Part shown: piece after piece, positions 1-48,055 of the stretch
Layout of the letters: each line of letters opens with the position of its first letter
How positions within the stretch are numbered: the stretch's first letter is position 1
NCBI GenBank assembly: GCA_040755235.1
Contig: JBFMBJ010000001.1
Location: 1 to 48,055 of the forward strand
Length of the DNA stretch: 48,055 nucleotides
Origin: Candidatus Omnitrophota bacterium
GTDB taxonomy: Bacteria > Omnitrophota > Gorgyraeia > Gygaellales > JBFMBJ01
Direction: 5' to 3'
Notes under the pieces: model-generated
Database searches by the model: none
Told to the model about the DNA's origin: nothing
What the model saw: the letters and a program-made list of their open reading frames with translations, nothing else
Made by a program: the position numbers and the translations under genes

Positions 1-1
1 A

Positions 2-565
2 TATAGGTTTGACGGCAAGAGAATAGTAGTCGGTAGGGTTGAAAACGGCATTCTCAATAAAGGACAATCTATCAAAGCGCTACCCAGTAACCAGAATACA
101 AAAATTAAATCTATAGAGGTGTTTTTGAAAGAAAGCGTCAGAAGCTACCCGGGAGAAAGCATAGGGATTACTACTGAAGACGCCATATTTTTAGAGAGGG
201 GTAATGTAATTTGTGAGCAAGGAAAAGAACCAATTTTGACTGATAATTTCCAGGCCAATGTTTTTTGGATGGCAAAAAACAACTTTGATAAAAACGAGAG
301 AATCACATTAAGGTGCGCGACACAAGAGATTAGTTGTAGGGTAGAAAGGATAGAGGAAAGGATAGATTCTTCATCCCTTGAGGTAATAGAAAAAGATGCA
401 AATGAATTAAGATATCTTGAAGTAGGTAAGGTTATTATAAAGACTAAAAAGCCCATAGCCATAAAGGCTTTTAATGAAATGCAGGAATTGGGCAGGTTTG
501 TATTTGTGCATAATGATAACGTTTGCGCCGGCGGGATTATTACTGGAGTAGAGAGTAGAAAGTAG
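2..565 (+). CDS. cysN: Sulfate adenylyltransferase subunit 1 (CysN-type GTPase), C-terminal part; 5' end lies outside the window
   Basis: The frame is open from nt 2 (YRFDGKRIVVGRVENGILNKGQSIKALPS...). EF-Tu-like domain II/III pattern as in CysN: VFWMAK...LRCATQE...GRFVFV...VCAGGII. The stop TAG 563-565 lies inside the heptad array. Confidence 0.7.
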   Translation, partial: YRFDGKRIVVGRVENGILNKGQSIKALPSNQNTKIKSIEVFLKESVRSYPGESIGITTEDAIFLERGNVICEQGKEPILTDNFQANVFWMAKNNFDKNERITLRCATQEISCRVERIEERIDSSSLEVIEKDANELRYLEVGKVIIKTKKPIAIKAFNEMQELGRFVFVHNDNVCAGGIITGVESRK

Positions 566-576
566 CAAGTAGCGAG
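549..576. repeat. Heptad array TAGAGAG TAGAAAG TAGCAAG TAGCGAG (left flank of 4HB cassette 1)
   Basis: Four consecutive TAGNNAG units. The 7-nt period places TAG in all three + strand frames (549, 556, 563, 570). Confidence 0.9.
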
Positions 577-942
577 ATGGAAAGAAAACCAATAAAAAGC
601 GTTGAAGATTTTGAAGTTTAGCAAAAAGCTGTTGGATTATTCGAAGCTTTTTTAGAAGAAGATTTACCTATATTGAAACAGAATTTTGCTGGGAGGGCTT
701 TAGCGAATAATCAGTTAAGGAGCCTCGATTCTATATGCGCCAATATGGAAGAAGGTTACGAAAGAAAATCAGACAAAGAAATAAAAAATTTCTTTAGAAT
801 ATCTAAGGGCTCAACAGGAGAAGCAAGAGGAAGATATAAAAGATTAAAGAAAATATTACCGGAACAAATAATAAATAAACGCGTAGCTGTTCTAAATGAG
901 ATTAGAGCAATGCTTGAAGCTTTAATTAATAAATGGAAATAA
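577..942 (+). pseudogene. Four-helix-bundle protein (23S rRNA intervening-sequence protein / Avd-like family) with one in-frame TAG
   Basis: ATG 577 gives MERKPIKSVEDFEV, then TAG at 619-621, then QKAVGLFEAF...SICANMEEGYERKS...FFRISKGSTGEA in the same frame. The stop replaces the Tyr of the LEVYQ motif seen in the intact paralogs at 12996 and 14589. The ORF track only shows the TTG-started tail 673-942. Confidence 0.75.
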
Positions 943-944
943 AT

Positions 945-972
945 CTCTCTACTCTCTACTTGCTACTCGCTA
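945..972. repeat. Heptad array CTCTCTA CTCTCTA CTTGCTA CTCGCTA (right flank of 4HB cassette 1)
   Basis: Every unit is the reverse complement of TAGNNAG, so TAG falls in all three - strand frames. It forms a 23/28 imperfect inverted repeat with 549-576. Confidence 0.9.
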
Positions 973-993
973 CTTTTTTAAGAGTTTATACAT

Positions 994-2283
994 ATGGCTT
1001 ATGACACAAAAAGGACCTTTGTATTAGGCATAGATGGTTTTCCTTGTTCTTTTTTAAATGATAAATTAATCCAGGAAAAAATGCCGAAGCTTGCAAGATT
1101 ATGTAATGATAATTCCGGAAAGAGGATGAATTCCGTATATCCCACTGTTTCCTCAGTAGCCTGGACTACCTTTGCCACAGGCAAAAACCCAGCCGGGCAT
1201 AATATCTTCGGATTTGTGGACCGAACCCCTAATCCGTTTCAGATAGAAATCCCTACTGCACGAAGTAGAGGCGCTAAAACAATATGGCAGGAATTATCGC
1301 AAGTAGGGAAAAGGGTAATCGTAATAAATGTGCCCTTGACATATCCGCCAGAGAAAGTAAATGGTATTCTTACATCCTGTTTTTTGTGCACAGACATTTC
1401 CAAATCGTCATATCCTGAACGTTTCTCATCTTACCTCAAAGAAAAGGGGTATGTTATCGATGTAGATGCCAGCCTAGCCAGAGAGAATAAAAGAAAATTT
1501 ATGGACGATCTTTTCTTAGCAATGGATAAGCGTTTTGAGGTTACATTCGAATTAATGGAAAAAGAAAAGTGGGATTATTTTCAATTGCACATTATGGAAA
1601 CTGATAGGTTATTTCATTTTCTTTGGAATGACCTTCTAATGCAAGGCGAATACTATTTGGAGATTATAAATTTCCTTGGAAAATTAGATCAATATATCGA
1701 TAGACTCCAGGATAGTCTTTCTGATAAAGACCGGTTTATTATGCTTTCAGACCACGGTTTCTGCGCCACTAAATATGAAGTTCAATTGAATCGTTGGTTA
1801 GAGCGAGAAGGGTTACTAAAATTTGAAAATGGAAGCGATAGATTAGTTGACTACCATAAGGATTCACTTTGTTATTCGCTTTTGCCAGGCAGGATTTTTG
1901 TTAACTTAAAGGGGAGAGAAGAAAAAGGGACTGTTAAAGAAAGCGAATACGATTACATAAGAGGAGAAATTAGACAAAAACTCCTTAATTTTGCAGATCC
2001 GACATCAGGGGAAAAGATTATTGATAAGGTCCTTTTTCGCGAAGAGATTTATTCAGGTCCTTATATTGAAAATGCGGCTGATATTATTGCCCACCCTAAA
2101 AGAGGGTATGACTTGAAAGGAAGAATGGGAAATATTGAGACATTTGAAAAATCTCATATTAATGGAATGCATACCTATGATGATGCATTCATTGCTGCAA
2201 AAAATTTAAATATTGATTCAGTTTCATCTATTCAAGATATAAAGGATTTAATTTTGAGGGATTTATTAAATGGGTCAGAATAA
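994..2283 (+). CDS. Alkaline-phosphatase superfamily protein, type I phosphodiesterase / nucleotide pyrophosphatase-like
   Basis: GIDGFP metal-site Asp, YPTVSSVAWTTFATGKNPAGHNIFGF nucleophile region, and MLSDHGF motif. Confidence 0.7.
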   Translation: MAYDTKRTFVLGIDGFPCSFLNDKLIQEKMPKLARLCNDNSGKRMNSVYPTVSSVAWTTFATGKNPAGHNIFGFVDRTPNPFQIEIPTARSRGAKTIWQELSQVGKRVIVINVPLTYPPEKVNGILTSCFLCTDISKSSYPERFSSYLKEKGYVIDVDASLARENKRKFMDDLFLAMDKRFEVTFELMEKEKWDYFQLHIMETDRLFHFLWNDLLMQGEYYLEIINFLGKLDQYIDRLQDSLSDKDRFIMLSDHGFCATKYEVQLNRWLEREGLLKFENGSDRLVDYHKDSLCYSLLPGRIFVNLKGREEKGTVKESEYDYIRGEIRQKLLNFADPTSGEKIIDKVLFREEIYSGPYIENAADIIAHPKRGYDLKGRMGNIETFEKSHINGMHTYDDAFIAAKNLNIDSVSSIQDIKDLILRDLLNGSE

Positions 2284-4003
2284 GCCGAGAGTCATAGTAA
2301 TCGGATTAGATGGGGCAACATGGACAAATTTAAAACCATGGATGGGACAAGGATTATTACCTAATCTGAAATTCTTAGTAGATAACGGCGTAAATGGCGA
2401 ACTTAAATCAACTATACCTCCGCAATCAGCCCTTGCTTGGTCATCATTTATGACTGGAGTAAATCCAGGTAAGCATGGAATATTTGGCTTTGTTAAACCG
2501 TTCAAAGATAAACGTTACGAAACAGAGATAGTGACTTCTAGTGACATGAAGACAAAAACCATTTTTGAAATACTCTCAGATAATAAAAAGATATCTGGAG
2601 TAATAAACTTACCTATTACTTATCCACCACTTAAAATCAATGGATTTATGGTTAGTTGCGGTCTCACTACGCCGAGCGTAAATTGTAATTTTACCTATCC
2701 AGATGACCTTTTTGAAAAAAATAGGATAGAGAGAAAAGAATATATTCTTAGTTTAAGGTGGAAGAAATATTCTGAAAAACAAAAAGATAAGTTCTTTTCA
2801 GATTTAATTAAATGCGAAGGAAAAAGAAAAGAAGTGAGTTTTAAGCTTATGAATAAATATGACTGGGATTTGTTTGTAGTTGTATTCGGAGGAACCGATT
2901 GGCTTCAACATTTTTGTTGGCATTATATTGATCCTAAACATTCTAAATATAATCAAGTTGAAGCTAATAAATTCCTTCCTACTATAATAAAATATTATAC
3001 AAAAATAGATTCCATTATTGGAGAGTTTATAAGTCTTGTGGATGAAAATACATCTCTATTTATAATTTCTGACCATGGTTTTGGACCGAGGGAGAAAAGG
3101 ATTGATCTTCATAAATTACTTGAGAACGGAGGGTTTTTGCATTATAGGAAAATGTCTCGTCTGTCAGATGCTTTAGAGAAGAAAGTTAATGCAGCAATTA
3201 ATAAGATAAGGGGCACTTTGCATCGCCACTCTTTTCTTTATAGAAAAGGTAAGGTATTTGCTAAAATAATATATCGTAAGATAAAAGCAAAAACATTAAA
3301 AAATGATTTGCCCAAAGAAAATAGTAAGAGGATTCGGCCAGACATAGAAAGTTCTTACCTACGTAAGATAAATTGGCAAAGAACGTTTTTTTACTCTGGG
3401 TACCCAGATGATACTGGCTATATAAATCTTAAAGGGAGGGAACCCGAAGGAATAATAAATTCAAACGAAGAATATCAGCAAGTAAGAGAGAGGGTTATTA
3501 ATCTTATAGATAGTCTATCCAATCCGGAAAACGGGCGTAAATTGAAAGTAAAAATTTATAAAGGGGAGGAGATTTATAAAGGACCTTATGCGCGAAATGG
3601 TTACGATCTATGTTTTGATATAGAAGATGAAACTTACGATTTACGTTGTGCTGCTAATTTGAAAAATATTTTTAATGATATTAAAACAGCAACTGGTAAA
3701 CATACAAGAGATGGTATCATACTTTGCTATGGGAAAAACTTTAAAAAAGAATATTGTATAAAAGGTGCTCAGATATTAGATATAGCCCCAACCATTTTCT
3801 ACCTTCTCGGCGTTCCTCTTCCTGATTATTTTGACGGTAAGGTGTTAAAAGACGCTATTAGTAATGAATATTTAATTTATAACCCGATCGAACAACAAAA
3901 AATATTTAATGAAAATACTCTAACGGAAAGAGATAATAACACTTTAAATGAGGAAGACACAAGTAAAGTAAAAAAACGCTTAGCAGATTTAGGTTACATA
4001 TAA
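2270..4003 (+). CDS. Alkaline-phosphatase superfamily protein, type I phosphodiesterase-like (paralog of 994-2283 with a large insertion)
   Basis: VIGLDGATW, PPQSALAWSSFMTGVNPGKHGIFGF and IISDHGFG motifs. It overlaps the upstream gene by 14 nt. Confidence 0.7.
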   Translation: MGQNKPRVIVIGLDGATWTNLKPWMGQGLLPNLKFLVDNGVNGELKSTIPPQSALAWSSFMTGVNPGKHGIFGFVKPFKDKRYETEIVTSSDMKTKTIFEILSDNKKISGVINLPITYPPLKINGFMVSCGLTTPSVNCNFTYPDDLFEKNRIERKEYILSLRWKKYSEKQKDKFFSDLIKCEGKRKEVSFKLMNKYDWDLFVVVFGGTDWLQHFCWHYIDPKHSKYNQVEANKFLPTIIKYYTKIDSIIGEFISLVDENTSLFIISDHGFGPREKRIDLHKLLENGGFLHYRKMSRLSDALEKKVNAAINKIRGTLHRHSFLYRKGKVFAKIIYRKIKAKTLKNDLPKENSKRIRPDIESSYLRKINWQRTFFYSGYPDDTGYINLKGREPEGIINSNEEYQQVRERVINLIDSLSNPENGRKLKVKIYKGEEIYKGPYARNGYDLCFDIEDETYDLRCAANLKNIFNDIKTATGKHTRDGIILCYGKNFKKEYCIKGAQILDIAPTIFYLLGVPLPDYFDGKVLKDAISNEYLIYNPIEQQKIFNENTLTERDNNTLNEEDTSKVKKRLADLGYI

Positions 4004-4028
4004 GAAGAATTTAATACGAATGTGAACG

Positions 4029-5231
4029 ATGGAAGAGATAATTGACAAGTTACTTGGATCAAGGCTTAAAAAAACACAGTTTTTATTTCTGCCAGAAGAG
4101 AAATCTAACTTAGATTATGAAAAGGCTCAAGATGAATTCATTGATTATTACAGTAGAGTAGGAGGAGTTTGTTCAATATATAAATATGGAAAAGTTTCTG
4201 TTTGTGGGCTATCAGACATGGATTTTATTGTCGTTTTAGATGACAATTATAGACATAGATATGGAGTCCGATATGATATAAATTATTTTTCTCCATTAAC
4301 TCAATATTTATTGATACATCCACAATTATTTATAAGCAAGAGTCTTATGAAAAATATAGTTTTTTTTGTAGATACTTCAAATTTACAAAAGATATGGGGT
4401 GAAGAAATTATTTTTGAACAACCTACTGAACAAGAATTAAAAGCAATTGCTATCTTATTGCAGATAGATGGATTTATCTTAAGTTTACCTAAATTGGTTT
4501 TAAAACCTTTACTTGAGGAAAAAATAAATTTGAGAGCTATGATTGCAAATATAAATAGGATTAAATATGCTATTGGTAGATTAGAAAGGATCACTAATAA
4601 AAAAAATGAGATTTATAGTATTTTTGTAGAAGATTTTAGTTTATTTAGGAATTCATGGCTTAGAAACAGTAAAGATGAAAATTTAAAGTTGTTAATTATT
4701 TATCTAAAAAAGGCAATAAAAATCATTTATTCATTGATTAAGGACTTCAGCGAGGCTTTAGATAAAGAAAATTACTATAGTAGCGTATTTAAGAATCCTA
4801 GCAGACTTAATATCGGTTTTAAAGTTGCGGAAGATGTCACTTATTTTGAAAAAGACTGGGATGCATCTGGCAGTTTTAATAGTACAATAAATTTATTTTT
4901 TCAATCAAGAAGATATATGCAATTTTTACCCCTAAATTTTTCTTATCACTTATTTCAGTATACGAAAATTAATAATAAGTTCGCAAATTATATAAAGGAA
5001 AGACTATTCTTAAATCAAGATTTAGATATTAAAAGTAATAATCAATTAGAGATTAAAAAGGCAGAACTTATAAATAAGCATATTGAATTTTTAGAGAATG
5101 GCAGAATTGATGGAAATGCAATTTTCTGCCATCTGGGTTATCGTAGCAATATCAAAAGATTTCCTGGTGAATATAGATACAGCAATTATAAACGCTGGAT
5201 TGAGAGAAGATTAAATTTCATAAAGAGTTAA
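4029..5231 (+). CDS. Hypothetical protein with a possible Pol-beta-type nucleotidyltransferase motif
   Basis: A long ORF inside the operon. KYGKVSVCGLSDMDFIVVLDD resembles the G[SG]...DxD nucleotidyltransferase signature. No other family was recognised. Confidence 0.35.
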   Translation: MEEIIDKLLGSRLKKTQFLFLPEEKSNLDYEKAQDEFIDYYSRVGGVCSIYKYGKVSVCGLSDMDFIVVLDDNYRHRYGVRYDINYFSPLTQYLLIHPQLFISKSLMKNIVFFVDTSNLQKIWGEEIIFEQPTEQELKAIAILLQIDGFILSLPKLVLKPLLEEKINLRAMIANINRIKYAIGRLERITNKKNEIYSIFVEDFSLFRNSWLRNSKDENLKLLIIYLKKAIKIIYSLIKDFSEALDKENYYSSVFKNPSRLNIGFKVAEDVTYFEKDWDASGSFNSTINLFFQSRRYMQFLPLNFSYHLFQYTKINNKFANYIKERLFLNQDLDIKSNNQLEIKKAELINKHIEFLENGRIDGNAIFCHLGYRSNIKRFPGEYRYSNYKRWIERRLNFIKS

Positions 5232-5236
5232 AAGAT

Positions 5237-6415
5237 ATGGGGCATATTTCGTTATCAGAAGTTATAGTAATGGCCGCGCAAAGACAATTGTTCTTACAGA
5301 ATGAAGATGGAGGTGTGCCTCCTGGAACTAATGGGCCATGGAAAGACATAGATACTCCAGTGAGGAATACAGCTCATTGGGCTTTAATCTACTATAAAGC
5401 CTATACTATCTCGAAAGAAAATCGTTTTTTAGAGGCTTCCTTATCTGCCTGTAATTACCTTACTTCTAATAAAAGTAGACCAAATAAAGTTTCTTTTTAC
5501 TGTCTGCTGACCAAAAATAGGCCTCCGGAAAATGGTCTGATTGGGCAGGCTTGGGCTGTTGAGCCATTAATTTTTATTGGGCAAGATTTAAAGATACAAG
5601 GCTACCTAGAAACTGCGAGAGAAATATTATTGAAACATTGGTATGAGCCAAAATTGCATTTATGGCGCATTCTTCATATCGACGGCAAGATTGGAACAGT
5701 TTGTCAAACATTTAATCAGCAATTATGGTTTGCTACTATGAATTTGATTCTTGGCAAGATAACAAATGATGAAAGTATCTTAATGCATTCACGAGATTTC
5801 TTTAAAAACCTTAAAAGAAATATAAGATTTTTAAAAAAGGGGCTAATTAGACATAGGATTCCAGAGCATTTAGTAAGCGATGTAAGATCGTTTACATCTT
5901 TTAATATTAAAAAAATTTTTAATAAAAAAAATATTAAAGAAAAATATACTGCAGAAATTCTAAGAGAACGTTCTGTTGGCTATTTACCTTTTAATCTTTA
6001 TGCATTGTCTTTGGCATACAGCAATGCTCCAGAAGAAGAGTGGTGGGGCAATAGCTGGTATAGAAAGATTATTTTAGAAATAATCCAATGCATTCAAAGT
6101 AACAGATTTATTGAAGAGTCTTACAAAAACCCTTATGCTTGGAGATATAACCCGTTTGGTTTTGAGATAGCTTATTCGCTTAATGCTTTTCGAAATTTTT
6201 TAAATATTCCTTTAAGTTTTGATGTTTTGAGTTTTTGGGTTAGCAGACAGTTAGAGATGCATTGGGATTCTTCCAGTGGCCTAATGAATAAAAATACAAC
6301 CGATCCAATAACATTGTCCGCCAGGCTTTACGAAGCAACGCGATTACCTAACGTTGGATTGAATTTTAATAGTAGCTTAGGAGTGGATAATGTACAACTT
6401 GTTAAACATAAATAA
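5237..6415 (+). CDS. Hypothetical protein, possibly an (alpha/alpha)6-toroid fold (AGE / six-hairpin-like)
   Basis: A long ORF. EDGGVPPGTNGPWKDIDTPVRNTAHWALIYYKAY...FLEASLSACNYL and GLIGQAWAVEPL resemble toroid-repeat enzymes. The similarity is weak. Confidence 0.3.
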   Translation: MGHISLSEVIVMAAQRQLFLQNEDGGVPPGTNGPWKDIDTPVRNTAHWALIYYKAYTISKENRFLEASLSACNYLTSNKSRPNKVSFYCLLTKNRPPENGLIGQAWAVEPLIFIGQDLKIQGYLETAREILLKHWYEPKLHLWRILHIDGKIGTVCQTFNQQLWFATMNLILGKITNDESILMHSRDFFKNLKRNIRFLKKGLIRHRIPEHLVSDVRSFTSFNIKKIFNKKNIKEKYTAEILRERSVGYLPFNLYALSLAYSNAPEEEWWGNSWYRKIILEIIQCIQSNRFIEESYKNPYAWRYNPFGFEIAYSLNAFRNFLNIPLSFDVLSFWVSRQLEMHWDSSSGLMNKNTTDPITLSARLYEATRLPNVGLNFNSSLGVDNVQLVKHK

Positions 6416-6421
6416 ATTCTG

Positions 6422-7396
6422 ATGAAAACATTTAATTACCAAATAGAAGTTGATTGGCATATTAACGATTTTTGTAACTTCAATTGTATCTATTGCTTTG
6501 ATGCGCATGAAAAAAATGATGCCTTTATTGGCTTAGGAGATATGCCTAAAATCGTAGATGCCTTTAATAACTCGGGGCATGTTTGGTTAATCGGGATGAC
6601 AGGAGGTGAGCCTTTTTTTGTTCCTCATTTTATTGATTTATGCCTTAAACTTACAAAAAACCACTTCATAAGTATTAATACAAATTTAAGCCACAAGGAC
6701 ATTATCCTATTTGCAGAATATACAAATCCTGAAAAAGTTACTTCTGTCCATTGTAGCTTGCATATTCAGGAAAGAGAAAGACTTAATCTCGTTACAGATT
6801 TTATAAATAAATTTAAATTATTACAAAAAAAAGGGTTTAATGTTTTTGTTTCCTATTTGCTTTATCCACATTTGATAAAGAGATTCATAAAGGATTATGA
6901 ATGTTTTAAATCGGAAGGGATTATTCTTATGCCGAAAGTCTTCCGAGGAAACTGTGCAAGGTTTGAATTTATTGACTCAAAGATATTTAGTAAAATTAGG
7001 AATTTTTTCGGTAGTACTTATCCACAAGCCTATTCGTCAAAACAAAGAGAGATAATTAACCGTTTTATGGATAGGAGCATAGATGATTGGAAGACTGCCG
7101 TAAAGGCTGAGAGTGATTTACAAAAAGAAAGACTATCCGATATATGGTTCGACCGTTTTTTTGTTAATGGCCCCCCAAATTTTAAAGGAAAATTTTGTGA
7201 AGCTGGCAAAAAATTTGTGGTTATGAATACTATGGGTGATATATACCGATGCCACAGTCAGAAGGATTATCTTGGCAATATTTTTATTGAGCAGATAAAA
7301 CTATATGACAAAATAAAGCAGTGTATAGTTAGTAAATGTGGATGTCCAGCCTTCGGGTATAAGTATATTTTAGAAAAAAATAACAGTTATGCATAA
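6422..7396 (+). CDS. Radical SAM protein with a Cys-rich (SPASM-like) C-terminus
   Basis: CNFNCIYC is a CxxxCxxC cluster near the N-terminus. GGEPF motif present. C-terminal CEAGKK...YRCHS...CIVSKCGCP. Confidence 0.75.
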   Translation: MKTFNYQIEVDWHINDFCNFNCIYCFDAHEKNDAFIGLGDMPKIVDAFNNSGHVWLIGMTGGEPFFVPHFIDLCLKLTKNHFISINTNLSHKDIILFAEYTNPEKVTSVHCSLHIQERERLNLVTDFINKFKLLQKKGFNVFVSYLLYPHLIKRFIKDYECFKSEGIILMPKVFRGNCARFEFIDSKIFSKIRNFFGSTYPQAYSSKQREIINRFMDRSIDDWKTAVKAESDLQKERLSDIWFDRFFVNGPPNFKGKFCEAGKKFVVMNTMGDIYRCHSQKDYLGNIFIEQIKLYDKIKQCIVSKCGCPAFGYKYILEKNNSYA

Positions 7397-8330
7397 CCGA
7401 TTAGAAGAAAAGAAAATTATTAGTGTAATTGTGGCAACCTATAATCGTTGCCAGAATCTAAGGAATACATTAGACAGTATCTTATTCCAAGACATCACCG
7501 GGGATTTTGACTTCGAAATAATTGTCGTAGATAATAATTCTAACGATAAAACTAAAAATGTAATTGAGTATTATAGGCCTAAATTTGCTGGGAGATTGAA
7601 ATATCTCTTTGAGCCAAGGCAAGGTAAATCTTTTGCCTTAAACAAGGGAAGAGAAGAAGCAAAAGGAGAGATAATTGCTTTTACTGATGATGACTGTATA
7701 GTTAACAAAGATTGGCTAAAAAATATAAATGAAGTTTTTAAAATAAAGAATATTGATGTTCTAAGTGGCAGGGTTGAGCCGTTATTTGTGAGTCCTAAAC
7801 CTAGGTGGCTCAATGTGGATAAAATGAGGGGTCCTATTGTCTATCATCATCTGAGCGACGTGTATATAGAAAATGATAAAAAGAAAGTACGCACGTGTGG
7901 TTCTAATTTAAGTATCAAGAGGAATTCTTTCTATAAATTTGGTGGCTTTACTTATTTTGGAAGAGGCCAGGATTCTGAGCTTGGTAATAGATGGGCTAAA
8001 TTAGGTGCGAAGATTGCATATGATCCTAATCCAGTTGTTTATCATTATACGCCTGCTTCAAGATTAACTAAAAATTATTTTAGAAAGTGGTATTTCTTAT
8101 GCGGAAAACATAATTCAATGTTCGATAGGGAAGAATATACACAAGGCAGATGCTTTTTATGGATTCCATTATGGATTTATAAAAAACTGTTAATGAGCAT
8201 ATTAAGTTTTTTGAAATCGTTAAAATTAAGTAAAAGCGAAATTTTTTCTAACGAAATTTGGTTTTGGTTTACTCTTGGCGAGATATGTGGCTGTCTTGGA
8301 TTTAAAAAACTTTTAGAAGATTTAAGATAA
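7389..8330 (+). CDS. Family 2 glycosyltransferase
   Basis: ISVIVATYNRCQNLRNTLDSILFQ...IIVVDNNSNDKT and FTDDDC (DxD). Confidence 0.85.
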   Translation: MHNRLEEKKIISVIVATYNRCQNLRNTLDSILFQDITGDFDFEIIVVDNNSNDKTKNVIEYYRPKFAGRLKYLFEPRQGKSFALNKGREEAKGEIIAFTDDDCIVNKDWLKNINEVFKIKNIDVLSGRVEPLFVSPKPRWLNVDKMRGPIVYHHLSDVYIENDKKKVRTCGSNLSIKRNSFYKFGGFTYFGRGQDSELGNRWAKLGAKIAYDPNPVVYHYTPASRLTKNYFRKWYFLCGKHNSMFDREEYTQGRCFLWIPLWIYKKLLMSILSFLKSLKLSKSEIFSNEIWFWFTLGEICGCLGFKKLLEDLR

Positions 8331-8355
8331 GATGTATTAAAAAGTCAAAAGTTAT

Positions 8356-10413
8356 ATGGTTTTAACAAAAATTAGTGTAATTATCCCAACATATAATCGA
8401 GAAAATTACCTTAGAGAGGCAATTGATAGCGTATTGGAACAGACCTATCAAGATTTTGAGATTATTATTGTTGATGACGGTTCAAGCGATAACACTAAGG
8501 ATCTGGTAGCAAGCTATATTCTACGATATAAGCAGAAAATAAGGTATTTTTATCAAAAAAATAAAGGGCAGAGTGCAGCTATCAACATTGGCATAAGAGA
8601 ATCAAACGGAGAATATATCGCGTTTTTAGATAGTGATGATATTTGGCTTCCACAAAAAATTGAGAAATATTTGCAGCTTTTTGAAGAGAATCCAGAAATT
8701 TCTTTAATTGCAGGGCGTATGCAAGTTATTGATGGACAAGGCAATTATAAAATTGGAGTGCTTAAGCCAAAAATAATTCCAGGAAACGATGTTAGAAGTT
8801 TACTGGAGCAAGGAAGCTGTTCAACTTCCTCTATTATGGCAAAACGATGTGTGTTTGAGAATATTTTGTTTGACGAAAATCTTTTGAAAGTCGCAGATTT
8901 AGATTTCACTATTAGAGTAGCCAGGGGATATAAAATTTTAAACATTGATGACGCATTGACTCTTTATCGGGAGCATGAAATAAATTCCTTGCATAATGTT
9001 GAAATTTCACTAATAAACCAAATTAAATTTTGGGAAAAGGCAAGGAAAGAGTATAGGAATGCTGTTAAAGATAAACTATATTTACAAAAACTTGCCGAGT
9101 TAAATTATTTACTTTCAGTTGAATATTTTAAAAAAAATAAATTCAGATTAAGCAGATCTAAATGTATGGAAGCATTAAGGCGTAATCATTTCTTGGGAAA
9201 AATTTTTTGGACGAAAAAAGACTCATATCTCTCTAAGGTTTTTAAGCTAATTAAGCCTTACGGTTTGTTCTTTATCAATATCTTTCTATCAATATTTCAG
9301 TTAAATAAAACAAACAAGGAATTGGCTATACTTTTTTATGAACCATCTTCTGGATTTGGAGGTTCCGCAGGCATGTTAGCCAATATTATGGACTATTTAA
9401 CTGCTGAAAAATTTAGATCAACCATTGTAATTAAAAACTTTGGAATGCAAATTGAAAAAATTAAAAAAGGTGAAATCATAAGACTGAAAAATTACAAGGG
9501 CATCTTAAGAATTATTTATGAAGTTGTTGACTTGGTTTCTATAATTAGAACTAAGAAGATTTCTTTAGTTCACATTAACACCAATATAATTACAGGTATT
9601 CCAGCGATTTTGGCTGCGAAATTAACTGGAAAGCCATGCATTTGCCATCTTCGCGAGACGAGGAAGTTGATTAAAAGAGAAAGGTTATTCGCTAAATGGA
9701 TTGATAAATTTATTGTATTGAATAATGATGCTCACGAGATATATAGCAAAGATATAGCGGCAGATAAAATAAATCTTATTTATGATGGAATTAATACTTG
9801 TGAAAAGGTCTTAAAAGGCAATTTTAGGCAAGAATTTAACCTTAATTCTAATTCGTTAATAGGAGTAATAGGAAGAGTTATAGAAGGCAAGGGTCAAAAA
9901 GAATTTATTTTAGCAGCAAAAGAAGTTTTAAAAATTAGACCTTCGACAAAATTTGTTATAGTCGGAGAGGCTAAGGGTGGCATCGATAATTATTATAATG
10001 AGGTAAAAGAGCTAGTAAAAAGTGAAAGGTTAGATAAAAACATAATTTTCACTGGGTGGAGAAATGATGTTAATAGTATTATAGTTGACCTGGATATTAT
10101 TGTCCAATCTACTACTACTTTTCCCGAGGGTTTTGGTTTGACTTGTATAGAAGCCATGACGCTAGAAAAGCCCGTAATCGCTACAAAAGTTCCAGGTCCT
10201 TCTGATATAGTTGTCGATGGCAAGACTGGATTTTTAGTGCCAATGGGTGATATTAAAGCAATGGCAGAAAAGATGATTTACTTATTAGATAATCCGGATG
10301 TGGCAAGAAAAATGGGTGAGGCAGGCAAGAAAAGGACAGAAGAACTATTTGATATTAAAAAGCAGGTTAAAAAGGTTGAAGCGATTTATGAAGAACTTCT
10401 TAACCGCAGATGA
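8356..10413 (+). CDS. Bifunctional glycosyltransferase (N-terminal GT2 fused to C-terminal GT4)
   Basis: The N-terminus has ISVIIPTYNRENYLREAIDSVLEQ...IIIVDDGSSDNT and LDSDD. The C-terminus has EGFGLTCIEAMTLEKPVIATKVPGPSDIVVDGKTGFLVP (GT4 E-x7-E region). Confidence 0.8.
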   Translation: MVLTKISVIIPTYNRENYLREAIDSVLEQTYQDFEIIIVDDGSSDNTKDLVASYILRYKQKIRYFYQKNKGQSAAINIGIRESNGEYIAFLDSDDIWLPQKIEKYLQLFEENPEISLIAGRMQVIDGQGNYKIGVLKPKIIPGNDVRSLLEQGSCSTSSIMAKRCVFENILFDENLLKVADLDFTIRVARGYKILNIDDALTLYREHEINSLHNVEISLINQIKFWEKARKEYRNAVKDKLYLQKLAELNYLLSVEYFKKNKFRLSRSKCMEALRRNHFLGKIFWTKKDSYLSKVFKLIKPYGLFFINIFLSIFQLNKTNKELAILFYEPSSGFGGSAGMLANIMDYLTAEKFRSTIVIKNFGMQIEKIKKGEIIRLKNYKGILRIIYEVVDLVSIIRTKKISLVHINTNIITGIPAILAAKLTGKPCICHLRETRKLIKRERLFAKWIDKFIVLNNDAHEIYSKDIAADKINLIYDGINTCEKVLKGNFRQEFNLNSNSLIGVIGRVIEGKGQKEFILAAKEVLKIRPSTKFVIVGEAKGGIDNYYNEVKELVKSERLDKNIIFTGWRNDVNSIIVDLDIIVQSTTTFPEGFGLTCIEAMTLEKPVIATKVPGPSDIVVDGKTGFLVPMGDIKAMAEKMIYLLDNPDVARKMGEAGKKRTEELFDIKKQVKKVEAIYEELLNRR

Positions 10414-10482
10414 TCATCCCTCGACAGGCTCGGGATCCTTCGCTGATGGATACTGAGCAAAATCGAAGGACAGACAAAAACT

Positions 10483-12909
10483 ATGACTAAGATTTGTTTC
10501 ATAATTGATAATTTAAAGATAGCGGGTGCGCAGAGGCATCTTTTAAGATTGACCAAAGGATTAACCAACAGGGGGTATTCTCCAGAGGTTATTTCCCTTG
10601 GCATTAATGATGAAAATTTAATTAAAGAGATAAAGGCGCCATTGGCTACATTTAAAATGGATTGTATCTGGAGGATGAGTTTTTGGCTGAATTTTATACA
10701 GTTAATTAAATTTATTTCTAAGCAAAGGCCGGTAATAGTCCATACTTACCTTAATACTTCTAATGTCTTTGGGGTTTTATCTGCTAAAATTGCTAAGGTT
10801 CCCATTATTTTCTCCTCGCGCAGAGATTTAGGCCAATTCCGCTCGAGGTTAATTGGCTTGTTAGAGCGTTTTACTGCACATCTTAGCGATAAAGTTGTTT
10901 GTGTTTCCAATGCTGTTCAAAATCATGTTATTGATTCAGAGCGAATTAGTAGAGAGAAAACGGCTGTTATATATAATGGAGTAGACGTAGATAGTTTGCG
11001 AGTTAACGAGTTGACGAGTTGGCGAGTTAGAAAAGAAATCGGAATAGGTGAAAATGAATTAGCAGTTGGAATGATAGCGACGATGGACAGGGAAGAAAAG
11101 GGGCATAAGGAATTCATTGAAGCAGCGGGTTTGGTTGTAAAAGAAATTCCGAACGTCAAATTTCTGCTTATCGGCGACGGTTTTCTTCGTCAAAAGTTAG
11201 AAAACGCAATACGTGATACCTGCCTTGCCGGCAGGCAGGCGCATGACGCAATACGAGGCAAAGTTTTATTTCTTGGTAAACGTAACGGCATACCAGAATT
11301 ATTATCCACAATGGATGTGTCGGTGAACGCTTCATATTCAGAAGGAATGTCCAATACAATTTTAGAGTCTATGGCAGCTGGAGTGCCAGTAGTAGCTACA
11401 GCAATAGATGGCAATCTCGAAACTGTCAAAAGCTTACAGTTTGATTACAGTGATTTAGATAAAGATTACAGTGATAAAAATTGTGCAACTGGGATACTCG
11501 TGCCGCCAAAAGAGCCACAAGCTATGGCAAAAGCTATTATAAAGATACTTAAAGATAAGGAATTAGCTGTGAAGATGGGTGAAAACGCGAGGCGATTAGT
11601 TTACGAAAAATTCTCTCTTGAAACAATGGTGAATAATTACGCTAAACTTTATCAAGATTTATCCGCGCCAATCCGCGTCCAAAACAATCCGCGCCAATCC
11701 GCGTCCACAGTGGGTTATATCGTTTCTCTTTTTCCCTGTTGGTCAGAAACCTTTATCTTAAATGAAATAATAGAGTTAAAGAGAAAAGGTATTGAAGTGA
11801 CTATATTCTCTATAAGAAAAGATTTGGAAGCATTTATTCAAGAGAAGTCAAAACTGCTTATAAAAAATACAATATATCCAGAAAAGCCAGGTGTATTTAG
11901 GTCATTTGTATTTTGGGCTGTAAGAAAACCAGTGACATTGCTTTCAATTTTCTGGTTGGTTGTCAGTAAAAGATATTCAAGCTCAAAAGTTCTACTTAAG
12001 AACATCTGGTGTATTTTTGTCGGTTGCTACTTTGCTACTATTGTAAAAAAAGAGAATATCAAAAACCTCCATGCACATTTTGCAACCTACCCAACTTTAG
12101 TAGCTTTGGTCATATCAAGATTGACTAAGATTAGTTATACTTTTACCAATCATGCTCATGACATATTCTTAGAAAAAGCTCTTTTAAAAGAAAAATCCAG
12201 AGATGCAAAAGCCATAGTTGCTATCTCAAATTATAATAAGCAATATCTGGATAATATTTGTCAAAATGGAGTTATAGATAAGACGCACGTCATTCATTGC
12301 GGCTTAGATTTAGCTGAATTTGTTAATTTAAACGTCAAGCATAAAGATAATACGATTTTGAGTATCGGCAGATTAACCAAAATGAAGGGTTTTGAATATC
12401 TTATTAAAGCTTGCAATCAAATTAAAAATCGCCTGCCTGTCCAATGCCGCATAATTGGCGATGGTCCTTTGAATGATGAATTGGAAAGGTTAATTATTAA
12501 TTTAGGAGTAAGGAGTAGCGTAAAATTAAAAGGGGTAACGGACAACAGTGAGATTAAGCAATTATTACAGGAAAGTGCTGTATTTATCATGTCCAGCGTC
12601 TGGGATGAGCAGGATGGCCAAGATGGCATCCCGATCGTATTAATGGAGGCAATGGCAGCAGGCGTGCCGGTGATAGGTTCAAATATTTCAGGCATACCCG
12701 AATTGATCCAGGATGGTCAGACAGGGCTGTTGGTTGAGCCAGGCAATGTTGTAGATTTGGCAAAGAAGATTGAGCTTTTGTTGAACGATAAAGATTTGCA
12801 GGCTCGCTTAGCTAAAGCAGGCAGGCGTAAGGTTGAAGAGGAATTTGATATTCATAAGAGTGTAGAGAAGCTAATTGAGGTATTTAACTTATCGAGCTGT
12901 CATACATAG
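10483..12909 (+). CDS. Two GT4 glycosyltransferase modules in one ORF (tandem fusion through a repeat linker)
   Basis: Module 1 has SEGMSNTILESMAAGVPVVATAIDGNLE. Module 2 starts like a complete WcaL-type GT (VGYIVSLFPCWSETFILNEIIELKRKGIEV) and has DGIPIVLMEAMAAGVPVIGSNISGIPELIQDGQTGLLV. The junction is the 21-nt direct repeat at 11661-11707. An in-frame GTG at 11710 could be an internal start. Confidence 0.8.
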   Translation: MTKICFIIDNLKIAGAQRHLLRLTKGLTNRGYSPEVISLGINDENLIKEIKAPLATFKMDCIWRMSFWLNFIQLIKFISKQRPVIVHTYLNTSNVFGVLSAKIAKVPIIFSSRRDLGQFRSRLIGLLERFTAHLSDKVVCVSNAVQNHVIDSERISREKTAVIYNGVDVDSLRVNELTSWRVRKEIGIGENELAVGMIATMDREEKGHKEFIEAAGLVVKEIPNVKFLLIGDGFLRQKLENAIRDTCLAGRQAHDAIRGKVLFLGKRNGIPELLSTMDVSVNASYSEGMSNTILESMAAGVPVVATAIDGNLETVKSLQFDYSDLDKDYSDKNCATGILVPPKEPQAMAKAIIKILKDKELAVKMGENARRLVYEKFSLETMVNNYAKLYQDLSAPIRVQNNPRQSASTVGYIVSLFPCWSETFILNEIIELKRKGIEVTIFSIRKDLEAFIQEKSKLLIKNTIYPEKPGVFRSFVFWAVRKPVTLLSIFWLVVSKRYSSSKVLLKNIWCIFVGCYFATIVKKENIKNLHAHFATYPTLVALVISRLTKISYTFTNHAHDIFLEKALLKEKSRDAKAIVAISNYNKQYLDNICQNGVIDKTHVIHCGLDLAEFVNLNVKHKDNTILSIGRLTKMKGFEYLIKACNQIKNRLPVQCRIIGDGPLNDELERLIINLGVRSSVKLKGVTDNSEIKQLLQESAVFIMSSVWDEQDGQDGIPIVLMEAMAAGVPVIGSNISGIPELIQDGQTGLLVEPGNVVDLAKKIELLLNDKDLQARLAKAGRRKVEEEFDIHKSVEKLIEVFNLSSCHT
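10993..11030. repeat. In-frame octamer array (NNCGAGTT x4), copy a
   Basis: agtttgcgagttaacgagttgacgagttggcgagttag encodes SLRVNELTSWRVR. It is 35/38 identical to 13945-13982 in a paralogous GT4, whereas the flanking coding DNA is much less similar. Confidence 0.85.
11204..11255. repeat. In-frame ACGCAATACG pair (42-nt spacing) around a GC-rich hairpin
   Basis: acgcaatacg occurs at 11204-11213 and 11246-11255. The central cctgcc-ttgcc-ggcagg lies at 11219-11235. The segment encodes AIRDTCLAGRQAHDAIRG in a GT4 linker that is normally shorter. Confidence 0.8.
11443..11475. repeat. In-frame GATTACAGTGAT direct repeat, 21-nt period
   Basis: Perfect 12-mers at 11443-11454 and 11464-11475 encode DYSD twice, inside the GT4 E...G loop. 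The reverse complement atcactgtaatc occurs at 18878-18889. Confidence 0.85.
11661..11707. repeat. Perfect 21-nt direct repeat (atccgcgccaatccgcgtcca x2, 5-nt spacer) at the GT4-GT4 junction
   Basis: Units at 11661-11681 and 11687-11707. Each unit is itself two ATCCGCGNCA decamers. The region is translated as SAPIRVQNNPRQSAS. Confidence 0.9.
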
Positions 12910-12991
12910 TCATAGGTAGTCATAAAATGGTCATACAATTGTAAAAGATACTATAAGTATATTGTAATAAATAGTCATACATTGTAAAAAG
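12899..12991. repeat. GTCATA array (left flank of 4HB cassette 2)
   Basis: GTCATA at 12899, 12909, 12919, 12930 (10-11 nt phasing) and 12974. gtcatacaattgtaaaag and gtcatacattgtaaaaag are near duplicates. Stops occur in all three + frames, and the stop of the upstream GT (12907) lies inside the array. Confidence 0.85.
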
Positions 12992-12995
12992 GAGA

Positions 12996-13385
12996 ATGGA
13001 ATTGGCGGGAGATATAAGAGATTTTGATGATTTGGAAGTATATCAGCTGGCTTTAGAATTGGCAGATTGGATATATGATTTAACAAGCAATTTTCCTAGT
13101 GAAGAAAGGTTCAATGTTACCTCGCAGATAAGGGATGCTGCAACTTCAATTGGCGCAAATATAGCCGAAGGCTATGGTCGGTTTCACTATAAAGAAAACA
13201 TTCAATTTTGTAGACAAGCAAGAGGCTCTTTATCTGAGACAAAGCACTTTATGATTTTTAGCAATAAACGCAAGTATATTTCTGATGATATTTACAAAGA
13301 ATTTTTACAAAAATACAAGCAATTACAAATAAAAATTAACAATTATATTAATTCAATTGGTAAGAAGAATAGTGACGATGTATGA
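12996..13385 (+). CDS. Four-helix-bundle protein (23S rRNA IVS protein / Avd-like family)
   Basis: DFDDLEVYQLALEL..., RDAATSIGANIAEGYGRFHYKENIQFCRQARGSLSETKH. SD aaaggag lies 5 nt upstream. Confidence 0.85.
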   Translation: MELAGDIRDFDDLEVYQLALELADWIYDLTSNFPSEERFNVTSQIRDAATSIGANIAEGYGRFHYKENIQFCRQARGSLSETKHFMIFSNKRKYISDDIYKEFLQKYKQLQIKINNYINSIGKKNSDDV

Positions 13386-13417
13386 CAACATTTGACAATG
13401 GTATGACAATATATGAC
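13381..13417. repeat. TATGAC array (right flank of 4HB cassette 2; inverse of the GTCATA array)
   Basis: TATGAC at 13381, 13402 and 13412, plus TTTGAC at 13391 (10-11 nt phasing). The 4HB stop TGA 13383-13385 lies in the first unit. Confidence 0.85.
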
Positions 13418-14548
13418 GATTCACGTGCTTCGGCGCGAAAAATTAACATCCTGCACGTGATTTGGTCCTTAGAAAAAGGCGGCGCGGAAAGATTCTTGGT
13501 TTTGCTGGTTAAAAATTTTGACCAAAGCCGTTTCAATTCCATTGTTTGTTGCCTTAATTGGAAAGGCGAATGGGCAAGCGAACTTGAGGAAAAAGGAATC
13601 AAGGTTATTGCCTTAAATAAAAAAGGTAAGTTCGACATCTGTGTAATCTATAGAATAATCTGTGTAATCAGACAATATAAAATTGATATTGTAAATACTC
13701 ATCTTTGGGCAGCAGATTGCTTAGGAAGGGTTGCGGCTATTTTTGGGGGAGTGCCCATAATTATAAGCACAGTCCAAAATGTAGATATCTGGAAGAAGTT
13801 TTGGCATAAAATCATAGATAAGATGTTGGCGAACCGAACAACCAAATTTATTGCAGTTTCAAAAGCAGTTAAGGAGTTTTTGATTAATACAGAAAAGATT
13901 CCTGAAGAAAAAATTGAGATAATACCGAATGCGATTGATGCAGAAAGTTTGCGAGTTAACGAGTTGGCGGGTTTGCGAGTTAGAGAAGATTTAGGGATTA
14001 AAAACGAAGAGATAGTGCTGACTGTAATTGGAAGATTGGTTGAACAAAAGGGCCATAAATATTTGTTTGAAGCCTTGAGTATGCTGGATGGCAGGTATAG
14101 AGTGAAATTACTGGTGGTTGGTGATGGGCCGCTTAGAGAAAGTTTACAGTTTAAAGTTAACAGTTTACAGTTAGAGAATAAAATTCAATTCTTAGGGCAG
14201 AGAAGAGACATGGCAGAAATATTTAATGCGAGTGATGGTGTGATTTTGCCTTCGCTTTATGAGGGGTTGCCTGTAAGCATTTTAGAGGCGATGGCTGTTG
14301 GTAAGCCTGTAATCGCAACAGATGTTGGCGGCACTTGCGAACTTGTTAAAGATGGAGAAACTGGATTTTTGGCACAAGCAAAAAACAGCAAAAGCTTAGC
14401 ATCTAATATAGAAAAACTTTTAACTTCACCAGATAAAGGAAAAAAAATGGGAGAGAGAGGCAAGGAATTGGTTAATAATGCCTTTTCTATACAGGCTATA
14501 GTTAAAAAAACAGCAGATTTATATCTCTCACTTCTCGGTAACGGTTAG
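13382..14548 (+). CDS. Family 4 glycosyltransferase
   Basis: INILHVIWSLEKGGAE..., YEGLPVSILEAMAVGKPVIATDVGGTCELVKDGETGFL. The first ~15 codons (MTTFDNGMTIYDD) are a translation of the TATGAC array, so the true start is probably downstream (ATG 13403 or later). Confidence 0.8.
   Translation: MTTFDNGMTIYDDSRASARKINILHVIWSLEKGGAERFLVLLVKNFDQSRFNSIVCCLNWKGEWASELEEKGIKVIALNKKGKFDICVIYRIICVIRQYKIDIVNTHLWAADCLGRVAAIFGGVPIIISTVQNVDIWKKFWHKIIDKMLANRTTKFIAVSKAVKEFLINTEKIPEEKIEIIPNAIDAESLRVNELAGLRVREDLGIKNEEIVLTVIGRLVEQKGHKYLFEALSMLDGRYRVKLLVVGDGPLRESLQFKVNSLQLENKIQFLGQRRDMAEIFNASDGVILPSLYEGLPVSILEAMAVGKPVIATDVGGTCELVKDGETGFLAQAKNSKSLASNIEKLLTSPDKGKKMGERGKELVNNAFSIQAIVKKTADLYLSLLGNG
13637..13669. repeat. 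In-frame ATCTGTGTAATC direct repeat, 21-nt period
   Basis: Perfect 12-mers at 13637-13648 and 13658-13669 encode ICVIYRIICVI. Confidence 0.85.
13945..13982. repeat. In-frame octamer array (NNCGAGTT-type), copy b
   Basis: agtttgcgagttaacgagttggcgggtttgcgagttag encodes SLRVNELAGLRVR. It is 35/38 identical to 10993-11030. Confidence 0.85.
14141..14172. repeat. In-frame AGTTTACAGTT direct repeat, 21-nt period
   Basis: Units at 14141-14151 and 14162-14172 encode SLQFKVNSLQL. They share the TTACAG core with 11433-11475. Confidence 0.8.
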
Positions 14549-14581
14549 GGTAACGAAGCCAGTATCGGTAAGGGTAATGGC
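14535..14581. repeat. Flank A of 4HB cassette 3 (GGTAACG/GGTAAGG-type low-complexity array)
   Basis: tcggtaacggttagggtaacgaagccagtatcggtaagggtaatggc. It contains the GT stop TAG 14546-14548 and stops in all + frames. An inverted copy lies at 18716-18763. Confidence 0.85.
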
Positions 14582-14588
14582 AAAGTAA

Positions 14589-14984
14589 ATGGAAAATAAA
14601 AAACGAATAACAAGTTTTAAAGATTTAGAAGTATACCAGAATAGCTACAGAGCTATGCTAAGTGTAATGAAAGAGATTGTTCCGAAATTACCCGAGAGAG
14701 AAAAATACGACTTGGTAGATCAATTGAGTAGAGCCTGTAAGTCAATACCCAGATTGATAGCAGAAGGTTATGCTAAGCGGCACCAAAAGGCAGGTTTCCA
14801 GAAATATATTGATGATGCGATGAGCGAGTCTAATGAAATGGTTGTTAGTTTAAGCGAGTCGCGAGATATATACTTTAATTATATAGATGTGAAACAGTGC
14901 GATGAATTAATTGATATTTATGATAAGACAGGCAGGCAGCTTTATAAATTAGCTGAAAGTTGGACAAATTTTAAAAGACGATAG
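14589..14984 (+). CDS. Four-helix-bundle protein (23S rRNA IVS protein / Avd-like family)
   Basis: SFKDLEVYQNSYRA..., LSRACKSIPRLIAEGYAKRHQKAGFQKYIDDAMSESNE. Confidence 0.85.
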   Translation: MENKKRITSFKDLEVYQNSYRAMLSVMKEIVPKLPEREKYDLVDQLSRACKSIPRLIAEGYAKRHQKAGFQKYIDDAMSESNEMVVSLSESRDIYFNYIDVKQCDELIDIYDKTGRQLYKLAESWTNFKRR

Positions 14985-15040
14985 ACGTAACCCAAGGACG
15001 AAACGGGCATCCTAACCTTAACCTAAAAACGTTGCCATAA
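14983..15040. repeat. Flank B of 4HB cassette 3
   Basis: agacgtaacccaaggacgaaacgggcatcctaaccttaacctaaaaacgttgccataa. Its reverse complement matches 18579-18636 at 54/58 positions. Confidence 0.9.
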
Positions 15041-15057
15041 CGTATAGTGGTATTCAC

Positions 15058-16293
15058 ATGAAAAGGACAATACTCGCTTTATTTATTCTCTATCTACCGT
15101 TTCAATTACGGCTGCCTCAGATTCCGATAATTAATACTTTGAATTTCTTTCTTATTCTATTATTTTTGATTTTACTTTTTGACAGAAAACCTAATTCTGC
15201 TGCCTTGAGTATTGATATTCCGCTTTTATTATTTTTATTTATATGGATTGCTTCATTTGCACATACATTAGCTTATCCACCGGGAATATGGAAATATCCA
15301 GTTGCTGTTGACTTTAAAAGATTAATTTCACTTCCTTTGGCATATTTTGTATCCAGCCGTTGCATAAAAACAAAAAAAGAATTGAATTTTGTTTTTTTTA
15401 TGATACTTTTAAGTCTGGGCTTGGTTGCGCTACATACTTGGAAAAGCGGTATGTTAGCAGGTCCTCATTATGCTGATTTTAAGAGGTCATCGGGTCCTTT
15501 TGGCGAAGGTTTTAAAGGAGCTGATATTGCCGGTGGTTTTTTGGCAATATTTACGCCTTTTTTGCTTTCATATTCGATTTTTACTAAAAAAAGAATAGAA
15601 AAAATAGCTGGTTTTTTGGGATTAGGTATTTGTATTATGGCACTTTTTGCTACTTATTCCCGCGGTTCCATTGCAGCTTTACTTATTGCTGTGCTTATAA
15701 TGATTTTATCTTCATTAAAACATTTTTTTAAAACTTCTAAGATTTCAACAATGATAATATTGATAACTTTTATTGGACTTGGATTAACGTGGGAACGTTG
15801 GGTTCCTCAGTCTATTATTCATAGGATAGAGGGAACAACAGCGCAGGAAGAGTCTTATGGCGGGGAATTACCCCTTGATGAAAGTTCGCAAGGTAGGATT
15901 AAGAAATGGGAAGTGGGCATAGAAGTATTTCGGATGAATCCTATATTTGGTGTTGGATTTAAAATACCAGAATTTGTTCTTAAGTCAGATACTCACAATT
16001 CTTTTATCCAGATTGCAGCGGAAATGGGCATTTTTGGTTTTCTTGTATTTCTTTTATTTCTTCTAAGCATATTTATAAAGACAAAATCATTATTAAAGAC
16101 CGAATATGTTTGGTTGGGAGTTGGTTTTATTGGCTGTCTGATTGCTTTTATAATTGTGAATATGTTTTATAGTAATTTTTTTAGAGATACTGTGGTAGGA
16201 ACCTTTTGGGTCTTATTGGGGTTGTTGGTGAGTGCGAAGAAGTTAAGTGAGGCAAATGAAGACATAAGTTATGGAGCTCATAGAGCGACATAA
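15058..16293 (+). CDS. O-antigen ligase / polymerase-like membrane protein (Wzy_C family)
   Basis: Polytopic hydrophobic protein with YSRGSIAALLIAVLIM and DTHNSFIQIAAEMGIFGF, typical of the O-antigen ligase domain. Confidence 0.75.
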   Translation: MKRTILALFILYLPFQLRLPQIPIINTLNFFLILLFLILLFDRKPNSAALSIDIPLLLFLFIWIASFAHTLAYPPGIWKYPVAVDFKRLISLPLAYFVSSRCIKTKKELNFVFFMILLSLGLVALHTWKSGMLAGPHYADFKRSSGPFGEGFKGADIAGGFLAIFTPFLLSYSIFTKKRIEKIAGFLGLGICIMALFATYSRGSIAALLIAVLIMILSSLKHFFKTSKISTMIILITFIGLGLTWERWVPQSIIHRIEGTTAQEESYGGELPLDESSQGRIKKWEVGIEVFRMNPIFGVGFKIPEFVLKSDTHNSFIQIAAEMGIFGFLVFLLFLLSIFIKTKSLLKTEYVWLGVGFIGCLIAFIIVNMFYSNFFRDTVVGTFWVLLGLLVSAKKLSEANEDISYGAHRAT

Positions 16294-16311
16294 CTTATTT
16301 GTCTGAATTTG

Positions 16312-16326
16312 TCCCGCCCTTTTGGC
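16312..16326. repeat. Left arm of a perfect 15-bp inverted repeat around the GIY-YIG gene
   Basis: tcccgcccttttggc is the exact reverse complement of 16601-16615. Confidence 0.95.
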
Positions 16327-16337
16327 TGGAGGTAGGT

Positions 16338-16595
16338 ATGCATTATATTTATTTGTTAAAAAGCGAGAAAGACAACTATATTTATATTGGCAATACCAAT
16401 GATTTAGAAAGAAGATTGGTTGAGCATAATAGCGCTAACAATACAGCTACTAAGAAGCATAGACCTTTTAAATTAGTTTATTACGAAGCTTATTTAGATA
16501 AGAGGGATGCTTTAGATAGAGAAAATAAATTAAAACATCACGGAAGCGTTATTGGACATCTGAAGAAACGATTAAAATATAGTTTATCTTGTTAA
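16338..16595 (+). CDS. Small stand-alone GIY-YIG (URI-domain) nuclease family protein
   Basis: HYIYLLKSEKDNYIYIGNTNDLERRLVEHNS. SD ggagg at 16328-16332. The ORF-track start (TTG 16299) only adds a translation of the left IR arm. Confidence 0.85.
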   Translation: MHYIYLLKSEKDNYIYIGNTNDLERRLVEHNSANNTATKKHRPFKLVYYEAYLDKRDALDRENKLKHHGSVIGHLKKRLKYSLSC

Positions 16596-16600
16596 ATTTC

Positions 16601-16615
16601 GCCAAAAGGGCGGGA
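16601..16615. repeat. Right arm of the perfect 15-bp inverted repeat around the GIY-YIG gene
   Basis: gccaaaagggcggga, 5 nt after the TAA stop. Confidence 0.95.
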
Positions 16616-16628
16616 TTAATTCGTAGAC

Positions 16629-16685
16629 GCTCCGACATAGCGTCGGAGCTACAATTTACGAAAGCAATAGCGAATCGTAAATTGT
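16629..16685 (+). other. Two adjacent perfect hairpins (8-bp stem with 5-nt loop; 11-bp stem with 13-nt loop)
   Basis: gctccgac-atagc-gtcggagc (16629-16649) and acaatttacga-N13-tcgtaaattgt (16651-16685). There is no U-tract, so they are not classical terminators. Confidence 0.6.
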
Positions 16686-16707
16686 CTACTCATTAAGGGG
16701 GTGTCAA

Positions 16708-18543
16708 ATGAACAAAATAAAAGTTTTTAGTGGTTGCTTGTTTGTTTTATTGTTAAGTGTTTTTATTGGTACGGTAAATGCACAGGATACTGCAGTAAGG
16801 ACTGCGCCGGCTAATGTGCAGGAGAGAACTGCAGTCAGGACTCCTACAGCCACTTCACAAACCAGCACTGCTGTCAGGACCTCTCCGGTCACTCCGCAAG
16901 CATATACTGCTGAGAGGGATATTCCGATTAGTTCGCAAATTGAAAGCAGTATTAGAACTTTCTACGTAGATGGATTATCTGGGAGTGATACTACAGGCAA
17001 CGGTTCATCTTCTAAACCTTGGAAAACTATTAAATTTGCTGTAAACAAACTTGCGCCAGGTGATGTGCTTTCTATTATGGGAGGTATATACAAAGAGCGC
17101 ATAACTATTACAAAAAGTGGGAGCGATACGGGTCGGATTACTATTGGTGCTTTCGGCAATGGAGAAGTTATTATTGATTGCTCTCCGAAGATCGGAGAAT
17201 GGACGCCATACACCGAAACTACAATCAAAGGAATTTATAAAGCAACCTGTTCCTTTAAGCCCACTGCTGTAGTTGTGAACGAACAGCCAATTTTTCCTGC
17301 CTTTTCTCTCACTGATATTAAAGAAAATGAATGGTATTACAATGCCACTTTAAAGATTATTTATCTTTATCCCAAAGCAGGGATTATACCTACGAATTCC
17401 AATGTCGGCGTGATTTCTGATGACCAGTATAGCGACGGGATACTTATTAATAATGCTCATTACATCACTCTTTATGGCCTGACAGTTCGATATGCAGGAG
17501 GAAGAGGAATATCTATTTTAGGAAATTACACTGAAATCAGGAGATGTAATGTGAAATTTAACGGCCATACCGGTATAAACATTTTTGCTTACGGAACTAC
17601 AAGATCTACTGACACTATTGTAGCAGACAATAATATCTATCACAATTTTTTAAGGAACTGGCCGCGCGGACGTTATAAATGGGGCGGTTGGGGAGGCGGC
17701 GCAATTAGTCACGGAACGCCTAAAACACAATATATTAATAATGTTTCACATAAAAATGGTGGAGAGGGACTGCTTGCCTATCGCGGAAGCGCTGGTGGGA
17801 CTGTTTGGAAAAATAACATTGTCTATGATAACTGGAGCGTTAATATTTACATAGATAATCAACCAAATGGCCTAATCGATGGAAATATAATTTTTAGCAG
17901 CGAGCCGGACACACACGATTTGTACCATAATGGTGATACAAATCCAGGAGATAATAGTAATTTAAAACGACTAAGGCCCCAGGGAATTATGACCGCCGAT
18001 GAAAAATACGGCGTAACTCCAACCGCAACTTTAAATAATGTGCGCATTATCAATAATACTATTGTTAATTGCCGAAAGGGTATTGACCACTATGCAAGCG
18101 CGCCTGGGTCTGGTTTGAAAAATGTTTATGTAGGTAATAACACTATAGTCGTTCCCAACGCTACCTCAATTGGAGAACCTTTTAGTGGGTTAAAAGTACC
18201 TTACAATAGTGGTAATAACCTGAACGTGGTTTTTGAGAATAATCGCATATACGCCACCAATGCAAGCGCATATCTGCTATATCTGGGAACTGATCCGAAA
18301 GTTACAACAGTATCTGCCATGACTCTTAAGGATTTAACTTTTAAGGGCAACACTTGGTATCACGCAACGCGGCCAAAGGCTTTTCACGTTGGTCCGACTT
18401 ACCATACAACTTATGATTTTGATTTTAATGGTTGGCACAATATTTGTAAAACTAACTGCATAGCCGATGTGTATAAAAATATCGCTACGCTGATTCAGCC
18501 GATATTAGACAGGATAGCATCAATTAAAGCAACTTATAAATAG
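16708..18543 (+). CDS. Secreted right-handed parallel beta-helix protein (pectate-lyase fold; polysaccharide lyase/hydrolase-like)
   Basis: Signal peptide LLLSVFIGTVNA, TAVRT-type low-complexity repeats, then beta-helix turns (RCNVKFNGHTGINIF, DNNIYHN, NNIVYDNWSVNIYIDN, NNTIVNC). Confidence 0.7.
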   Translation: MNKIKVFSGCLFVLLLSVFIGTVNAQDTAVRTAPANVQERTAVRTPTATSQTSTAVRTSPVTPQAYTAERDIPISSQIESSIRTFYVDGLSGSDTTGNGSSSKPWKTIKFAVNKLAPGDVLSIMGGIYKERITITKSGSDTGRITIGAFGNGEVIIDCSPKIGEWTPYTETTIKGIYKATCSFKPTAVVVNEQPIFPAFSLTDIKENEWYYNATLKIIYLYPKAGIIPTNSNVGVISDDQYSDGILINNAHYITLYGLTVRYAGGRGISILGNYTEIRRCNVKFNGHTGINIFAYGTTRSTDTIVADNNIYHNFLRNWPRGRYKWGGWGGGAISHGTPKTQYINNVSHKNGGEGLLAYRGSAGGTVWKNNIVYDNWSVNIYIDNQPNGLIDGNIIFSSEPDTHDLYHNGDTNPGDNSNLKRLRPQGIMTADEKYGVTPTATLNNVRIINNTIVNCRKGIDHYASAPGSGLKNVYVGNNTIVVPNATSIGEPFSGLKVPYNSGNNLNVVFENNRIYATNASAYLLYLGTDPKVTTVSAMTLKDLTFKGNTWYHATRPKAFHVGPTYHTTYDFDFNGWHNICKTNCIADVYKNIATLIQPILDRIASIKATYK

Positions 18544-18578
18544 GGCGTCACAGCCGCCTGTCGTGTACTACTTCACAA

Positions 18579-18636
18579 TTATGGCAACGTTTTTAGGTTA
18601 CGGTTAGGATGCCAGTTTCGTGGTTGGGTTACGTCT
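18579..18636. repeat. Inverted copy of flank B
   Basis: ttatggcaacgtttttaggttacggttaggatgccagtttcgtggttgggttacgtct is the reverse complement of 14983-15040 at 54/58 positions. Confidence 0.9.
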
Positions 18637-18715
18637 TTCGTATTGAGAAAAATTATTCTAACTGCATTAATTTCAAGAATGTTGATTGCTTTTAAGCTTT
18701 ATATTTTTTCACGTA
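18637..18715 (-). pseudogene. Decayed remnant of a four-helix-bundle gene (about 20 N-terminal codons with a stop, the rest deleted)
   Basis: The minus strand reads gtgaaaaaatataaagcttaaaagcaatcaacattcttgaaattaatgcag. This aligns with the 5' end of 14589 (atggaaaataaaaaacgaataacaagttttaaagatttagaagtataccag). It sits between the inverted copies of flanks A and B. Confidence 0.55.
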
Positions 18716-18763
18716 GCCGTTACCTTAAACCGATACCGGCTTCGTTACCCTTGCCGTTACCGA
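18716..18763. repeat. Inverted copy of flank A
   Basis: gccgttaccttaaaccgataccggcttcgttacccttgccgttaccga is the reverse complement of 14535-14581, with a few mismatches and a 1-nt indel. Confidence 0.85.
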
Positions 18764-18891
18764 AATACTGAAGAACTACACTTCGGCAGGCAAGTTCCGC
18801 CCTTGATTGCAGAGATTAATAAAAACAGATTACTACGATTAAAACTAGAGAATGTAATCTCTGGAATCTTATGAAAAATCACTGTAATCAT

Positions 18892-19596
18892 ATGTTAAAA
18901 ATCTTAATGTATCATTCTGTCGGTTCGCTGAACTTAAGCGAAGTCGGCACAGAGCTTTATTCTGTCTCTGAAGAGAACTTCCGTCAGCAAATGAATTTTT
19001 TGCGCAATGCGCACGACGCAATACACAATACGCTAATAACCTTCGATGACGGCCTCCTCGACAACTACACAACTGCTTTTCCGATTCTTAAGGAGTTTGA
19101 CATTAAAGCATATTTTTTTATTCTAACTTCTAAGGTCAGGGAAGAGGGGTACATGAATTGGGAACAGATTAAGGAGTTGCATAATGCAGGCATGACAATT
19201 GGTTCACACGGGATGACGCACAGACTTTTAACTGAATTAAGCGAGAATGAATTATATTATGAATTATCCCAGTCTAAGAAAATACTTGAAGATAATTTAA
19301 GCCAACCTGTTGAGAATTTTTCAATTCCCAGAGGATTTTGTAATAAAAGAATAGAAGAAGCAGCAAAGAAAATTGGCTACAAAGCAATTTTTACTTCTAA
19401 TATCAAGGATAACAATGGGTTTAGAATCGGCAGAATCCCGGTAAAACGCGATTGGGATCTTAATCATTTTAAAAGTGTTTTGAATAATGGACTGTCTCCA
19501 AGAGAAAAAGTGGAGGAATTTGTTAAGCGTATAAGCAAGGAATTCCTCGGCGCAAGGGTTTACGATAAGATTAGGAGTAGGATTCTTAGTAGATAA
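18892..19596 (+). CDS. Polysaccharide deacetylase (NodB homology domain)
   Basis: ILMYHSV, ITFDDGLLDNY, GSHGMTH. The start was moved to ATG 18892 because the 7 upstream codons translate a repeat. Confidence 0.8.
   Translation: MLKILMYHSVGSLNLSEVGTELYSVSEENFRQQMNFLRNAHDAIHNTLITFDDGLLDNYTTAFPILKEFDIKAYFFILTSKVREEGYMNWEQIKELHNAGMTIGSHGMTHRLLTELSENELYYELSQSKKILEDNLSQPVENFSIPRGFCNKRIEEAAKKIGYKAIFTSNIKDNNGFRIGRIPVKRDWDLNHFKSVLNNGLSPREKVEEFVKRISKEFLGARVYDKIRSRILSR
19002..19033. repeat. In-frame copy of the GCGCAATRCGCACGACGCA...CAATACG dispersed repeat
   Basis: 27/32 identical to the intergenic copy at 23597-23628. It encodes RNAHDAIHNTL. The same AHDAI peptide is encoded at 11236-11256 in a GT4. 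Confidence 0.8.
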
Positions 19597-19598
19597 GA

Positions 19599-19646
19599 GT
19601 CATAAGTAGTCATAAGGTAGTCATACAATGGTCATAAATTGTCATA
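19599..19646. repeat. GTCATA array (left flank of the toxin-antitoxin cassette)
   Basis: GTCATA at 19599, 19609, 19620, 19631 and 19641 (10-11 nt phasing). It is visibly alignable with 12909-12945. Confidence 0.9.
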
Positions 19647-19711
19647 CGATTGTATGAGGCGAGCGTTACATAAATTCAGACTCGATATCTTAAAAATCCT
19701 TACTTTCGTCC

Positions 19712-19740
19712 TTGACGATTTCCTTACTTTGTGCTATACT
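19712..19740 (+). promoter_or_regulatory. Sigma-70-type promoter of the AbrB/toxin pair
   Basis: TTGACG (19712-19717), 17-nt spacer, TATACT (19735-19740). tccttacttt is directly repeated at 19697 and 19721 and is a possible operator. Confidence 0.6.
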
Positions 19741-19761
19741 TGTTACTGGAGGTGAACAAAG

Positions 19762-20022
19762 ATGACAATTACAATGACAGCAAAGAATCAAATAACCATA
19801 CCTAAGAAGATCACAAATGCTTTGGGCTTAGGGAAGGGGTCTATGTTCGAGGTAGAGGTCTCTAGAGATGGGATAGAGCTTATTCCTCTGGAGACAAAAG
19901 AAAGGCAGTTCACAGATGAGGAATACGTGAAATTAGAGACCCTTGCAGCCAAAGAAAAGGGGAAAGAAAAACATGTAACAAAAAGGTTCATCGATAATTT
20001 AAAAAAGGGAAAATCTAATTAA
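19762..20022 (+). CDS. AbrB/MazE/SpoVT-family antitoxin
   Basis: MTAKNQITIPKKITNALGLGKGSMFEVEV (swapped-hairpin motif). It overlaps the downstream gene by 1 nt (TAATG). Confidence 0.75.
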   Translation: MTITMTAKNQITIPKKITNALGLGKGSMFEVEVSRDGIELIPLETKERQFTDEEYVKLETLAAKEKGKEKHVTKRFIDNLKKGKSN

Positions 20023-20330
20023 TGTCTTTACGCCTTTATTACAGGCCTTCTTTTAAAAGAAGCATCAAGCGTTTAGGATATGAACAGAAGAAAACAGTAG
20101 GACTGATAATTGAATCTTTAGCTGTTTATTATTCTCGTGAGTGTAATCTGCTAGAGGCACAAAAGATAGCACCACGATTTTTTTATAAACAACTAAGAAA
20201 GCCCTATTATGAAGCCGGTATCGAAGGAACCATCCGAGTGATTATAAGACGAGAGGGTGAAAATTGTATTGTAGTATTAGCCGGGAATCATGACCAAATA
20301 AAACAATTTCTGGCCAGCGTACAGTGTTGA
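20022..20330 (+). CDS. Putative type II toxin (RelE/ParE-like small basic protein)
   Basis: Size, position after the AbrB antitoxin and translational coupling support the call. YRPSFKRSIKRLGYEQKKTVGLIIESL resembles RelE/ParE N-termini. The family assignment is tentative. Confidence 0.5.
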   Translation: MSLRLYYRPSFKRSIKRLGYEQKKTVGLIIESLAVYYSRECNLLEAQKIAPRFFYKQLRKPYYEAGIEGTIRVIIRREGENCIVVLAGNHDQIKQFLASVQC

Positions 20331-20373
20331 AGAAGTACTGCCAAAGGATAAAATAACCCCTCAGAAATCTCCC

Positions 20374-20412
20374 CATGACAATCTTGTGACAACAATATGA
20401 CAACCTTATGAC
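20374..20412. repeat. (C/T)ATGAC array (right flank of the toxin-antitoxin cassette)
   Basis: catgaca at 20374, tgtgac at 20385, tatgac at 20396 and 20407 (11-nt phasing). It is alignable with 13381-13417. Confidence 0.85.
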
Positions 20413-20421
20413 AATATATCG

Positions 20422-21537
20422 ATGAAAGTTCTCTTTTACATTTCTCTCGCAACCATTCTCTACACCTACATCGGCTATCCTTTAACCATATATTTGTTAA
20501 GTTTGGTTATAAATAAGCCGGTTAAGAAAGGTGAGATCTACCCGGCTGTTTCTATGCTAATTGCTGCTTATAATGAAGAAAAATATATTGAGGAGAAAAT
20601 TGAATCAATTTTAGCGCTGGATTATCCTACGGAAAAAATTGAAATCTTGATTGGTTCAGACGGCTCTGTTGATAAAACCGATGAAATAGTATCAAAGTTT
20701 GTAAACAATCGCTTAAGCCTTTTTCGGCAACAGATAAGAGAGGGGAAGCCGTTGGTATTAAATTCTTTGGTATCCCATGCTAAAAACGAAATATTAGTTT
20801 TTTCCGACGCGAGGCAAAGATTGGATAAAAATTGCCTGAAGCATTTAGTAGTTAACTTTAGCGATAAGACCATTGGATCGGTGAGTGCGCAATTAATTTT
20901 CCAGGATGATGGAGGAAATAAAGGGATAGGACTATATTGGAATTATGAAAAATTTATCCGTAATAGTGAATCGAAATTAGCTTCAATGTTAGGCGCAACA
21001 GGTGCTTTATATGCAATCAGGAAAGAATTGTTCACCTTACTGCCTGAAAACTTAATTTTAGATGACGTTTATATTCCTTTAAAAGTTGTCGAGAAAAATT
21101 ATCGAGCAATTTTTGAGCCCAGGGCAATAATTTATGACCATATTGCGGAAAGTCCTAAAGGCGAGTTTTTGAGAAAAGTTAGAACCTTGGCTGGTAATTT
21201 TCAAATTTTCGGCCTTCTAAAAGGCCTGTTTAACCCTTTTAAAAGCTCGGTTGCTTTTCAGCTCTTTTCACATAAGTTTTTGCGGCTTACGGTGCCTTAT
21301 TTATTAGTCTGTCTTTTTATATCTAATATATTTATTTTGAATAATGCCTTTTTAAAAACTTTCTTTTATTTACAGGTTATTTTTTATTCCTTAGCTTTTT
21401 TCGGAATATTTATAAAACGCACCAGTAAACTGATAGATATCGCTAATATGTTTTGCGTAATGAACTGGGCAGCTGTGGTTGGATTATATGGATTTTTAAC
21501 TCATAAACAGGAAGTGGCGTGGGAGAAAACGAGTTAG
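20422..21537 (+). CDS. Membrane-anchored family 2 glycosyltransferase (processive-synthase-like)
   Basis: N-terminal TM segment, SMLIAAYNEEKYIEEKIESILALDYP...GSDGSVDKT, VFSDARQ, and C-terminal TM helices. Confidence 0.8.
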   Translation: MKVLFYISLATILYTYIGYPLTIYLLSLVINKPVKKGEIYPAVSMLIAAYNEEKYIEEKIESILALDYPTEKIEILIGSDGSVDKTDEIVSKFVNNRLSLFRQQIREGKPLVLNSLVSHAKNEILVFSDARQRLDKNCLKHLVVNFSDKTIGSVSAQLIFQDDGGNKGIGLYWNYEKFIRNSESKLASMLGATGALYAIRKELFTLLPENLILDDVYIPLKVVEKNYRAIFEPRAIIYDHIAESPKGEFLRKVRTLAGNFQIFGLLKGLFNPFKSSVAFQLFSHKFLRLTVPYLLVCLFISNIFILNNAFLKTFFYLQVIFYSLAFFGIFIKRTSKLIDIANMFCVMNWAAVVGLYGFLTHKQEVAWEKTS

Positions 21538-21571
21538 GAACGAGGGACGAGAGGCGATGGACGAAAGGCGG
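21526..21571. repeat. ACGAG-type octamer-like array straddling the GT2 stop
   Basis: aaacgagttaggaacgagggacgagaggcgatggacgaaaggcgg. It shares the aacgagtt unit with 10993-11030 and 13945-13982. Confidence 0.7.
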
Positions 21572-21760
21572 AAAACAAAATGCCTGACTATCTTACTAAA
21601 ATAGAGTATACTCCAATTTAGTAATACCAATTTGGAGTTTAATCTGGATAAAAAATCTGAAAAGAATACTTGATATAAAGCTTCCCCGGCGACAATCAGC
21701 GTTTTTATAGGGAGATAGAAAGAGAATCGACATCATATAAACTTTAATGGCAAAATTTTC

Positions 21761-21794
21761 TTGACAAAATAATCCCTTATGGTAATTTATTACC
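21761..21794 (+). promoter_or_regulatory. Possible sigma-70 promoter with an overlapping palindrome upstream of the MNT/HEPN pair
   Basis: TTGACA (21761-21766), 16-nt spacer, TAATTT. GGTAAT-TT-ATTACC palindrome at 21781-21794. Confidence 0.35.
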
Positions 21795-21811
21795 ATAAAC
21801 ATGGTGAAAAC

Positions 21812-22357
21812 ATGATATCTTTACGTTCAAAAGTGGCAATAAAATTACTGGATTATTATTTCCTTAATCCTGATGCTAAACATTATATCAATGAATTGGC
21901 GAGGACTTTAGACCTTGATCCTAAAAATACCGAAACTAAGCTTAAGGAATTCGAAAAAAAAGGCATTTTTAAAAGTGAATTCCGCGGTAAAGAAAGGTAT
22001 TTTTTCTTAGCAAAGGATAGCCCCGTTTTAGAGCATTACCGCCAGATTTTCCTGAAGACTTATGGTATAGAGAAGAGGCTTAAAGATACGCTACGAGGTA
22101 TTAAGGGACTTAAGGAGGCATATCTATTTGGCTCATACGCAACCAATAAGATGGATTTTTCAAGCGATATTGATATCTTGGCCATCGGTTCGCACTCTGT
22201 TTTGGAATTACAGAGGATGATTGTTAAGTTACAGAAGGATACAGACAGAGAAGTCAATGTAATGAATTTAAGCCTCAAGGAATTTGAGGTAAAGAAAAAA
22301 AAGAAAGACCCTTTTATAACCAATGTCTTTAAAACCAAGACTATAAGGATCGTATGA
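21812..22357 (+). CDS. Nucleotidyltransferase (MNT-type) with an N-terminal winged-helix domain
   Basis: HYINELARTL... wHTH-like N-terminus. AYLFGSYATNKMDFSSDIDILAIG is the G[SG]-x(n)-DxD NTase motif. The start was moved to ATG 21812. Confidence 0.75.
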   Translation: MISLRSKVAIKLLDYYFLNPDAKHYINELARTLDLDPKNTETKLKEFEKKGIFKSEFRGKERYFFLAKDSPVLEHYRQIFLKTYGIEKRLKDTLRGIKGLKEAYLFGSYATNKMDFSSDIDILAIGSHSVLELQRMIVKLQKDTDREVNVMNLSLKEFEVKKKKKDPFITNVFKTKTIRIV

Positions 22358-22751
22358 TTAATTTTGAAAGTCAATACTTTCAAAAATTGGCATTTCATTT
22401 AAAGAAAAACAAATTGAACAATTCTTAAAGTCTGCCTTACATGACATTAAGATTGCCGAAACATCTGATATTCCGGATGTTATTTTTAAATTCAGTTATG
22501 ATGCTTTGTTAAAATTAGGCATTGCGTTAATTGCAAAGAAGGGTTATAGAGTGAGAAGCGCAACAGGCCATCATATTAAGATATTAGAGAAACTTAGTCA
22601 GATACTTAAAGAAGAAGATATTATTGTTCTTGGCAATAAGATGCGTCAGGAACGCAATATTAATCTTTATGATGGCGGCTTTGTAGTAGGGGAAAAAGAC
22701 ATCCGGGAGTATCTAATTTTTGTAAAAAGTATTTTCAAAAAAGGTAATTGA
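22354..22751 (+). CDS. HEPN-domain protein, reading frame broken near the 5' end (-1 shift at an A5 run)
   Basis: ATG 22354 overlaps the MNT stop (ATGA) and reads MINFESQYFQK. The HEPN-like sequence IGISFKEKQIEQFLKSALHDIKIAE...GHHIKILEKL continues in the -1 frame from 22386. That frame has no ATG/GTG/TTG before 22506. Confidence 0.55.
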
Positions 22752-22753
22752 AA

Positions 22754-23566
22754 ATGAATAAAGCTAACATTGGTAAATTAGTAGCATTAGCTGGATTAAC
22801 TGCGCTTGCCTACATTCCTACCTTTGCCTGGATGATTGGCAGATGGACTGCCAAAGATACATATTACAGCCATGGTTTTTTAGTGCCATTAATTAGTATT
22901 TTTTTAATTTGGCAAAAGAGGCAAGATTTAAAGAAACTAAAGATTAAGCCTTCTAATCTTGGCTGGGTATTTTTTGGCTCTGGTATATTAATTCATGCGA
23001 TAAGCGCGTTATGGAGAGTGTATTTCTCGTCGGGATTTTCTTTAATTATAGTTCTAATCGGGCTGGTTTTATTATTTTTAGGCAAGGAATTTTTAAAAGA
23101 AACTTTATTCGCAATACTTTTCTTCGCCTTTATGATTCCTTTACCTCTGGTTGCTATTGCCAACATAAGTTTTAAACTAAAAATTTTTGCCGCTAAAATT
23201 TCAACCGTTATCATTAATAAATTAGGCGTTCCGGCAATAAGAGACGGCAGTGTGATAAAAACAATGCATTCTTATTTGGTAGTAGAGGACCCTTGCTCTG
23301 GGATAAGAAGCTTAATTGCTCTTATTGCCCTGGGTGCATTGATGGCATATTTTAGTAACATTTCCAAGCTTAAAAAGACAATTCTTTTTATATCCTCAAT
23401 TCCTATCGCAATCGCAACAAACGTAATCAGGATAGTTACTTTGTCGTTAGTAAGTGAAATGTATGGAGCGAAATTAGCAACCGGTACATTTCATAATATA
23501 ATGGGTGTTTTGGTTTTTGTCTTTGCATTTATTGGTCTGGCCTTGATAGCCAAGATCCTGGAGTAG
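22754..23566 (+). CDS. Exosortase (EpsH/Xrt family transpeptidase)
   Basis: YYSHGFLVPLISIFLIW, catalytic-Cys motif EDPCSGIRSL, NVIRIVTL, and multiple TM helices. Confidence 0.9.
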   Translation: MNKANIGKLVALAGLTALAYIPTFAWMIGRWTAKDTYYSHGFLVPLISIFLIWQKRQDLKKLKIKPSNLGWVFFGSGILIHAISALWRVYFSSGFSLIIVLIGLVLLFLGKEFLKETLFAILFFAFMIPLPLVAIANISFKLKIFAAKISTVIINKLGVPAIRDGSVIKTMHSYLVVEDPCSGIRSLIALIALGALMAYFSNISKLKKTILFISSIPIAIATNVIRIVTLSLVSEMYGAKLATGTFHNIMGVLVFVFAFIGLALIAKILE

Positions 23567-23569
23567 TAG

Positions 23570-23630
23570 CATATCGTGTATAGCGTATTGAGTATTGCGC
23601 AATACGCACGACGCACAACGCAATACGAAA
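23570..23630. repeat. Cargo-less palindromic element of the CGTATTG / CAATACG family
   Basis: The left half is cgtattgagtattgcg and the right half is cgcaatacgcacgacgcacaacgcaatacg. The central perfect 14-bp palindrome gtattgcgcaatac lies at 23592-23605. Confidence 0.85.
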
Positions 23631-23643
23631 ACATGAAGAAAAT

Positions 23644-24267
23644 ATGAACCAGAAATCTTTTATTTTTGTAATCATAATTCTGATTGTCGTCGGAATTATG
23701 AGTCTAGCTTCATACTTGCCGACGAGGACCGATGCTGCCTTGAAAGTTAAGGTAGAGAATTTCCCCAAAGAAATCGGCGAATGGAAAGGTGTAGATATTC
23801 CTGTTTCCGAACAGGATTACGCAATTTTGGAAACCAGAAATCTTTTTGTGAGGAATTACAAAGACAAAAAGGACGAGTCAGTATATTTATACGTAATTTA
23901 TTCTGAAGATAACCGTAAAGTAAGCCATCCACCGGAAATCTGCCTTTTAGGTAGTGGAATGACCATAGTTAATAAATCCACGGTTAGAATATCAAATCTT
24001 GTAAAGGCAATTAAATTAATTGTTGAAAAAAAATATGTGCAGGAGATGGTTGTCTATTGGTTTAAAGCAGGCAATCTTTATACTGAGAATTATCTTAAGC
24101 AGCAACTCAAAATTGTTACTGACCGCATGTTGAGAAAGAGGACCTCAGGTGCTCTTATCAGAATTTCTACAGTGATGAAAGAGAATGAGCGAGAGGAGAC
24201 TTCTTTAGAATTGATTAAAAGGTTTGCCGCCCAAATCCAACCGCTGCTGCCCGAATACGTTCCCTAA
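23644..24267 (+). CDS. EpsI-family exosortase-associated protein
   Basis: N-terminal anchor, FPKEIGEWKGVDIPVSEQDYAILE...VYLYVIYSEDNRKVSHPPEICLLGSGM. It lies directly after the exosortase gene. Confidence 0.8.
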   Translation: MNQKSFIFVIIILIVVGIMSLASYLPTRTDAALKVKVENFPKEIGEWKGVDIPVSEQDYAILETRNLFVRNYKDKKDESVYLYVIYSEDNRKVSHPPEICLLGSGMTIVNKSTVRISNLVKAIKLIVEKKYVQEMVVYWFKAGNLYTENYLKQQLKIVTDRMLRKRTSGALIRISTVMKENEREETSLELIKRFAAQIQPLLPEYVP

Positions 24268-24541
24268 TCCCTCCTAACATTAACTCGTAAACTTAATCCA
24301 AAAGTGTTGAAAAAGATAGAATTTGTATTTAAATTTGTCAATTCTTTAACTCATTAATTATCAATAGGTTACACAAAAAATAGCAAACTCTTAACTTTAG
24401 TGTTGCTTTTAGTGAACAAATAAATATGTAATAAAAAAATTTTTTGCTGGCAAAATTTATTGTCTTATTTATCTTTGTTATAACCACTTCAAATTAAATA
24501 AGTTAAAAAACATAAAAAAAGTTTTTATTTTATTCTGAAAT

Positions 24542-24557
24542 TGGCATAAAAAATGCT
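24542..24557 (+). promoter_or_regulatory. Candidate sigma-54 (-24/-12) promoter
   Basis: TGGCAT-aaaaa-ATGCT has the canonical GG-N10-GC spacing (consensus TGGCAC-N5-TTGCW). It lies at the end of a 300-nt AT-rich gap. rpoN and a GAFTGA-containing EBP are encoded in the same locus. Confidence 0.5.
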
Positions 24558-24571
24558 TATATATTATTGTA

Positions 24572-25450
24572 ATGAAATATTCTTATACCAAACTCCCCAA
24601 CTTATTCAGAAAAACAATAGTATTTTTACTATTTGTTGTAACCTTTTTATTAGTAGGGCCTTCCTTAAGAGATAGCTTAACCTACGCTGTTACTTATTTT
24701 GATAATCCTAAAATTTCTTCAGAGCATTTAGAACTTCCTTATCTCTCTGAACCCATCAGCCCGGCGCCTCCTGTTCGTCAAAAATCACACGCTCCGGAAC
24801 CCAGTAGTTTATTTTTAATATTGGGTGGAATGGGCACAATGATTGTCCGATTTGCCCAAAAGAGTTTTCAGAAATTTAAAAGGGCTTTTGACGTTATTTT
24901 ATCCCTTGTTGGCTTAACTATTGCCTCGCCTGTAATTTTGTTGTCTGCGTTTTTAATTAGAGCAAATTCAAAAGGCCCTATAATTTATAAGCAGAATAGG
25001 GTGGGTAGGAATGGCAAAATTTTCAAAATTTATAAACTGAGAACAATGAGATTAGATGCGGAAAAAGACACTGGCGCAGTTTGGGCAAAAAAAGATGACC
25101 CGCGTGTAACTTCTGTCGGCAGGATTTTAAGGCAACTTCATATTGATGAAATTCCACAGTTATTAAATGTATTGAAAGGCGAGATGAGTATCGTTGGACC
25201 GCGTCCGGAGCGGCCAGAATTAGTTAGGGATTTAAAAGTGCTTATCCGCGATTATGAAAAACGTCTTTTGATAAAACCAGGCATTACTGGTCTGGCTCAA
25301 GTTTGGCATAAGTACGATGAAACAATTGACGATGTAAAAAAGAAAATTAAATACGACATTTTATATCTCAAAAAAATGTGCTGGCTAGTTGATTTGCGCA
25401 TCCTTATGCAAACCGTTGTGGTAGTACTTACTGGCAGAGGGGCAAGATAA
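24572..25450 (+). CDS. Polyprenyl-phosphate sugar phosphotransferase (bacterial sugar transferase, PglC/WbaP C-terminal type) with an unusual ~90-aa N-terminal extension
   Basis: KRAFDVILSLVGL...SPVILLSAFLIRANSKGPIIYKQNRVGRNGKIFKIYKLRTM...IDEIPQLLNVLKGEMSIVGPRPERPE. The extension carries a TM segment and APEPSSLFLILGGMGTMIVRF. An alternative start exists at the MIVRF ATG. Confidence 0.85.
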   Translation: MKYSYTKLPNLFRKTIVFLLFVVTFLLVGPSLRDSLTYAVTYFDNPKISSEHLELPYLSEPISPAPPVRQKSHAPEPSSLFLILGGMGTMIVRFAQKSFQKFKRAFDVILSLVGLTIASPVILLSAFLIRANSKGPIIYKQNRVGRNGKIFKIYKLRTMRLDAEKDTGAVWAKKDDPRVTSVGRILRQLHIDEIPQLLNVLKGEMSIVGPRPERPELVRDLKVLIRDYEKRLLIKPGITGLAQVWHKYDETIDDVKKKIKYDILYLKKMCWLVDLRILMQTVVVVLTGRGAR

Positions 25451-26061
25451 TGAGAAAAATAATTGTGTTAGGGATAATAAGTTTAATAATTAGTTTATAT
25501 GGTGTAAATCTTTCATATGCCGTGCCGCCGCCATCTTCCTTTTTGGATTTTATTAACTTGTCAGGCAGCTATTTACAATTGCAAGATGGGACATATCTTT
25601 ATTCTTATACTTTGAGTGCAGGTGCTGCTTATGGAACGCCAGGTTCAGGTTTGAGCCATTGGTGGCTTGAACTTTTAGAAGAAAAAATCCCTACCCTAAG
25701 TAATTTTAATCCTGATGATCCTAATTCCACTGATGACGTGGAGACATATTTTAATGAAAATCACGGGCCTTCTGGCTTATTTACTACTTTAGGCAATCCC
25801 TTTAATGGCTTTCATTATGGAGCGAAATGGGATTATGAAGATTTAATTACTTATTCTTTTATAAGTACTCATGGTCCGGTGTTAGATGAATATGGAAATG
25901 TAGATTTTGGGGCGTATTCTTGGATGGCTAAAGGTGGTCAATATTACGATTTTGGCACAACCTTAGGACCAAACGGGATAATCCCTGAACCGGCAACAAT
26001 GTCACTTCTAGGATTAGGATTAATTGGCTTACTCCGGCTTAAAAAGAAGAAAAATAGATGA
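25450..26061 (+). CDS. PEP-CTERM sorting-domain protein
   Basis: Signal peptide, then C-terminal IPEPATMSLLGLGLIGLLRLKKKKNR. Confidence 0.9.
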   Translation: MRKIIVLGIISLIISLYGVNLSYAVPPPSSFLDFINLSGSYLQLQDGTYLYSYTLSAGAAYGTPGSGLSHWWLELLEEKIPTLSNFNPDDPNSTDDVETYFNENHGPSGLFTTLGNPFNGFHYGAKWDYEDLITYSFISTHGPVLDEYGNVDFGAYSWMAKGGQYYDFGTTLGPNGIIPEPATMSLLGLGLIGLLRLKKKKNR

Positions 26062-26783
26062 AAAAGATTTTCTTTTTATATCTTATTGTTTTATTTTTAT
26101 CATTTTCCCAGCCAGCATTTGCCTATTTTATTGGTAACGAAATAACTACCTTAAATGGCATATATGGTTCATCTTGGGATGGTTCGAGCAATGAATTATG
26201 GGATGTCTTATCTGCAAACGGTTACACTGCTTTAGCGAATGATGTCCAAACCGATGTCTCAGGGGGGACGCCGTCTTCAAATTATCACGTTTACAAGAAT
26301 ACCTATTGGAAATCTGCCGGCTATTATTCTTTAATGGTTGATGAGGTTGCTGCCTATTCTCCTTATAGCAGTTTTGGTTGGTATATAAAAAATCATTCTG
26401 GTGACGTAGGCGATCTCAGCAAAACTACCTGGGGTGAGATTTTTTCAGGAGCAAATTCACAAGGCGCTACATTTGGTTTTTTTAATCCGAACGAAATAGG
26501 TTTTTGGATTAATCCTAACGGAGCTTCGGGCCTTTATTATTTTACTGATACTTCTCTTAATGGAGGAGATTTACAAGCCCTGGTGTTTTCTTTAAATGGA
26601 TATGGTGGTTTTGGTGATGACTACTTAATTGCTTTGGAAGACTTAAAATTTTCCGGATGGACGGACAATGATTTTCAAGATATGATTATCCGGCTTCGTC
26701 CAATTATTCCTGAGCCTGGCACAATGTCACTTTTGGGGTTAGGTTTGTTAGGAGTATTTGGTTTTAGAAAGAAGAGAAGTTAA
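26058..26783 (+). CDS. PEP-CTERM sorting-domain protein with a DUF4114-like segment
   Basis: Signal peptide ending in AFA. DNDFQDMIIRL motif. C-terminal IPEPGTMSLLGLGLLGVFGFRKKRS. Confidence 0.9.
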   Translation: MKKIFFLYLIVLFLSFSQPAFAYFIGNEITTLNGIYGSSWDGSSNELWDVLSANGYTALANDVQTDVSGGTPSSNYHVYKNTYWKSAGYYSLMVDEVAAYSPYSSFGWYIKNHSGDVGDLSKTTWGEIFSGANSQGATFGFFNPNEIGFWINPNGASGLYYFTDTSLNGGDLQALVFSLNGYGGFGDDYLIALEDLKFSGWTDNDFQDMIIRLRPIIPEPGTMSLLGLGLLGVFGFRKKRS

Positions 26784-26815
26784 TAAAATCTAAATAAGGG
26801 AGGTGAAAAAAATAA

Positions 26816-27391
26816 ATGAAAACCGTAAAAATATTGACGGTAGTTTTTGGTATGCTGCTCATGTTTGGTACGTTAGCCAATGCAGGTATCGTAGATGTTA
26901 TAGAGTATCCAACGGGTTATTTTGCTCCGGGTGCTACTACTTCTTCGCCGTATTATCGCTGGTGGGATGAAGATTGGGGTTGGGCTCATAATCCAATCGC
27001 AGGCTCGATAACAACTGCAGAGCTAAGTATCAGCGCCTATGATGTTGATGCTCCCAGTGAAGTTGATAATATCTATGCCTGGGAAAATGGTGGCTGGACG
27101 CTATTAGGCAACCTTGCTGGCTTGAATAATGATTGGGGATATACAACCTTTAATCTTGGTTCTGAATTCTTTGATGAAATTGCAGCAGGTCTTCAGGTTT
27201 ATATGGACATAGACACAACTCATACTTATAACTATTGGGCAGTGACTCTTGCAAAATCAGCACTTTCAATTAACGGTGGAACAATACCTCCTCCGTGTCC
27301 GGGTTGTGGAGTTATTCCTGAGCCAGCAACAATGTCATTGTTAGGTTTTGGTGTTTTGGGTTTGTTTGGTTTAAGAAGGAAGAGAAGTTAG
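26816..27391 (+). CDS. PEP-CTERM sorting-domain protein
   Basis: SD gggaggtg. Signal peptide ...TLANA. C-terminal IPEPATMSLLGFGVLGLFGLRRKRS. Confidence 0.9.
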   Translation: MKTVKILTVVFGMLLMFGTLANAGIVDVIEYPTGYFAPGATTSSPYYRWWDEDWGWAHNPIAGSITTAELSISAYDVDAPSEVDNIYAWENGGWTLLGNLAGLNNDWGYTTFNLGSEFFDEIAAGLQVYMDIDTTHTYNYWAVTLAKSALSINGGTIPPPCPGCGVIPEPATMSLLGFGVLGLFGLRRKRS

Positions 27392-27396
27392 TTGAA

Positions 27397-27435
27397 CACG
27401 AATTCTCACGAATTACACACTAATTTTCACGAATT
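27397..27435. repeat. CACGAATT x3 intergenic motif array
   Basis: cacgaatt at 27397, 27407 and 27428 (spacings of 10 and 21 nt). Confidence 0.8.
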
Positions 27436-27487
27436 ATCAGCGAGTTTAAAAAGCCACGGAGATTTCAAAAGAAGGAGGTGAAAAAGA

Positions 27488-28141
27488 ATGAAGAAAGGTC
27501 TAATATGTTTAGCAATACTCCTGGGCGTTGGTATGTTTCTATCTATGCAAACAACAGCATCAGCTTGGATAGAAATAACTGATCCTCTGCTAATAGGAGG
27601 AATAGTTTATGCTCCTGGTTCTAATCTACCAGGTGAACCATTGACAACAGTGGTTGTTGCTCCTACTGGCTCGGTTACAATCGGTTCCTTTGCTCTGGAA
27701 GGAGATTCTCAGCCTATAGGTTGGAAAGGAATTGGAGTGCCACTTGCTCCATTAGGTTATGCCCCTGGTTATCAGTTCGCATTTGATGATAGTTTCCTTA
27801 CTTGGGATTCCAGTTACTACGATGAATTTTACGGAGTCCTTACTCAGGGAGACTACATCTGGAACGGCGGTTTAGTGTTGGGTGGTTTTACTTTTGGCGG
27901 TCTCACTGAAGGTGGATTGGAGGGTATAAATAATCCTTGGCAGATGCAGGGCAGTTTTTTGGTTGACCCTAACTATGATTATTTCTTGAATATAGTTCTT
28001 CGCACGTCATATGATGAACAACTACCTTCTTGGGGACTATTCAGCGATGTGTCAGTTCAGGTCATCCCTGAGCCGGCAACATTGTCATTGTTAGGATTTG
28101 GCGTTTTGGGATTATTTGGCTTAAGGAGGAAAAAATCCTAG
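27488..28141 (+). CDS. PEP-CTERM sorting-domain protein
   Basis: SD aaggaggtg. Signal peptide ...TTASA. C-terminal IPEPATLSLLGFGVLGLFGLRRKKS. Confidence 0.9.
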   Translation: MKKGLICLAILLGVGMFLSMQTTASAWIEITDPLLIGGIVYAPGSNLPGEPLTTVVVAPTGSVTIGSFALEGDSQPIGWKGIGVPLAPLGYAPGYQFAFDDSFLTWDSSYYDEFYGVLTQGDYIWNGGLVLGGFTFGGLTEGGLEGINNPWQMQGSFLVDPNYDYFLNIVLRTSYDEQLPSWGLFSDVSVQVIPEPATLSLLGFGVLGLFGLRRKKS

Positions 28142-28169
28142 GTTTTTTCTTTTAAAAATAATCTTATAA

Positions 28170-28238
28170 TGCCCCCTAATCAAGGTGCATTTTCGAAAAT
28201 GTGAAAAAGAGGGGGCAAATCTGAAAATGGTTTGCCCC
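28170..28238 (+). promoter_or_regulatory. Two mutually exclusive 8-bp hairpins in the leader of the small PEP-CTERM lipoprotein gene
   Basis: TGCCCCCT (28170-28177) pairs with AGGGGGCA (28210-28217). GGGGCAAA (28212-28219) pairs with TTTGCCCC (28231-28238). The two stems share the GGGGCA segment. Confidence 0.45.
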
Positions 28239-28263
28239 ATACTTTCAAAAAAGGTGAAATTTA

Positions 28264-28566
28264 ATGATAACTAAGAAAGTTTTATCTATCTGCGTTATTG
28301 GCTTAGTTACCTTTGCCTTAACTGGCTGTTTAGGCGGAGGCGGTGGCGGCGGTTCGTCATCAGGCGGGTCCTCATCCGGGATTAGTTCTTCATCTTTTGT
28401 AAGCAGCTCTGCTCCGAGCGTAAGCGCTCCTGAACCAGGCAGCTCAGCTCCCGAAACGCCTTCAACAGTAGTTGCTGTGCATAATCCCGAACCAAGCAGC
28501 ATTCTACTATTGGGTAGTGGTTTACTCGGATTGGCTTTAGCAAGACGCAGAAAGCATAAAAAATAG
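28264..28566 (+). CDS. Small Gly/Ser-rich protein with both a lipobox and a PEP-CTERM domain
   Basis: LVTFALTGC lipobox, GGGGGGGSSSGGSSSG tract, and C-terminal NPEPSSILLLGSGLLGLALARRRKHKK. Confidence 0.8.
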   Translation: MITKKVLSICVIGLVTFALTGCLGGGGGGGSSSGGSSSGISSSSFVSSSAPSVSAPEPGSSAPETPSTVVAVHNPEPSSILLLGSGLLGLALARRRKHKK

Positions 28567-28592
28567 ACAAAATAGGCAATTATTAGTGTTGG

Positions 28593-28630
28593 CAATATAT
28601 TCGTAACTAAAATGAATATATTGGTTTTTG
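28593..28630 (+). terminator. Rho-independent terminator candidate
   Basis: caatatattc-N11-gaatatattg is a perfect 10-bp stem followed by gtttttg. The stem is AT-rich. Confidence 0.5.
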
Positions 28631-28633
28631 TGC

Positions 28634-28662
28634 TTGACACATTTGTATAGAGTTGCTATAAT
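28634..28662 (+). promoter_or_regulatory. Consensus sigma-70 promoter of the regulatory operon
   Basis: TTGACA (28634-28639), 17-nt spacer, TATAAT (28657-28662). Confidence 0.65.
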
Positions 28663-28707
28663 TATGTCTCTTTTACAAACAAAACCCCATCAACTAAACC
28701 TAAATGA

Positions 28708-29586
28708 ATGGCGTCACAAGAGACATCCTTTCCAGTTGTAAAAAAAGTCTACCGAGATAGTTTTCTTTTTCTTAAGAATACCCCCATCTTTTTTTATCCC
28801 TACCTTATTTTAATCTTTTTAGAAGTTTTTAGTTTGCTTGTTTTATTCTTAATTCCGAGAGCACCCCTGAACACAATTCTTGGGCCAATAATAAGAGTTA
28901 AATGGGGAGAGCGGTTTTTACATTATCCTTTTAATTTCCTTTTATTGCCTAAATTGGCTTCTTACACAAGGATGGTTCTGACAGTTGTATTCGGTTCTTT
29001 GCTAACCGGTATAGCTGTATCTATAGCTACCGATGGCTTCAATAATAAAAAACCAAAATTAGGACGGTCTTTTATAGTTTCTGTGAAAAAATATATCTTT
29101 ATTTTTATTGTTATTTCTTTAATTAATTTTGCCTGGTTTTTTATAGGTAAGTTTATCCCTAATTCTTTAACGAAATATTTCATTGCTGGCCATACTCGTC
29201 TCTTATTTATAAATTATAAATTGTGGCAGGGTCCGATAGTTGCAGGTATAAATTTCTTGTTTGCTATTATTATTCAGTCACTTTTTATTTACATCATACC
29301 AGTTTTTATTATTGAAAATAAAAAGTTCTTTCCTTCCATTATCAGCGCATTAAGATTCTTTGCTCTTCACCTTAAAACCACCTTAACCTTTGTATTATTG
29401 CCGATGTTAACTTATATCGTGATCATTGTTCTAAATTATAACAATCTATTTTTGATGGAAAAGTTTTTCCCCGAAATTATTTTATTAGTTATATTGCTTA
29501 GTACCTTGCTCATTAATTTGGTCATAGATCCGTTAATTACGGCCTCAACAACACTGTTTTATTTGAATAGGAGAGAGGGCAAATAG
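28708..29586 (+). CDS. Polytopic membrane protein of unknown function
   Basis: About 6-7 hydrophobic helices and no recognisable motif. It is the first gene after the consensus promoter. Confidence 0.5.
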   Translation: MASQETSFPVVKKVYRDSFLFLKNTPIFFYPYLILIFLEVFSLLVLFLIPRAPLNTILGPIIRVKWGERFLHYPFNFLLLPKLASYTRMVLTVVFGSLLTGIAVSIATDGFNNKKPKLGRSFIVSVKKYIFIFIVISLINFAWFFIGKFIPNSLTKYFIAGHTRLLFINYKLWQGPIVAGINFLFAIIIQSLFIYIIPVFIIENKKFFPSIISALRFFALHLKTTLTFVLLPMLTYIVIIVLNYNNLFLMEKFFPEIILLVILLSTLLINLVIDPLITASTTLFYLNRREGK

Positions 29587-29588
29587 TC

Positions 29589-30431
29589 ATGAAAAGTTTT
29601 ACCTACCTAATCACCCTCATTCTTACCTGTGTTTTTCTCGCTGGTTGCGGTAATGACCAATATTCCATCGAAAAGCAATATTATTGGGCACAAAAAAGGG
29701 CCGCAAAAATTTTTAAGAATCCGGCTGCCTCACCGCCACGAGAGCTGGAAAAGGTGGTAGGAATCTTAAATAATTTCATCCGAAACTATCCGAAAAATAA
29801 GTTAGCGCTTCAGGCAGAATTTGATATTGCCCGGCTTTATATAACCAAGGAAGAATATGATAAAGCAAGGCTACAACTGCGCTCGATAGTCAATAAATAC
29901 AATGAACTTAAGGATATTTGCGCTGAAGCAACATTTTTAATTGGCAATTCCTATCAGATAGAGGACAAATGGAACCTTGCTTTAGAGCAATATAAAAAGA
30001 TTATGCAAGATTATCCGGCAACCTTAAGGGGTTTGGATATCCCCGTTTATATTGCCCAGTATTACAAAATTAAATATCAGCCGGATAAAATGCTGGCTGC
30101 TTTCTATGAGGCAATAAACCATTATAAGGGCTTGGCTCTTAAGTATCCTAAGTCAGTGCTTGCTTATCAGGCAGAGATGTTAGTGTCTAGTTGTTATGCA
30201 GCGCTTAAGGATTGGAATAATGTAATAAATAGTCTCAATACAGTGATAGAAAATTATAAGGATAAGATTAAGGCGGACGGAATTTTAATGCAGATAGCTT
30301 TTATCTACTCTAAAGAGCTTAAAGATAAAGCTAAAGAAAAGGAAATTTTAGAACGCTTAATCAGGGATTATCCGAAGAGTAAGCTGGTTAAACGAGCGAC
30401 GGTTTTATTAGAGGAGCTGGAAAAGAGATGA
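29589..30431 (+). CDS. TPR-repeat lipoprotein (BamD/YfiO-like; short PrsT-like)
   Basis: Lipobox VFLAGC. Repeated A..Y/L..A TPR-like helices (ALQAEFDIARLYITKEEYDKARLQL, AEATFLIGNSYQIEDKWNLALEQYKKIM). Confidence 0.6.
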   Translation: MKSFTYLITLILTCVFLAGCGNDQYSIEKQYYWAQKRAAKIFKNPAASPPRELEKVVGILNNFIRNYPKNKLALQAEFDIARLYITKEEYDKARLQLRSIVNKYNELKDICAEATFLIGNSYQIEDKWNLALEQYKKIMQDYPATLRGLDIPVYIAQYYKIKYQPDKMLAAFYEAINHYKGLALKYPKSVLAYQAEMLVSSCYAALKDWNNVINSLNTVIENYKDKIKADGILMQIAFIYSKELKDKAKEKEILERLIRDYPKSKLVKRATVLLEELEKR

Positions 30432-31630
30432 GCGAGATAAAATTTACGAAAGAAGAAACAAATAATTTTTTAAAGAACTTTTTGAATACCGCGCTCAGGG
30501 AAATGATGTCTGTTTTAGGCGCCGGCTGTGGTTCTTTGTTTTTGTTTGATTCTGATAGCAGCGAATTAGTTTTAGACTCATTTTTTAATTCAGAGAACAT
30601 TAATTTAGCAGGGTTAAAATATAGGATAGGAGAGGGGATTTCCGGCAAAGTCGTAGACATAAAAAAACCGATTTTAGTCAGGGATATCAATAAAGACTTA
30701 CGCTTCCAGAGGAATGGTTTTGCTCACTATAAGACAAATTCTTTTATTTCTATACCGCTTTTTAACTCTGAAGGCCTCTTAGGCCTAATAAATTTAGCAG
30801 ATAAGTCAAACGGTGAGCCATTTTCCGAACAAGACTTAACTTGTGCTGTTTCAATAGCTAAATATGCCTGTTTAGTTGTGGATAATTTTAAGAGCCAGAG
30901 CCAGCTTAAACAAGAAAAAGAAAATTTTGATAAACAAAAAAATATATTGGAGACATACGCTTCCGCTGGCAAACTTGCGGCCGGCTTAGCACACGAGATA
31001 AACAATCCTTTAGACGGCATTATCCGCTATGTAAATATATTGCTCAATCAGATAGATGATAACTCTACCAGCCGGGAATACCTTTTAGAAGTGAAGAGCG
31101 GACTGGGGAGGATTGCGAATATAATAAAGTCACTCTTGGAATTTTCCTCTCAGATTAATTCAAATACTAAATCTGCTAGAAAATATGTAGATTTAGATGT
31201 AATGATTGATGATGCTATAGAGACATTGAGAGATAGGTGTAAAGACAACATAAAAATTAAAAAATATTATAAAAGGGATTTAGCGCCTATTTTAGATTTA
31301 GGTTTGCAGCACGTAATTATCAATTTAGTAAAAAATGCAATAGATGCAATGGCAAACGGTGGGACATTAGAAATTACAACTGATATTAATGATTCTGATG
31401 TGAAGATTATCTTCAAAGATACCGGCGTAGGTATTTGCGAAGATACAGCCAAGAAAATATTTGAACCGTTTTTTACAACCAAGAGCGCTGACAAAGGCAC
31501 CGGCTTAGGCCTTTCAATATGCCGAGAGATTGTTTACAAATACTCAGGGAGAATTGATTTGCATAGTTTGCCGGGAAAAGGTTCTACCTTTACCATCATT
31601 GTTCCTAAGGCACACCTAAAGAATGAATAA
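30428..31630 (+). CDS. Cytoplasmic GAF-domain sensor histidine kinase
   Basis: GAF-like N-terminus, H-box [10 protein letters not shown]-box [10 protein letters not shown]-boxes DTGVGI and GTGLGLS. Confidence 0.85.
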
Positions 31631-33038
31631 TACAAGTTCTAACCGAAGGCATATTTTAGTTGTTGATGACGAGCCTCTGGTAAGGAGGTCTCTAAGTGAA
31701 TTCCTTACATTGGAGGGCTATGCTGTAAGTAATGCCAGCAATGCCAAGGAAGCACTCAACTTATTAAAAGACTATACCGCTGATATTATTATTACTGATA
31801 TAAAGATGCCTGAAATGGATGGCATTAATTTATTAAAAAACATGAAAGAGCTTTACCCACAGACGCCGGTTATAGTTATAACTGGTTACGGTAGCATAGA
31901 AAGCGCTGTAGAAGCAATGAAACAAGGTGCTTATGACTATATAACCAAACCAATCGTGGACTCTGAAATAAAGATTATAATTGAGCGTCTTATCAAAGAG
32001 AACCAAATTGTAGAAGAGAATATCAGACTTAAAGAGCAGCTTTCTTCGACGAAAAAAGAGCGTTTTCTAAATATTGTGGGCCGTGATGAAAAGATGCAAA
32101 AGATTTATAATCTGATTGAGGCAATATCCAATACTCGGGCCACTGTTCTTATTCATGGTGAAAGCGGAACAGGAAAGCGTCTGGTCGCCCATGCAATACA
32201 TAAATTTAATCCCGAGGAAGCGGAAAAGCCGTTTGTAGAAGTAAGTTGCGGTGCATTAACCGAGACATTATTGGAAAGTGAGTTATTTGGCCATGTAAAA
32301 GGCGCTTTTACAGGCGCGATAAAAGAAAAAAAAGGCCGTTTTGAATTAGCAGATACCGGCACCATATTTTTAGATGAAATCGATGCCTTTTCACCAGCGC
32401 TGCAGGTAAAATTGCTGAGAGTGCTTCAGGAGGGCGAATTCGAGCGTGTAGGAGACAATAAAACTGTTAAAGTGGATGTACGGGTAATTTCTGCCACCAA
32501 TCAAAATTTAGAAAACTTGATTAGCCAGGGTAAATTCAGAAAAGATTTATATTATCGGCTTAATATCATTTCCATAGAACTTCCGCCGCTACGAGAGCGA
32601 AAGACGGATATCCCCTTATTAGTTGATGATTTTATAGAAAAACATTTAAAACACACTAGTAAAAAGATTGAAGGCTTATCAGCTGACGCCATTGATACGC
32701 TGATTAATTATAATTGGCCGGGTAATGTCAGAGAATTAGAGAATGTCATTGAACGAGCAATAATTTTAGCCAAGAAGCCAATAATAACCTTGGAAGATTT
32801 TCCTGATTTTTTGCGCTCGTTAGATAAGAATAAATTAAAAGAAAACGAAGTTTTGATTCCTGGCAACGGCTCTAAATTAAAACAGGCGTTAAGGTCTCCT
32901 GAGAGAGATTTAATTTTAAAAGCGCTTCATTCTTCAGATGGGAATAAGAATAAGGCAGCTGAAATCTTAGGTATAAACCGCACCACTCTTTATAAAAAGA
33001 TGCGTAGTTACGGCTTGCTAAAGAATAATAAGCAATAA
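31623..33038 (+). CDS. Sigma-54-dependent response regulator (NtrC family; PrsR-like)
   Basis: REC domain (VVDDEP...TDIKMPEMDG), AAA+ Walker A GESGTGK, GAFTGA sigma-54 contact loop, and C-terminal Fis-type HTH (AAEILGINRTTLYKKM). Confidence 0.9.
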   Translation: MNNTSSNRRHILVVDDEPLVRRSLSEFLTLEGYAVSNASNAKEALNLLKDYTADIIITDIKMPEMDGINLLKNMKELYPQTPVIVITGYGSIESAVEAMKQGAYDYITKPIVDSEIKIIIERLIKENQIVEENIRLKEQLSSTKKERFLNIVGRDEKMQKIYNLIEAISNTRATVLIHGESGTGKRLVAHAIHKFNPEEAEKPFVEVSCGALTETLLESELFGHVKGAFTGAIKEKKGRFELADTGTIFLDEIDAFSPALQVKLLRVLQEGEFERVGDNKTVKVDVRVISATNQNLENLISQGKFRKDLYYRLNIISIELPPLRERKTDIPLLVDDFIEKHLKHTSKKIEGLSADAIDTLINYNWPGNVRELENVIERAIILAKKPIITLEDFPDFLRSLDKNKLKENEVLIPGNGSKLKQALRSPERDLILKALHSSDGNKNKAAEILGINRTTLYKKMRSYGLLKNNKQ

Positions 33039-33039
33039 A

Positions 33040-34053
33040 ATGCAAAATAATCCTAAGCCACGGAAGTCAGTGCCGGCTTTAAAAGATTTAATTAACGTTG
33101 AGGCCTGGCAGGATATTCAGGATAACTTTTCTTTAGTAACCGGAATTGATATTCGATTAATAGACTCAAAAGGCAATCCTCTTATCCGCCGTAGTAATCA
33201 TTCCTCCGCATTATGTTCTGATTATTCCCCAATAGCACAAACAGTAAAAGAGAAGGTCTGTGTAGATTGCCTGCCTACGTTCTTAGGAGGCAACGGCGTA
33301 GTAGACCGTAATTTGAGTTTTTCCTGTATTCCTGGTTTAGACAATTTTATCGTTCCTTTAAGCATAGAGAATGAGGTGCTTGGCTATATCCTAATGGGGC
33401 CTGTTATTTTAGTTATGCGCAAGACCAAAGAACAATATTCTCAGATTGCGGAATCACTAAATGTTGATTTAGAAGAACTCTGGAGTGCTATTTTAGAGTT
33501 AAAAGTGATTTCTTTTCATGGCGCGCAATCAATGCTGGAATTGGTTAAAGATGTAGGTGAATACATTGTAAATTTGGCTTATAGAGATTACATGAAAGAA
33601 GAAGGGGTTAGTTTTAAGCTTAGCACCGTAAAATTACATAAGATATTAGAACTATTGTTAGATGTGGCATTTGAAATAACCGGCGCAGATATTGGCTCAG
33701 TGATGTTAGTTGATAAAAAATCTGATGAACTTTCTATAAAAGCTAGCCGAGGAATTTCAGATGATATCGTTGCGAGGACCCGGGTTAAGCTGGGTAGCAG
33801 GATTTCCGGTTTAGCAGCAAGGGAAGGGGAGGCATTTTTAATCGATAAAGCCTTAAAAGATAACCGAATTAGTCGCTATCTTGAGAGGCCGTCTTTAAAT
33901 TCTTCGATGGTCGTTCCGCTTAAATTAAAAGACACAGTAGTGGGAGTTATGAATTTGGCAATTCTTTCTACCTCACCTAACAAGTTCAGCCAGGACGGCT
34001 TAGAATTGATGCGTAAACTTGCGGACTTGGCAACTGTAGCAATTCCCACCTAA
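33040..34053 (+). CDS. PocR-type sensory domain plus GAF domain protein (no output domain)
   Basis: WQDIQDNFSLVTGIDIRLIDSKGNPL is PocR-like. The C-terminal part is GAF-like (ADIGSVMLVD...SIKASRGI...MVVPLKLKDTVVGVMNL). Confidence 0.6.
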   Translation: MQNNPKPRKSVPALKDLINVEAWQDIQDNFSLVTGIDIRLIDSKGNPLIRRSNHSSALCSDYSPIAQTVKEKVCVDCLPTFLGGNGVVDRNLSFSCIPGLDNFIVPLSIENEVLGYILMGPVILVMRKTKEQYSQIAESLNVDLEELWSAILELKVISFHGAQSMLELVKDVGEYIVNLAYRDYMKEEGVSFKLSTVKLHKILELLLDVAFEITGADIGSVMLVDKKSDELSIKASRGISDDIVARTRVKLGSRISGLAAREGEAFLIDKALKDNRISRYLERPSLNSSMVVPLKLKDTVVGVMNLAILSTSPNKFSQDGLELMRKLADLATVAIPT

Positions 34054-35429
34054 TCTATTTTCCTAAAGCTTGAGGCGGGTATTTTTAATTCTTCGCGGTA
34101 TTTTGCAATTGTACGCCTCGAGATGTCTAATTTTCTTTCCTCATTTAAAACCTTAGTAATAGCCTGATCGCTTAACGGTTTCTTCCTATTTTCCTGCTGG
34201 ATTAAATCTTTTATAAGGTGCTTAATGGCAGTTGAGGATATTGTCTCGCCATTTTTATCATGAATGTGGCTTGCAAAGAAATCCTTTAATGCCACAATGC
34301 CGCAAGGAATCTTAGCGTATTTATTCATTATTGCCCGACAGACGGTTGTTTCGTGAACATTCAGTTTGGCTGCTATATCTTTAAAAGTTAAGGGTTTCAA
34401 ACAGGAAAGGTCAGTTTTAATTGCCTCATTTTGAATTTCCACAATTGATTCGACAATATTTCTAAGAGTTGAATGTCTTCTTGAAATGGCACGCAGTAAT
34501 TCTATGGCGCTACGTAATTTCAGCGTTAAAAATTCTCTTGTTTTCTGGTCCAGATCTGGATTCTTTAGCATGTTGCGATAGGTTTTGTTGATACGCAAAG
34601 TCGGCATATATTCGTTGTTTATGGTTATCTTTAATTCATCAGCCTCAGGTTCAATTATAATGTCCGGAATAATATATTGCGGCTGTTCTGCGCTATAATT
34701 TCTGCCTGGCTTTGGGTCTAATTGGAGTATCTTTTTAACTAAAGGTTCAACAGTTTCTAAAGGTATACCTAAAGACTTGGCAATAACATTAAATCTTTTC
34801 TTTGCAACGTCTTCCAAGTGGTTTTCTATAATTTTTTCTAATAGTGGGTCAGGCTCTTTTGACATATTTATCTGTATAAGAAGGCATTCAGAGATTGACC
34901 TTGCGCCAACACCATGCGGCTCAAATTGTTGTATTAGATAAAGCGTATTTTGTACCTTTTCAACTGCTAAATTTAAACTACTGGCTATTTCTTCTAACTT
35001 GGCTTTCAAGTAGCCATTTTCGTCAATATTGCCTATTATTTCCTGGCCAACCTTAAATTCTTCTTCCGAAGTGCTGAATATGCCTAATTGTCTTAAGAGG
35101 ATCTCTTGTAAGTTCATTTCTTTGCTGATAAGGGTAGCCTGCAGGTCAGTATTGATAAGACTGTCTTTTGCAACATATTTGGATTGGCCATAATAATAGC
35201 CATCATCAGCATCAAAAGTAGAGAGGGGGTCTGTAGTTTTTTCTACTCGAGGGTTAACTTTCACTATTATTGTTTCCTGAGGCCGGGTTTCTTCTAATGT
35301 AGGATTGTTTTCAAGTTCCTGGCTAACCATATCCTTAAGTTCAGGTAAAGGTAAGGTAAGCACTTTTAATGACTGCTGCATCTGGGCAGCCATAACTCTT
35401 TTAAGTTCTAATTTCTGTCTTAACTCCAT
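34050..35429 (-). CDS. rpoN: RNA polymerase sigma-54 factor
   Basis: MELRQKLELKRVMAAQMQQSLKVLTLPLPELKDMVSQELENNPTLEE region I. HTH and RpoN box ISRRTIAKYRE at the C-terminus. Confidence 0.95.
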   Translation of the reverse strand: MELRQKLELKRVMAAQMQQSLKVLTLPLPELKDMVSQELENNPTLEETRPQETIIVKVNPRVEKTTDPLSTFDADDGYYYGQSKYVAKDSLINTDLQATLISKEMNLQEILLRQLGIFSTSEEEFKVGQEIIGNIDENGYLKAKLEEIASSLNLAVEKVQNTLYLIQQFEPHGVGARSISECLLIQINMSKEPDPLLEKIIENHLEDVAKKRFNVIAKSLGIPLETVEPLVKKILQLDPKPGRNYSAEQPQYIIPDIIIEPEADELKITINNEYMPTLRINKTYRNMLKNPDLDQKTREFLTLKLRSAIELLRAISRRHSTLRNIVESIVEIQNEAIKTDLSCLKPLTFKDIAAKLNVHETTVCRAIMNKYAKIPCGIVALKDFFASHIHDKNGETISSTAIKHLIKDLIQQENRKKPLSDQAITKVLNEERKLDISRRTIAKYREELKIPASSFRKID

Positions 35430-35493
35430 AAGTGATTAAATTATAACACAAAAACTTAGTCCTGCAACGAAATTAAAATTAATGCATTTCTTA

Positions 35494-35522
35494 TTGACAG
35501 AATTTCTGTTTAAATATAAAAT
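35494..35522 (+). promoter_or_regulatory. Sigma-70-type promoter candidate
   Basis: TTGACA (35494-35499), 17-nt spacer, TAAAAT (35517-35522). Confidence 0.5.
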
Positions 35523-35551
35523 ATAATTATGAGTAAGCACTCAAAATAAAT

Positions 35552-35926
35552 ACGGGGTATTTTTTAAAGACGAAACCGCGCGGCAGGCCAAAGAAACAAA
35601 AAATTGTTCATATAAAGCCAAAAATCACTCAATTTAGCCCCAGGGGCAAGCCAGGAAGGCCTGATGAAGTAGAGCTTGAAATTGAGGAATTTGAGGCCCT
35701 AAGATTGGCTGATTTTCAAGGCAAACCCCAAATTGAGGCAGCCAAATCAATGGCTATAAGCCAACAGACTTTTAGCCGCATCCTTAAAAAGGCAAGAAAA
35801 AAGACAGCGGAGGGACTTTTGCTTGGAAAAAGGATTAGCATACGAAGTTCTAGTGTTAAACCTGTCAAAGAGGTTCAAGAACACGTCAGATTGTCCAGTC
35901 CTGTAATTCATTTATCCAATCCTTAA
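35552..35926 (+). CDS. DUF134 (UPF0251) small DNA-binding protein; start codon unresolved
   Basis: The open frame reads KTKPRGRPKKQKIVHIKPKITQFSPRGKPGRPDEVELEIEEFEALRLADFQGKPQIEAAKSMAISQQTFSRILKKARKK, matching the DUF134 pattern from its N-terminus. No ATG/GTG/TTG precedes 35705. Confidence 0.6.
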   Translation, partial: TGYFLKTKPRGRPKKQKIVHIKPKITQFSPRGKPGRPDEVELEIEEFEALRLADFQGKPQIEAAKSMAISQQTFSRILKKARKKTAEGLLLGKRISIRSSSVKPVKEVQEHVRLSSPVIHLSNP

Positions 35927-36175
35927 TTTATCCAAATAATCACGCTCAGATTGATTAATCCATACTTATAAACTGTATTTTGGCCCATATTTGATTATTG
36001 CGCAACTTCCTATAATATATATTATGTTAACTTCGATATATGTAAGAATATTGGCATAACATATTGGAATATAATGAGTTGAAGAAAAATAAAAATAACC
36101 TGTGGACAACTCATTTTAAACTTACCTGGACTTACTTTGGTTTTTACTTAATTACTGTAGGGTTGTTACGCGGAT

Positions 36176-37180
36176 TTAAGGAGTTATAGAAGGTTTAATA
36201 TTTACGCCTGCAAAACGGTCTAATCCATGCTCATCCTGTGTCCAGCCGTTTTTAAGGCCATATAAAGCCATTTCTGCCTTGGCCACCTCATATTCTTCCC
36301 TTGTGATTTTACGTGCCAATATGGGGTCATTTTCGGCTTTAAAACAGGGAAAATACTGGCTCATCAGAGAAATATGCACTTCTTTAGACACTTCTTTGGA
36401 TAGGAATTCCATAATTTCTGAGGTTCCGGAGAGGTTGTTTGGCAGGACTAAATGTCTGATAATAAGCCCTCGCTGGATTATGCCTTTTTCATCAATTTGG
36501 GCATTGCCAACCTGCCTGAACATTTCTTTTATGGCAAGGCGGTTATAAAATGGGTATTTTGGCGCACCTGAGTATTTCAGAGCGGTTTTCTCATCACTAT
36601 AGCGCATATCAGGCAAATATATGTCAATAACGCCATCAAATAACACCAGGGTTTCTATAGAATCATAACCTCCGGTATTATATACAAGCGGTATGTTTAA
36701 ACCCATAGGTATTGCAAGGTAAATTGCCTTTAAAATCTGGCTAGCTACATGGGTTGGGCTGACAAAATTAATATTATGACAGCCCATATGTTGGAGTTCC
36801 AACATTATCTTAGCCAGGTCTTCGGGCTCGGTTTCTGAGCCGCCTCCCCCCTGACTAAATTCATAATTTTGGCAGTATATACAACTCATATTGCAATTAG
36901 CAAAGAATATTGTTCCAGAGCCGCGAGTCCCTGAAATTGGCGGCTCTTCGCCATGGTGATTTAGCCAACTATAGACCTTAGGCAGGGCCCCAGTTTTGCA
37001 TACCCCCCTCTTATCTTCTAGTCTATTTACGTGGCAATTATGCGGGCAAAGTGTGCAATTTTCAAGGATCTTGTAGGCATTCTTTATGCGTTTTTCAAAT
37101 TCTTGTTTACTATTTTGGTAAAGATTAATGTATAATAATTTTTCCATTTTCGACATTAAAACTAAGTTTTCTACCATCAA
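36176..37180 (-). CDS. Radical SAM protein, PflX-type (pyruvate formate-lyase activase-like, COG1313)
   Basis: CTLCPHNCHVNRLEDKRGVCK N-terminal Cys motif plus CNMSCIYC (CxxxCxxC). The true start may be Met9 or Met12 (37156 or 37147). Confidence 0.75.
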   Translation of the reverse strand: MMVENLVLMSKMEKLLYINLYQNSKQEFEKRIKNAYKILENCTLCPHNCHVNRLEDKRGVCKTGALPKVYSWLNHHGEEPPISGTRGSGTIFFANCNMSCIYCQNYEFSQGGGGSETEPEDLAKIMLELQHMGCHNINFVSPTHVASQILKAIYLAIPMGLNIPLVYNTGGYDSIETLVLFDGVIDIYLPDMRYSDEKTALKYSGAPKYPFYNRLAIKEMFRQVGNAQIDEKGIIQRGLIIRHLVLPNNLSGTSEIMEFLSKEVSKEVHISLMSQYFPCFKAENDPILARKITREEYEVAKAEMALYGLKNGWTQDEHGLDRFAGVNIKPSITP

Positions 37181-37694
37181 TTGTCTCTACGTCAAACACA
37201 ATATATTCATTATCGAAGATAGCATCATCACCACCTACTATCCTAAATCCTAAAACTTTCTTTAAAATATTATAATGAGAAACAGTCCTTTCAACGTTAT
37301 CTTCTTTACCTGCAATATCTAACGTAGAGTATTCTTTAATTAACAAACCCCCATTATAAAATGCAATAGCTAAATCTTCTTTAGTTGCTTTACTACCTTG
37401 CGGCCATGGGCCGAATCTTACCACTGTTGCACAATCATCCAATAAATAAATTTCCTGACTATACCAGTTATAAGTAGACATAAGTTGTTCGGTTTTGTTT
37501 TCAGGGTAAACACGGTATATAGACGTTTCGCCTTCTTGCCCGTAAGAATTAGTAGGAATACACTTAGCAGAACATTTGCCATATTCAGAATATTTCTTAT
37601 ATTCAAAATTTTGCCGTTCTTTGTCAGCCCAAGATAAATTATTAAAATCAAAAAATAGAACAAAAAGTAATAAAAAAATTACTCTTTTATTCAT
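37125..37694 (-). CDS. Exported hypothetical protein
   Basis: Signal-like N-terminus VIFLLLFVLFFDF. No family recognised. Overlaps both neighbours. Confidence 0.5.
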   Translation of the reverse strand: MNKRVIFLLLFVLFFDFNNLSWADKERQNFEYKKYSEYGKCSAKCIPTNSYGQEGETSIYRVYPENKTEQLMSTYNWYSQEIYLLDDCATVVRFGPWPQGSKATKEDLAIAFYNGGLLIKEYSTLDIAGKEDNVERTVSHYNILKKVLGFRIVGGDDAIFDNEYIVFDVETIDGRKLSFNVENGKIIIH

Positions 37695-38154
37695 TTTGTC
37701 TCCTTTCTATGAGCATCTCTTTGCTTATGACCTTTTCTTTTTCAACATCAAATATTAGATACGAGCCCTTAATCCTTCCCCACCAGACCTCAATATATAA
37801 CAATTTTTCATTTATCCATTTGGCTTTCGGGGCATAGTTATTATGATCTATAAGTTTGATCTGGATAAGATAATCTTTTTCATTATATATTTTTAAGGTA
37901 GTTGACCAGGGATCATCTTTCAGATAATCAGGCAAACTGAGCACAAACCAATGTGCCTTATTTGGAGAAAATTGTTTTTCAGGCACATTAATATTTAGAG
38001 GTTGATGATTTATTTGTATTCGCTGTTCAAAATTATTCTCAAATTCTGTATGATAAATCCGCGGCAAGGTTTCGCTTCGGCTGACTGCCAGCGAATTGAC
38101 AATAATTAGCATAATAACAGTTAAAAAAAATATTTTTAAAAGATAGGTTGGCAT
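37687..38154 (-). CDS. Exported hypothetical protein
   Basis: Signal-like N-terminus. No family recognised. Confidence 0.5.
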   Translation of the reverse strand: MPTYLLKIFFLTVIMLIIVNSLAVSRSETLPRIYHTEFENNFEQRIQINHQPLNINVPEKQFSPNKAHWFVLSLPDYLKDDPWSTTLKIYNEKDYLIQIKLIDHNNYAPKAKWINEKLLYIEVWWGRIKGSYLIFDVEKEKVISKEMLIERRQNE

Positions 38155-38157
38155 TAA

Positions 38158-39201
38158 CTAAGCGTTATTCCAGTTTTTTTGTATATTATATGTTGGGTGA
38201 AGTTTAAAATTTTGTTTTACGTTCTCTATAGCTTCTCCGATTAGGCCGTTTGTGGAGTAATCTCCCAAGCCATCTTGTCCTAAATAATATAGATAACCGA
38301 TGTCTTGCGGTTGAAGGCCCATTAATCTTGCTCCAACTCCATCAGCTTTTAACGCATCAATTGAGCTTATTGCCGCCTGTAGTGATACAGAAAACCCATC
38401 TACAGGCCCATTGCCATCCATACAGTTAAAGGCATCTAATATCACTAAATCAGGCCAGGTAACCTTCGCCAGATTAAATACATTTTTATGAATTACCTTT
38501 GTAGCCTTAATATAAGAAACAGACTTTTTAAAAATAAAATTTACTAGATTGGGCATTCTCCTTCTCATCCAGGAAATTGCCGAGGTGGGAATATAAGTGA
38601 ATACAGTCTTAGCATTGGGCGCGCTGGGAGTGCGTAGTCCATGAAGCAGAGATTTGTCTGCCTGTTTAATTACCCCAGCCATATTTTTTATACCAAATGT
38701 GGCTATTGCATAATTGTGCGTCTTTGGTATGGCGATAGATATTCTATAATCAAAATCAAAAAAATGCTTTATTATTTTTATTGTTTCCTGACCAGCTATG
38801 GACATAATTGGAATTTCAAAAAAATCGTTAAAGTCCTCTATACACTCCAATCTGACATTTTTGTATTTTTTTATTAAATTAAAATATCCAAATTTCTCAA
38901 AAACTTGGCGTGTGGATATTTTTTCATAATATGCGCTGCCACTACCTTCAAGGATGGTAAACCTGCTTTGGTGAAGCTCTTTAAAGTTTTCCAGTAAAAA
39001 GTCTATGGTTGCTTCTACTGTTTCTGCATTTGTGTTAGCAATTTCGTTATTCGTAGCAGTCAAATTAGGTTTTATTAAGATATTTTTTTTACCACGAATA
39101 TTATCCAAATCTGGCTTTATTAGCTCTAGACTCTTGGCTATATTCTTATATCTTTGCGGCCCTTTTACAAGTGAGACTTTTCTATGGGAATTGTTAATCA
39201 T
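38158..39201 (-). CDS. DUF362 domain protein
   Basis: ILIKPNLTATNNEIANTNAETVEATIDFL matches the KPN... start of DUF362. Size also fits. Confidence 0.6.
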   Translation of the reverse strand: MINNSHRKVSLVKGPQRYKNIAKSLELIKPDLDNIRGKKNILIKPNLTATNNEIANTNAETVEATIDFLLENFKELHQSRFTILEGSGSAYYEKISTRQVFEKFGYFNLIKKYKNVRLECIEDFNDFFEIPIMSIAGQETIKIIKHFFDFDYRISIAIPKTHNYAIATFGIKNMAGVIKQADKSLLHGLRTPSAPNAKTVFTYIPTSAISWMRRRMPNLVNFIFKKSVSYIKATKVIHKNVFNLAKVTWPDLVILDAFNCMDGNGPVDGFSVSLQAAISSIDALKADGVGARLMGLQPQDIGYLYYLGQDGLGDYSTNGLIGEAIENVKQNFKLHPTYNIQKNWNNA

Positions 39202-39207
39202 CGTTAT

Positions 39208-39996
39208 TTATTTAAGGATTCTCTTCTTCATCAATCCTAAGCTTAAATAAGTGCAAATCAGTGCCAAGCTAGAAAGCCAAACCAGCTCTAACATTTGAAT
39301 CTGATGGAATCTGCCCAGGCTAATGTTGCGTACTACTGAAACCAGGAAGGTCAATGGCAACGCTTGGGCAATATATCGCGCCCATAAAGGCAATGAAGAA
39401 ATTGGGAAAAACACACCGCTAAAAAGAAACATCGGCGTAATAAATAAAAATACCGGAAAGTTAAACATTTCTATGTTTTTTACAATTGCGGTAAAACACA
39501 TCCCTAAGCTGGAAAATGTCAAGCCAGTCAAAAAGGCAATCGGCAGCATTATTAAACCTGCCTGCCAGCTAACAAGGCCCCAAATAAAGGCAATGGCAAG
39601 CATAATTGCGCCGGCCATCAGCGCTTTTGTGGCTCCCCAAATAATCTCTCCAAAAATGACATCTTCCAGCATTAGCGGCGTTGAAAGGATTGCATCATAG
39701 GTTTTTTGAAAATACATCCTGACAAAGGAAGCATAGGTTGTTTCGAAGAATCCGTGGTTCATTATTGTGGTTGCCACCAGGCCCGGTGCAATAAATTTTA
39801 GATAGGATATTTTAACCCCTTCATAAACAACGTCAGGCACTAAATTTCCTAAGCCAATGCCGAAAGCGATCAAGTACAATAATGGCTCTAAGAGCGGCGG
39901 GATAAAATTTACTTTCCATGTCGCTTTATATACATCAAAGTTTCTTTGCCATACCCGCCAGGAACGCCAGCTGATATTTTTTAGAATTGTTTTCAT
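39208..39996 (-). CDS. ABC-2 type exporter permease
   Basis: Six predicted TM helices and a position immediately after the ATPase gene. Confidence 0.75.
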   Translation of the reverse strand: MKTILKNISWRSWRVWQRNFDVYKATWKVNFIPPLLEPLLYLIAFGIGLGNLVPDVVYEGVKISYLKFIAPGLVATTIMNHGFFETTYASFVRMYFQKTYDAILSTPLMLEDVIFGEIIWGATKALMAGAIMLAIAFIWGLVSWQAGLIMLPIAFLTGLTFSSLGMCFTAIVKNIEMFNFPVFLFITPMFLFSGVFFPISSLPLWARYIAQALPLTFLVSVVRNISLGRFHQIQMLELVWLSSLALICTYLSLGLMKKRILK

Positions 39997-40914
39997 TTAG
40001 AGCTCTCTAAGTTCTCTGCCGGTAAGTTTTAAAAATACATCTTCTAAGTTTGCCATACGCAAAGAGCAAGAACCTTCACCAAATTTTCTAGAGATCTCCT
40101 GCCATAGGTTAGGAAGCCCATTTCCATATATAAAATAATGTGTTTGAGTTTTTTCGTAATTAAGGTTTTTTGCTTTTAAAAAAGATTCTATCTCTTGATT
40201 AATTGATGCAATTTCAATAACTACCTCGCCCATATATTTTTCAATCAATGCCTTAGGAGAGCCTTCTGCAATAATCTTTCCTTTATCCATAATTAAAATT
40301 CTATCGCAAAGATGGGATGCCTCTTCCATATAGTGCGTGGTTATTAAGATTGTAGTCCCTTCGCTTTTTAATTTATGCAGGCTTTCCCATATTTGATGGC
40401 GAGATTGCGGATCAAGGCCAGTTGTTGGTTCATCAAGTATTAGAAGTTCGGGTTTATTAAGTAAAGACCGGGCTATAATAAGCCGGTGTTTCATTCCGCT
40501 TGAAAGCTCATCTATGCGCGCCTTTCTTTTTGATAAAAGTCCCATAAACTTCAACAATTCTTCGCTACGTTCATTGGCAACTTTACCTACAATATCAAAA
40601 TATCTGGCAAAAACACGTAAGTTATCTTCTACTTTTAAGTCGGGGTCAAGATTATCTTCTTGAGGGCATACTCCGATATTTCTTTTAATGAAACGCGGAT
40701 AAGTTTTTGCATCTTTTCCTAAAACTTCAAGTTTTCCGCTACTTGATTCCAAAAAACAGGAAATCATCTTAATGGTTGTGGTTTTTCCAGCACCGTTTGG
40801 CCCCAAAAGACCGAAGCATTCCTGTTGATTGACTGAGAAGTCTATATTATCAACTGCGCTAAGATTTCCAAAAGCTTTTGACAGCCCTTTAGCTTTTACT
40901 ATTAAGTTGTTCAT
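39997..40914 (-). CDS. ABC transporter ATP-binding protein (DrrA/ABC-2 type)
   Basis: Walker A GPNGAGKTT, signature LSSGMKHR, Walker B LILDEPTTGLD. Confidence 0.9.
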   Translation of the reverse strand: MNNLIVKAKGLSKAFGNLSAVDNIDFSVNQQECFGLLGPNGAGKTTTIKMISCFLESSSGKLEVLGKDAKTYPRFIKRNIGVCPQEDNLDPDLKVEDNLRVFARYFDIVGKVANERSEELLKFMGLLSKRKARIDELSSGMKHRLIIARSLLNKPELLILDEPTTGLDPQSRHQIWESLHKLKSEGTTILITTHYMEEASHLCDRILIMDKGKIIAEGSPKALIEKYMGEVVIEIASINQEIESFLKAKNLNYEKTQTHYFIYGNGLPNLWQEISRKFGEGSCSLRMANLEDVFLKLTGRELREL

Positions 40915-40935
40915 TTTGTGATACCCTAACTAATA

Positions 40936-40983
40936 CAACAAGGCTAGGTAAAATAATAATTATTATAAATCCTAGCCTTGTTG
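40936..40983 (-). terminator. 13-bp perfect hairpin between the anti-sigma gene and the ABC genes (terminator or attenuator candidate)
   Basis: caacaaggctagg-N22-cctagccttgttg. The T-run on the minus strand is weak. Confidence 0.4.
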
Positions 40984-40991
40984 AAACACGA

Positions 40992-42320
40992 TTAATCGCG
41001 TTTTGTTAACTTAGCAATAAAGTATTTTATTGCCAAGATTAACCCTGCGACAACTAATACCCAGAAACCGATAATTACTGCAACCGGTATAGCGGCGGCC
41101 AAAAACTTGACAGTATTAATTGCCGTAGCAAGCGCCTTTTCCTTGATAATACGTTTGCTTTCCTTAAGTGCCTTTGCTGAAATAACAGGTTCATAAAAAT
41201 TAACTGTTATCGTTGTAAATGACACAGCATTGTTAAGTGTCTCGATTTTATTCTTGAGGTCTTCGATATTTCTTAAGACCGGGCTTAATTCTGATTCAAT
41301 TCTCATTGCCTCAGGAATTGTAGCCTTTCTATTACGCAGCGCCTCTAACATTTTTTCATAGACAATTTTTGCTGTCTCTAAGCGCGACTTAAGATTTGCA
41401 TATTCCTGGCTTACGTCTTTGCTGTCAGATGTGCTATTTGTGACCTTGCCTAAATTGGCTAACTTTTCTAACGCAGTGGTAAATTTATCCTTAGGAATTC
41501 GCATAGTCACAGTGCCAGCTTCTCTGCCTTCATTATTCTTATAGAAATTAGATTGGGATATATATCCACCTAATTCCTGGCACAATTTAGTTATATTCTG
41601 ATATGCCTGTTTGCCGTTGTCGACTTCAAGGCTTATATTGCCAGTGCGAATAACTAAATCACTTTCACTCGTAGCAGGCAGAACCGGCTGGACTATGATG
41701 ATTGAGCCTTCTTCGCCAGGAACGTCTGGTAAAACATTGCCTCCGTCGTCTATTCGTCCTTGTCTCTTATAATTATAATCTCGGTCTCCAGCTCCAGCTG
41801 TTAACTCTCCTCTAGTAGCATATTTATACATCTTTTCACGTCCTGAAAGCGATGCTGACATCTCAGATTTTCTCATACCGCTATAACCAGGTTCTTCACC
41901 ACTAAAAATAGCCCTAATATCATCTTTTGGACTTTTTAATCTTTCATTTATACCTCTTTGCGTATGAGGTATCATAAAATTTAAAACAAATGCTAACGCT
42001 AAAATTCCCACCAATGCTCCGGATGGGATTAATATTGCCAAATGTTTTCTTTTCATTGTAACTCGCCCCCTTTTAAGTTCCCAATTAACAATTGAATTGG
42101 TCACAGAGCCCTCAAAACCTCTTTCTAAGTCAGGAGCCTGCCATGTCTTTAATTCTTTAGAAATCAAACGTAATTTATCTAATTCCTGAGCGCAAGCAAT
42201 ACAATCTTTTAGATGCTCTTCTATTTTTATTTTCTCTCTGTCAGAAAGTTGATTGTCTAAATAACCGCTTAATTGTGAAATAACATGGCGATTAAACATT
42301 GTAACCTCCAAATTCATCAA
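40992..42320 (-). CDS. Anti-sigma factor (zf-HC2) with one TM segment and an extracytoplasmic DUF4349 domain
   Basis: HLKDCIACAQELDKL zinc-finger. DUF4349-like ISLEVDNGKQAYQNI...GTVTMRIPKDKF...coiled coil...C-terminal TM. The likely start is Met8 (42299). Confidence 0.75.
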   Translation of the reverse strand: MMNLEVTMFNRHVISQLSGYLDNQLSDREKIKIEEHLKDCIACAQELDKLRLISKELKTWQAPDLERGFEGSVTNSIVNWELKRGRVTMKRKHLAILIPSGALVGILALAFVLNFMIPHTQRGINERLKSPKDDIRAIFSGEEPGYSGMRKSEMSASLSGREKMYKYATRGELTAGAGDRDYNYKRQGRIDDGGNVLPDVPGEEGSIIIVQPVLPATSESDLVIRTGNISLEVDNGKQAYQNITKLCQELGGYISQSNFYKNNEGREAGTVTMRIPKDKFTTALEKLANLGKVTNSTSDSKDVSQEYANLKSRLETAKIVYEKMLEALRNRKATIPEAMRIESELSPVLRNIEDLKNKIETLNNAVSFTTITVNFYEPVISAKALKESKRIIKEKALATAINTVKFLAAAIPVAVIIGFWVLVVAGLILAIKYFIAKLTKRD

Positions 42321-42876
42321 GCAATGGAAGTAATTTGTCTTTAAGGTTCATTCTTGCTCTGTGTATTATTGTTTTAACTGCACCAAGTGAAATTTTTAAT
42401 ACTTTTGCAATTTCCTGGTAGTCTAAATTTTCAAATTCGCGTAAAATCAAAGCTTCTTTTTGGAGAAAAGGAAGGCTTTGAATGCATTTTCTTAAAATTT
42501 CTGACATCTCTGAATTTGAAGTTACTTCTTGCGGAGAAGGATCAGAGCTTTGGACGTCAGCCAATTCATTTTCTTTATCTTCTTTTCGAGGCCAAAGCGC
42601 AAGGCGCCAATTTTTGCGCCGCCTCGAAACATATATGTTATGGGCAATGCTAAATATCCAAGTGGATAGCTTAGCAGTTGGCTTGTAGGCAAGCTTATAT
42701 TGGTGTAGTCTTAGGAAAACTTCCTGTGTTATATCCTCTGCTTCGCAAGCGTTTAAGCTTAAGCGGAAGGCAAAGTGATAAACCGGGTTTTTAAATCTTC
42801 TTAAGAGCTCATCCATGGCTTGTGCCTCTCCTTCTTGGTACTTTAGCATTACCTCTTGGTCTGTTAAGCTCTGCAT
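42292..42876 (-). CDS. ECF-type RNA polymerase sigma factor
   Basis: Region 2 AEDITQEVFLRL. Region 4 DYQEIAKVLKISLGAVKTIIHRARMNLK. Confidence 0.9.
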   Translation of the reverse strand: MQSLTDQEVMLKYQEGEAQAMDELLRRFKNPVYHFAFRLSLNACEAEDITQEVFLRLHQYKLAYKPTAKLSTWIFSIAHNIYVSRRRKNWRLALWPRKEDKENELADVQSSDPSPQEVTSNSEMSEILRKCIQSLPFLQKEALILREFENLDYQEIAKVLKISLGAVKTIIHRARMNLKDKLLPLLDEFGGYNV

Positions 42877-42945
42877 TTAACCCTTCCTTCTCTCCGCTTA
42901 CTTAAACGCACGAAATGCGAAAAAGTTTCATTAAAATATTAAAAA

Positions 42946-42978
42946 TTCATAACATATTGTAATTATTGATGTTATGAA
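42946..42978 (-). terminator. AT-rich 10-bp hairpin followed by a T-run on the minus strand
   Basis: ttcataacat-N13-atgttatgaa. The minus strand continues with tttttaata. Confidence 0.4.
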
Positions 42979-43076
42979 AAATTAATTTTGCGTAAAATGT
43001 GCCTTTATAGCCACGAATTTAGAGCAAAAGACTAAAGTGTTGATCTTTTTAAGCCTTATCTGTGTTAATCTGCGTT

Positions 43077-43580
43077 TTAAATGATGCCCTGTCCCATCAG
43101 GGTAATCGGTTTGAAATCCTTAATTTCTAAAAGTTGCCATCTTTTATCCTGCTTAATTAATTTTAACATCAATTTTCCCTGCTCTTTTTCTAAAATAAAT
43201 TCTTTCTGCCCACCTTTGTTTAAGCCGAAAATAATTCCTTCAATTTCTATGCTTGCATTTAGTTTATCTTGTTCTAATTTTATATCCATTTTATCAATTT
43301 GGATGAATAATTCTTGGTAATACCTAAATGTTTCTCTGGTTAGATATATTAAGGTTTGTTTATCATTAGCGTATTTATCTTTGTAATCATCTGAAATCAT
43401 CCCGATACAAGCGAGTATGTCTTGTTTTTCAAGCGCTCTTTTTCCCTGTAAAACAAACTTCTGCACTCTACCCTTTTCTCCTTCAAGAATTCCCTTAACA
43501 ATAGGTAAGAAAATGCTTAAAGCTAATGCGGCTACAATTGTCCAAATATATATTTTGTAATTCTCCTTAAGATTAATCAT
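43077..43580 (-). CDS. Membrane-anchored hypothetical protein
   Basis: N-terminal TM segment. No motif recognised. Confidence 0.45.
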   Translation of the reverse strand: MINLKENYKIYIWTIVAALALSIFLPIVKGILEGEKGRVQKFVLQGKRALEKQDILACIGMISDDYKDKYANDKQTLIYLTRETFRYYQELFIQIDKMDIKLEQDKLNASIEIEGIIFGLNKGGQKEFILEKEQGKLMLKLIKQDKRWQLLEIKDFKPITLMGQGII

Positions 43581-44548
43581 CGTATAAATTTACCTTTAGT
43601 CAGTGCCTCGGTTAATACTTGACCACAGATTTTATTCCCAATTTCATTAAAATGCCCATTTTCTAATCTGACAGCTTGTCCTCTCTCTTGTGCTTCTAAG
43701 ATTGCTCTTGGCACCTCTTCGATAAAATTAACGCCATTTTTTTTAAAGATTCTCCTAAATTCCTGAAAAAAAGGCTGGCTATCGTCAACAGCAAAAGCAA
43801 TCAAAGGAGTTTTACCGACTCTTTTATTTAATTTTGAAATTATTTCATCTGTAATTTTAGCCGCCTCTCTAAAATCTTCGAAATCAGTCCCCTTTTCATA
43901 AATCTCTTTTTCTACGCATCCGCTCAATAATCCTTTTTCTGTTAATATTCCAGATAGCCTACAGATTCGATTAAGGACAGTTAGAAAAAATCTGGAGTGT
44001 GCCAAAAACATTTTTATATTTCCATTAAGCGGATAACGATATTCTAATTTTCCATTTATCAGGTAAGGCCTGACCTTAAAATCATTATAGAATAAGCTTT
44101 TAGTTTCAAGTTTCCAAGAATTATTAATAAAATCATTATCGCAGACCTGTAAAACAACCAAATTCGGTTTTACTTTATCAAAATATTTGTCTAGGGCAAG
44201 ATATTCCTGTAACGAGCCGTATGCGCCACCCCCATAAACAAATATTTCTGCATCAAGTTTGTCTTTAATTATGGAATAATACATATACTTTTCTTCAATC
44301 CTAGAGCCGTTAGTGAAAGAGTCGCCAATAAAGAAAATCTTAAACTTTTTACTGTTTGGGTCCCCCCAGATTAATTTCCCGTTCCAGCCAAGCTCTGACT
44401 CATGATAATAGGCAATTGATCTAAAAAAAGGAATATGACGTAAGTAGGCATGATATGTTCGTATTGCTATTTCCAATGCCAAAAAAACCAAAAAAAGAGA
44501 ACCTAATAAAATCAGGGCTTTAGTTGAAAACCTTTCTTTCATGCTCAT
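43577..44548 (-). CDS. SGNH/GDSL-like hydrolase, membrane-anchored
   Basis: N-terminal TM segment. FFIGDSFTNGS (block I GDS). VLQVCDNDF. Confidence 0.6.
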   Translation of the reverse strand: MSMKERFSTKALILLGSLFLVFLALEIAIRTYHAYLRHIPFFRSIAYYHESELGWNGKLIWGDPNSKKFKIFFIGDSFTNGSRIEEKYMYYSIIKDKLDAEIFVYGGGAYGSLQEYLALDKYFDKVKPNLVVLQVCDNDFINNSWKLETKSLFYNDFKVRPYLINGKLEYRYPLNGNIKMFLAHSRFFLTVLNRICRLSGILTEKGLLSGCVEKEIYEKGTDFEDFREAAKITDEIISKLNKRVGKTPLIAFAVDDSQPFFQEFRRIFKKNGVNFIEEVPRAILEAQERGQAVRLENGHFNEIGNKICGQVLTEALTKGKFIR

Positions 44549-45612
44549 TTAATTTTTATAGACTCTTCTGTAAATCTAATTATTTTATTCATCATCTTAA
44601 CTGTTTCTACAGGATGTTTGCCGACCGCGGTTTCAGCAGAAAGCATTACGTAGTCAGTACCATCGATAATAGCATTTGCAACATCGGTTACTTCAGCCCG
44701 CGTCGGACGAATATGCTCGGTCATACTTTCTAACATCTGGGTGGCTGTAATTACAAATTTCTTTCTTTGGTTACATTTTTTAATAATAAGTTTCTGTATA
44801 ATCGGGATTTCATAGATAGGCAAAGACACTCCCATATCTCCACGCGCAATCATAATACCATCAGATACGTTCAATATCTCATCTATGTTTTTAATCCCCT
44901 CCCTATTTTCAATTTTAGCAATTAATTGGCAGTTAAATCCTTTATTATTTATGAATTTTCTTACATTTAAGATATCCTGCTTGTTTCTGACAAAGGATTG
45001 AGCGATAAAATCCACTTTTTCTTTTATTCCAAACTCTATATCTTTTTTGTCTTTATCTGTTAAGTTTTTAAATTTTAAATTCACATCCGGGATATTTACT
45101 CCTTTATTTTCTTTTAACAATCCTGGCACTACTACCTCAGTTTTAATATAATTCTTAGAGGCAGACTTCACTTTTAAGGCTATATTTCCATCATCTATAT
45201 AGACAAAACTGCCCGCCTTTATGTCTTTTAATGGGCCCATATAGTCAAAAGGTATAAGATCTTTTTTGCCCGCCTTTTCATTATTGCTTAACAGTAATAT
45301 CTCGCGCTTTTTGAGCTCGATTTGTTTATCTTCTCCCGCCTTTTGCGGGATCCCGCCTTTAACTTTAATGTCTGAGCGGGAGAATTTGCCTATTCTTATC
45401 CGGTAGCCTTCTAAATCCTGCAAGATTCTAATATGGCGTCTATATTTTTTATTTAGGCTCCGTATTAAATCTGTTCGTTTTTTATGCTCAAATATACTGC
45501 CATGGGAAAAGTTAAGCCTTACAACATCCATGCCAGATACCATCATATTTCTTAATATGGCGGGGTGGCTGGTGGCAGGACCTAAAGTACAGATTATTTT
45601 TGTCTTAACCAT
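44545..45612 (-). CDS. pyk: Pyruvate kinase, A and B domains only (no C-terminal regulatory domain)
   Basis: KTKIICTLGPAT, MDVVRLNFSHG, KIENREGI, MIARGDMGV, ATQMLESM, and RPTRAEVTDVANAIIDGTDYVMLSAETA. The ORF stops about 10 residues after the A domain. Confidence 0.9.
   Translation of the reverse strand: MVKTKIICTLGPATSHPAILRNMMVSGMDVVRLNFSHGSIFEHKKRTDLIRSLNKKYRRHIRILQDLEGYRIRIGKFSRSDIKVKGGIPQKAGEDKQIELKKREILLLSNNEKAGKKDLIPFDYMGPLKDIKAGSFVYIDDGNIALKVKSASKNYIKTEVVVPGLLKENKGVNIPDVNLKFKNLTDKDKKDIEFGIKEKVDFIAQSFVRNKQDILNVRKFINNKGFNCQLIAKIENREGIKNIDEILNVSDGIMIARGDMGVSLPIYEIPIIQKLIIKKCNQRKKFVITATQMLESMTEHIRPTRAEVTDVANAIIDGTDYVMLSAETAVGKHPVETVKMMNKIIRFTEESIKIK
45334..45356. repeat. In-frame palindromic element inside pyk
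   Basis: tcccgc-ctttt-gcggga-tcccgc. gcgggatcccgc is a perfect 12-bp palindrome. The segment encodes KGGIPQKAGE. The motif tcccgcctttt resembles the GIY-YIG IR arm tcccgcccttttggc, and a third copy gcccgccttttc lies at 45268-45279. Confidence 0.75.
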
Positions 45613-45875
45613 TATTTTGTTATGTTTTCTAACTCTTTAGAACGCTCAAGCATTTGCTTATTAATGTCTTCAACTTTTTTTCTACTGGAGTCTAGAATAG
45701 ATTTGTAATTTGGTGTGTTAGGGTCTGCTTCGGAAGATATTTTATTCAAACTTTCAGAAGGCGCTGAAAACTTAAAATAAATATTAAATGAAATTATGAC
45801 TAGAATAAAAATTATAGCTAAAGTCAAAAGCAAACCCAATAAACTTAAGAAGCCAGATTCTGGATTCTTAGTCAT
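45612..45875 (-). CDS. Small membrane protein, unknown function
   Basis: One TM helix. Tightly packed within the operon. Confidence 0.4.
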   Translation of the reverse strand: MTKNPESGFLSLLGLLLTLAIIFILVIISFNIYFKFSAPSESLNKISSEADPNTPNYKSILDSSRKKVEDINKQMLERSKELENITK

Positions 45876-45877
45876 AA

Positions 45878-46114
45878 TTATTTTATAAACAAATAGGTAA
45901 GAGTAATTAAAGAGATGATTATGAGAGATAGGCCCATAATCCTGGTATTTCTGATTTCTTTTTTTAAGGACACTGGCTCAATGCGCCAATTAATTAACAA
46001 ATAAAACTTCTTTTGGATTTCAATGCTTAAGGCAGGTTTATTGAATAGGAATAACCCAATAACTATGCTAAAGGCAGAAGTTAATATTAAGATTATTAAA
46101 AATAGAGCTTCCAT
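45878..46114 (-). CDS. Small membrane protein, unknown function
   Basis: Two TM helices. Confidence 0.4.
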   Translation of the reverse strand: MEALFLIILILTSAFSIVIGLFLFNKPALSIEIQKKFYLLINWRIEPVSLKKEIRNTRIMGLSLIIISLITLTYLFIK

Positions 46115-46116
46115 TT

Positions 46117-47094
46117 TTAGGGAAGTAAAACCACCTTTAATGATTTTTTTGCCTCGGTTACTATTTTAAATCCCTTCTGAATATCTGCTAATGCAAACTT
46201 ATGCGTTATTAGACCATTAATATTTATAGTTTTGTTTTTAATTATCTCTAAAGCCTCTTTCAAGTCTGCTGGTGCAGCGCCATAGCTTGAAGTAATGGTT
46301 ATTTCATTTCTCCAGAAGAAAGCGGTTGGAATTTCTATATAATTTTGCGGCACTGCAAACAATAATATTATACCTTTTCTATCTATACAGTTAAAGGCAG
46401 TTTTTATGGCTTCGCCTGCGCCAGTGGAGACTATTATTCTTTCTGCTTTTACGTTTAAATTTCCTCTGGCATCAATTGTTTTATCAGCGCCGAATTCCTT
46501 AGCTTTTTTAAGCCGGTAAGCGTCTATGTCAGTGGCGATAACTTTTGCGCCTTTTAATTTTGCTAAGCAGATGTTTAATAAACCCGAGACCCCGCTTCCT
46601 AATACTAAGACTGTATGCCTCTTGTTTATGTTAATTAGCCGGATAGCCCTTATAGCGCAAGCCAAAGGTTCTATCATCGTAGCTTCTTCGTAAGATACAT
46701 TTTCAGGCAAGATATAAGTGCCGTAATCTACATTTAACTTTGGCACTCTGATAAATTCGCTATATCCACCAGGTTCATAATTGCCATCATGCAAGGTTTG
46801 GCAGGCAGTATGATTACCTTCTTTGCAATATTTACACTTATTGCAAGGAACGTGGTGGCTTACGAAAACTCTTCGGCCAATTTTAAATTTTTTTGATTTA
46901 GTTTCTATTATATCGCCACTTATCTCGTGGCCTAAAATGCGCGGTGCTTTTTTTATTCTATACCACTCTATAACATCAGTGCCACAAATACCCGATGCCT
47001 TTACTTTAACAAGAATTTCTCCATCATTTATCTTTGGCTTTGGTAAATCTTGTATTCTGATATCGTTGTTATTGTAGTAGACGGCGACCTTCAT
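46117..47094 (-). CDS. Zinc-dependent medium-chain alcohol / polyol dehydrogenase
   Basis: GICGTDV, GHEISGDI, structural-Zn CNKCKYCKEGNHTAC, and Rossmann VLGSGVSGL. Confidence 0.85.
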   Translation of the reverse strand: MKVAVYYNNNDIRIQDLPKPKINDGEILVKVKASGICGTDVIEWYRIKKAPRILGHEISGDIIETKSKKFKIGRRVFVSHHVPCNKCKYCKEGNHTACQTLHDGNYEPGGYSEFIRVPKLNVDYGTYILPENVSYEEATMIEPLACAIRAIRLININKRHTVLVLGSGVSGLLNICLAKLKGAKVIATDIDAYRLKKAKEFGADKTIDARGNLNVKAERIIVSTGAGEAIKTAFNCIDRKGIILLFAVPQNYIEIPTAFFWRNEITITSSYGAAPADLKEALEIIKNKTININGLITHKFALADIQKGFKIVTEAKKSLKVVLLP

Positions 47095-47864
47095 CTTTTA
47101 TAGAGCCTATATGCCTCATTTACAGAAACCCCTTCATGTACAATTGCCTTGACTGCTTTAATCATTCCTATCGGATTATCTGATTGGAAGATATTTCTTC
47201 CCATATCTACTCCACTAGCACCTGCTTTAATTGCATTTGCTGCCATTTCCAATGCAGCCTTTTCTTCTATCTTTTTACCGCCGGCAATAACTACCGGAAT
47301 CTTTCCGCAAGCCTCAACTACCTCTTGAAAGTTGTCGCAATAATAAGTTTTAACCATATGGCAGCCTATTTCTACGCATATTCTACAGGCCAAAGCGAGA
47401 TAACGCGCGTCTCTAACCATTTCTTTTCCAACAGCTGTCACCGCTAAAACGGGTATACCATACCTTTCGCCTTCATTGACAATTTTGCTTAAATTCTCAA
47501 TCGTCTGCTTTTCAAATTCTCCACCGATATATACAGAGCAGGTTATACTGGATGCATTTATCCTGATTGCATCTTCTATTGAGGTAGTAATTATTTCATT
47601 GGAGAGTTCTTTTAAAATACTTTGTCCGCCCGAAACCCTTAATATTACTGGTATATTGAGTTCTGGATTAATCCAGTTTCTCAGAGCCCCTCGGGTTATC
47701 ATTAAGGCATCTGCATAAGGCAGAAGCGGTTTAACAGTTTCACCCAGATTTCTTAATCCGCTTGTCGGGCCCTGAAAATAACCATGGTCTACGGCAAGCA
47801 TTACACAGCGGCCGGTTTTAGGATTAACTATTCTCGATAATCTATTTTTCATTCCCCAATCCAT
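47091..47864 (-). CDS. Class I aldolase of the DhnA/FbaB/LsrF (DeoC/LacD) family
   Basis: LAVDHGYFQGP, ADALMITRG, Schiff-base Lys context HMVKTYY, and GRNIFQ. Confidence 0.8.
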   Translation of the reverse strand: MDWGMKNRLSRIVNPKTGRCVMLAVDHGYFQGPTSGLRNLGETVKPLLPYADALMITRGALRNWINPELNIPVILRVSGGQSILKELSNEIITTSIEDAIRINASSITCSVYIGGEFEKQTIENLSKIVNEGERYGIPVLAVTAVGKEMVRDARYLALACRICVEIGCHMVKTYYCDNFQEVVEACGKIPVVIAGGKKIEEKAALEMAANAIKAGASGVDMGRNIFQSDNPIGMIKAVKAIVHEGVSVNEAYRLYKR

Positions 47865-47957
47865 ATTTGCCCTCCTTTAATGAGCAGATAACTTATGGAG
47901 CGTGAAACGCGACATAAGTCATAGCGAGGCGTCTGCGAATTAAACCCAGCACTAATT

Positions 47958-48055
47958 TTACAGCTCAAGCGACCTCTTAAGTCTGTTTTTAAGATGGGCT
48001 CTTGCTTGCCCATAGTGTTTTAATTTTCTTTCTCTATCTCTGGCGTCTAATTCAG
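47958..48055 (-). CDS. Second GIY-YIG family gene, C-terminal 32 codons only (5' end outside the window)
   Basis: The minus strand reads ELDARDRERKLKHYGQARAHLKNRLKRSLEL*. Compare DALDRENKLKHHGSVIGHLKKRLKYSLSC* in the gene at 16338-16595. Confidence 0.65.
   Translation of the reverse strand, partial: ELDARDRERKLKHYGQARAHLKNRLKRSLEL

Follow-up and report, generated by a model that had tools for sequence, protein, structure and literature searches.

Hairpin-flanked small-gene cassettes in an exosortase/EPS operon, probably mobile elements of the intervening-sequence type

In the window (the whole stretch of 48,055 nucleotides analyzed here), small genes are enclosed by matching inverted arms, and most of them encode a four-helix-bundle (4HB) protein known from the intervening sequences (IVSs) of rRNA. 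The insertion points of these cassettes are the gene junctions of an exosortase/EPS (sugar-polymer) operon. A cassette consists of one short ORF with an imperfect inverted arm set flush against each end. Usually, the ORF encodes a pentamer-forming 4HB protein (PF05635/TIGR02436). The arms often comprise either four to five tandem repeats of 7-8 nt or a 6-nt core that recurs every 10-11 nt. Comparable hairpin-flanked elements are present in many bacterial phyla and are, outside of rRNA, apparently undescribed: the initial annotation knew of no such cassette system, and no earlier description of 4HB hairpin cassettes outside rRNA was found in the literature. Weighing the comparisons reported below, we consider the cassettes to be probably mobile elements of the IVS type, whose arms would serve both as recognition sites and as stems that RNase III could cut.

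Cassettes and arrays in the window

Unless stated otherwise, all features lie on the forward strand. Cassettes 1 to 3 carry 4HB cargo. The left arm of cassette 1 (546-576) is a heptamer array (GTAGNNA x4.4, with AGTAG x4 at 547-572 and a period of 7) and contains the stop codon (563-565) of the host gene that precedes the cassette. Its cargo (577-942) is a 4HB pseudogene (PF05635/TIGR02436) whose codon 15 is an in-frame TAG, followed by a complementary heptamer array (x4.3) as right arm (945-974, with CTACT x4 at 949-974 and again a period of 7); the two arms (pair I10) are 87% complementary. In cassette 2, the left arm (12893-12943) consists of GTCATA cores at 10-11 nt spacing (GTCATA x4 at 12899-12935), encloses the stop codon of the host glycosyltransferase (12907-12909), and is accompanied by an additional repeat unit at about 12973-12985. 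The intact 4HB gene at 12996-13385 matches TIGR02436 (E = 1e-32) and PDB 2GSC (E = 1e-12), and the right arm (13373-13423; TGAC cores at 10-11 nt spacing, TGACAA/TATGAC x4 at 13373-13417) extends into the following glycosyltransferase ORF at its annotated 5' end. Cassette 3 contains another intact 4HB gene (14589-14984; PF05635/TIGR02436) between arm A (14535-14586; GGTAA x4 at 14537-14577, host stop codon at 14546-14548 inside) and the TAACC-rich arm B (14985-15039). The 4HB ORFs of the window match PF05635 with E-values of 4e-35, 1e-19, and 4e-11 and score above the family cut-off of TIGR02436.

An inverted copy of the cassette 3 element is located on the reverse strand at 18580-18763. It retains both arms (arm A at 31/34 and 11/14 positions, arm B at 57/62; 90-92% arm identity) around a 69-nt interior lacking an ORF. 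As judged from such copies, the cassettes leave behind ORF-less, MITE-like (miniature inverted-repeat) derivatives.

Cassettes 4 and 5 carry other cargo. Cassette 4 is a small gene of the GIY-YIG nuclease family (16338-16595) between inverted repeats of the GGTCGAATTTGTCCCGCCCTTTTGGC type (pair I16; 16305-16326 on the left and its partner 16601-16622 on the right). The perfect 15-bp repeat noticed in the initial annotation is the core of this 22-nt, 91% complementary pair. Repeats of the GGTCGAATTTGTCCCGCCCTTTTGGC type are kept around GIY-YIG homologues in other contexts, and judged by this conservation, GIY-YIG genes with their own arms are a parallel cassette family. Cassette 5 has arms of the cassette 2 type (pair I1): the left arm (19593-19653; GTCATA x5 at 19599-19646) begins 2 nt past the host stop codon, and the right arm (20365-20424; TGACAA x4 at 20376-20414) adjoins the start codon (ATG at 20422) of the glycosyltransferase gene that follows. 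The cargo (19762-20330) consists of an AbrB/MazE antitoxin gene (19762-20022), matching PF04014 and TIGR01439 above their cut-offs, and a 102-aa partner (20022-20330), a putative toxin for which no match was found in Pfam, NCBIfam, or PADLOC. A promoter-like TTGACG...TATACT is visible by eye upstream of this cargo. The arms of cassettes 2 and 5 agree at 40/45 positions upstream and 33/39 downstream while their cargos differ; one arm type can therefore carry other cargo (here a putative toxin-antitoxin pair), in line with the expectation that arm families recur.

Moreover, arrays occur in the window independently of a cassette. A cargo-less pair of heptamer arrays (NNNGTAT/CGCAATA types, pair I4) lies between the exosortase and EpsI genes at 23561-23627. 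A further insertion (21538-22747), absent from the syntenic locus L081 described below, combines an NGGACGA x5 array (21538-21572), for which no right-hand partner array was found, with an MntA-like nucleotidyltransferase gene (21779-22357) and a short HEPN-like ORF (22506-22751), which together form an MntA/HepT pair. Within the coding region of a GT4 gene, four items were identified between 10999 and 11703: CGAGTTNN x4 (10999-11029), a small hairpin element of the form ACGCAATACG-palindrome-ACGCAATACG (about 11204-11255), GATTACAGTGAT x2 (11443-11475), and ATCCGCG arrays (11661-11703). The last three are extra sequence relative to L081. A second GT4 gene contains two arrays within 13952-14172, CGAGTT x3 (13952-13981) and AGTTTAC x4.6 (14141-14172).

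In short, the arrays, the pseudogene, and the decayed inverted copy were recovered where the initial annotation had placed them, and profile searches yielded the cargo families it had named (PF05635/TIGR02436, GIY-YIG, AbrB/MazE).

Arm pairing, conservation, and occurrence

Full-length minimum-free-energy folds of the five cassettes predict 24 to 44 arm-arm pairs each, and the z-scores of the arm duplexes are -2.7, -4.3, -3.5, -7.6, and -6.0 relative to dinucleotide shuffles. The arms proposed around all five cargos are thus indeed complementary, and a small ORF lying flush in a predicted long stem at a gene junction agrees with the earlier view of the cassettes as discrete, IVS-like units. 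The cargo-less pair at 23561-23627, which had been read as a cassette with both arms adjacent, is extra sequence compared to L081 but folds poorly (z = -1.3); it is the weakest of the items and, by its fold, speaks against the IVS-type reading.

AT-rich intergenic DNA could produce such patterns by chance or low complexity. The window has a G+C content of 32-40%, several long AT-rich inverted-repeat pairs (such as I2, I3, and I6) look random, and pair I5 is found inside a PEP-CTERM coding segment. However, 12 short tandem arrays qualified in the window, whereas 40 shuffles gave 0.43 on average and never more than 3; together with the duplex z-scores, the recurrence of the architecture in dozens of unrelated genomes, and the conservation of arms across insertion contexts, these controls refute an artefact, whose probability we regard as negligible.

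The arms are sequence-conserved and specific for the protein clade. In the cassette 3 type, the arms are 77-94% identical, compared to 50-72% at third codon positions (dS is saturated); arm A is kept in the loci L098, L107, L110, and L115. In the cassette 2 clade, the GTCA/TGAC core recurs at 10-11 nt spacing (mean 10.5) in at least five taxonomic groups, as named in the record titles. Among transition mismatches between arms, no excess of the G:U type was detected (12 G:U versus 27 A:C), and the duplex energies of sense and antisense arms did not differ; the arms thus carry no signature at the RNA level, which counts against the IVS-type reading. The sequence conservation within clades argues against selection on structure only, and the corresponding claim of the initial annotation, that structure rather than sequence is selected, is not supported.

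The 10.5-nt phasing and the conserved ends, which resemble terminal inverted repeats, would be accounted for by DNA-level recognition no less well than by an RNA stem. It is possible, although we think it rather doubtful, that the cassettes are transposable elements acting on DNA, with the arms as terminal inverted repeats containing phased subterminal sites and the RNA stem being incidental. Here, a transposase in trans, or the 4HB protein in the role of a novel mobility factor, would bind the arm sites. This explanation accounts for ends that are conserved at unrelated insertion sites, for MITE-like derivatives, for strand-symmetric complementarity, and for arm conservation exceeding that of synonymous sites. 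On the other hand, neither the cassettes nor the window contain a transposase-like domain, no target-site duplication was seen at the cassette 3 type junctions inspected, and RNA processing is known for the homologous rRNA elements. Furthermore, a DNA element has no need of a 90% co-orientation with the host operon or of a stem that directly borders an ORF lacking a promoter.

The generality of the architecture was surveyed with 76 4HB genes from many phyla. An array was present upstream of 52 (68%) and downstream of 46 (61%), with 35 of the 76 having arrays on both sides; most periods measure 7-8 nt, at about 4-5 copies per array, and arrays are approximately 12 times as dense at 4HB genes as elsewhere in the loci. 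In 27/35 cases, the units on the two sides depart from full complementarity by no more than one mismatch, compared to 41% with permuted pairings, and 37% of the 4HB genes have an arm duplex with z < -3. Between both neighbors, 62 of 69 4HB genes (90%) are co-directional. Cargo-less array pairs are present in the survey loci as well. Among the carriers, isolates of Mucilaginibacter, Pedobacter, Zunongwangia, and Mesorhizobium are candidates for cultured representatives. Stops in all three frames, which the initial annotation had ascribed to the left arms, occur in 23 of 57 upstream arrays and are not a general property. In L036 and L054, stretches of host coding sequence are likewise enclosed by complementary arrays; cleavage would do harm there, a point against the IVS-type reading.

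Empty sites and movement

L081 is a syntenic metagenome locus of approximately 65% amino-acid identity. It lacks all cassettes, the cargo-less hairpin, the MntA/HepT pair, and three of the in-gene arrays, and has an empty site in place of the inverted copy at 18580-18763. In L081 and the likewise syntenic L082, the host genes are adjacent or overlapping at every cassette site, whereas L122 contains the GIY-YIG cassette and lacks cassette 3; a different subset is missing from each of the three loci. Conversely, at least six operon contexts that are unrelated to each other (GT|Wzy, IMPDH-like|dnaE, mlaF|mlaD, radical-SAM|Tc-toxin, LOG|purF, and PRTase|PHP) contain the cassette 3 type of 4HB gene with its arms; the proteins there are 79-84% identical to the one in the window. 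These copies have conserved arms, including arm B, amid unrelated host flanks. The comparison of loci shows that cassette units are gained and lost whole, and the initial annotation's suggestion of mobile units is thereby supported. No target-site duplication was seen at cassette 3 type junctions, the empty-site relatives being too diverged to define exact junctions. Some IS families make no target-site duplication.

In Campylobacterota, a cassette occupies a single site (HlyD|EmrB) in four MAGs labelled as different taxa, with 4HB proteins of 59-76% identity. The cassette stayed put here while the protein diverged, so movement can be rare. The same observation would be expected of regulatory, REP-like stem-loops that belong to the host and stabilize or partition the EPS mRNA, with small genes in their loops by happenstance and deletions in the relatives accounting for the differences from them. 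Such an origin would also suit the exactly intercistronic, co-directional position of the cassettes and the strong purifying selection on the 4HB protein (dN/dS = 0.05-0.09 within the clade of cassette 3). We nevertheless consider it unlikely, given the same element with its arms in at least six unrelated operons, the inverted ORF-less copy within the window, the pseudogene among the cargos, the arrays within coding regions, and the empty sites, where different subsets are missing and host genes overlap.

Known systems and a proposed mechanism

The closest known relatives are the IVSs of 23S rRNA with an S23p/4HB ORF, as found in Coxiella and Leptospira (PMC4990558). In Coxiella, GACAGAT x3-4 lies upstream of the S23p ORF within a 28-bp stem, which is cut by RNase III in vitro (PMC4990558). 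As in the cassettes, a PF05635 ORF is placed in the loop of a long stem of terminal inverted repeats, tandem heptamers directly precede the ORF (in Coxiella), and the element has a selfish character with an ORF that can decay. In contrast to the rRNA IVSs, the cassettes lie between (occasionally within) protein-coding operon genes rather than in an rRNA helix, complete arrays of 7-8 nt units or phased 6-mers commonly make up their arms, they also carry a putative toxin-antitoxin pair or GIY-YIG gene, and ORF-less copies and in-gene arrays are found among them. RNase III processing has been demonstrated for the Coxiella IVS, whereas the stems of the cassettes are predicted. An rRNA IVS in the strict sense is ruled out because the insertion sites are not in an rRNA gene: the window yielded no match to any Rfam family, rRNA included, no rRNA was found in the 20 4HB loci with the strongest arm duplexes, and the cassette neighbors in the window and the compared contexts are protein-coding genes.

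A REPtron contains one small gene between inverted copies of a short repeat. REP repeats, which are single palindromes, also occur as intergenic gene-less hairpins; the repeat type follows the protein clade, and the RAYT protein is a Y1 (HUH) transposase. The cassettes resemble REPtrons in the single small gene with inverted repeats, the gene-less hairpins, and the clade-matched repeat type, but their protein is a four-helix bundle, for which we know of no catalytic role, and their repeats are tandem arrays. REP/REPIN elements with RAYT genes are known as REPtrons (PMC3116915). The flanked gene being PF05635 and not a Y1 transposase, a REPIN/RAYT system is ruled out. With MITEs and their parent IS elements, the cassettes share terminal inverted arms, ORF-less derivatives, and copies at unrelated sites in either orientation; they differ in having no recognizable transposase, no target-site duplication found, and a strong bias to co-orientation at gene junctions.

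An integron gene cassette is a promoterless ORF with a single attC beside intI/attI. The present cassettes have arms on both sides of the ORF, are scattered between host genes, and are accompanied by no integrase in the window, which rules out this identity. The Avd protein of diversity-generating retroelements is a homologous pentameric four-helix bundle whose working partners are nucleic acid and a reverse transcriptase. As the window 4HB proteins score far below the cut-offs (25.6 and 18.1 bits versus 80 for the Avd model NF033474; 20.4 bits versus 40 for PF22296) and no reverse transcriptase is present in the window, an Avd identity is ruled out as well; a search of the window found no transposase, integrase, or reverse transcriptase domain and no template/variable repeats.

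As a mechanism for the IVS-type mobile cassettes, we propose that the cargo ORF, which has no room for its own promoter, would be transcribed from the host operon. The arms would pair in the host transcript to form a stem of approximately 25-45 bp, which RNase III would cut by analogy with the rRNA IVSs. The cut would release the cassette RNA and gate cargo translation while the cistrons on either side would stay usable, so that insertions would be nearly neutral. Often, the host gene that precedes a cassette ends at a stop codon provided by the cassette itself. The arms would double as sequence-specific recognition sites, co-inherited with the protein clade, whose binder would most likely be the encoded 4HB pentamer or a trans-acting mobility enzyme. 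From the approximately 4-5 units per array and the homopentameric protein, it is tempting, albeit speculative and in our judgment improbable, to propose that the 4HB homopentamer is the sequence-specific partner of its own arms with one subunit per repeat, driving the spread or upkeep of array hairpins as RAYT does for REPINs.

Cyanobacterial STRR (short tandemly repeated repetitive) heptamers and small dispersed repeats have reportedly been treated by Mazel in 1990 and Elhai in 2008, and the STRR unit is said to be TTGGTCA, a rotation of GTCATTG/ATTGGTC. Such GTCATTG/ATTGGTC units lie beside 4HB genes in L026, L052, L054, and L057. Like the cassette arrays, STRRs are tandem heptamers that are intergenic and sometimes in genes; they are not known to us to be associated with 4HB genes or to pair as inverted copies. 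If the partnership of the 4HB protein with its arms holds true, it would represent a new protein-repeat mobile system across many phyla. The same system would cover the rRNA IVSs, the ORF-less array hairpins, and the in-gene arrays (GT4 in the window; L036 and L054), and the cyanobacterial STRR heptamers may be another of its manifestations.

Cassettes within the polysaccharide locus and their empty sites

An exosortase/PEP-CTERM polysaccharide locus with co-directional genes spans ~100 to 30,000 of the window and encodes GT2/GT4 glycosyltransferases, Wzy, a polysaccharide deacetylase, exosortase EpsH, EpsI, and several PEP-CTERM proteins. All cassette items that the initial annotation had listed in this region were recovered at their positions by a k-mer cluster scan, TRF, and an inverted-repeat search. 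In cassette 1 (577-942), AGTAG x4 (547-572) lies opposite CTACT x4 (949-974), both with a period of 7 (k-mer cluster scan and TRF). The arms of cassette 2 (12996-13385) are GTCATA x4 (12899-12935) and a TGAC-type array x4 (13373-13417) with a period of 10-11, the left arm of cassette 3 (14589-14984) is GGTAA x4 (14537-14577), a 22-nt inverted repeat with 91% complementarity encloses cassette 4 (16338-16595), and cassette 5 (19762-20330) lies between GTCATA x5 (19599-19646) and TGACAA x4 (20376-20414). The proposed cargo families were also confirmed, namely three four-helix-bundle (4HB; PF05635/TIGR02436) genes in cassettes 1-3, of which the first is a pseudogene with an in-frame stop, a GIY-YIG gene in cassette 4, and, in cassette 5, an AbrB/MazE gene whose partner is unclassified.

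The window contains 12 qualifying arrays compared with 0.43 in shuffles. The proposed stems held up in prediction, as the duplexes of the cassette arm pairs were stabler than dinucleotide shuffles (z -2.7 to -7.6) and 24 to 44 arm-arm pairs were predicted in full-length minimum-free-energy folds. A cargo-less site (23561-23627) is the weakest listed item (z = -1.3). In cassettes 1-3, the stop codons of host genes fall within the arms. A further candidate at 27341-28703 (inverted repeat I5) was discarded because its left arm lies within a PEP-CTERM coding segment. A solitary CACGAATT array (~4 copies, period 10-11) was observed at 27397-27439 in the intergenic region separating two PEP-CTERM protein genes, and no complementary partner lies close to it. 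Rfam gave no match, either in the window or among the loci that were checked, the 4HB proteins matched no PADLOC defence family, and no record with exactly the same sequence was found for the cassette 2 protein.

The suggestion that these cassettes could be mobile was strengthened by empty sites in relatives. Window 7.4-23.8 kb has a syntenic counterpart in metagenome locus L081 (~65% amino-acid identity), and locus L082 is also syntenic (~50%); both loci lack all of the cassettes, and their host genes at the cassette sites overlap or are 3-110 nt apart. The cargo-less hairpin is missing in L081, as is the region of an MntA/HepT-like pair (21538-22751) between GT2 and exosortase genes. Here, the MntA-like nucleotidyltransferase matches PADLOC PDC-M05A (E = 5e-31), the HEPN-like ORF (PDC-M05B) is short and probably truncated, and a heptamer array, NGGACGA x5, is present at the left edge only. 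A closer relative, L122, carries the GIY-YIG cassette at the same site between Wzy and beta-helix genes and lacks cassette 3, whose site (L122:100-200) is occupied by a ~55-nt hairpin element of ACGCAATACG type. This element consists of ACGCAATAC..., a GC-rich palindrome (CCTGCCTTGCCGGCAGGCAGG), and ...ACGCAATACG, recurs within a GT4 reading frame of the window (~11204-11255), and has a CAATACG motif in common with the cargo-less site (23561-23627). It is apparently a distinct miniature mobile element.

Mobility of the unit and conservation of its arms

More than 2,100 relatives of the cassette 3 protein were found at E < 1e-10, the best 120 of which are 75-85% identical to it. In the five loci examined, 4HB proteins of this clade share 79-84% identity with the window protein. 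4HB genes of the clade were found in at least six unrelated operon contexts, always co-directional with their neighbours. In three contexts, 45-71 nt separate them from the neighbouring genes, and the upstream gap reaches ~400 nt in L110 and L118. The arms can be aligned between contexts at the nucleotide level, while the sequence outside is unrelated (alignments A1 and A2): upstream, GGTNACGGTTAGGGTAACGAAGCCCGTATCGGTTAAGGTAACGGTAACGTA directly precedes the ATG, and downstream, the TAG is followed by ACGTAACC..ACGAAACGGGCATCGTAACCGTAGCC. An inverted second copy in the window retains both arms at ~90-92% identity with 69 nt between them. No target-site duplication was seen at the inspected junctions of cassette-3 type copies.

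One arm family can also carry different cargo, since cassette 5, which holds toxin-antitoxin genes and a promoter-like sequence of its own, shares its arm type with cassette 2 (matches at 40/45 positions upstream and 33/39 downstream). GIY-YIG homologues in three contexts have a common arm pair (GGTCGAATTTGTCCCGCCCTTTTGGC / GCCAAAAGGGCGGGATTTAATTCG), and one variant pair differs on both sides with complementarity kept. In L002, a MAG labelled Clostridia, which was compared with window 12900-14550, a cassette-2 type 4HB gene (76% identical) lies 5' of a GT4 gene that is only ~45% identical to the window GT4; judged by these identities, conservation is much higher in the cassette than in its surroundings. 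On one contig, an exbB-exbD pair lies between two GIY-YIG cassettes (L124:235-486 and 1689-1946), and on another a GIY-YIG cassette and a 4HB gene share a radical-SAM/PqqD operon (L125:1501-1758 and 3202-3258). Such operons can gather several cassette types.

The initial annotation had proposed selection on arm structure rather than on sequence, which is contradicted within clades by the conserved arm sequences. The three window 4HB proteins are mutually only ~30% identical, and each has its own arm type. Eight cassettes of the cassette 2 clade, from at least five taxonomic groups (as named in record titles), have GTCA cores on the upstream side and TGAC cores on the downstream side, spaced 10 or 11 nt apart (mean 10.5), the opposite motif being nearly missing on each side. 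In the cassette 3 clade (dN/dS 0.05-0.09, with dS saturated), arm identity (0.77-0.94) exceeds third-position identity (0.50-0.72). At a Campylobacterota HlyD-EmrB junction, both arms of orthologous cassettes switched together from a ATTGGTNT 8-mer to a TAGTCAT 7-mer, so arm-arm complementarity is also maintained.

The comparison for compensatory changes in cassette-3 type arms comprised few sequences with little variation. A wobble signature was absent from arms scoring at least 40 (12 G:U-type versus 27 A:C-type transition mismatches), and sense and antisense arm duplexes did not differ in energy; neither comparison gave an RNA-specific signal. The phasing of the core motifs and the strand symmetry of the arms favour an element that acts solely at the DNA level, with an incidental RNA stem. 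We consider this main rival less likely than a mobile cassette of the IVS type. A role for RNA is favoured by the promoterless and co-oriented ORFs and by the rRNA precedent.

Arrays beside 4HB genes and within coding genes

Used as query against 185,579 species genomes, the cassette 2 protein gave 490 confirmed loci, of which the best 80 were taken. These include Omnitrophota, Planctomycetota, Verrucomicrobiota, Campylobacterota, Bacteroidota, Chlorobiota, Desulfobacterota, Nitrospirota, Chloroflexota, CPR lineages, and a Mesorhizobium isolate. Within 150 nt of the 76 usable 4HB genes from these best 80 loci, tandem arrays were found upstream in 52, downstream in 46, and on both sides in 35 (median 4.3 copies). 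Nearly all periods are 7 or 8 nt and some are 10-11; an avoidance of multiples of three could have a coding or a mechanistic reason. The median distance is ~20 nt from the end of an upstream array to the start codon and 9 nt from the stop codon to a downstream array. Allowing one mismatch, the unit consensus is reverse-complementary between the two sides in 27 of 35 loci, compared with 41% after permutation (maximum 63%, 500 permutations) and 3% in direct orientation. The arm duplex reached z < -3 in 37% of the 4HB genes, neighbours were co-directional on both sides in 62 of 69 cases, and rRNA was absent from the 20 loci whose arm duplexes are strongest. Cargo-less array pairs, 10-50 nt apart, are present in the same loci.

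Stops in all three frames, which had been noted for the left arms, are no general rule (23 of 57 upstream arrays). Given this and the presence of ATG in 18 of 48 downstream arrays, selection of the arms to supply stops or starts was rejected. Some downstream arrays are much enlarged, with 23.8 copies of ACCAATCA (L073:3388-3577) and 12.3 copies of AATGACC (L043:3380-3465), which suggests active slippage or expansion.

Two GT4 glycosyltransferase genes of the window contain in-frame short tandem arrays, whose units are 7-8 nt or longer, and a small hairpin element (10999-11029, 11204-11255, 11443-11475, 11661-11703, 13952-13981, and 14141-14172). Three of these items have no counterpart in the L081 orthologue, which has another heptamer array, AAGAGCT x4, at the position equivalent to window ~11200. 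Arrays within host enzymes are also translated in frame in the Sulfurovum/Sulfurimonas MAGs L036 and L054, where a GDP-fucose-synthase-like gene (identified by eye; L036:4073-5184 and L054:3351-4370) is split in frame by several ATTGGTN/ACCAATN arrays. These encode TNxQ-rich peptides, and some complementary arrays enclose portions of host coding sequence.

Relation to rRNA intervening sequences and proposed mechanism

To our knowledge, neither function nor origin has been established since about 1990 for the rRNA intervening sequence (IVS) and its S23p/4HB protein. The 4HB family of the cassettes is the one encoded within 23S rRNA IVSs; RNase III cleaves the Coxiella IVS stem in vitro, and in Coxiella three to four tandem GACAGAT heptamers, strain-variable in number, lie directly upstream of the S23p ORF (PMC4990558). 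Furthermore, a Xanthomonas 4HB homologue forms a homopentameric ring (PMC4990558), and PDB entry 2GSC contains five chains. With the same protein family, the Coxiella heptamers and stem, and the pentamer, the rRNA IVS looks like a particular landing site for a far larger element family, which is located mainly within operons. A literature search returned no description of such cassettes outside rRNA.

The cassettes are probably mobile elements of the IVS type, in which clade-specific arms would serve as recognition sequences and, in the operon transcript, would pair into a stem flush with the ORF. The analysis showed insertion polymorphism, mobility of the unit, conserved and complementary arms, and co-orientation, and it predicted the stems. 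We infer that RNase III would cleave the putative stem in the mRNA and that the 4HB pentamer may bind the arms, and likewise the mode of insertion.

The cognate arms of each protein clade provide concrete clade-specific sequences to test against the 4HB protein, and the cultured carriers Mucilaginibacter, Pedobacter, Zunongwangia, and Mesorhizobium offer experimental systems. Annotation artefacts arise where arms rewrite the ends and starts of host genes and where arrays are translated within enzymes. The data also suggest how a selfish, near-neutral insert between translationally coupled genes leaves the operon unbroken.

Follow-up and report, generated by a model that had tools for sequence, protein, structure and literature searches.

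Proteins of PF05635/TIGR02436 form a very large family with solved structures, and, to our knowledge, no function is known for them outside diversity-generating retroelements; as far as we know, the heptamer tandem repeats of bacterial genomes have also been unexplained for decades. Open reading frames (ORFs) of this family, termed S23p, were reported from intervening sequences (IVSs) of 23S rRNA in Coxiella burnetii, Leptospira, Brucella, and Xanthomonas (Warrier et al. 2016, PMC4990558). In Coxiella, the IVS has a length of 428 nt, and its terminal repeats form a 28-bp stem that is cut by RNase III. Directly before the ATG of S23p it carries two to three tandem heptamers and one degenerate copy, and the copy number of the heptamer varies among strains (PMC4990558).

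Heptamer arrays have also been described without an enclosed gene of this family. Intergenic direct repeats of TAACTGA were found in Beggiatoaceae, Cyanobacteria, and Bacteroidetes, and their forward-orientation stops in all three frames were explicitly noted (MacGregor 2015, PMC4679880). The cyanobacterial STRR and the Nostoc heptamer repeats are further examples (bioRxiv 10.1101/2022.06.06.494920). In Geobacter metallireducens, paired opposite-strand arrays of hepta- and octanucleotides were designated putative global regulator binding sites, one example being the TTCTGAA ×5 arrays that lie between moaA and mosC at a distance of ~100 bp (Aklujkar et al. 2009, PMC2700814).

The window, which is the whole stretch of 48,055 nt analysed from a Candidatus Omnitrophota bacterium, contained a region of 428 nt (547–974) that is probably an inserted, promoter-less cassette of the IVS type, with an S23p/Avd-like four-helix-bundle (4HB) gene between inverted AGTAGNN arrays; so read, it is a small selfish genetic element like the intervening sequences of rRNA. 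The original prediction described the arrays and the gene at this locus and missed the main point, namely that the same architecture surrounds the other two 4HB genes of the window, recurs across bacteria, and is that of the 23S IVS.

Junction of cysN and the downstream gene

The cassette was located between the 3' part of a CysN-like gene (sulfate adenylyltransferase large subunit; 2–565, + strand; NCBIfam CysN matches) and an alkaline-phosphatase-family (AlkP-family) gene (PF01663; 994–2283, + strand), and was co-directional with both. In related Omnitrophota contigs, cysN was separated from the AlkP-family gene by 7–13 nt and the cassette was absent. The two empty junctions had gaps of 7 nt (L213) and 13 nt (L214), with AlkP-family genes of 73% and 71% identity, respectively. 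The CysN proteins of these relatives ended in AGGIITNTE* or AGGIVTD*, one to three residues past AGGI(I/V)T, whereas CysN of the window ended in AGGIITGVESRK, with GVESRK added from the array. These final six codons and the stop were encoded by the left array, and the stop was its third TAG (563–565), as had been claimed. The comparison shows that the left array has taken the place of the native stop of cysN and provides a new TAG.

Several features of a mobile element were found, including presence and absence at an orthologous site, copies in unrelated contexts, and an ORF-less copy. The pairing of an encoded transposase or recombinase with a target-site duplication was not among them; no target-site duplication was visible at the cassette junctions, and the only ORF of the cassette, the 4HB ORF, gave no match to a nuclease or recombinase family. 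No promoter-like or terminator-like site was found on the sense strand within 300–1200.

Inverted heptad arrays

The left heptad array (549–576, + strand) was composed of the units TAGAGAG, TAGAAAG, TAGCAAG, and TAGCGAG, which share the core AGTAG followed by two variable nucleotides. The right array (945–972, + strand) was composed of CTCTCTA, CTCTCTA, CTTGCTA, and CTCGCTA, which are AGTAGNN units in reverse complement. The fourfold TAGNNAG and CTNNCTA arrays of the original prediction are therefore real. The motif TAGNNAGTAGNNAG occurred six times in the window, each time inside the left or the right array; the number expected by shuffling was 0.08, and six copies were reached in none of 100 shuffles.

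The arrays formed most of an inverted repeat whose left arm (547–578) paired with its right arm (943–974), each arm being 32 nt long and 84% complementary to the other. The 28-nt core matched at 23 of 28 positions, which agrees with the earlier count. The local-alignment score of the inverted repeat at 547–974 was 19.5, above the 99th percentile (17) of a cross-locus null. In RNA folding, the arms were base-paired in the MFE structure as well as in the centroid structure, and the arms joined by a short connecting loop gave −33.7 kcal/mol (z = −6.2). The 4HB ORF filled the space between the arrays; its ATG at 577 directly followed the end of the left array (576), and 2 nt separated its stop codon TAA (940–942) from the right array.

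The units of the right array were the reverse complements of the left units in unchanged order, matching at 27 of 28 positions against 23 of 28 in the true inverted register. This mirrored order was considered as a mechanistic clue and rejected. Across loci there were five cases of same order, four of inverted order, and 15 ties, and the order was treated as chance in low-complexity arrays.

The 4HB gene and its in-frame TAG codon

The 4HB ORF (577–942, + strand; PF05635, TIGR02436), a '23S rRNA intervening-sequence protein' ORF, comprised 121 codons with one in-frame TAG. With the Tyr restored, it scored 52.4 bits on TIGR02436 (cut-off 24; 5e-14). The ortholog P0002 scored 45.9 bits on PF05635 (cut-off 33.8), and the two paralogs in the window exceeded the profile cut-off with 120.7 and 71.2 bits. 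At least 120 homologs of the window 4HB were found at 65–88% identity, most of them exactly 121 aa long, and an identity of 88% to the nearest homolog is normal for the family. The AlphaFold2 model of P0002 (pLDDT 91.6) consisted of four helices, at residues 13–33, 37–62, 67–92, and 96–119. Its top Foldseek matches were 2RLD, 2GSC (TM 0.82), and bAvd (4DWL/8UB7), and all these relatives came from the fold search, the sequence search of the PDB with P0002 having given no match.

The reading frame was interrupted at codon 15 (619–621, + strand), where TAG stood in place of the TAY codon of an invariant Tyr. This residue is the Tyr of the (D/E)(F/L)EVYQ motif of both intact window paralogs, as had been noticed for LEVYQ, and all 75 of the homologs with a length of 121 aa had it at the corresponding position, with TAG in none. 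The rest of the ORF was conserved like an intact homolog, in keeping with the original description of a gene with one lesion; apart from the TAG, it held one residue unseen in the 75 homologs, compared with a leave-one-out mean of 2.2. Because one substitution in a conserved Tyr codon accounts for the TAG, a recently inactivated copy, which was one of the readings proposed earlier, is the best one. The sequence thus indicates that the window copy is very recently inactivated, or that the base call of the TAG is wrong, and it speaks against recoding.

An error in sequencing, assembly, or population consensus, behind which the gene would be intact (TAT or TAC), is rather unlikely. It would fit the origin of the sequence from a MAG contig and the lack of relaxation elsewhere in the ORF (one novel residue against the mean of 2.2), but a lone substitution outside a homopolymer is atypical of assembler errors, and no second copy of the contig was found in collections for comparison. 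Such an artefact would be compatible with the cassette explanation and would alter only the status of the window copy.

The 4HB is very improbably expressed despite the TAG, whether through programmed readthrough, through suppression, or from an internal TTG that would give an 89-aa protein. TAG was an ordinary terminator in the window, ending 12 of 43 long ORFs, cysN included; neither a tRNA nor Pyl machinery was found there, and the invariance of the Tyr in the homologs also argues against readthrough. An alternative genetic code or pyrrolysine was rejected on the use of TAG as terminator and the lack of a tRNA in the window. The frame is open downstream of the TAG, and the residual ORF of 89 codons from the TTG (673–942, + strand) is the one publicly annotated, since the NCBI record starts the 89-aa protein (P0093) at TTG 673. 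The proposed TTG is therefore real as an annotated start; its product, however, would lack helix 1 (residues 13–33) of the four-helix bundle, as judged from the model of P0002.

Comparison with 23S rRNA intervening sequences

The cassette resembled the 23S IVS in protein family and in element size, which is 428 nt in both. In both, terminal inverted repeats form a stem of ~28 bp around the ORF, and, as in the Coxiella type, tandem heptamers directly preceded the 4HB ATG in the loop. A variable copy number of the heptamer, a poor or absent Shine-Dalgarno sequence, and an ORF prone to decay are also shared. However, the window cassette was located in a protein-coding operon (cysN–AlkP) and not in helix 45 of 23S rRNA, and its heptad is AGTAGNN instead of GACAGAT. 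No Rfam family, rRNA included, was found in the window, which places the cassette outside any rRNA helix there, and none of 80 diverse 4HB loci was in rRNA.

By analogy with the IVS, the cassette would be transcribed within the host operon, and its arrays would pair into a stem of ~27–30 bp that encloses exactly the ORF, from AUG to stop. The stem could then be cut by RNase III and the element excised from the transcript, as in the 23S rRNA IVS of Coxiella; this RNase III step in the cassette is by analogy only. Because the ORF is without Shine-Dalgarno spacing, any translation of the 4HB would depend on coupling to the upstream gene, which terminates within the array. The arm mismatches on the sense strand comprised 93 G:U and 97 A:C pairs, with no G:U excess and therefore no signature of selection on a sense-RNA stem over a DNA-level inverted repeat. 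Mismatch bias was accordingly rejected as a sign of selection for a sense-strand stem, and the RNA-stem function stays an analogy.

Orthologous cassettes and the wider family

Orthologous 4HB genes (65–88% identical) were present in at least five unrelated operons with the same arrays at the ATG and the stop. The cassettes were located between a nitroreductase gene and a hypothetical gene (L001), after an ABC ATPase gene (L003), between DRTGG and PHP genes (L009 and L219), between a lipid glycosyltransferase gene and GT2 (L221), and between pdxJ and acpS (L225); a matching left-type array occupied the same position in these six and in L038. The TAGNNAG units stopped 0–1 nt short of the ATG in all orthologous cassettes, and the CTNNCTA units began 0–3 nt past the stop in seven of eight elements (~30 nt in L009). 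The stop of the upstream gene was 5–31 nt before the ATG. The comparison with orthologous cassettes that had been suggested thus yielded the same gene-plus-arrays unit in unrelated operons, and these copies, with the empty site in the relatives, bear out the claim that the arrays and the ORF are a single unit, a cassette.

For 77 diverse 4HB genes that spanned many phyla, in a comparison set defined as the 80 best tblastn matches to one query alignment and not as a random sample of the family, tandem arrays were found upstream of 51 (66%) and downstream of 39 (51%). The period was 7 nt in 40 of the 51 upstream and 31 of the 39 downstream arrays (~80%). When the upstream flank was aligned with the reverse-complemented downstream flank of the 77 genes, the mean score was 16.8 against 7.7 for the null, and the score exceeded the 95th percentile in 50 of the 77 and the 99th in 38. 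The G-rich arm came first in the array palindromes (45 vs 4 and 32 vs 1). The neighbouring genes mostly had the orientation of the 4HB gene (upstream, 67 of 76; downstream, 52 of 71). Cassettes with this design of a gene and inverted arrays turn out to be widespread in bacteria. A literature search, made largely outside subscription journals, gave no publication in which 4HB genes outside rRNA were connected with inverted heptamer arrays.

The heptad unit tracked the clade of the 4HB protein. Protein identity was 61.5% for identical units and ~35% for distant units (permutation p = 0.0005 for heptad similarity against protein identity). In metagenomes, a 4HB gene was present in only two of 120 stretches with TAGNNAG ×3, and the other 118 AGTAGNN array stretches were without one; the arrays therefore need no gene in cis. 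Cargo-less array pairs, often hairpins, accounted for 37 metagenome matches. As a specific marker of 4HB cassettes, TAGNNAG arrays were rejected on the count of two in 120, and the pattern also matches other AGTAGNN arrays.

Stop codons within the arrays

On the + strand, the successive TAGs of the left array fell in frames 0, 1, 2, and 0, and those of the right array did the same on the − strand, as had been described. The further proposal that this all-frame stop design resembles an engineered insulator did not hold as a general rule. Sense stops in all three frames were found in only 16 of the 51 arrays upstream of diverse 4HB genes, and eight of the 51 had no stop on either strand. Inward-facing stops predominated weakly both upstream (24 vs 14, sign test p = 0.14) and downstream (17 vs 11, p = 0.34), but neither trend was significant. 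The all-frame TAGs arise because a 7-nt unit that contains TAG shifts the frame, and period 7 by itself gives such coverage for any stop-containing unit; the all-frame stops are an arithmetic by-product and not a general design feature.

A translational insulator that serves the host, with stops selected in all frames on both strands, is consequently hard to credit. TAG does belong to the unit of this family, and cysN really terminates in the array, but the cassette is an insertion absent from relatives and not a conserved host feature. A separate observation is that the all-frame TAGs make an insertion at the 3' end of a gene harmless.

Other cassettes in the window

The second cassette (12897–13420, + strand) contained an intact 4HB gene (12996–13385) between GTCATA-type arrays with a period of 10–11 at 12897–12990 and TATGAC arrays at 13373–13420. 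Its inverted repeat scored 14, which exceeds the 95th percentile of the null. The third cassette (14533–15040, + strand) had arms of the GGTAAC/GGTTAG type around an intact 4HB gene (14589–14984), and its inverted repeat was weaker, with a score of 10, just below the 95th percentile. Both arms of the third cassette recurred without an ORF, as a MITE-like copy, at 18557–18778 on the − strand, in the opposite orientation; the arms of this copy were 81–88% identical to those of the third cassette and ~55 nt apart.

The GTCATA/TATGAC arms of the second 4HB cassette recurred around other cargo at 19593–20419 (+ strand), consisting of a MazE-like antitoxin gene (19762–20022) and an ORF of 102 aa (20022–20330). 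A cargo-less array pair at 23561–23627 was rejected as an unconvincing hairpin (z = −0.2 and −0.7).

Comparison with other known systems

The Avd protein of diversity-generating retroelements has the same four-helix-bundle fold as the 4HB model, which matched the Avd structures 4DWL, 8UB7, 8UB8, 8UBB, and 8UBE (Foldseek prob. 0.98–1.00, TM 0.63–0.71). The second window paralog gave a weak match to NF033474, with 25.6 bits against the Avd equivalog cut-off of 80. In contrast to Avd loci, the surroundings of the window 4HB contained neither a reverse transcriptase nor a template or variable repeat.

The TAACTGA and STRR repeats are likewise tandem 7-nt units that lie a few nucleotides upstream of starts and overlap the ends of upstream ORFs. 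They are, however, single direct arrays for which no partner array and no 4HB link were reported, whereas arrays of the window type are inverted pairs around a 4HB gene. In the sampled 4HB loci of Nostoc and Dolichospermum, the STRR-like units GTCATTT/TTGGTCA and GGTAATG were found. The Geobacter arrays, being inverted pairs of three to five tandem 7–8-nt units between operon genes, correspond to the cargo-less form; they differ in having been read as IHF/HU sites, with no enclosed gene or 4HB link reported (PMC2700814).

Terminal inverted repeats around a small gene are shared with MITEs or transposons and with REP/RAYT elements (REPtrons), as are ORF-less derivatives with the same ends (18557–18778) and an intergenic position within operons. 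The cassette differs from these in that neither a transposase nor a Y1 nuclease domain was present and a target-site duplication was not seen. Its ends are heptad arrays of variable copy number instead of a fixed terminal repeat or a REP hairpin.

Possible role of the arrays as binding sites

The heptad arrays may be candidate DNA or RNA binding sites for a multimeric protein, most economically the pentameric 4HB itself, although this reading is tentative. The bAvd, XCC0516, and BT_0352 proteins are pentamers (PMC4990558), Avd is found in an RNA–protein complex, and 4DWL, 8UB7, 2GSC, and 2RLD were the top structural matches. A partner of heptamer repeats is still sought (bioRxiv 10.1101/2022.06.06.494920; PMC2700814). 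In the window, GTCATA arms were common to the intact 4HB cassette and the toxin–antitoxin cassette, and the arms of the third cassette were shared with the ORF-less copy. The heptad unit co-varied with the 4HB clade as binding would predict, but the same co-variation is equally expected from joint inheritance or movement of arrays and gene, and most metagenome arrays had no 4HB gene nearby. With the arrays as binding sites, the cassette would be an autonomous element and the ORF-less array pairs its non-autonomous derivatives. This reading is not exclusive of an IVS-type cassette.

The IVS-type cassette of the window could, speculatively, belong to a single widespread class of inverted-array 4HB operon cassettes with the G-rich arm first. 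The 23S IVSs would be the minority of this class located in rRNA, the 4HB would be its trans-factor, and many heptamer repeats of bacteria would be its ORF-less derivatives. If this is true, the 4HB would recognise cognate heptads for propagation or RNA processing, and the ORF-less derivatives would include the cyanobacterial STRR-like arrays, the Geobacter paired sites, and the cargo-less array hairpins.

Implications

The locus ties the 4HB family to heptamer repeats, with about two-thirds of a phylogenetically broad sample lying between inverted 7-nt arrays, and the 4HB loci in operons share the architecture of the 23S rRNA intervening sequences excised by RNase III. For annotation, the cassettes replace the 3' end of a host gene along with its stop codon, as in cysN, can create false start codons for downstream genes (13382), and cause truncated gene calls, such as the 89-aa call of the window 4HB ORF.

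Architecture of the 4HB cassette

The cassette (547–974, 428 nt) was composed of an ORF of 121 codons on the plus strand (577–942), which matched the four-helix-bundle (4HB) profiles TIGR02436/PF05635, and two inverted 7-nt arrays. The left array on the plus strand (549–576; TAGAGAG TAGAAAG TAGCAAG TAGCGAG) was immediately followed by the ATG at 577, and the right array (945–972; plus-strand sequence CTCTCTA CTCTCTA CTTGCTA CTCGCTA) started 2 nt past the TAA at 940–942. The motif TAGNNAGTAGNNAG occurred six times in the 48-kb window against 0.08 expected, and all six occurrences were within these arrays. The arms of the inverted repeat (547–578 and 943–974) were 32 nt each and 84% complementary. 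TAG hit all three frames, on the plus strand in the left array and on the minus strand in the right array. The 3′ part of a CysN-like gene, identified on the plus strand by its ORF and profile matches, lay upstream and ended at the third TAG of the left array (563–565). The 4HB ORF contained one in-frame TAG at 619–621. The arrays, their frames, the end of cysN and the position of the TAG had been described in the original prediction, all factual points of which were confirmed on the sequence.

In the predicted RNA, the arms were paired and the AUG and stop sat at the top of the stem (MFE −103.7 kcal/mol, z = −2.8); the arms alone folded at −33.7 kcal/mol (z = −6.2). No promoter-like or terminator-like site was found on the sense strand within 300–1200. 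By analogy with the 23S rRNA intervening sequence, the array stem may be a substrate of RNase III, in which case the cassette would be excisable from the operon transcript. Translation of the 4HB ORF would depend on ribosomes terminating inside the left array, and there was no room for a Shine–Dalgarno sequence. The arm mismatches showed no sense-strand excess of G:U (93 versus 97), which counts against a purely RNA-level role of the arms.

A TAG-containing 7-nt unit stops all frames because 7 is coprime to 3, and the insertion into the end of cysN was harmless here because the array stops all frames. The proposal of an all-frame-stop insulator design was not supported and did not extend to other loci; all three frames were stopped in 16 of 51 upstream arrays of diverse 4HB genes, with a sign test for inward stops of p = 0.14.

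Insertion at the cysN/AlkP junction

The related Omnitrophota contigs carried AlkP-family homologs (71–73% identical) directly 3′ of cysN, with spacers of 7 nt (L213) and 13 nt (L214), and no 4HB gene or arrays were found at the junction of these two loci. The C-terminus of CysN was AGGIITNTE* or AGGIVTD* in the relatives versus AGGIITGVESRK* in the window, where the terminal GVESRK was encoded by the left array. Therefore, the cassette was inserted at the cysN/AlkP junction and overwrote the native stop of cysN, which was replaced by one supplied by the array. The 4HB gene ran in the same direction as its two neighbours. In another comparison locus (L218:780–2520, orthologous to window 540–1000), an AbiEi/AbiEii-like pair replaced the 4HB cassette, and a duplicate of the cysN 3′ end, about 100 nt long, followed this insert. 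Insertion seems to have recurred at this junction.

Orthologous cassettes in other operons

Orthologous 4HB genes were co-directional with their neighbours at every locus. The two flanking genes were a nitroreductase and a hypothetical gene in L001, DRTGG and PHP genes from a hydrogenase-like cluster in L009–L012 and L219 (the L009–L012 protein takes its name from a WOR-3 bacterium), a lipid glycosyltransferase and a GT2 gene in L221, and pdxJ and acpS in L225; in L003, the 4HB gene followed an oligopeptide ABC ATPase. The last TAGNNAG unit was 0–1 nt from the ATG in all of them, and the first CTNNCTA unit was 0–3 nt from the 4HB stop with the exception of L009 (~30 nt). The upstream gene stopped 5–31 nt 5′ of the 4HB ATG, and the copy number of units was variable (1–4 left, 3–7 right). 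The comparison of orthologous cassettes, suggested as a check in the original prediction, gave an identical array type and position around 4HB genes in unrelated operons. L001 contained three 4HB genes in 5.4 kb with distinct units (GTAACNA, TAGNNAG, and GAGTATT, respectively).

The in-frame TAG

The TAG at 619–621 fell on the Tyr of EVYQ, a motif common to the window ORF and the two intact paralogs (12996–13385 and 14589–14984). With this Tyr restored, the window protein had at least 120 close homologs (65–88% identical), mostly of exactly 121 aa, and codon 15 was Tyr in 75 of 75 homologs of that length. TAG aside, one residue of the window copy was unseen in other homologs, compared with a leave-one-out mean of 2.2, and in conservation the copy equalled any intact member.

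Recent inactivation, readthrough, and expression from the internal TTG at 673 had all been put forward for this gene. The invariant Tyr argues against readthrough, as do the stop usage of the window ORFs (TAA 23, TAG 12, TGA 8), in which TAG was an ordinary terminator, and the absence of tRNA genes from the window. The public record of the Candidatus Omnitrophota MAG contig annotates only an 89-aa ORF from TTG 673 (P0093). The AlphaFold2 model of the intact ortholog P0002 (pLDDT 91.6) contained helices at residues 13–33, 37–62, 67–92, and 96–119, and its best structural matches were 2RLD, 2GSC (TM 0.82), and the DGR protein Avd. Because TTG 673 is codon 33, the product of this start is predicted from the model to lack helix 1 of the bundle, which argues against its use. 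The most likely reading of the TAG is a TAY-to-TAG nonsense mutation of very recent date or an error in the base call; readthrough was left without any support.

Arrays across the 4HB family

The paralog cassettes in the window also had inverted short-period arrays (GTCATA/TATGAC, and GGTAAC-GGTTAG with its complement). A scan with one genome per species confirmed 565 4HB loci from 600 candidates, and the best 80 were analysed, from Planctomycetota, Cyanobacteria, Chloroflexota, Bacteroidota, Acidobacteriota, CPR, Alphaproteobacteria, Campylobacterota, and others. None of these 80 was within an rRNA gene. For the 77 with full flanks, the 130 nt upstream was aligned to the reverse complement of the 130 nt downstream, with cross-locus pairs as the null. 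The mean inverted-repeat score was 16.8 versus 7.7 for the null, and the score exceeded the null 95th percentile in 50/77 loci and the 99th in 38/77. Tandem arrays, called present when stronger than 95% of control windows, were upstream in 51/77 loci and downstream in 39/77, with a period of 7 in 40/51 and 31/39, respectively, and of 8 in nearly all others. Neighbouring genes were co-oriented in 67/76 cases upstream and 52/71 downstream. The units varied by locus (GGACGGT, GGTAATG, GGAGTAG, GTCATTT, GGCAGTC, AGCGAGT, and others), and their similarity tracked protein identity (61.5% for identical units versus ~35% for distant ones, permutation p = 0.0005).

Two of the 80 loci lay next to RNA features. 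A cassette of an Omnitrophota genome (L159:1363–2124) was flanked by two tRNA genes, and one of an Anaerolineae genome (L139:1277–1857) was directly 3′ of a TPP riboswitch, which it separated from the gene presumably under its control.

Arrays without a 4HB gene and their polarity

A metagenome scan for three TAGNNAG units gave 120 stretches, and a 4HB gene lay between mirrored arrays in only 2. Among the 109 arrays with sufficiently long downstream sequence, 50 had a complementary array downstream; 37 of these partners lay within 100 nt, forming cargo-less hairpins, and 3 were spaced as around a 4HB gene. Within the window, a reversed copy of the two arms of cassette 3 (the 14589–14984 paralog), ~55 nt apart, was present at 18557–18778 on the opposite strand, and a MazE-like/toxin pair at 19593–20419 lay between the same GTCATA arms as the second 4HB cassette. 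Such arms with and without a 4HB gene look like an autonomous/non-autonomous pattern. The 4HB protein may act in trans on cognate arrays, for which the main support is this sharing of arms; however, shared descent accounts for it equally well.

The heptad palindromes had a fixed polarity: whichever strand was read, the G-rich arm preceded the C-rich one. G exceeded C in 45/49 upstream arrays of the diverse 4HB loci (L133–L212; p = 8e-10), C exceeded G in 31/35 downstream arrays (p = 3.5e-6), and the G-rich arm came first in 32 cargo-less AGTAGNN hairpins (L013–L132) versus 1 (p = 8e-9). Stops alone were insufficient to account for this polarity; a possible cause is that a C-rich arm exposed during transcription would attract Rho and is therefore avoided. 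Very long AGTAGNN arrays (10–19 or more copies) in four low-GC metagenome contigs (L048, L054, L086, and L118) may be unrelated microsatellites, possibly eukaryotic.

Other repeats in the window

A GIY-YIG ORF (PF01541, 98 aa; 16299–16622) was enclosed by a 22-nt inverted repeat (16305–16326 and 16601–16622, 91% complementary) that was not heptad-like, with more hairpins at 16627–16690. In-frame short-period arrays occurred within glycosyltransferase/polysaccharide-deacetylase-like CDSs at 10999–11029, 13950–13990, 14141–14172, and 19003–19035 (CGAGTTAA ×3.9, TTGCGAGTTA ×2, AGTTTAC ×4.6, and a CGCAATA/CGCACGA-like stretch), where the encoded insertions are odd peptides (LRVNEL..RVR and SLQFKVNSLQ, for example); coding sequence seems to tolerate the insertion of arrays if the frame is stop-free. 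ATG 13382, the annotated or longest start of the glycosyltransferase at 13382–14548, fell within the second cassette's right array (13373–13420; MTTFDNGMTIYDD...); translation of this gene probably begins further downstream. Between operon genes, 21541–22751 contained a nucleotidyltransferase (PF01909) and a small ORF (22506–22751) with no Pfam match. A CGAGGGACGAAAGG ×2 array (21541–21570) lay 5′ of the nucleotidyltransferase, and no inverted partner was found downstream of it (score 6). The adjacent GAGTATAGCGTATC and CGCAATA arrays between the exosortase and EpsI genes (23561–23627) resembled a cargo-less hairpin pair and were rejected as one, as their predicted fold was no better than shuffled (z = −0.2 and −0.7).

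Comparison with known systems

[quoted passage not shown] The window cassette has the same length and equal parts in equal order, whereas its host transcript is an mRNA operon instead of rRNA. Direct repeats of the heptamer TAACTGA sit just 5′ of start codons, and forward repeats overlap only with ORF ends because they carry stops in three frames (MacGregor 2015, PMC4679880). Arrays of hepta- and octanucleotides, paired on opposite strands, were catalogued between operon genes of Geobacter as putative regulator sites (Aklujkar 2009, PMC2700814), and the partner of heptamer repeats was still sought in a Nostoc preprint (bioRxiv 10.1101/2022.06.06.494920).

A full-text search of incomplete coverage, which leaves novelty unproven, found no literature linking non-rRNA 4HB genes to inverted heptamer arrays. 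Operon-borne 4HB genes flanked by inverted heptamer arrays, present in many phyla, appear not to have been described previously as a class, and this class is architecturally identical to the 23S rRNA IVS. The element at 547–974 is a 4HB cassette of the IVS type that was inserted into an operon; its gene is freshly broken or mis-called, and by itself the locus is ordinary for its kind. GTCATTT/TTGGTCA and GGTAATG arrays flanked cyanobacterial 4HB genes of Nostoc and Dolichospermum (L148, L153, L207, and L174). TTGGTCA is presumably the classical STRR2 heptamer, in which case the ends of 4HB cassettes may make up part of the STRR repertoire.

Follow-up and report, generated by a model that had tools for sequence, protein, structure and literature searches.

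Why do two neighbouring glycosyltransferase genes that differ along most of their length agree almost letter for letter over 38 nt, in a segment whose DNA is itself periodic? The question is posed by two GT4 genes, here called A and B, in a 48,055-nt stretch of bacterial DNA that we refer to as the window (Table 1). The answer that we favor, and hold to be probable rather than secure, is that the segment copies, in frame, a dispersed short tandem repeat and came to be shared through array-to-array copying between loops that tolerate it.

Table 1. Arrays, host genes and cassettes of the window, with their coordinates
Feature	Coordinates	Strand	Description
Gene A	10483..12909	+	808 aa; fusion of two GT4 modules; last codons and stop (TGT CAT ACA TAG) inside the left arm of IVP1
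Octamer array, copy 1	10993..11030	+	AGTT-TG-CGAGTT-AA-CGAGTT-GA-CGAGTT-GG-CGAGTT-AG; gene A codons 171-183, SLRVNELTSWRVR; between NGVD and KEIGI
IVP1 cassette, separating A from B	12898..13420	+	left arm of GTCATA-type tandem units, 12898-12985; 23S_rRNA_IVP gene, 12996-13385; inverted right arm TATGAC, 13373-13420
Gene B	13382..14548	+	388 aa; GT4; start codon in the right arm of IVP1; first 18 codons overlap the arm and are absent from the L001 orthologue
Octamer array, copy 2	13946..13983	+	codons 189-201 of gene B, SLRVNELAGLRVR; in the codon phase of copy 1
Array 3, heptamer, in frame	14141..14172	+	AGTTTAC AGTTTAA AGTTAAC AGTTTAC AGTT; gene B loop 2, GDGPLRE-SLQFKVNSLQLE-NKIQFLG
GT2 3' end	21526..21571	+	one AACGAGTT (21527-21534), then heptamers ACGAGGG/ACGAAGG/ACGAGAG/ACGAAAG; left edge of an inserted nucleotidyltransferase cassette

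An octamer array in two diverged glycosyltransferase genes

The segment is built from five units of GTTNNCGA, with the reverse complement YAACTCGN and two variable positions; taking at least three 7-8 nt units with a conserved core as the mark of a head-to-tail array, it contains five units of AGTTNNCG. Autocorrelation at period 8 reaches 0.81 in copy 1 and 0.71 in copy 2, and CGAGTTNNCGAGTT is matched with at most one mismatch six times in the window against 0.06 expected, always within these two copies. The sequence-only reading had located copy 1 exactly and had both translations right, and for copy 2 it quoted the correct sequence but set it one base too early (13945-13982). By tandem-repeat scoring, the window arrays amount to 3.9 copies with 86% matches, and their spacers vary, so that none forms a long perfect tract. 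Array 3 consists of five heptamer units, reads TAACTGT/AAACTGT in reverse complement and is related to the octamer array. Arrays with an AGTT core thus number three in the window, against 0.09 expected, and all three are in frame inside genes A and B. Each of them shows AGTT... on the coding strand, so that all three have the reverse orientation, which is free of stops. Two spacers fall in the frame AGT-TNN, which is prone to stops, and these are TG or GG and not the usual AA or GA.

At the RNA level, the copies fold with minimum free energies of -7.7 and -7.1 kcal/mol (z = +0.09 and +0.73 versus shuffles), showing no excess structure. An AACTCG array is absent from the plus strand of the whole window, which leaves the copies with no complementary pairing partner, and Rfam searches of the window and 12 array-bearing loci returned nothing except one tRNA.

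Copies 1 and 2 are identical at 35 of 38 positions (36 of 39 when the next base is counted), with a perfect match run of 21 nt. They lie 2.95 kb apart in the same orientation, and each begins at codon position 1 of its reading frame. The rest of the two GT4 domains is far less similar, as the sequence-only reading had maintained: the codon alignment gives 46% identity in nucleotides and 30% in amino acids, with no uniformly high identity along the pair. At the segment, paralogue identity spikes to 0.92 against a mean of 0.48, and the tract of high identity stops together with the octamer periodicity; the binomial probability of 35 or more matches in 38 at the background identity is 3e-9. Moreover, residues identical between the genes use identical codons in 10/10 cases inside the segment versus 47/104 outside (Fisher p = 0.0013). 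The pair thus has the features of a gene-conversion patch, namely a local identity spike in diverged paralogues and copies grouped by genome and not by gene. An assembly artefact is unlikely, because three other loci, L001, L215 and L216, contain syntenic orthologues to which both genes can be aligned over their full length. An exact look-up of the gene B product returned no record, and the nearest homologue is 66% identical.

Both host genes combine a Glyco_transf_4 N-domain with a Glycos_transf_1 C-domain (Pfam E-values 1e-23 to 1e-74), and 7mi0 and 5d00 are among the homologous solved structures. The AlphaFold2 model of gene B (mean pLDDT 94.9) comprises two Rossmann-like domains, and in it residues 189-201 run from the end of helix 187-190 through a turn into helix 194-203, ahead of the first strand of the C-terminal domain. 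The segment is therefore modelled as an ordered helix-turn-helix (pLDDT ~94) at the GT-B inter-domain crossover, a variable linker in which homologues show indels and repeats. Its length is normal, as had been claimed from the sequence: the gene B linker is as long as those of its orthologues, and that of gene A is one codon longer.

An ordered element at this site would suit a conserved functional peptide, SLRVNEL..RVR, kept by protein selection and identical in its codons by chance or codon bias. One of 239 homologues of both genes, leaving aside the window's own gene B, resembles it weakly: P0002, the syntenic gene B orthologue in L001, has SLKVDES..IK. An SLRVNEL-type peptide is absent from the other 238, the linkers of close relatives are entirely different, all ten codons are identical against 45% outside, and the DNA follows a strict 8-nt period. 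The peptide account is effectively refuted, and the segment behaves as the DNA-level repeat that the sequence-only reading took it for. That reading had regarded occurrence of the peptide in homologues with other codons as evidence to the contrary, and P0002 supplies this only weakly, in DNA that keeps a residual period of 8. The likeness of P0002 could be convergent, since the relatives among which it nests have other units in their linkers. A protein-level scan detected 7-9 aa periodicity at the linker in 7/120 A-family and 4-6/119 B-family proteins, a modest enrichment. Some protein-level constraint may still contribute in part, given that the segment is modelled as a confident helix-turn-helix.

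Relatives of the array in other genomes and in cassette arms

The array has relatives elsewhere, as the sequence-only reading had supposed. CGAGTTNNCGAGTTNNCGRGTT occurs at a minimum of 120 genome loci (at least that number) across many phyla, and the 22-mer CGAGTTAACGAGTTGRCGRGTT from the array at 65 metagenome loci where about one or fewer would be expected, an enrichment that rests on an estimated collection size and on loci chosen by the pattern itself. An inverted partner array is found within 900 nt at 32/120 and 32/65 of these loci (5 and 0 in controls), and 45 of 68 array pairs are less than 150 nt apart, some of them enclosing genes for 23S-rRNA intervening-sequence proteins, or IVPs (L007, L050, L071, L184). 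The metagenome copies usually sit in 5' leaders or in inverted array pairs; forward arrays end no more than 40 nt upstream of an ORF start at 21/65 loci, and reverse ones at 2/65. In genomes other than the source, the unit is therefore dispersed over many unrelated, mostly intergenic loci and precedes starts in the forward orientation.

A second connection runs through the IVP genes, 10 of 11 of which, among those examined, have inverted short-tandem arms; in L007, L050 and L071, the arms are made of the CGAGTT unit itself. Literature searches turned up no account of IVP genes flanked by tandem-repeat arms. The window holds three IVP-type cassettes, and the one between genes A and B (IVP1) is missing from the syntenic loci L001 and L216. 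The aacgagtt unit had also been said to recur at the 3' end of the GT2 gene (20422-21537); one exact unit is present there, overlapping the stop codon, and the remainder proved to be a different heptamer array.

The segment might, then, derive from an IVP-type cassette with inverted array arms, either as a footprint, one arm being left when the cassette was lost from the linker, or because arms are written into nearby genes on a cassette's arrival. The frequency of short-tandem arms and the CGAGTT arms in three cassettes are consistent with this, as is the fact that the IVP1 arms already supply the stop of gene A and the start of gene B. Additionally, an IVP gene separates A from B in the window and in L215, which both have matched A/B linker arrays, and not in L001 or L216, neither of which has them, although this correlation compares two loci with two. 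Against a footprint, the linker copies are direct arrays inside GT4 genes instead of an inverted pair flanking an IVP gene, and the local IVP arms were rejected as a match to the linker arrays in both the window and L215, because their units differ. Furthermore, L124 and L125 share arrays with no IVP gene in the fetched locus, the IVPs of the window and L215 are only ~30% identical to each other, and a grouping of IVP proteins by arm unit was rejected (25-43% identity, except L007 and L104 at 52%). We accordingly give the footprint little chance.

A wider reading, speculative and rather unlikely in our estimate, would make the arrays, instead of passive debris, the working ends of an undescribed class of small cassettes that colonise polysaccharide operons. 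Active copying would carry their units into tolerant loops of the glycosyltransferase genes nearby and give each genome its own matched in-frame set of arrays. These sets would in turn bring about concerted evolution of the glycosyltransferases, switching by frameshift, or an exchange of domains among them. The cargo between the inverted short-tandem-repeat arms would be an IVP, toxin-antitoxin, GIY-YIG or nucleotidyltransferase gene, alongside hairpins with no cargo.

Array sharing between neighbouring genes

Neighbouring genes in related bacteria repeatedly come to share genome-specific in-frame arrays. Besides the window, L215, L124, L216, L125 and L126, all Omnitrophota-like and uncultured, have adjacent GT4 genes with a locus-specific array in common, each in a variable loop and often both in the same one. 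For example, the A and B linkers of L215 share another octamer, AAGTCACC, and their best 12-codon window reaches 0.83 nucleotide identity while all others stay at or below 0.69. In L216, the start of loop 2 is common to A and B (0.89). AAGTCAC is common to loop 2 of two GT4 genes in L124 (0.92), and adjacent GT4 genes carry the same units in L125 and L126, though the DNA-level examples from L124-L127 form a biased sample, having been picked because their peptides looked periodic.

This recurrence bears on ordinary short-tract gene conversion between tandem paralogues, in which the periodicity would come from local slippage and have nothing to do with dispersed arrays or IVP cassettes. Such conversion would fit two genes 2.95 kb apart in the same orientation, a gene A linker of B type and the presence of just two octamer copies in the 48 kb window. 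It does not sit well with an identity tract that coincides exactly with the array between flanks lacking homology (46%), with a 22-mer found at 65 unrelated metagenome loci and a unit that also forms IVP-gene arms, or with by-genome sharing of other units in the five loci above, non-equivalent loops included. We consider plain gene conversion unlikely.

Surface-polysaccharide glycosyltransferases are classic targets of repeat-mediated phase variation, and octanucleotide repeats are known in losA of Haemophilus. The array could by analogy be a contingency locus, where slippage by 8 nt shifts the frame of the GT4 gene and turns an exopolysaccharide glycosyltransferase on or off. Arrays of 7 and 8 nt do recur in frame in the GT4 genes of these loci, some with 100% matches (L124 3247-3278, L125 4212-4243). 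However, with their 4-5 units the window arrays are short, and they are also imperfect (86% matches, spacers variable); slippage offers no reason for the common spacer order in A and B, and the same arrays are also found in non-coding hairpins and 5' leaders. The prospects of this explanation are slim.

Alternatively, in-phase direct repeats at the N/C domain boundary of adjacent GT-B enzymes might be selected as a recombination substrate that favors in-frame deletion or fusion, joining the N-domain of A to the C-domain of B in hybrid glycosyltransferases and thereby varying the polysaccharide. A crossover between A and B would be in frame, as both copies begin at codon position 1 and share the 21-nt perfect match, and the same is possible in L215. 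Yet the two genes of L125 carry their shared array in different loops and different codon phases, which contradicts the notion that matched arrays always occupy equivalent loops in the same phase and downgrades the domain-shuffling idea. Arrays were also rejected as breakpoints: compared with their orthologues in L001, L215 and L216, genes A and B show no mosaic breakpoints at the arrays (identity varies only a little from segment to segment, 59-75%, with no relative changing rank at an array), and chimeric proteins did not turn up among the homologues. Selection for domain exchange is thus very improbable.

The comparison with L001 bears on the direction of copying. The window A segment agrees with the L001 linker of gene B at 25/39 positions and with that of gene A at 13/39, and lies at the 5th percentile of identity between window A and its own orthologue. 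The window B segment agrees with its L001 counterpart at 26/39, the 47th percentile for that gene and hence typical. Because the segment is as similar to the L001 linker as the rest of gene B, the gene B array is probably old; the gene A array has the appearance of a recent B-type copy, since its linker resembles the B-type and not the A-type linker of L001. Judged from these alignments, copying most likely went from B to A, although a third array copy elsewhere in the genome may have been the donor. The segment is not, then, simply an insertion. The L001 linker of gene B retains a weak residual period of 8 (0.42, p = 0.025), and if the B array predates the L001 split, a periodicity as sharp as its 0.71 calls for either fresh homogenisation or selection.

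The unit GTTNNCGA (YAACTCGN on the other strand) is an octamer relative of the TAACTGA heptamer repeats, and arrays of this kind are dispersed in many bacterial phyla. Inside an ORF, only the reverse orientation can stay open, and the window arrays are so oriented. The array occupies the crossover of the GT-B Rossmann domains, where sequence is free to vary, and is translated as a turn and the start of a helix. Under array-to-array copying into tolerant loops, the transfer would be non-reciprocal, through short-patch conversion or template switching, with the repeat itself as the sole homology needed; classical RecA-type conversion would have no starting homology, as the flanks are only ~46% identical. 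The near-identity of the copies would then come neither from the common descent of the genes nor from selection on the peptide. The repeat, its place and reading frame, its relatives in other genomes and the grouping of arrays by genome are observed; the mechanism and direction of copying, and the lack of a dedicated function, we infer.

If this reading is right, tandem repeats of 7-8 nt, mostly known from intergenic DNA, also rewrite the surface loops of enzymes, and do so coordinately. It would provide a testable case of sequence exchange between genes with no other nucleotide homology, and would connect such repeats with the IVP (Avd-like four-helix-bundle) cassettes, which are poorly understood. 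Moreover, arrays of this kind can mislead the dating of paralogues, the detection of recombination and the annotation of starts and stops, as the IVP1 arms illustrate.

Comparison with known repeat systems

The sequence-only reading likened the segment to Rickettsia palindromic elements (RPEs), which are ~100-150 bp long, palindromic, length-adding and, as far as is known, specific to Rickettsia. The likeness holds insofar as a dispersed repeat is translated in frame at a structurally tolerant site, here a loop. It does not extend to structure, since the window segment is neither palindromic nor length-adding: it is a 38-nt direct tandem array without self-complementarity, forms no stem-loop palindrome (z +0.1 and +0.7) and is length-neutral where an RPE-like insertion would add ~30-50 residues.

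The IVP cassettes recall the intervening sequences of 23S rRNA, in which an IVP (PF05635) gene is flanked by inverted repeats (Ralph and McClelland 1993, cited in PMC3936711). Both involve a small four-helix-bundle gene within inverted repeats, inserted into a transcription unit, and in other genomes the window octamer makes up the arms of cassettes. In contrast, the window segment is a solo direct array in a coding gene, the arms are built from tandem units of 7-11 nt, and it is mRNA operons and not rRNA that host the cassettes.

Passages of PMC9879509 describe tandem repeats of Borgs that create new intrinsically disordered protein regions. These too are rapidly evolving nucleotide repeats translated into linker-like segments, but the window array takes the place of an ordered linker that is already there and leaves its length unchanged. 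Long simple sequence repeats with 7-8 nt units, reported by Mrazek and co-workers and summarised in part of PMC4679880, share with the window arrays, as contingency loci do, non-triplet units within a surface-polysaccharide glycosyltransferase gene. The window units differ in being imperfect and present in 4-5 copies, and in a spacer order common to two genes that slippage leaves unexplained.

The closest published analogue is the TAACTGA heptamer direct repeats, which have a patchy distribution in Beggiatoaceae, cyanobacteria and Bacteroidetes (MacGregor 2015, PMC4679880). Sections of that paper place forward repeats just upstream of start codons and report that reverse ones are occasionally translated in variable or terminal parts of ORFs, as in a surface loop encoded by the ORF of a beta-prime-like RNA polymerase subunit and at the end of MurG. 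Both systems are short tandem direct repeats with a TAACT core, seen in array 3 on the other strand, and both are patchily distributed among phylogenetic groups. Window-type arrays likewise precede starts (21/65 related loci) and lie reversed in variable regions of ORFs, as all three window arrays do. They differ in their 8-nt unit with two variable positions and in their phylum, probably Omnitrophota, as well as in their position in a GT4 inter-domain linker, their near-identity in neighbouring paralogues and their use elsewhere as inverted IVP arms; term searches of PMC4679880 found none of these last three features. The exact TAACTGA unit does not occur in the window arrays, and only array 3 (TAACTGT) comes within one mismatch of it, so the window octamer, with its unit YAACTCGN, is best regarded as a variant of these repeats and not as the same repeat.

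A repeat conserved as DNA in two glycosyltransferase genes

The neighbouring GT4 glycosyltransferase genes A and B each carry a 38-nt octamer array (copies 1 and 2), located at the protein level between NGVD/NAID and (K/E)xxGI. The sequence-only reading located copy 1 exactly and gave copy 2 its correct sequence but a position one base too early; its view of the segment as a DNA-level repeat is borne out by codon alignment and octamer periodicity. The copies agree at 35/38 nt (binomial probability 3e-9) and the segment is 90% identical across 14 codons, far above the 46% nucleotide and 30% amino acid identity of the remaining 348 aligned codons. Where both genes encode the same residue, codons are identical at 10/10 positions inside the segment versus 47/104 outside (Fisher p = 0.0013), and period-8 autocorrelation reaches 0.81 and 0.71. 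Scanning the window for CGAGTTNNCGAGTT with at most one mismatch returned six matches against 0.06 expected, all within the two copies, while the recurrence proposed at the 3' end of the GT2 gene comprises one AACGAGTT unit, the remainder being a heptamer array. AGTT-core arrays number three in the window (0.09 expected), every one in frame in gene A or B.

Features of the window
Feature	Position	Location	Details
Gene A	10483-12909		808 aa, two GT4 modules
Copy 1	10993-11030	Gene A	Begins at codon position 1; translated SLRVNELTSWRVR
Extra segments	11217-11241; 11440-11480	Gene A	Lineage-specific, relative to gene B
10-11 nt repeat	11661-11708	Gene A	TCCGCGCCAA / TCCGCGTCCA; two 21-nt copies, translated APIRVQNNPRQSAS
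Gene B	13382-14548		388 aa, one GT4 module
Copy 2	13946-13983	Gene B	Begins at codon position 1; translated SLRVNELAGLRVR
Third in-frame array	14141-14172	Gene B	AGTTTAC x5; other strand TAACTGT/AAACTGT
IVP gene (PF05635)	622-939	Cassette 547-976	Inverted arms of GAGTAGN units
IVP gene (PF05635), IVP1	12996-13385	Cassette 12898-13420	Inverted arms of GTCATAnnnn units
IVP gene (PF05635)	14589-14984	Cassette 14535-15050	Inverted arms of GGTAACG units
GIY-YIG gene	16299-16595	Region 16299-16622	Between 22-nt inverted repeat, 91% complementary
MazE-like pair	19762-20330	Region 19602-20419	Between inverted GTCATA/TATGAC arrays
Heptamer array	21526-21571	Overlaps GT2 stop codon	ACGAGGG/ACGAAGG
Nucleotidyltransferase gene	21779-22357
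Cargo-less palindrome	23572-23625	Between exosortase and EpsI-like genes	Heptamer arrays GCGTATT / AATACGC

In an AlphaFold2 model of gene B (mean pLDDT 94.9), residues 189-201 lie at the domain crossover. They run from the tail of helix 187-190 through a turn into helix 194-203, beyond which comes strand 1 of the C-terminal Rossmann domain. At this linker, homologues vary freely in sequence and contain indels and internal repeats; codon identity and the homologues together refute the idea of a conserved peptide. In coding orientation, stops can arise solely in the AGT-TNN frame, where the spacers read TG and GG in A and TG and TG in B; the frequent AA and GA spacers occupy harmless frames. 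RNA folding gave no structure for the segment itself, and Rfam gave no match.

Other repeats occur within GT4 genes. At locus L127, a 27-nt unit (x3.9, 97% matches; 2867-2970) is read in frame within this GT4 linker, encoding LPRNDTLKV x3, so the site tolerates length-adding repeats too. Gene A exceeds its orthologue in the syntenic locus L001 by 41 residues; one extra segment is a G+C-rich palindrome, CCTGCCTTGCCGGCAGGCAGG, in the second variable loop (loop 2), the other a 21-nt duplication (GATTACAGTGAT...) encoding DYSDLDKDYSDK. The 10-11 nt repeat falls exactly on the junction of gene A's two GT4 modules.

Arrays grouped by genome and their origin

Synteny with the window was found in three loci (L001, L215 and L216). 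Both linkers of L215, in A and in B, contain AAGTCACC x4, the best 12-codon window reaching 0.83 nucleotide identity and every other at most 0.69, and loop 2 of B holds a heptamer version, AAGTCAC. In L216 the opening part of loop 2 is common to A and B (0.89), while the same pairwise comparison of L001 A and B revealed no comparable segment. Beyond these loci, two GT4 genes of L124 share AAGTCAC in loop 2 (0.92), two adjacent GT4 genes of L125 carry GAAGGGA in different loops and codon phases, and the L126 linkers hold CAAGTCA, GGACGAA and a CGAGTT array (FNEFSELRVG). Arrays thus group by genome and not by gene, the hallmark of arrays that are copied or homogenised among themselves. The kind of repeat is known; the unexpected, recurrent property is that neighbouring glycosyltransferase genes have arrays in common.

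Across 39 nt, window B matches L001-B at 26 positions (47th percentile within the gene), whereas window A matches L001-A at 13 ungapped, or 16/36 in codon alignment (5th percentile), and L001-B at 25 (percentile not applicable). A weak 8-nt period also persists in L001-B (0.42, p = 0.025). The array is therefore probably old in gene B, with the A linker overwritten by the B type. The L001-B protein is nested among relatives with other linker units, implying fast array turnover, and its linker's resemblance to that of window B could be convergence.

The best-supported explanation is non-reciprocal copying from array to array within tolerant loops, in which the repeat itself, and nothing else, would provide the homology. 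Plain gene conversion between paralogues A and B leaves unexplained both the array copies in non-equivalent loops and the repeat's dispersed relatives, and phase variation sits poorly with such short, imperfect tracts. Against the idea that selection keeps the arrays as recombination sites for exchanging domains, window A and B show no mosaic breakpoints relative to their L001, L215 and L216 orthologues, and L125, with its differing loops and phases, is a counter-example.

Inserted cassettes around the arrays

The window (35.6% G+C) holds a PEP-CTERM/exosortase exopolysaccharide operon. Few of its homologues are named, and most of these carry the label Candidatus Omnitrophota. Compared with L001 and L216, its intergenic gaps contain additional small cassettes, namely the genes for 23S-rRNA-intervening-sequence proteins (IVPs), the GIY-YIG gene, the MazE-like pair and the nucleotidyltransferase gene. 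Short tandem arrays with units of 7-11 nt make up the inverted arms of the IVP and toxin-antitoxin cassettes; the arms of IVP1 provide the gene A stop codon and the gene B start codon, and share their unit with the MazE-like cassette. The MazE-like and GIY-YIG cassettes are missing from L001 and L216, and L215 has a GIY-YIG gene in the same intergenic position. Inverted tandem-unit arms flank 10/11 IVP genes examined, from several phyla, an arrangement of which the literature searched yielded no description.

The linker arrays might be footprints of IVP cassettes: IVP presence coincides with matched A/B arrays (2/2 against 0/2). Yet cassette arm units are unlike linker units, the fetched L124 and L125 loci have no IVP gene, and the IVPs of the window and L215 are only ~30% identical.

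In L126, ~45-50 nt duplicates of the downstream GT4 gene's 5' end (MIKILY(V/I)IDKMKPAG; 1036-1090 and 2203-2245) each follow an inserted cassette, first IVP and then nucleotidyltransferase-HEPN, which suggests serial insertions duplicating their target.

Dispersal and relation to known repeats

A three-unit pattern matched at least 120 loci in species-representative genomes, with phyla including Bacteroidota, Acidobacteriota, Planctomycetota, Patescibacteria and Omnitrophota, as well as 22 viral contigs, and the 22-mer CGAGTTAACGAGTTGRCGRGTT from the window array matched 65 metagenome loci (an estimated one or fewer by chance); the repeat is not private to genes A and B. In 32/120 and 32/65 loci respectively, a second array in inverted orientation is found no more than 900 nt away; controls gave 5 and 0. 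Most such pairs are spaced by less than 150 nt, forming cargo-less hairpins, and some enclose an IVP gene (L007, L050, L071, L184). On its complementary strand the window octamer reads YAACTCGN; taken in the AACTCG orientation, 21/65 arrays end within 40 nt upstream of an ORF start, compared with 2 in the opposite orientation.

Two further arrangements were observed. In five separate metagenome contigs (L134, L150, L160, L169 and L179; 38-42% G+C), a AACGCAAA-type octamer array directly precedes the CGAGTT array. In a Planctomycetia MAG (L104, CAYJVR010000010.1, 385-505), a GT4-like ORF holds a complete in-frame inverted pair, GGCGAGTT x3 then CAAACCCG x5 (folding energy -48 kcal/mol, z = -1.7), whose peptide, SQLASWRVSGLTGKPANGQTGERANRQTRKPANPQTRKPAN, is a ~42-residue insertion ahead of NYHGVD.

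The likeness to in-frame Rickettsia palindromic elements, suggested by the sequence-only reading, extends only to the outcome, namely translation of a repeat inside a tolerant loop; the segment differs from them in structure and family. According to PMC4679880, TAACTGA heptamer repeats are located in 5' leaders in forward orientation and, in reverse, are occasionally translated inside variable regions of ORFs. With this published behaviour the octamer agrees, both in its leader placement and in its translation within ORFs.

Follow-up and report, generated by a model that had tools for sequence, protein, structure and literature searches.

Proteins of the family PF05635 ('S23p') are encoded by intervening sequences (IVSs) of 23S rRNA genes, for instance in Leptospira and Coxiella burnetii. 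What these elements do and how they arose is unclear, and they have long been suspected of being mobile or selfish (PMC4990558). The window analyzed here, a stretch of 48,055 nt from Candidatus Omnitrophota bacterium (GCA_040755235.1 JBFMBJ010000001.1:1-48055), encodes a four-helix-bundle (4HB) protein of the same family, 4HB-A, within a small cassette that we refer to as cassette A. The 23S IVSs and cassettes of this type have terminal inverted repeats, a sense orientation within a host transcription unit and a sporadic pattern of presence and absence in common. They differ in that the IVS occupies a host rRNA helix (9, 25 or 45), whereas cassette A lies in a protein-coding operon; no Rfam match was found in bases 1-24000 at E <= 1, and cassette A is not in 23S rRNA. 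The IVS ends form a 28-bp near-perfect stem, in contrast to the arms of the cassettes, which are arrays of short motifs with non-complementary spacers and which, unlike the IVS ends, provide host genes with stop and start codons.

Avd, the accessory protein of diversity-generating retroelements (DGRs), is a homologous four-helix bundle that forms a pentameric barrel; its specific target, the Sp RNA site, is a non-coding RNA adjacent to the gene for Avd itself (PMC6182149). 4HB-A gave weak matches to the Pfam bAvd and NCBIfam Avd models, and its assignment as a DGR Avd was rejected (NF033474, 25.6 bits against a cutoff of 80; no reverse transcriptase among the scanned ORFs). A DGR has a reverse transcriptase, a template repeat and a variable repeat, which cassette A does not, and the Avd site adjoins its gene, whereas the motif of cassette A is repeated on both sides of the gene.

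Several other systems share parts of this architecture. MITEs, REP/BIME sequences, Correia elements and mobile insertion cassettes are small palindromes between co-directional genes, sometimes with passengers, and the cargo-less copies described below resemble them; the cassettes differ in having no near-identical multicopy bursts, identified transposase or clear target-site duplication, and in having terminal repeats composed of phased subrepeats. The Foldback (FB) transposons of Drosophila have long terminal inverted repeats made of short tandem subrepeats in variable number, with an internal gene in some copies and none in many. FB transposons are, however, eukaryotic, much larger and served by another transposase, and the likeness is architectural only. 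Integron cassettes (attC) are likewise small, promoter-less, in sense and expressed by read-through, often with toxin-antitoxin genes or genes of unknown function, but they have a single imperfect palindrome, attC, at the 3' end and are stacked by an integrase plus attI, whereas here two half-sites bracket each gene. Classification as integron cassettes was rejected on the scattered junctions, the two half-arms and the lack of an integrase among the scanned ORFs. Finally, Pho boxes and other OmpR-PhoB sites, plasmid iterons and ParR-parC arrays are short 10-11-bp direct repeats bound cooperatively by an oligomerizing protein, and the Pho-box core TGTCAT of the E. coli consensus is almost identical to the cassette core. 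Unlike those sites, the cassette arrays are inverted pairs at the ends of an insertion, have no replication, partition or pho context, and have sister arrays with 7-8-nt periods.

Cassette A and its host operon

The + strand half of the window is an exosortase/EPS operon for surface polysaccharide that contains no rep gene. Bases 12898-13420 are a single complete copy of a small cassette, cassette A, inserted in sense orientation into this operon between two glycosyltransferase (GT) genes, with the order upstream arm, ribosome-binding site, PF05635 4HB gene and downstream arm (Table 1). The positions that the initial annotation had given for the GTCATA hexamers and for the downstream TATGAC (13381, 13402 and 13412) and TTTGAC (13391), with their spacing of 10-11 nt, were reproduced exactly. 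The upstream arm has four intact T-W-GTCA-T-A copies at 10-11-nt steps and some decayed copies. Its inner part, the bases of which align with intact units in the homologous locus L001, also holds a second CATTGTAAAAAG and the Shine-Dalgarno sequence of the 4HB gene, AGGAG. The best arm pair, 28 nt at 75% complementarity, represents terminal inverted repeats bracketing the ORF, and neither a sigma-70-type promoter nor an intrinsic terminator of its own was recognizable in cassette A.

Table 1. Coordinates of the cassettes and host genes in the window.
Feature	Position	Strand	Content
Cassette D	546..975	+	third PF05635 gene (577-942) between inverted heptamer arrays
Upstream host gene	10483..12909	+	two-domain GT4 glycosyltransferase
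Cassette A upstream arm	12898..12946	+	GTCATA at 12899, 12909, 12919, 12930, then CAATTGTAAAAG
Upstream arm A, inner part	12947..12995	+	2 decayed units and 1 intact unit (GTCATA 12974)
4HB-A gene	12996..13385	+	PF05635 / TIGR02436 four-helix-bundle protein, 129 aa
Cassette A downstream arm	13373..13420	+	5 TGAC cores: 13373, 13383, 13393, 13404, 13414
Downstream host gene	13382..14548	+	GT4 glycosyltransferase
Cassette C	14536..15045	+	second PF05635 gene (14589-14984) between repeats
Cassette B upstream arm	19599..19658	+	GTCATA at 19599, 19609, 19620, 19631, 19641, then apex palindrome GTCATACGATTGTATGAG
Cassette B cargo	19762..20330	+	AbrB/MazE-type antitoxin 19762-20022; RelE-like toxin 20022-20330, 102 aa
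Cassette B downstream arm	20374..20414	+	CATGAC, TGTGAC, TATGAC, TATGAC; 11-nt period

The arrays also form the ends of three genes, as had been noted from the sequence at the outset. The upstream GT4 takes its last 3-4 codons and its stop (TAG, 12907-12909, between units 1 and 2) from the array; the stop of the 4HB-A gene (TGA, 13383-13385) is inside the first downstream TATGAC; and the downstream GT starts within the array at the ATG at 13382. The first 12 codons of this last ORF translate the array (some 15 had been claimed), and approximately 18 N-terminal residues of the downstream GT4 form an extension that derives from the array and its border. Steps of 10 and 11 nt in the downstream arm add up to a 21-nt superperiod that leaves one reading frame open, and this frame holds ATG codons at 13382 and 13403, the only starts available to the downstream GT. 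The host codons within the arrays matter functionally, as the downstream GT has nowhere else to start.

Enrichment of GTCATA and of phased arrays over chance was checked within the window by shuffling and was well above chance. GTCATA occurred 36 times, compared with 17.6 +/- 3.8 times in shuffled sequences, and in none of 100 shuffles was it this frequent. GTCA/TGAC cores at 10-11-nt steps formed chains of at least four at 12899-12933, 13373-13417, 19599-19644 and 20376-20412; no such chain appeared in 300 composition-preserving shuffles, in which chains of at least three averaged 0.01 per shuffle. The second array pair (19599-20414), around a toxin-antitoxin pair, had been overlooked in the initial annotation. 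The toxin-antitoxin module of this cassette B has its own promoter/operator at approximately 19685-19750, and the downstream arm ends 8 nt upstream of the GT2 start codon at 20422. Cassette C has repeats of the GGTAAC/GGTTAG type on the left and CCTAAC/CTTAAC on the right, while cassette D has RAGTAGM heptamers at 546-576 and 945-975 and a gene with an in-frame TAG at codon 15.

Arrays in the PF05635 family and evidence for insertion

The match of 4HB-A to PF05635 (E = 4e-35, 120.7 bits, cutoff 33.8) and TIGR02436 (112.4 bits, cutoff 24) exceeded the curated cutoff of each model. PF05635 is large and widespread, and 4HB-A alone as a query returned 1,248 clusters at E <= 1e-10. Inverted, matching tandem arrays flank 45 of the 78 PF05635 loci sampled, and at a further 21 an array is present on one side only. 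Most of the units are of 7-8 nt (41 of the 45 cassettes with matched inverted arrays), and in these families the arms are near-perfect inverted repeats of 30-45 nt. The median number of copies per array was 4.1, 4.4, 3.9 and 3.8 for periods of 7, 8, 10 and 11, respectively, with array length scaling with the period, although the mode near four is close to the detection floor of TRF. At 45 of 47 loci the gene was co-oriented with both neighbors, with gaps of approximately 80 nt. Distinct 4HBs each have their own repeat unit, as seen for three in the window and two in L217; such co-variation of 4HB clade and repeat unit would arise just as readily if a gene and its flanks were simply inherited together. 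We found no published description of an architecture of inverted arrays around a PF05635 gene.

Inverted arrays accompany every close 4HB-A homologue examined (62-91% identity; L001, L002, L003-L010, L011, L012-L014 and L015), in at least five different gene contexts, and the core drifts jointly on both arms among them (GTCATA/TATGAC, GTCAAG/CTTGAC). Cargo-less copies of the arrays were identified in L101, L107, L167, L122, L095 and L003 (7535-7640). These run in both orientations relative to transcription, and their sites include pyrH/frr, plsC/rpsA and intervals between pilus genes, with the copy in L122 following a PstS-like gene. A cognate 4HB was found on the same contig as non-4HB array copies in the window and L003 only. 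Homologues of the toxin-antitoxin pair elsewhere are without arrays, and the arrays are therefore not tied to that cargo.

At exactly the positions of cassettes A and B, the junctions in L215 and L216/L002 are overlapping ones (GT/GT4 and deacetylase/GT2). As these two syntenic relatives have a bare overlapping stop and start at the cassette sites, the cassettes are insertions. Cassette B has GATAA at its left border and GATGA at its right, compared with AGATGA at the clean junction, a possible but weakly supported 5-bp duplication, and no clear target-site duplication was seen at cassette A. In addition, no recent identical copies were found, the array copies being old and divergent. Given the lack of a clean duplication and of such recent copies, the case for mobility comes solely from the presence/absence comparisons.

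Motif arrays and base pairing

One alternative reading has the arms acting at the RNA level, as in 23S IVSs, in which PF05635 ORFs sit between inverted repeats whose stem is cut by RNase III (PMC4990558). By analogy, the arms would pair in the polycistronic transcript and host RNase III would cut the stem, releasing or stabilizing the 4HB mRNA and parting it from the host message, with the repeats being incidental products of slippage or of register-tolerant pairing. The promoter-less, sense, operon-embedded state of the cassettes is consistent with this, as are the near-perfect arms of the 7-8-nt families and a pair of GIY-YIG cassettes at one junction in two genomes, which have entirely different yet perfect inverted repeats.

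The sequences of the arms in the GTCATA clade, however, argue against pairing. The unit logo carries information only at T(-2), the GTCA anchor, T(+1) and A(+2), such that conservation is confined to the 8-nt core T-W-GTCA-T-A and the spacers are all but uninformative. At position -1 the upstream arms have A and the downstream arms, after reverse complementation, T/C, a non-complementary combination in which A systematically meets A or G. Variants of the core are also uncompensated between the arms, with GTCATA units standing opposite TTTGAC and GTCAAA units opposite TATGAC. Across 43 PF05635 cassettes the arm-to-arm mismatches comprised 41 G·U, 53 A·C and 145 others, with no bias toward wobble pairs. 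Because the spacers and core variants are non-complementary and G·U pairs are not in excess, we consider the arms to be motif arrays and not a selected RNA stem.

The whole of cassette A folded no better than shuffled sequences (z = -1.05), while minimal arm-loop-arm constructs outfolded fully shuffled arms (z = -3 to -9) and had a modest advantage over core-fixed shuffles (z = -0.6 to -3.5), a comparison that is not clean for spacer complementarity because only GTCA was fixed rather than the full 8-nt core. The arms may make some base-pairing contribution. Two further observations weigh against cleavage of a stem: it is the number of units that stays constant over unit sizes, not the length of the stem, and the cargo-less copies lie in either orientation relative to transcription. 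Taken together, we regard the RNA-level explanation as unlikely, although it is the strongest of the alternatives.

Comparison of the window with L001 showed that the arms are 84% identical and the third codon positions of the 4HB gene 71% (p = 0.009). Judged by this comparison of sequences, the arms are under purifying selection and are more conserved than synonymous sites. The proposal of the initial annotation that the arms are recognition sites is upheld in part: they have the character of repeated recognition motifs, not of a stem, but its descriptions 'one face of the helix' and 'iteron-type' are not supported. Related cassettes have the GTCAT core at a 7-nt period, so that helical phasing is not the conserved property. 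Iterons in the replication sense are unsupported, as there is no replication context, and plasmid-type iterons were rejected, the contig having no rep gene in its + strand half and the arrays being the inverted ends of an insertion.

Candidate readers of the arms

Our tentative explanation, to which we give somewhat less than an even chance, is that the arms, which also supply the host stop and start codons, are cis-acting sites for an oligomeric protein that would read them unit by unit. The 4HB encoded in the cassette would be the simplest candidate, its relatives Avd and, probably, 2GSC being pentamers; 2GSC, with five chains, is the closest solved structure to 4HB-A. A pentameric reader would fit approximately four units per arm whatever the unit length. 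Binding would mark both ends of the cassette and might either control or insulate its expression within the host transcript, or help to maintain or move the cassette. As a point against the 4HB, it would have to act in trans where arrays surround the toxin-antitoxin pair or no gene at all. Binding of the arms by the putative 4HB reader is the most economical guess, and we know of no PF05635 protein for which sequence-specific binding has been shown.

The premise that the 4HB is basic failed for 4HB-A, which is acidic overall with a pI of 5.4, though its homologues have values of 8.6-9.1; this acidity speaks against the 4HB as reader. With respect to the nature of the target, one arm of the two would be out of reach for a protein that binds single-stranded RNA, and a binder of B-DNA suits the clade with 10-11-nt units but does not fit the majority, with units of 7-8 nt.

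The arrays could instead be the subterminal sites of a non-autonomous transposon (of the MITE or mobile-insertion-cassette kind), recognized by a transposase or recombinase encoded elsewhere, with the 4HB and toxin-antitoxin genes as mere passengers. This would account for the inverted, terminal arrays with two slightly different ends, the variable cargo (4HB, toxin-antitoxin or none), the array-free toxin-antitoxin homologues, the presence/absence polymorphism at syntenic loci and the possible 5-bp duplication (GATGA/GATAA) at cassette B, itself weak evidence. We nevertheless consider it improbable. No transposase or recombinase was identified among the + strand ORFs of the window or near the related loci examined, the copies are old and divergent with no near-identical burst, and the sense-orientation bias is strong. 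Furthermore, with a different repeat unit for every 4HB lineage, as many unlinked transposases would be needed.

It is very improbable that the arrays have no function and are microsatellite-like debris made by slippage at insertion scars. The number of units does differ between close relatives, the upstream arm having 4+1 in the window and 3+5 in L001, but across phyla it is the spacers that drift and not the core, the arms are better conserved than synonymous positions, and the matched inverted arrangement recurs at 45 of 78 loci.

Operators of a host OmpR/PhoB-type response regulator, bound head-to-tail on 10-11-bp direct repeats and controlling the neighboring genes, are hardly to be expected here. 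The Pho box of E. coli is CTGTCATAWAWCTGTCAY, with a period of 11 bp, and the core and period of the arrays come near to it, the first unit of cassette A being exactly CTGTCATA; there is also a pattern match beside phoU in Streptomyces (L195) and the cargo-less copy after the PstS-like gene in L122. Yet across many phyla the arrays are inverted pairs around one specific gene family, cassettes built in the same way have unrelated cores at 7-8-nt periods, the other cargo-less copies are at pyrH/frr, plsC/rpsA and pilus genes, and no pho genes were among the window ORFs scanned. Pho-box operators were also rejected as a class: in a Pho box the repeats stand in place of the -35 element of phosphate-regulon promoters, whereas these arrays enclose 4HB or toxin-antitoxin genes or are located between housekeeping genes, and only L122 and L195 adjoin pho-type genes. 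An invertible-DNA switch, in which the inverted arrays would be recombination sites and flipping of the cassette would modulate the polysaccharide operon, has a geometry matching known invertons (30-50 bp inverted repeats around approximately 0.5 kb) and a surface-polysaccharide locus in its favor, but is just as hard to credit given that 45 of 47 cassettes are in sense, the asymmetry between TAG-type and TTG-type arms is fixed relative to the gene and no invertase is nearby.

Returning to a protein that reads the arms, a far broader proposal, which we put forward as speculation and think rather unlikely to hold as a whole, is that PF05635 4HBs are the end-recognition factors of a very large unrecognized class of minimal selfish cassettes. 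A cassette would consist of one small gene flanked by two inverted arrays, and one pentamer would serve each array of approximately 4-5 copies, with no canonical transposase; the cassettes would colonize operon junctions and rRNA genes across phyla and leave cargo-less palindromes able to capture further small genes, for instance toxin-antitoxin pairs. In this view, the classical intervening sequences of 23S rRNA would merely be a special case that came to notice first.

To our knowledge, no function has been established for PF05635 proteins in the approximately 30 years for which intervening sequences of 23S rRNA have been on record. The architecture of a gene with flanking arrays provides a first concrete cis partner for these proteins and turns an 'unknown 4HB' into a binding question with defined oligonucleotides. 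It also bears on annotation, since the arrays supply host stop and start codons and the gene ends at such junctions are therefore chimeric. For Omnitrophota, these findings indicate that the gene junctions of surface-polysaccharide operons are repeatedly colonized by small hitch-hikers (4HB, toxin-antitoxin, GIY-YIG and MNT/HEPN) whose insertion leaves the host reading frames intact, which bears on operon biology.

Phased arrays around a four-helix-bundle gene

The window spans a complete 48,055-bp contig of a Candidatus Omnitrophota MAG, which is on record through its beta-helix protein; looking up the exact 4HB-A sequence gave no entry. The + strand half of the window, to which the gene annotation was confined (the minus-strand half lies at 34050-47864), is an exosortase/PEP-CTERM exopolysaccharide operon. 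Between two of its glycosyltransferase (GT) genes lies 4HB-A, whose product is a PF05635/TIGR02436 four-helix-bundle (4HB) protein, and which is enclosed by phased GTCATA units upstream and reverse-complement units downstream (Table). We refer to these arrays as arms, and to the gene with its arms as cassette A. The unit coordinates in the initial annotation were exact, and its placing of three gene boundaries within the arrays was confirmed. The upstream GT ends at a TAG in the left array (12907-12909), the 4HB ORF terminates at a TGA within the first unit on the right, and this unit also provides the ATG at which the downstream GT ORF begins. The only start codons available to the downstream GT are array ATGs (13382 and 13403). 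Steps of 10 and 11 nt alternate in the array, and the resulting superperiod of 21 nt keeps the GT frame open. Scans of 12700-13600 identified no + strand sigma-70-like promoter ahead of 4HB-A and no terminator after it, and an Rfam scan of bases 1-24000 matched no family.

The array signal is far above chance. The window has 36 copies of GTCATA, where 17.6 +/- 3.8 would be expected. GTCA/TGAC cores spaced by 10-11 nt form four chains of four or more units, and none of 300 shuffles had a chain of four. Two of the chains were those originally described and the other two are at 19599-19644 and 20376-20412. Intergenic short tandem repeats were also observed at two further sites, one of CACGAATT (four copies at 10-11-nt steps) and one of GAGTATAGCGTATC / CGCAATA, neither of which was seen to have a partner array.

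The window has two PF05635 genes besides 4HB-A, in cassettes C and D, each with its own inverted flanking repeats. The cassette C gene, at the GT4/Wzy junction, is absent in the syntenic operons L215, L216, and L217. The cassette D gene has an in-frame TAG at codon 15, replacing a Trp conserved in the family, and may be a pseudogene.

Positions of arrays, cassettes, and associated features in the window and in loci retrieved from other genomes and metagenomes (L handles)
Locus	Position	Feature
Window	12899, 12909, 12919, 12930, 12974	Left array, GTCATA
Window	13381, 13402, 13412	Right array, TATGAC
Window	13391	Right array, TTTGAC
Window	12996-13385	4HB-A
Window	13382-14548	Downstream GT ORF
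Window	19599-20414	Cassette B: phased GTCATA/TGACAA arrays around AbrB/MazE-type antitoxin and RelE-like toxin with own promoter/operator
Window	14536-15045	Cassette C: PF05635 gene 14589-14984; short repeats, left GGTAAC/GGTTAG, right CCTAAC/CTTAAC
Window	546-975	Cassette D: PF05635 gene 577-942; inverted heptamer arrays RAGTAGM 546-576 / 945-975
Window	16312-16615	GIY-YIG nuclease gene
L217	9650-9930	Gene at Wzy/beta-helix junction
Window	21541-22751	Insert: 14-nt tandem repeat 21541-21570; MNT-type gene 21779-22357; HEPN-like frame about 22400-22750
Window	27396-27439	Repeat CACGAATT
Window	23561-23627	Repeats GAGTATAGCGTATC / CGCAATA
L217	13066-13157	Cargo-less array
L012	1725-1790	Mini-hairpins
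L014	1140-1260	Mini-hairpins
L104	5500-5600	Mini-hairpins
L114	1820-1950	Mini-hairpins
L011	1130-1175	Mini-hairpins
L095	3490-3530	Mini-hairpins
L130	1300-1360	11-nt tandem array
L136	1670-1730	11-nt tandem array
L195	3113-3145, 4110-4165	Repeats on both sides of phoU-like gene
L001		4HB-A homologue, GT/GT4
L002		4HB-A homologue, BcsQ-like/unknown
L003-L010		4HB-A homologues, Wzy/GT4
L011		4HB-A homologue, ahead of epimerase gene
L012, L014		4HB-A homologues, ahead of GT2
L013, L015		4HB-A homologues, arrays present

Cassettes at operon junctions

Homologues of 4HB-A from other metagenomes were 62-91% identical to it, and all those examined keep the same inverted phased arrays in differing gene contexts. 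The core changes on both arms in step, being GTCATA/TATGAC in the window versus GTCAAG/CTTGAC in L012-L014.

The operons L215, L216, and L217 are syntenic with that of the window, and L216 is on the same contig as the homologue L002. L215 and L216 have no cassette at any junction, and their genes overlap both at GT/GT4 (ATGCGxGTTAA) and at deacetylase/GT2 (ATGA). In L217 the GT/GT4 junction (6780-7215, compared with 12889-13437 of the window) holds a different 4HB, 35% identical to 4HB-A, with 7-nt GTCGTCA/AGCTGAT arrays. In both the window and L217, the downstream GT has the codons xAT TCA CxT in its N-terminal extension, a hint that one cassette may have replaced another at a fixed site. The deacetylase/GT2 junction of L217, which is the site of the toxin-antitoxin cassette (cassette B) in the window, has a cargo-less inverted array with an 8-nt period (AATGTCAC x4, a loop, and GGTGAC x3). 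As the syntenic operons have either cassette-free overlaps or other cassettes at these positions, the cassettes are insertions into otherwise tight junctions, with the arrays outermost. A search for target-site duplications at the cassette borders revealed a possible 5-bp duplication at cassette B (GATAA on the left and GATGA on the right, versus AGATGA at the clean junction) and no clear duplication at cassette A.

One genome per GTDB species was scanned for runs of three phased GTCATA units. Most matches were due to chance or to unrelated 11-nt tandem repeats, and about 10 of 120 loci were relevant. Cargo-less copies, in which the left arm abuts the right arm with nothing between, are present in Omnitrophota (L101, L107), Bacteroidia (L167, L095), and Bacteroidota (L122), and L003 has one in the same operon as its own 4HB cassette. 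These copies sit between co-directional genes, e.g., pyrH/frr and plsC/rpsA.

We rejected the possibility that the toxin-antitoxin module of cassette B travels with the arrays, since its toxin has homologues in three further Omnitrophota genomes that share the promoter/operator and lack arrays. Based on these homologues and on the apex palindrome GTCATACGATTGTATGAG that persists in the upstream arm, the module seems to have inserted into a pre-existing array element.

Several other repeats and insertions were observed. GC-rich mini-hairpins (e.g., TAGCCCCTGCGGGGCT, GCTCGCGAAGCGAGC) lie between the units of some arrays, and several give a unit-to-unit distance of 22 nt. On one 3.4-Mb Cloacimonadaceae contig, the 11-nt tandem array GGGTGTCATAT (x4-5) occurs at L130 and L136 as two opposite-orientation copies with similar flanks, 400 kb apart, possibly marking where a further repeated element begins and ends. 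The small GIY-YIG nuclease gene of the window lies between Wzy and a beta-helix gene, inside a perfect 15-bp inverted repeat (TCCCGCCCTTTTGGC / GCCAAAAGGGCGGGA). At the same junction the L217 gene is inside a perfect 16-bp inverted repeat unrelated to that of the window, so that the repeat sequence differs and complementarity is preserved. The GT2/exosortase junction is tight in relatives, and in the window it has an insert of an MNT-type nucleotidyltransferase and a HEPN-like frame, with a tandem repeat ahead.

Generality and constraint of the arms

The pattern is robust and general. Tandem Repeats Finder (TRF) analysis of the flanks of 78 PF05635 loci, some of them duplicates of one another such that counts are approximate, identified two-sided tandem arrays with reverse-complementary units at 45 loci and an array on one side at 21 more. 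The periods in the 45 matched loci were 7 nt (n = 20), 8 nt (n = 21), and 10-11 nt (n = 4), the last group comprising those members of the GTCATA clade (4HB-A and its close homologues) that TRF detected. Copies per array were near four at every period (medians 4.1, 4.4, 3.9, and 3.8 for periods 7, 8, 10, and 11) and array length grew with period (29, 35, 39, and 40 nt). Co-orientation with both neighbours was found for 45 of 47 PF05635 genes, and the gaps on the two sides had medians of 82 and 84 nt. The initial annotation had proposed that units are presented on one face of the DNA; helical phasing is confined to the GTCATA clade and is not a general principle, as most matched loci have 7-8-nt periods and the GTCAT core itself recurs at 7 nt (GTCATTG/CAATGAC in L031, L039, L064, and L077).

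The main rival to a recognition array is an RNase III stem, a model borrowed from 23S rRNA intervening sequences (PMC4990558). This model accounts for the sense orientation and operon embedding of the cassettes, but leaves the conservation pattern of the GTCATA clade unexplained. In the unit logo of that clade there is information only at T(-2), the GTCA anchor, T(+1), and A(+2). At position -1, upstream arms have A and reverse-complemented downstream arms have T/C, a built-in clash, and core variants are uncompensated (GTCATA faces TTTGAC; GTCAAA faces TATGAC). Folding of the whole cassette was no better than that of shuffles (z = -1.05). Arm-loop-arm folds showed a modest gain over core-fixed shuffles (z = -0.6 to -3.5), which preserved GTCA alone out of the 8-nt core, so spacer complementarity was not cleanly measured. 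Arm-to-arm mismatches in 43 PF05635 cassettes had no RNA wobble bias (G·U 41, A·C 53, other 145). The earlier suggestion that the arrays look like binding sites is supported by the core-limited conservation, the clash at position -1, the uncompensated variants, and the absence of wobble bias. Between the window and L001, identity is 84% in the arms versus 71% at third codon positions of the 4HB gene (p = 0.009), a comparison indicating that the arms are under constraint. We conclude that the arms are conserved as arrays of a recognition motif.

Other rivals were that the arrays are subterminal sites for an unlinked transposase, that they act as Pho-box-like operators or as an invertible switch, and that they arose by slippage and have no function. 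In Streptomyces rugosispiralis (L195), GTCATACGG x3 and phased TGAC cores flank a phoU-like gene; these are presumably genuine PHO boxes, and their core and period are much like those of the arrays studied here. Replication iterons and integron attC sites were also considered for the arrays, and membership of a DGR for the cassettes; all were rejected, as no rep, integrase, or reverse transcriptase gene was present among the ORFs scanned.

A candidate reader and the nearest known system

Our preferred inference is that an oligomeric protein would read the array units, for which the most economical candidate is the cassette's own 4HB. The 4HB is the sole gene regularly enclosed by such arrays, and each 4HB lineage has its own repeat unit, although this co-variation could be explained by co-inheritance alone. 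A relative of the 4HB, Avd, forms a pentameric barrel and shows specific binding to a non-coding RNA adjoining its own gene (PMC6182149), and the closest solved structure to 4HB-A, 2GSC, has five chains; both would fit the about 4-5 units per arm. The pI of 4HB-A, 5.4, is a weakness for a nucleic-acid reader, and cassette B and the cargo-less copies would require a 4HB reader that acts in trans.

The nearest known system is the PF05635-bearing 23S rRNA intervening sequence, which has in common with these cassettes the gene family, terminal inverted repeats, placement in sense orientation inside a transcription unit, and the lack of a known function. It differs in its defining rRNA location, whereas the cassettes described here lie in protein-coding operons and their arms are motif arrays. 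Full-text literature searches identified no account of protein-coding operons containing PF05635 cassettes that end in tandem arrays. Array-ended 4HB cassettes make a 30-year-old question experimentally approachable.

Follow-up and report, generated by a model that had tools for sequence, protein, structure and literature searches.

The host gene and its two added segments

The window, the whole 48,055-nucleotide stretch of DNA that was analysed, comes from an Omnitrophota genome (G000; 1.39 Mb, 34% GC, 230 contigs, 75.7% complete). The open reading frame list, the translation and Pfam searches place a gene with two GT4 glycosyltransferase modules sharing one frame at 10483–12909 on the forward strand. 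As had been predicted, the frame stays open through every repeat segment, running uninterrupted over 808 amino acids. Pfam reported Glyco_transf_4 (E = 4.3e-34) and Glycos_transf_1 (E = 1.4e-74), both above the gathering score, in that order from N- to C-terminus and over two stretches each. The two modules are connected via a repeat tract at 11661–11707, which may once have been intergenic.

Module 1, approximately residues 1–392, holds both added segments. Its AF2 model (pLDDT 92.5, pTM 0.90) shows Rossmann halves with alternating strand and helix, i.e. the GT-B fold. The C-terminal motif (E..E, G-G/N-x-E) is also present: in alignment A1, which contains the query and 33 other sequences, E287 and E295 are invariant and E313 nearly so. 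The two-Rossmann GT-B architecture and the C-terminal motifs are common to the host protein and to the solved GT4 structures 2jjm/3mbo ('glycosyl transferase, group 1 family') and 8dvw (PglA-type). Unlike these, the host protein carries a second, fused GT4 module as well as two added loops of 9 and 16 residues.

Comparison with the 33 homologues and a solved GT4 structure located the extra residues at 247–255 (+9) and 317–332 (+16). At site 1 none of the 33 homologues has residues in the 8-column block beneath LAGRQAHD, and the linker from GDG to FLG is 29 residues long in the query against 20 in nearly all others. At site 2 nothing lies beneath SLQFDYSDLDKDYSDK in 32 of the 33; the other, P0017, has four extra residues. 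The original prediction had proposed an alignment of this kind to define the insert boundaries. It found no segments of equal length in any of the homologues at site 1 or in 32/33 at site 2, and the estimate of about 16 residues added at site 2 proved to be exactly 16 against those 32 and against 2jjm. Both gaps reappear in the alignment to 2jjm/3mbo. In the AF2 model the mean pLDDT per ten-residue block falls below 80 solely around the two inserts, and residues 321–330 of insert 2 fall below 50. Both segments are confirmed as real in-frame insertions in module 1.

Insert 1 and the PAL21 palindrome

The core of insert 1 is CCTGCCTTGCCGGCAGGCAGG, a 21-nt near-palindrome at 11219–11239 on the forward strand, read as (T)CLAGRQA. 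It includes the hairpin cctgcc-ttgcc-ggcagg, which was correctly noted between two copies of ACGCAATACG and lies at 11219–11235. It belongs to a family with the form CCTGCCT(T)GCCGGCAGGCAGG, whose 20-nt member, a perfect palindrome, is called PAL20 here and whose 21-nt member is called PAL21; the window copy is an exact PAL21 that is absent from the 33 homologues at this position. Stop codons are absent from all six frames of PAL21. The extra T was considered as a mutation restoring the frame of a 20-nt palindrome, and this was rejected because exact copies of the 21-nt form make up a widespread family of their own.

Repeat analysis and the codon view place the direct pair of ACGCAATACG around PAL21 at 11204–11255 on the forward strand, with units at 11204–11213 and 11246–11255. 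The predicted distance of 42 nt between the unit starts is thus correct. From 11205 the block consists of seven heptamers, CGCAATA CGTGATA CCTGCCT TGCCGGC AGGCAGG CGCATGA CGCAATA, and the spacing of the units minus PAL21 is 21 nt. A similar array, CGCAATA CGCACGA CGCACAA CGCAATA, with CGCAATACG spaced 21 nt, lies at 23598–23627, within a gene-less inverted array of CGCAATA/CGTATTG heptamers (23561–23627, no strand assigned) which repeat analysis gives as the closest relative of the ACGCAATACG units in the window. All six PAL21 copies in genome G003 have CGCTATC-type heptamers on both sides, giving AIRYP-CLAGRQA-LSAIR. Rather than a target-site duplication, the ACGCAATACG pair forms a heptamer-array frame like those found around other PAL21 copies. 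Removing the 42 nt would leave a linker of 15 residues against 20 in the homologues, five residues short, and the empty sites described below have no target duplication; a simple duplication around the hairpin fails on both counts. The direct repeats that adjoin PAL copies are also variable, being 7 to 12 nt long and 0–16 nt away. Site 1 gained 27 nt net, neither 21 nor 42, so the event was not one clean insertion into a linker of standard length. Either native codons were partly replaced, or the flanking array was there before PAL21.

As RNA, the hairpin stretch has no folding advantage over composition-matched shuffles (z = 0.26; 121 of 200 are at least as stable), so the significance of the PAL hairpin lies in its sequence identity to a repeat family and not in its folding energy; hairpin stability was discarded as an argument for PAL. 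Rfam at the gathering threshold gave no matches on the window or on 10 repeat loci. The pattern CCTGCC..GGCAGG is found at six loci in G000, where about 0.03 would be expected by an estimate from base composition, and is the most frequent of the 136 GC-rich hairpins in that genome. PAL21 is present in 47/151 genomes of the order and PAL20 in 20/41, the reversed-pattern control giving 0 matches in every genome. Exact PAL21 was found in at least 122 stretches from Bacteroidota, Patescibacteria, Gammaproteobacteria, Ignavibacteria, Omnitrophota, Planctomycetota, Nitrospirota and Spirochaetia, and is letter-identical across at least 8 named bacterial groups. Literature searches on the PAL strings and on intergenic palindromic repeats in Omnitrophota found no occurrence of either.

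The two forms differ in where they lie. Among sampled copies in the order, 27 of 33 PAL21 but only 2 of 16 PAL20 are in open frames of at least 150 aa (Fisher p = 4.8e-6), against 986/1640 random positions; 'open frame' is a stop-to-stop proxy, and copies near frame starts, such as those in the pilin-like L094 and L108, may precede the true start. Outside the CPR the coding share of PAL21 is lower (Bacteroidota, 9/27). Host frames identified by Pfam in the order are HisA/F, TruA, LpxK, AroA, DapF, GltB, Lnt, MnmA and one GT4, while hosts across phyla include SHMT, LeuRS, TsaD, FtsZ, MurB, FolD, TrmD and three more GT4s. Hosts of the GT4 type are found repeatedly (L092, L293, L314 and L355), and the copy in L355 lies in the same linker as here. 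The copies use all six frames, in both orientations, and so give different peptides. PAL21 is also in-frame in essential genes of isolate genomes on long contigs.

Presence or absence of an exact block, with no target duplication, was seen at two sites. The AroA genes of G019 and of its 96%-identical orthologue in G037 differ by exactly 21 nt, and in G000 itself (contig C195) a tRNA-like stretch has two copies, one with PAL20 and one without. A further 42 nt is missing from the AroA of G022, and E. coli EPSPS can be aligned on both sides of the AroA insert. A Saccharibacteria SHMT has 10 additional residues, SLPAGKAGTG, relative to 3pgy. For the GT4 gene itself the closest match in a search of 5.8 billion proteins for an orthologue is only 47% identical, too distant for an empty-site comparison.

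Candidate mobilising genes were examined. Y1 transposase genes do not track PAL20, being present in 16/20 PAL20-bearing and 16/21 PAL20-free genomes, and none of six Y1 loci has a PAL within 1.5 kb; a REP/RAYT link for PAL was rejected on these grounds. A role for PAL as the regular arm of GIY-YIG cassettes was likewise rejected, since a full PAL adjoins 1 of 32 small GIY-YIG genes. PAL halves are found in the flanks of 7 of the 32. PAL also differs from classical MITEs, which have terminal inverted repeats and a target-site duplication of fixed length, in that no duplication was found in the two empty-site comparisons.

Insert 2 and the GATTAC arms of GxxExxY cassettes

Insert 2 comprises the 48 nt at 11431–11478 on the forward strand that encode SLQFDYSDLDKDYSDK, as delimited by alignment A1, by 2jjm and by the GATTACNNNGATT pair family. 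Its layout is a leader agcttacagttt, then GATTACAGTGATT, an 8-nt spacer, GATTACAGTGAT and finally aaa. The two occurrences of GATTACAGTGAT reported earlier, at 11443 and 11464 with a 21-nt period, are both there, and the spacer separating the GATTAC units is not duplicated. The stretch 11443–11476 is a direct pair of GATTACNNNGATT with 21-nt spacing, unit 2 being mismatched in its final base, and this corresponds to the arm of GxxExxY cassettes, a direct GATTACNNNGATT pair spaced 21–24 nt. Set against the 5' arm of a GxxExxY cassette remnant in G003, insert 2 is identical at about 33 of 40 positions by our own count. Its RNA folds better than shuffles (z = -2.57; 4/200 shuffles).

With up to one mismatch allowed, 30 GATTAC pairs were counted in G000 and none in the reversed genome; a rough estimate from base composition gives a chance expectation of about 6e-4 per genome. 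Only two of the 30 lie deep in genes, and these are the two GT4 genes of this window. Solo arms have fixed positions between co-directional genes, just past stops and 17–35 nt ahead of starts. Within the order 11/41 genomes have the arm, and across phyla it is present in at least 129 stretches. In G027 a TIGR04256 gene (E = 7.9e-37) is enclosed by inverted GATTAC arms, and in G003 such arms enclose decayed remnants. A protein of G003 contains an independent in-frame copy which is an insertion with respect to two 58%-identical homologues. GxxExxY is a PD-(D/E)XK-type nuclease family. A search of G000, 75.7% complete, for a TIGR04256/PF13366 (GxxExxY) gene gave no match, and the arms occur in this genome only as gene-less copies. 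The GT4 copy has no inverted arms around a TIGR04256 gene; being a single arm, with neither partner nor cargo, it is a derivative and not a cassette. PAL21 is nested in GATTAC arms on contigs C59 and C61 of G000.

One solo arm, GATTACAGTGATT tttcataa GATTCCAGAGATT, is found at 18856–18889 on the reverse strand, at the 5' end of a polysaccharide deacetylase gene. It is a pair with one mismatch and 21-nt spacing, and TRF reports period 21 at 18856–18903. The inverted 12-mer GATTACAGTGAT which had been noticed at 18878–18889 is part of this arm, so the site is a relative of insert 2. With the ATG at 18871 as start, the 12-mer is just within the deacetylase frame; the next ATG, at approximately 18892, lies just downstream of it.

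The original prediction also implied that the motifs are repeat insertions or duplications local to the gene and called for genome-wide counts. These counts confirmed that the motifs are repeated in coding and non-coding DNA and overturned the local origin: the hairpin is a dispersed 21-nt element and the GATTACAGTGAT pair an arm of a dispersed cassette family.

The paralogous GT4 gene has repeat patches of its own. The repeat census and A1 gave the second deep-coding GATTAC pair at 13636–13669 on the reverse strand, comprising GATTACACAGATT twice with 21-nt spacing and read ICVIYRIICVI. On the forward strand at 14139–14173 is an AGTTTAC heptamer array of 4.6 copies (TRF score 50–56, codon view) which encodes SLQFKVNSLQLE and occupies the same GDG-to-FLG linker as PAL21 in the first gene. 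Neither patch adds length relative to the homologues in A1, so simple insertion fails to explain them. The linker of the first gene had been described as longer than in typical GT4 enzymes and in the paralogue. This is true for the homologues, with a net gain of nine residues, but treating the paralogue as simply shorter ignores its in-frame patches. Close direct repeats of at least 10 nt number three in each of the two GT4 genes, placing them among the top 9 of 1350 ORFs, 1200 of which have none. Short tandem arrays are abundant in the genome as a whole (1207 against 671 in a Markov shuffle).

Origin of the inserts and comparison with known repeats

The best explanation of both segments, to which we give a probability of about 80%, is that they are passenger insertions of dispersed selfish-type short repeats, insert 1 being a copy of PAL21 and insert 2 a solo arm of the GxxExxY cassette. 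The family identity, the insertion status, the coding/non-coding contrast and the two empty sites on which this builds are direct observations. At site 1 a PAL21 copy would have been set between two units of a short heptamer-type array, PAL21 probably acting as a mobile unit whose presence or absence affects exactly 21 nt and involves no target duplication. A PAL20 copy would shift the frame, and this form is almost restricted to intergenic DNA. At site 2 a solo arm, the direct GATTACNNNGATT pair 21 nt apart, would derive from the inverted arms around small GxxExxY nuclease genes in related genomes. The copies may have arrived via break-and-copy or via single-strand insertion driven by a putative enzyme, and the added peptides are presumably neutral loops. 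The inserts would survive because they preserve the reading frame and fall at the surface, in loops of the GT-B fold. What they add to the glycosyltransferase would then be read as passenger DNA, not as determinants of its specificity.

Alternatively, the segments may be kept for a function, as an internal site for a regulator, for RNase III-type processing or for pausing at a hairpin within a long polysaccharide operon, or as new surface loops altering the choice of partner or substrate. The strong conservation of the sequences across phyla, the recurrence of GT4 enzymes as hosts, the concentration of repeats in both GT4 genes, the fixed intergenic positions of solo GATTAC arms and the folding of insert 2 are all consistent with this. 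However, the hosts are unrelated housekeeping enzymes, entered at loops or inter-domain linkers that have no common context; all frames and both orientations are used; near-identical orthologues differ in presence or absence; and the inserts are low-confidence parts of the model and match no Rfam family. We consider functional retention unlikely.

Local replication slippage or tandem duplication in the gene, with the likeness to other loci due to coincidence or shared composition, is more improbable still. Both features are short direct repeats whose periods are divisible by 3 and 7, short tandem arrays abound in the genome, and the ACGCAATACG units are 21 nt apart once the palindrome is removed, all as slippage would give. 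Yet hundreds of copies with the identical 21-nt core exist in other genes and phyla, the 30 copies of the GATTAC pair family far exceed the control and the rough chance estimate, and the spacer between the GATTAC units is not duplicated. Slippage is thus largely refuted by the family matches. The view that the frame is a pseudogene in decay, a chimera from faulty assembly or an artefact of binning, with the inserts as debris, would fit the fragmentary assembly, its incompleteness and the joining of the modules via a perhaps formerly intergenic tract, but it is scarcely credible for a frame open over 808 codons at 34% GC, with intact catalytic-domain motifs, Pfam E-values to 1e-74, a confident model and the same elements in-frame in essential genes of isolate genomes on long contigs.

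The reading of the inserts as passenger repeats can be extended to PAL21 itself, for which we rate the chances as about even. PAL21 may be a distinct kind of mobile DNA, a seven-codon, stop-free palindrome specialised for colonising coding genes, including the essential SHMT, LeuRS, TsaD, FtsZ, AroA and RpoC. It would move as an exact 21-nt block without target duplication, its 20-nt sister would be purged from genes by frameshift selection, and the GT4 linker would be one landing among others. Its letter-identical occurrence in distant phyla would mean either that it has repeatedly spread horizontally or that it relies on a host enzyme that is widely conserved. If this is true, we know of no smaller mobile element that resides within genes, and PAL21 would be an unrecognised source of inserted loops in the proteins of uncultured bacteria. 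It would explain odd short insertions such as LPAGKAG, CLAGRQA and PALPAGR, which upset sequence alignments and structure predictions for proteins of Omnitrophota, CPR and Bacteroidota. Comparing the 21-nt form with the 20-nt form would also amount to a natural experiment, showing which loops in essential proteins can accommodate seven added residues.

In-frame colonisation of genes by selfish repeats is, as far as we know, known chiefly from Rickettsia; here a far smaller element would colonise core enzymes in-frame across many phyla. The Rickettsia palindromic elements (RPEs) are described in a review of MITEs as dispersed palindromes of about 150 bp, confined to Rickettsia, that insert in-frame into unrelated metabolic genes, where they add a peptide at places compatible with the fold, and that are also intergenic (PMC10969869). 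PAL21 resembles the RPEs in behaviour only, as a dispersed palindromic repeat found in-frame in unrelated genes. It differs in being 21 nt or seven codons long, identical across several phyla, used in six frames and without a conserved peptide of its own, and so does not belong to this class of element of about 150 bp encoding a conserved peptide.

The REP/REPIN repeats with their RAYT (Y1) transposases are short, GC-rich, dispersed and extragenic palindromes that cluster with the RAYT gene (PMC3116915). PAL is likewise a short, GC-rich, dispersed palindrome, and its insertion without target duplication would fit single-strand HUH-type transposition. It falls outside the REP/REPIN-RAYT group in that none of the six Y1_Tnp loci has a PAL nearby and the presence of Y1 does not track that of PAL20.

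The SDRs of Nostoc punctiforme (Elhai et al., 2008) are reportedly mobile, hairpin-forming repeats of 21–27 nt, often within tandem heptamer repeats or nested in other small elements. PAL21 would be similar in its 21 nt, in the heptamer-type arrays of the GT4 gene and of all six G003 copies, and in its nesting in GATTAC arms. PAL21 is in another phylum and presumably has a different sequence; we know of no description of cross-phylum identity or of predominance in coding frames for SDRs.

Hairpin-flanked small-gene cassettes, with GxxExxY/TIGR04256, PF05635 four-helix-bundle or GIY-YIG genes, and the ORF-bearing intervening sequences of 23S rRNA provide the comparison for insert 2. Several hairpin-flanked small-gene cassettes lie inside the window, and the GATTAC pair is one type of cassette arm. 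Unlike the cassettes, the GT4 copy is one in-frame arm, without cargo gene or partner arm, and because a single arm lacks a partner the cassette hairpin is impossible there.

Two in-frame insertions in a GT4 glycosyltransferase gene

The open frame at 10483-12909 contains two GT4 glycosyltransferase modules and, as the original prediction had it, runs uninterrupted across its repeats for 808 codons. It is part of a polysaccharide gene cluster in a fragmentary genome (G000; 1.39 Mb, 34% GC, 75.7% complete) and its closest named protein relatives carry the label Candidatus Omnitrophica/Omnitrophota. The predicted repeat positions were correct, with ACGCAATACG at 11204 and 11246 and GATTACAGTGAT at 11443 and 11464, the latter with its reverse complement at 18878. 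The GC-rich hairpin also had the sequence described, its near-palindrome lying at 11219-11239.

Module 1 was aligned with 32 of the 120 listed homologues (38–47% identical) and with the paralogous GT4 gene from 13382. Both segments proved to be insertions in module 1 relative to the 33 other sequences, as had been proposed. At the first site all 33 are gapped under LAGRQAHD, and the GDG-to-FLG linker is 29 residues long in module 1 versus 20 in nearly all of the others. At the second site 32 of the 33 are empty under SLQFDYSDLDKDYSDK and one listed protein, P0017, has four additional residues. The solved GT4 chains closest by sequence (2jjm/3mbo) show both gaps likewise. An AlphaFold2 model of module 1 from this alignment had a pLDDT of 92.5 and a pTM of 0.90, and confidence dipped only near residues 241-260 (block means 77 and 73) and 321-330 (<50), which are the two inserts. 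Given the gaps in the homologues and solved chains and the local loss of confidence, both inserts are additions at the surface that the GT-B fold tolerates while staying intact. Insert 2 begins four residues past the nearly invariant Glu313 and occupies a turn at that helix's far end; this turn is longer in another homologue too.

The junction of the two modules (11661-11707) is a repeat tract with two copies of ATCCGCGCCAATCCGCGTCCA 26 nt apart, translated as SAPIRVQNNPRQSAST, and a typical GT4 N-terminus (VGYIVSLFP) starts at GTG 11710 just past it. The 808-residue ‘fusion’ may be two genes linked via a stop-free intergenic repeat. AATCCGCG occurs 45 times in G000.

Distribution and probable mobility of PAL21 and PAL20

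Of 136 GC-rich hairpins with six-base stems in G000, CCTGCC..GGCAGG was the most frequent, with six loci; in contigs C59 and C61 it sits between the two GATTACNNNGATT units of a GATTAC pair, the type of direct pair seen in insert 2. The palindrome in the GT4 gene is a perfect 20-nt palindrome (CCTGCCTRCCGGYAGGCAGG, PAL20) with one extra T. Within the order 20 of 41 genomes have PAL20, with as many as 43 copies, and the control gave no matches. The extra T as a frame-restoring change was rejected, since the exact 21-mer (PAL21) forms a family in its own right. Allowing one mismatch, 47 of the order's 151 genomes have PAL21, again with no control matches, and the species-genome collection contains exact copies in at least 122 stretches. 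Titles among the matches listed include Bacteroidota (isolates among them), Patescibacteria, Gammaproteobacteria, Ignavibacteria, Omnitrophota, Planctomycetota, Nitrospirota and Spirochaetia.

All six frames of PAL21 are free of stop codons. Coding status was assigned from stop-to-stop frames of at least 150 codons with 60-nt margins, plus Pfam, rather than from curated gene calls. In a sample of loci from eight of the order's genomes, long open frames contained 27 of 33 distinct PAL21 copies versus 2 of 16 PAL20 copies (Fisher p = 4.8e-6, the genomes being related and the counts non-independent); random central positions of the same loci lay in such frames in 986 of 1640 trials. The two forms differ in their tolerance within genes. 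PAL20 would be purged from genes by frameshift selection, and the peptides added by such elements would be neutral, Gly-, Ala-, Pro- and Arg-rich loops.

A Pfam family was found for 22 of the 24 distinct PAL21 frames in the order. The element lies inside or between domains of HisA/F, TruA, LpxK, PyrK-like, AroA, MiaB-like, CobA-HemD, AIR-synthase-like, GltB, MnmA and another GT4 protein, and also in DapF (two copies) and Lnt (three tandem copies, 28 nt apart). It is read in all frames (CLAGRQA, LPCRQAG, PALPAGR, CLPARQG and LPAGKAG), and the GT4 reading, CLAGRQA, was seen again in G003 and in one giant G002 protein. Among the matches listed from other phyla, 39 of 75 copies with adequate flanks lay in long open frames (17 of 21 in CPR, 9 of 27 in Bacteroidota), 28 of these 39 frames with Pfam families. 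Hosts there include SHMT, LeuRS (two copies), TsaD (two), FtsZ, MurB, FolD, TrmD, the RpoC N-terminus and three more GT4 enzymes. In one gammaproteobacterial GT4 (L355) PAL21 occupies the GDG-to-FLG linker, as it does in the GT4 of the window.

Two of the sampled loci had further features. The three copies in the Lnt (apolipoprotein N-acyltransferase) frame (L109, G025:C27:1273-1349) have a period of 28 nt (21 + 7) and are read in successive different frames as PALPAGR, CLAGRQA and LPCRQAG. A single 625-codon frame (L086, G027:C219) holds NAPRTase domains and an isochorismatase domain, with PAL21 and other GC hairpins between them, and may be another two-gene fusion via a stop-free repeat spacer.

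In two empty-site comparisons PAL appears or disappears as an exact block. AroA of G019 reads ...AIGSPT-LPCRQAG-TALRP..., and its orthologue in the congeneric G037, 96% identical, is without precisely these 21 nt, its empty site being ccaacc/acggcc with no duplication. The AroA of G022 (94% identical) lacks an additional 42-nt hairpin-bearing block, three AroA genes at 63–64% identity lack both, and E. coli EPSP synthase is alignable on both sides of the PAL21 insert. A Saccharibacteria SHMT has ten additional residues, SLPAGKAGTG, versus a solved SHMT. In contig C195 of G000 two copies of one tRNA-like stretch flank a small GIY-YIG gene, and an exact PAL20 splits the upstream copy, again with no duplication. 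The stretch, cgcggggtggagcagtctggtagctcgcaa, presumably resembles the 5' half of initiator tRNA, and the arrangement, at 573-890, looks like a cassette inserted in or beside a tRNA gene.

The ACGCAATACG pair as a target-site duplication was rejected, the linker without the 42 nt being 15 residues versus 20 in homologues. Without PAL21 only, the linker is 22 residues and the ACGCAATACG units are 21 nt apart, a spacing common to CGCAATACG in a gene-less inverted heptamer array (23598-23627) and to GATTAC pairs. The block from 11205 parses into seven heptamers. In G003 each of the six PAL21 copies has CGCTATC heptamers on either side and reads AIRYP-CLAGRQA-LSAIR, strikingly similar to AIRDT-CLAGRQA-HDAIR in the window. 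Among the flanks at 22 palindrome loci there are direct repeats of 7–12 nt, at distances that vary, and inverted repeats specific to the locus. The simplest reading of these flanks would be that PAL tends to sit between units of short-motif arrays, or carries a bit of such an array along.

Insert 2, GATTAC-pair arms and repeat hot spots

The GATTAC pair is a dispersed element in G000, as PAL is, with a 21–24 nt spacing and 21 exact-pattern matches; at up to one mismatch there were 30 pairs versus none in the reversed genome. A genome-wide count in coding and non-coding DNA, by which the original prediction could be checked, placed 27 of the 30 in short spacers or at gene edges, typically directly past a stop codon and 17–35 nt before the next start, and three in called ORFs, one of them (C3:1520) only 60 nt from the start of a crude call. 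The two deep-genic pairs are both within the GT4 genes of the window. Within the order 11 of 41 genomes have the pattern, with no control matches, and across phyla it is present in at least 129 stretches (Omnitrophota, Desantisbacteria, Elusimicrobia, Bacteroidetes, Brocadiaceae and others).

In C19, C20 and C134 two facing pairs form an inverted element of ∼87 nt; in C19 and C20 one arm has GATTACAGTGATT as its first unit. A further solo arm lies at 18856-18889 in the window. In G027 two arms bracket a 130-codon gene matching TIGR04256 ‘GxxExxY protein’ (E = 7.9e-37), whose start codon is inside the 5' arm, and in G003 the arms bracket truncated remnants of a GxxExxY gene. Other GxxExxY copies have arms made of different 10–11-nt motifs, and no GxxExxY gene was found in the 75.7% complete G000. 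Insert 2 belongs to this cassette family as an arm and, counted by eye, matches the G003 5' arm at ∼33 of 40 positions. G003 also has an independent in-frame copy, read as KKQITQITKADYTDKKQ within a large protein's N-terminal domain, at a site that is a gap in the two closest homologues (58% identical).

The protein P0123 (L050/L070, G003:C3, and relatives) has an N-terminal domain that is highly multi-copy, heads very large ORFs (up to 4778 codons) and occurs in 23 of 41 order genomes; relative to its closest homologue it carries a 13-residue low-complexity insertion, YQPSAVSHQPSAE. A solo array of ACACGAATTCTCACGAATTAC with period 21 lies at 27396-27436 in the window, and its CACGAAT units are similar to the arms on one GxxExxY cassette of G007 (L022).

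Both GT4 genes of the window are hot spots for exact direct repeats (≥10 nt, within 45 nt). Each gene has three, a number reached or exceeded by only nine of the 1350 crude ORFs in G000; 1200 have none. The paralogue has a GATTAC pair (13636-13669), an AGTTTAC heptamer array in its GDG-to-FLG linker (14139-14173) and an N-terminus encoded by a TGACAA array, each with no net gain in length, and for these patches simple insertion is insufficient as an explanation. CGAGTTAA-type octamer arrays encode LRVNELTSWRVR in the first GT4 gene (10999-11029) and LRVNELAGLRVR in the paralogue (13947-13985). These stretches are far closer in DNA than the remainder of the two genes (31% identical proteins), which hints at a common repeat patch or paralogue conversion.

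The polysaccharide cluster is rich in small cassettes (PF05635 four-helix-bundle genes, a GIY-YIG gene) between inverted motif arrays. GTCATA and inverse TATGAC/TGACAA arrays with 10–11-nt periods flank a PF05635 gene (12996-13385; arrays 12898-12990 and 13373-13420) and a 102-residue ORF with no family match (20022-20330; arrays 19593-19653 and 20375-20414). The array downstream of the former encodes the paralogue's N-terminus, MTTFDNGMTIYDD. A small GIY-YIG-type ORF at 16299-16595 lies within the inverted repeat cccgcccttttggc / gccaaaagggcggg, and several of the seven GIY-YIG matches in G000 have similar right ends, ‘ttaattcg’. The frequent 14-mers ACCCCGTTAGAAAT (19 copies), AATCCGAAATCCGA (11) and ACCCCGCCCTTCCT (12) point to further dispersed families, and periods of 7 and 14 predominate in the intergenic tandem arrays.

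Mobilisation and known systems

A Y1 (IS200/RAYT-type) transposase as mobiliser of PAL would be compatible with hairpin insertion lacking duplication. However, Y1 presence does not follow PAL, being seen in 16 of 20 PAL20-bearing and 16 of 21 PAL20-free genomes, and PAL was near none of six Y1 loci. GIY-YIG genes as regular partners were rejected, 1 of 32 being PAL-flanked. Rfam gave no match to the window or the repeat loci sampled, and as RNA the GT4 hairpin stretch folded no better than shuffles.

No literature with the PAL strings or on such repeats in Omnitrophota was found in a search of main texts. Membership tests placed PAL outside both REP/RAYT elements and classical MITEs. The small dispersed repeats of Nostoc, a subject of Elhai in 2008, are reportedly 21–27 nt long and nested in heptamer repeats, and PAL21 resembles them in behaviour as so described. 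A likeness in behaviour also exists to the Rickettsia palindromic elements (RPEs), which insert in frame into metabolic genes according to a review (PMC10969869). What is new in PAL21 is that it is much smaller than RPEs and identical across phyla, and that a sister form, PAL20, exposes the frame constraint.
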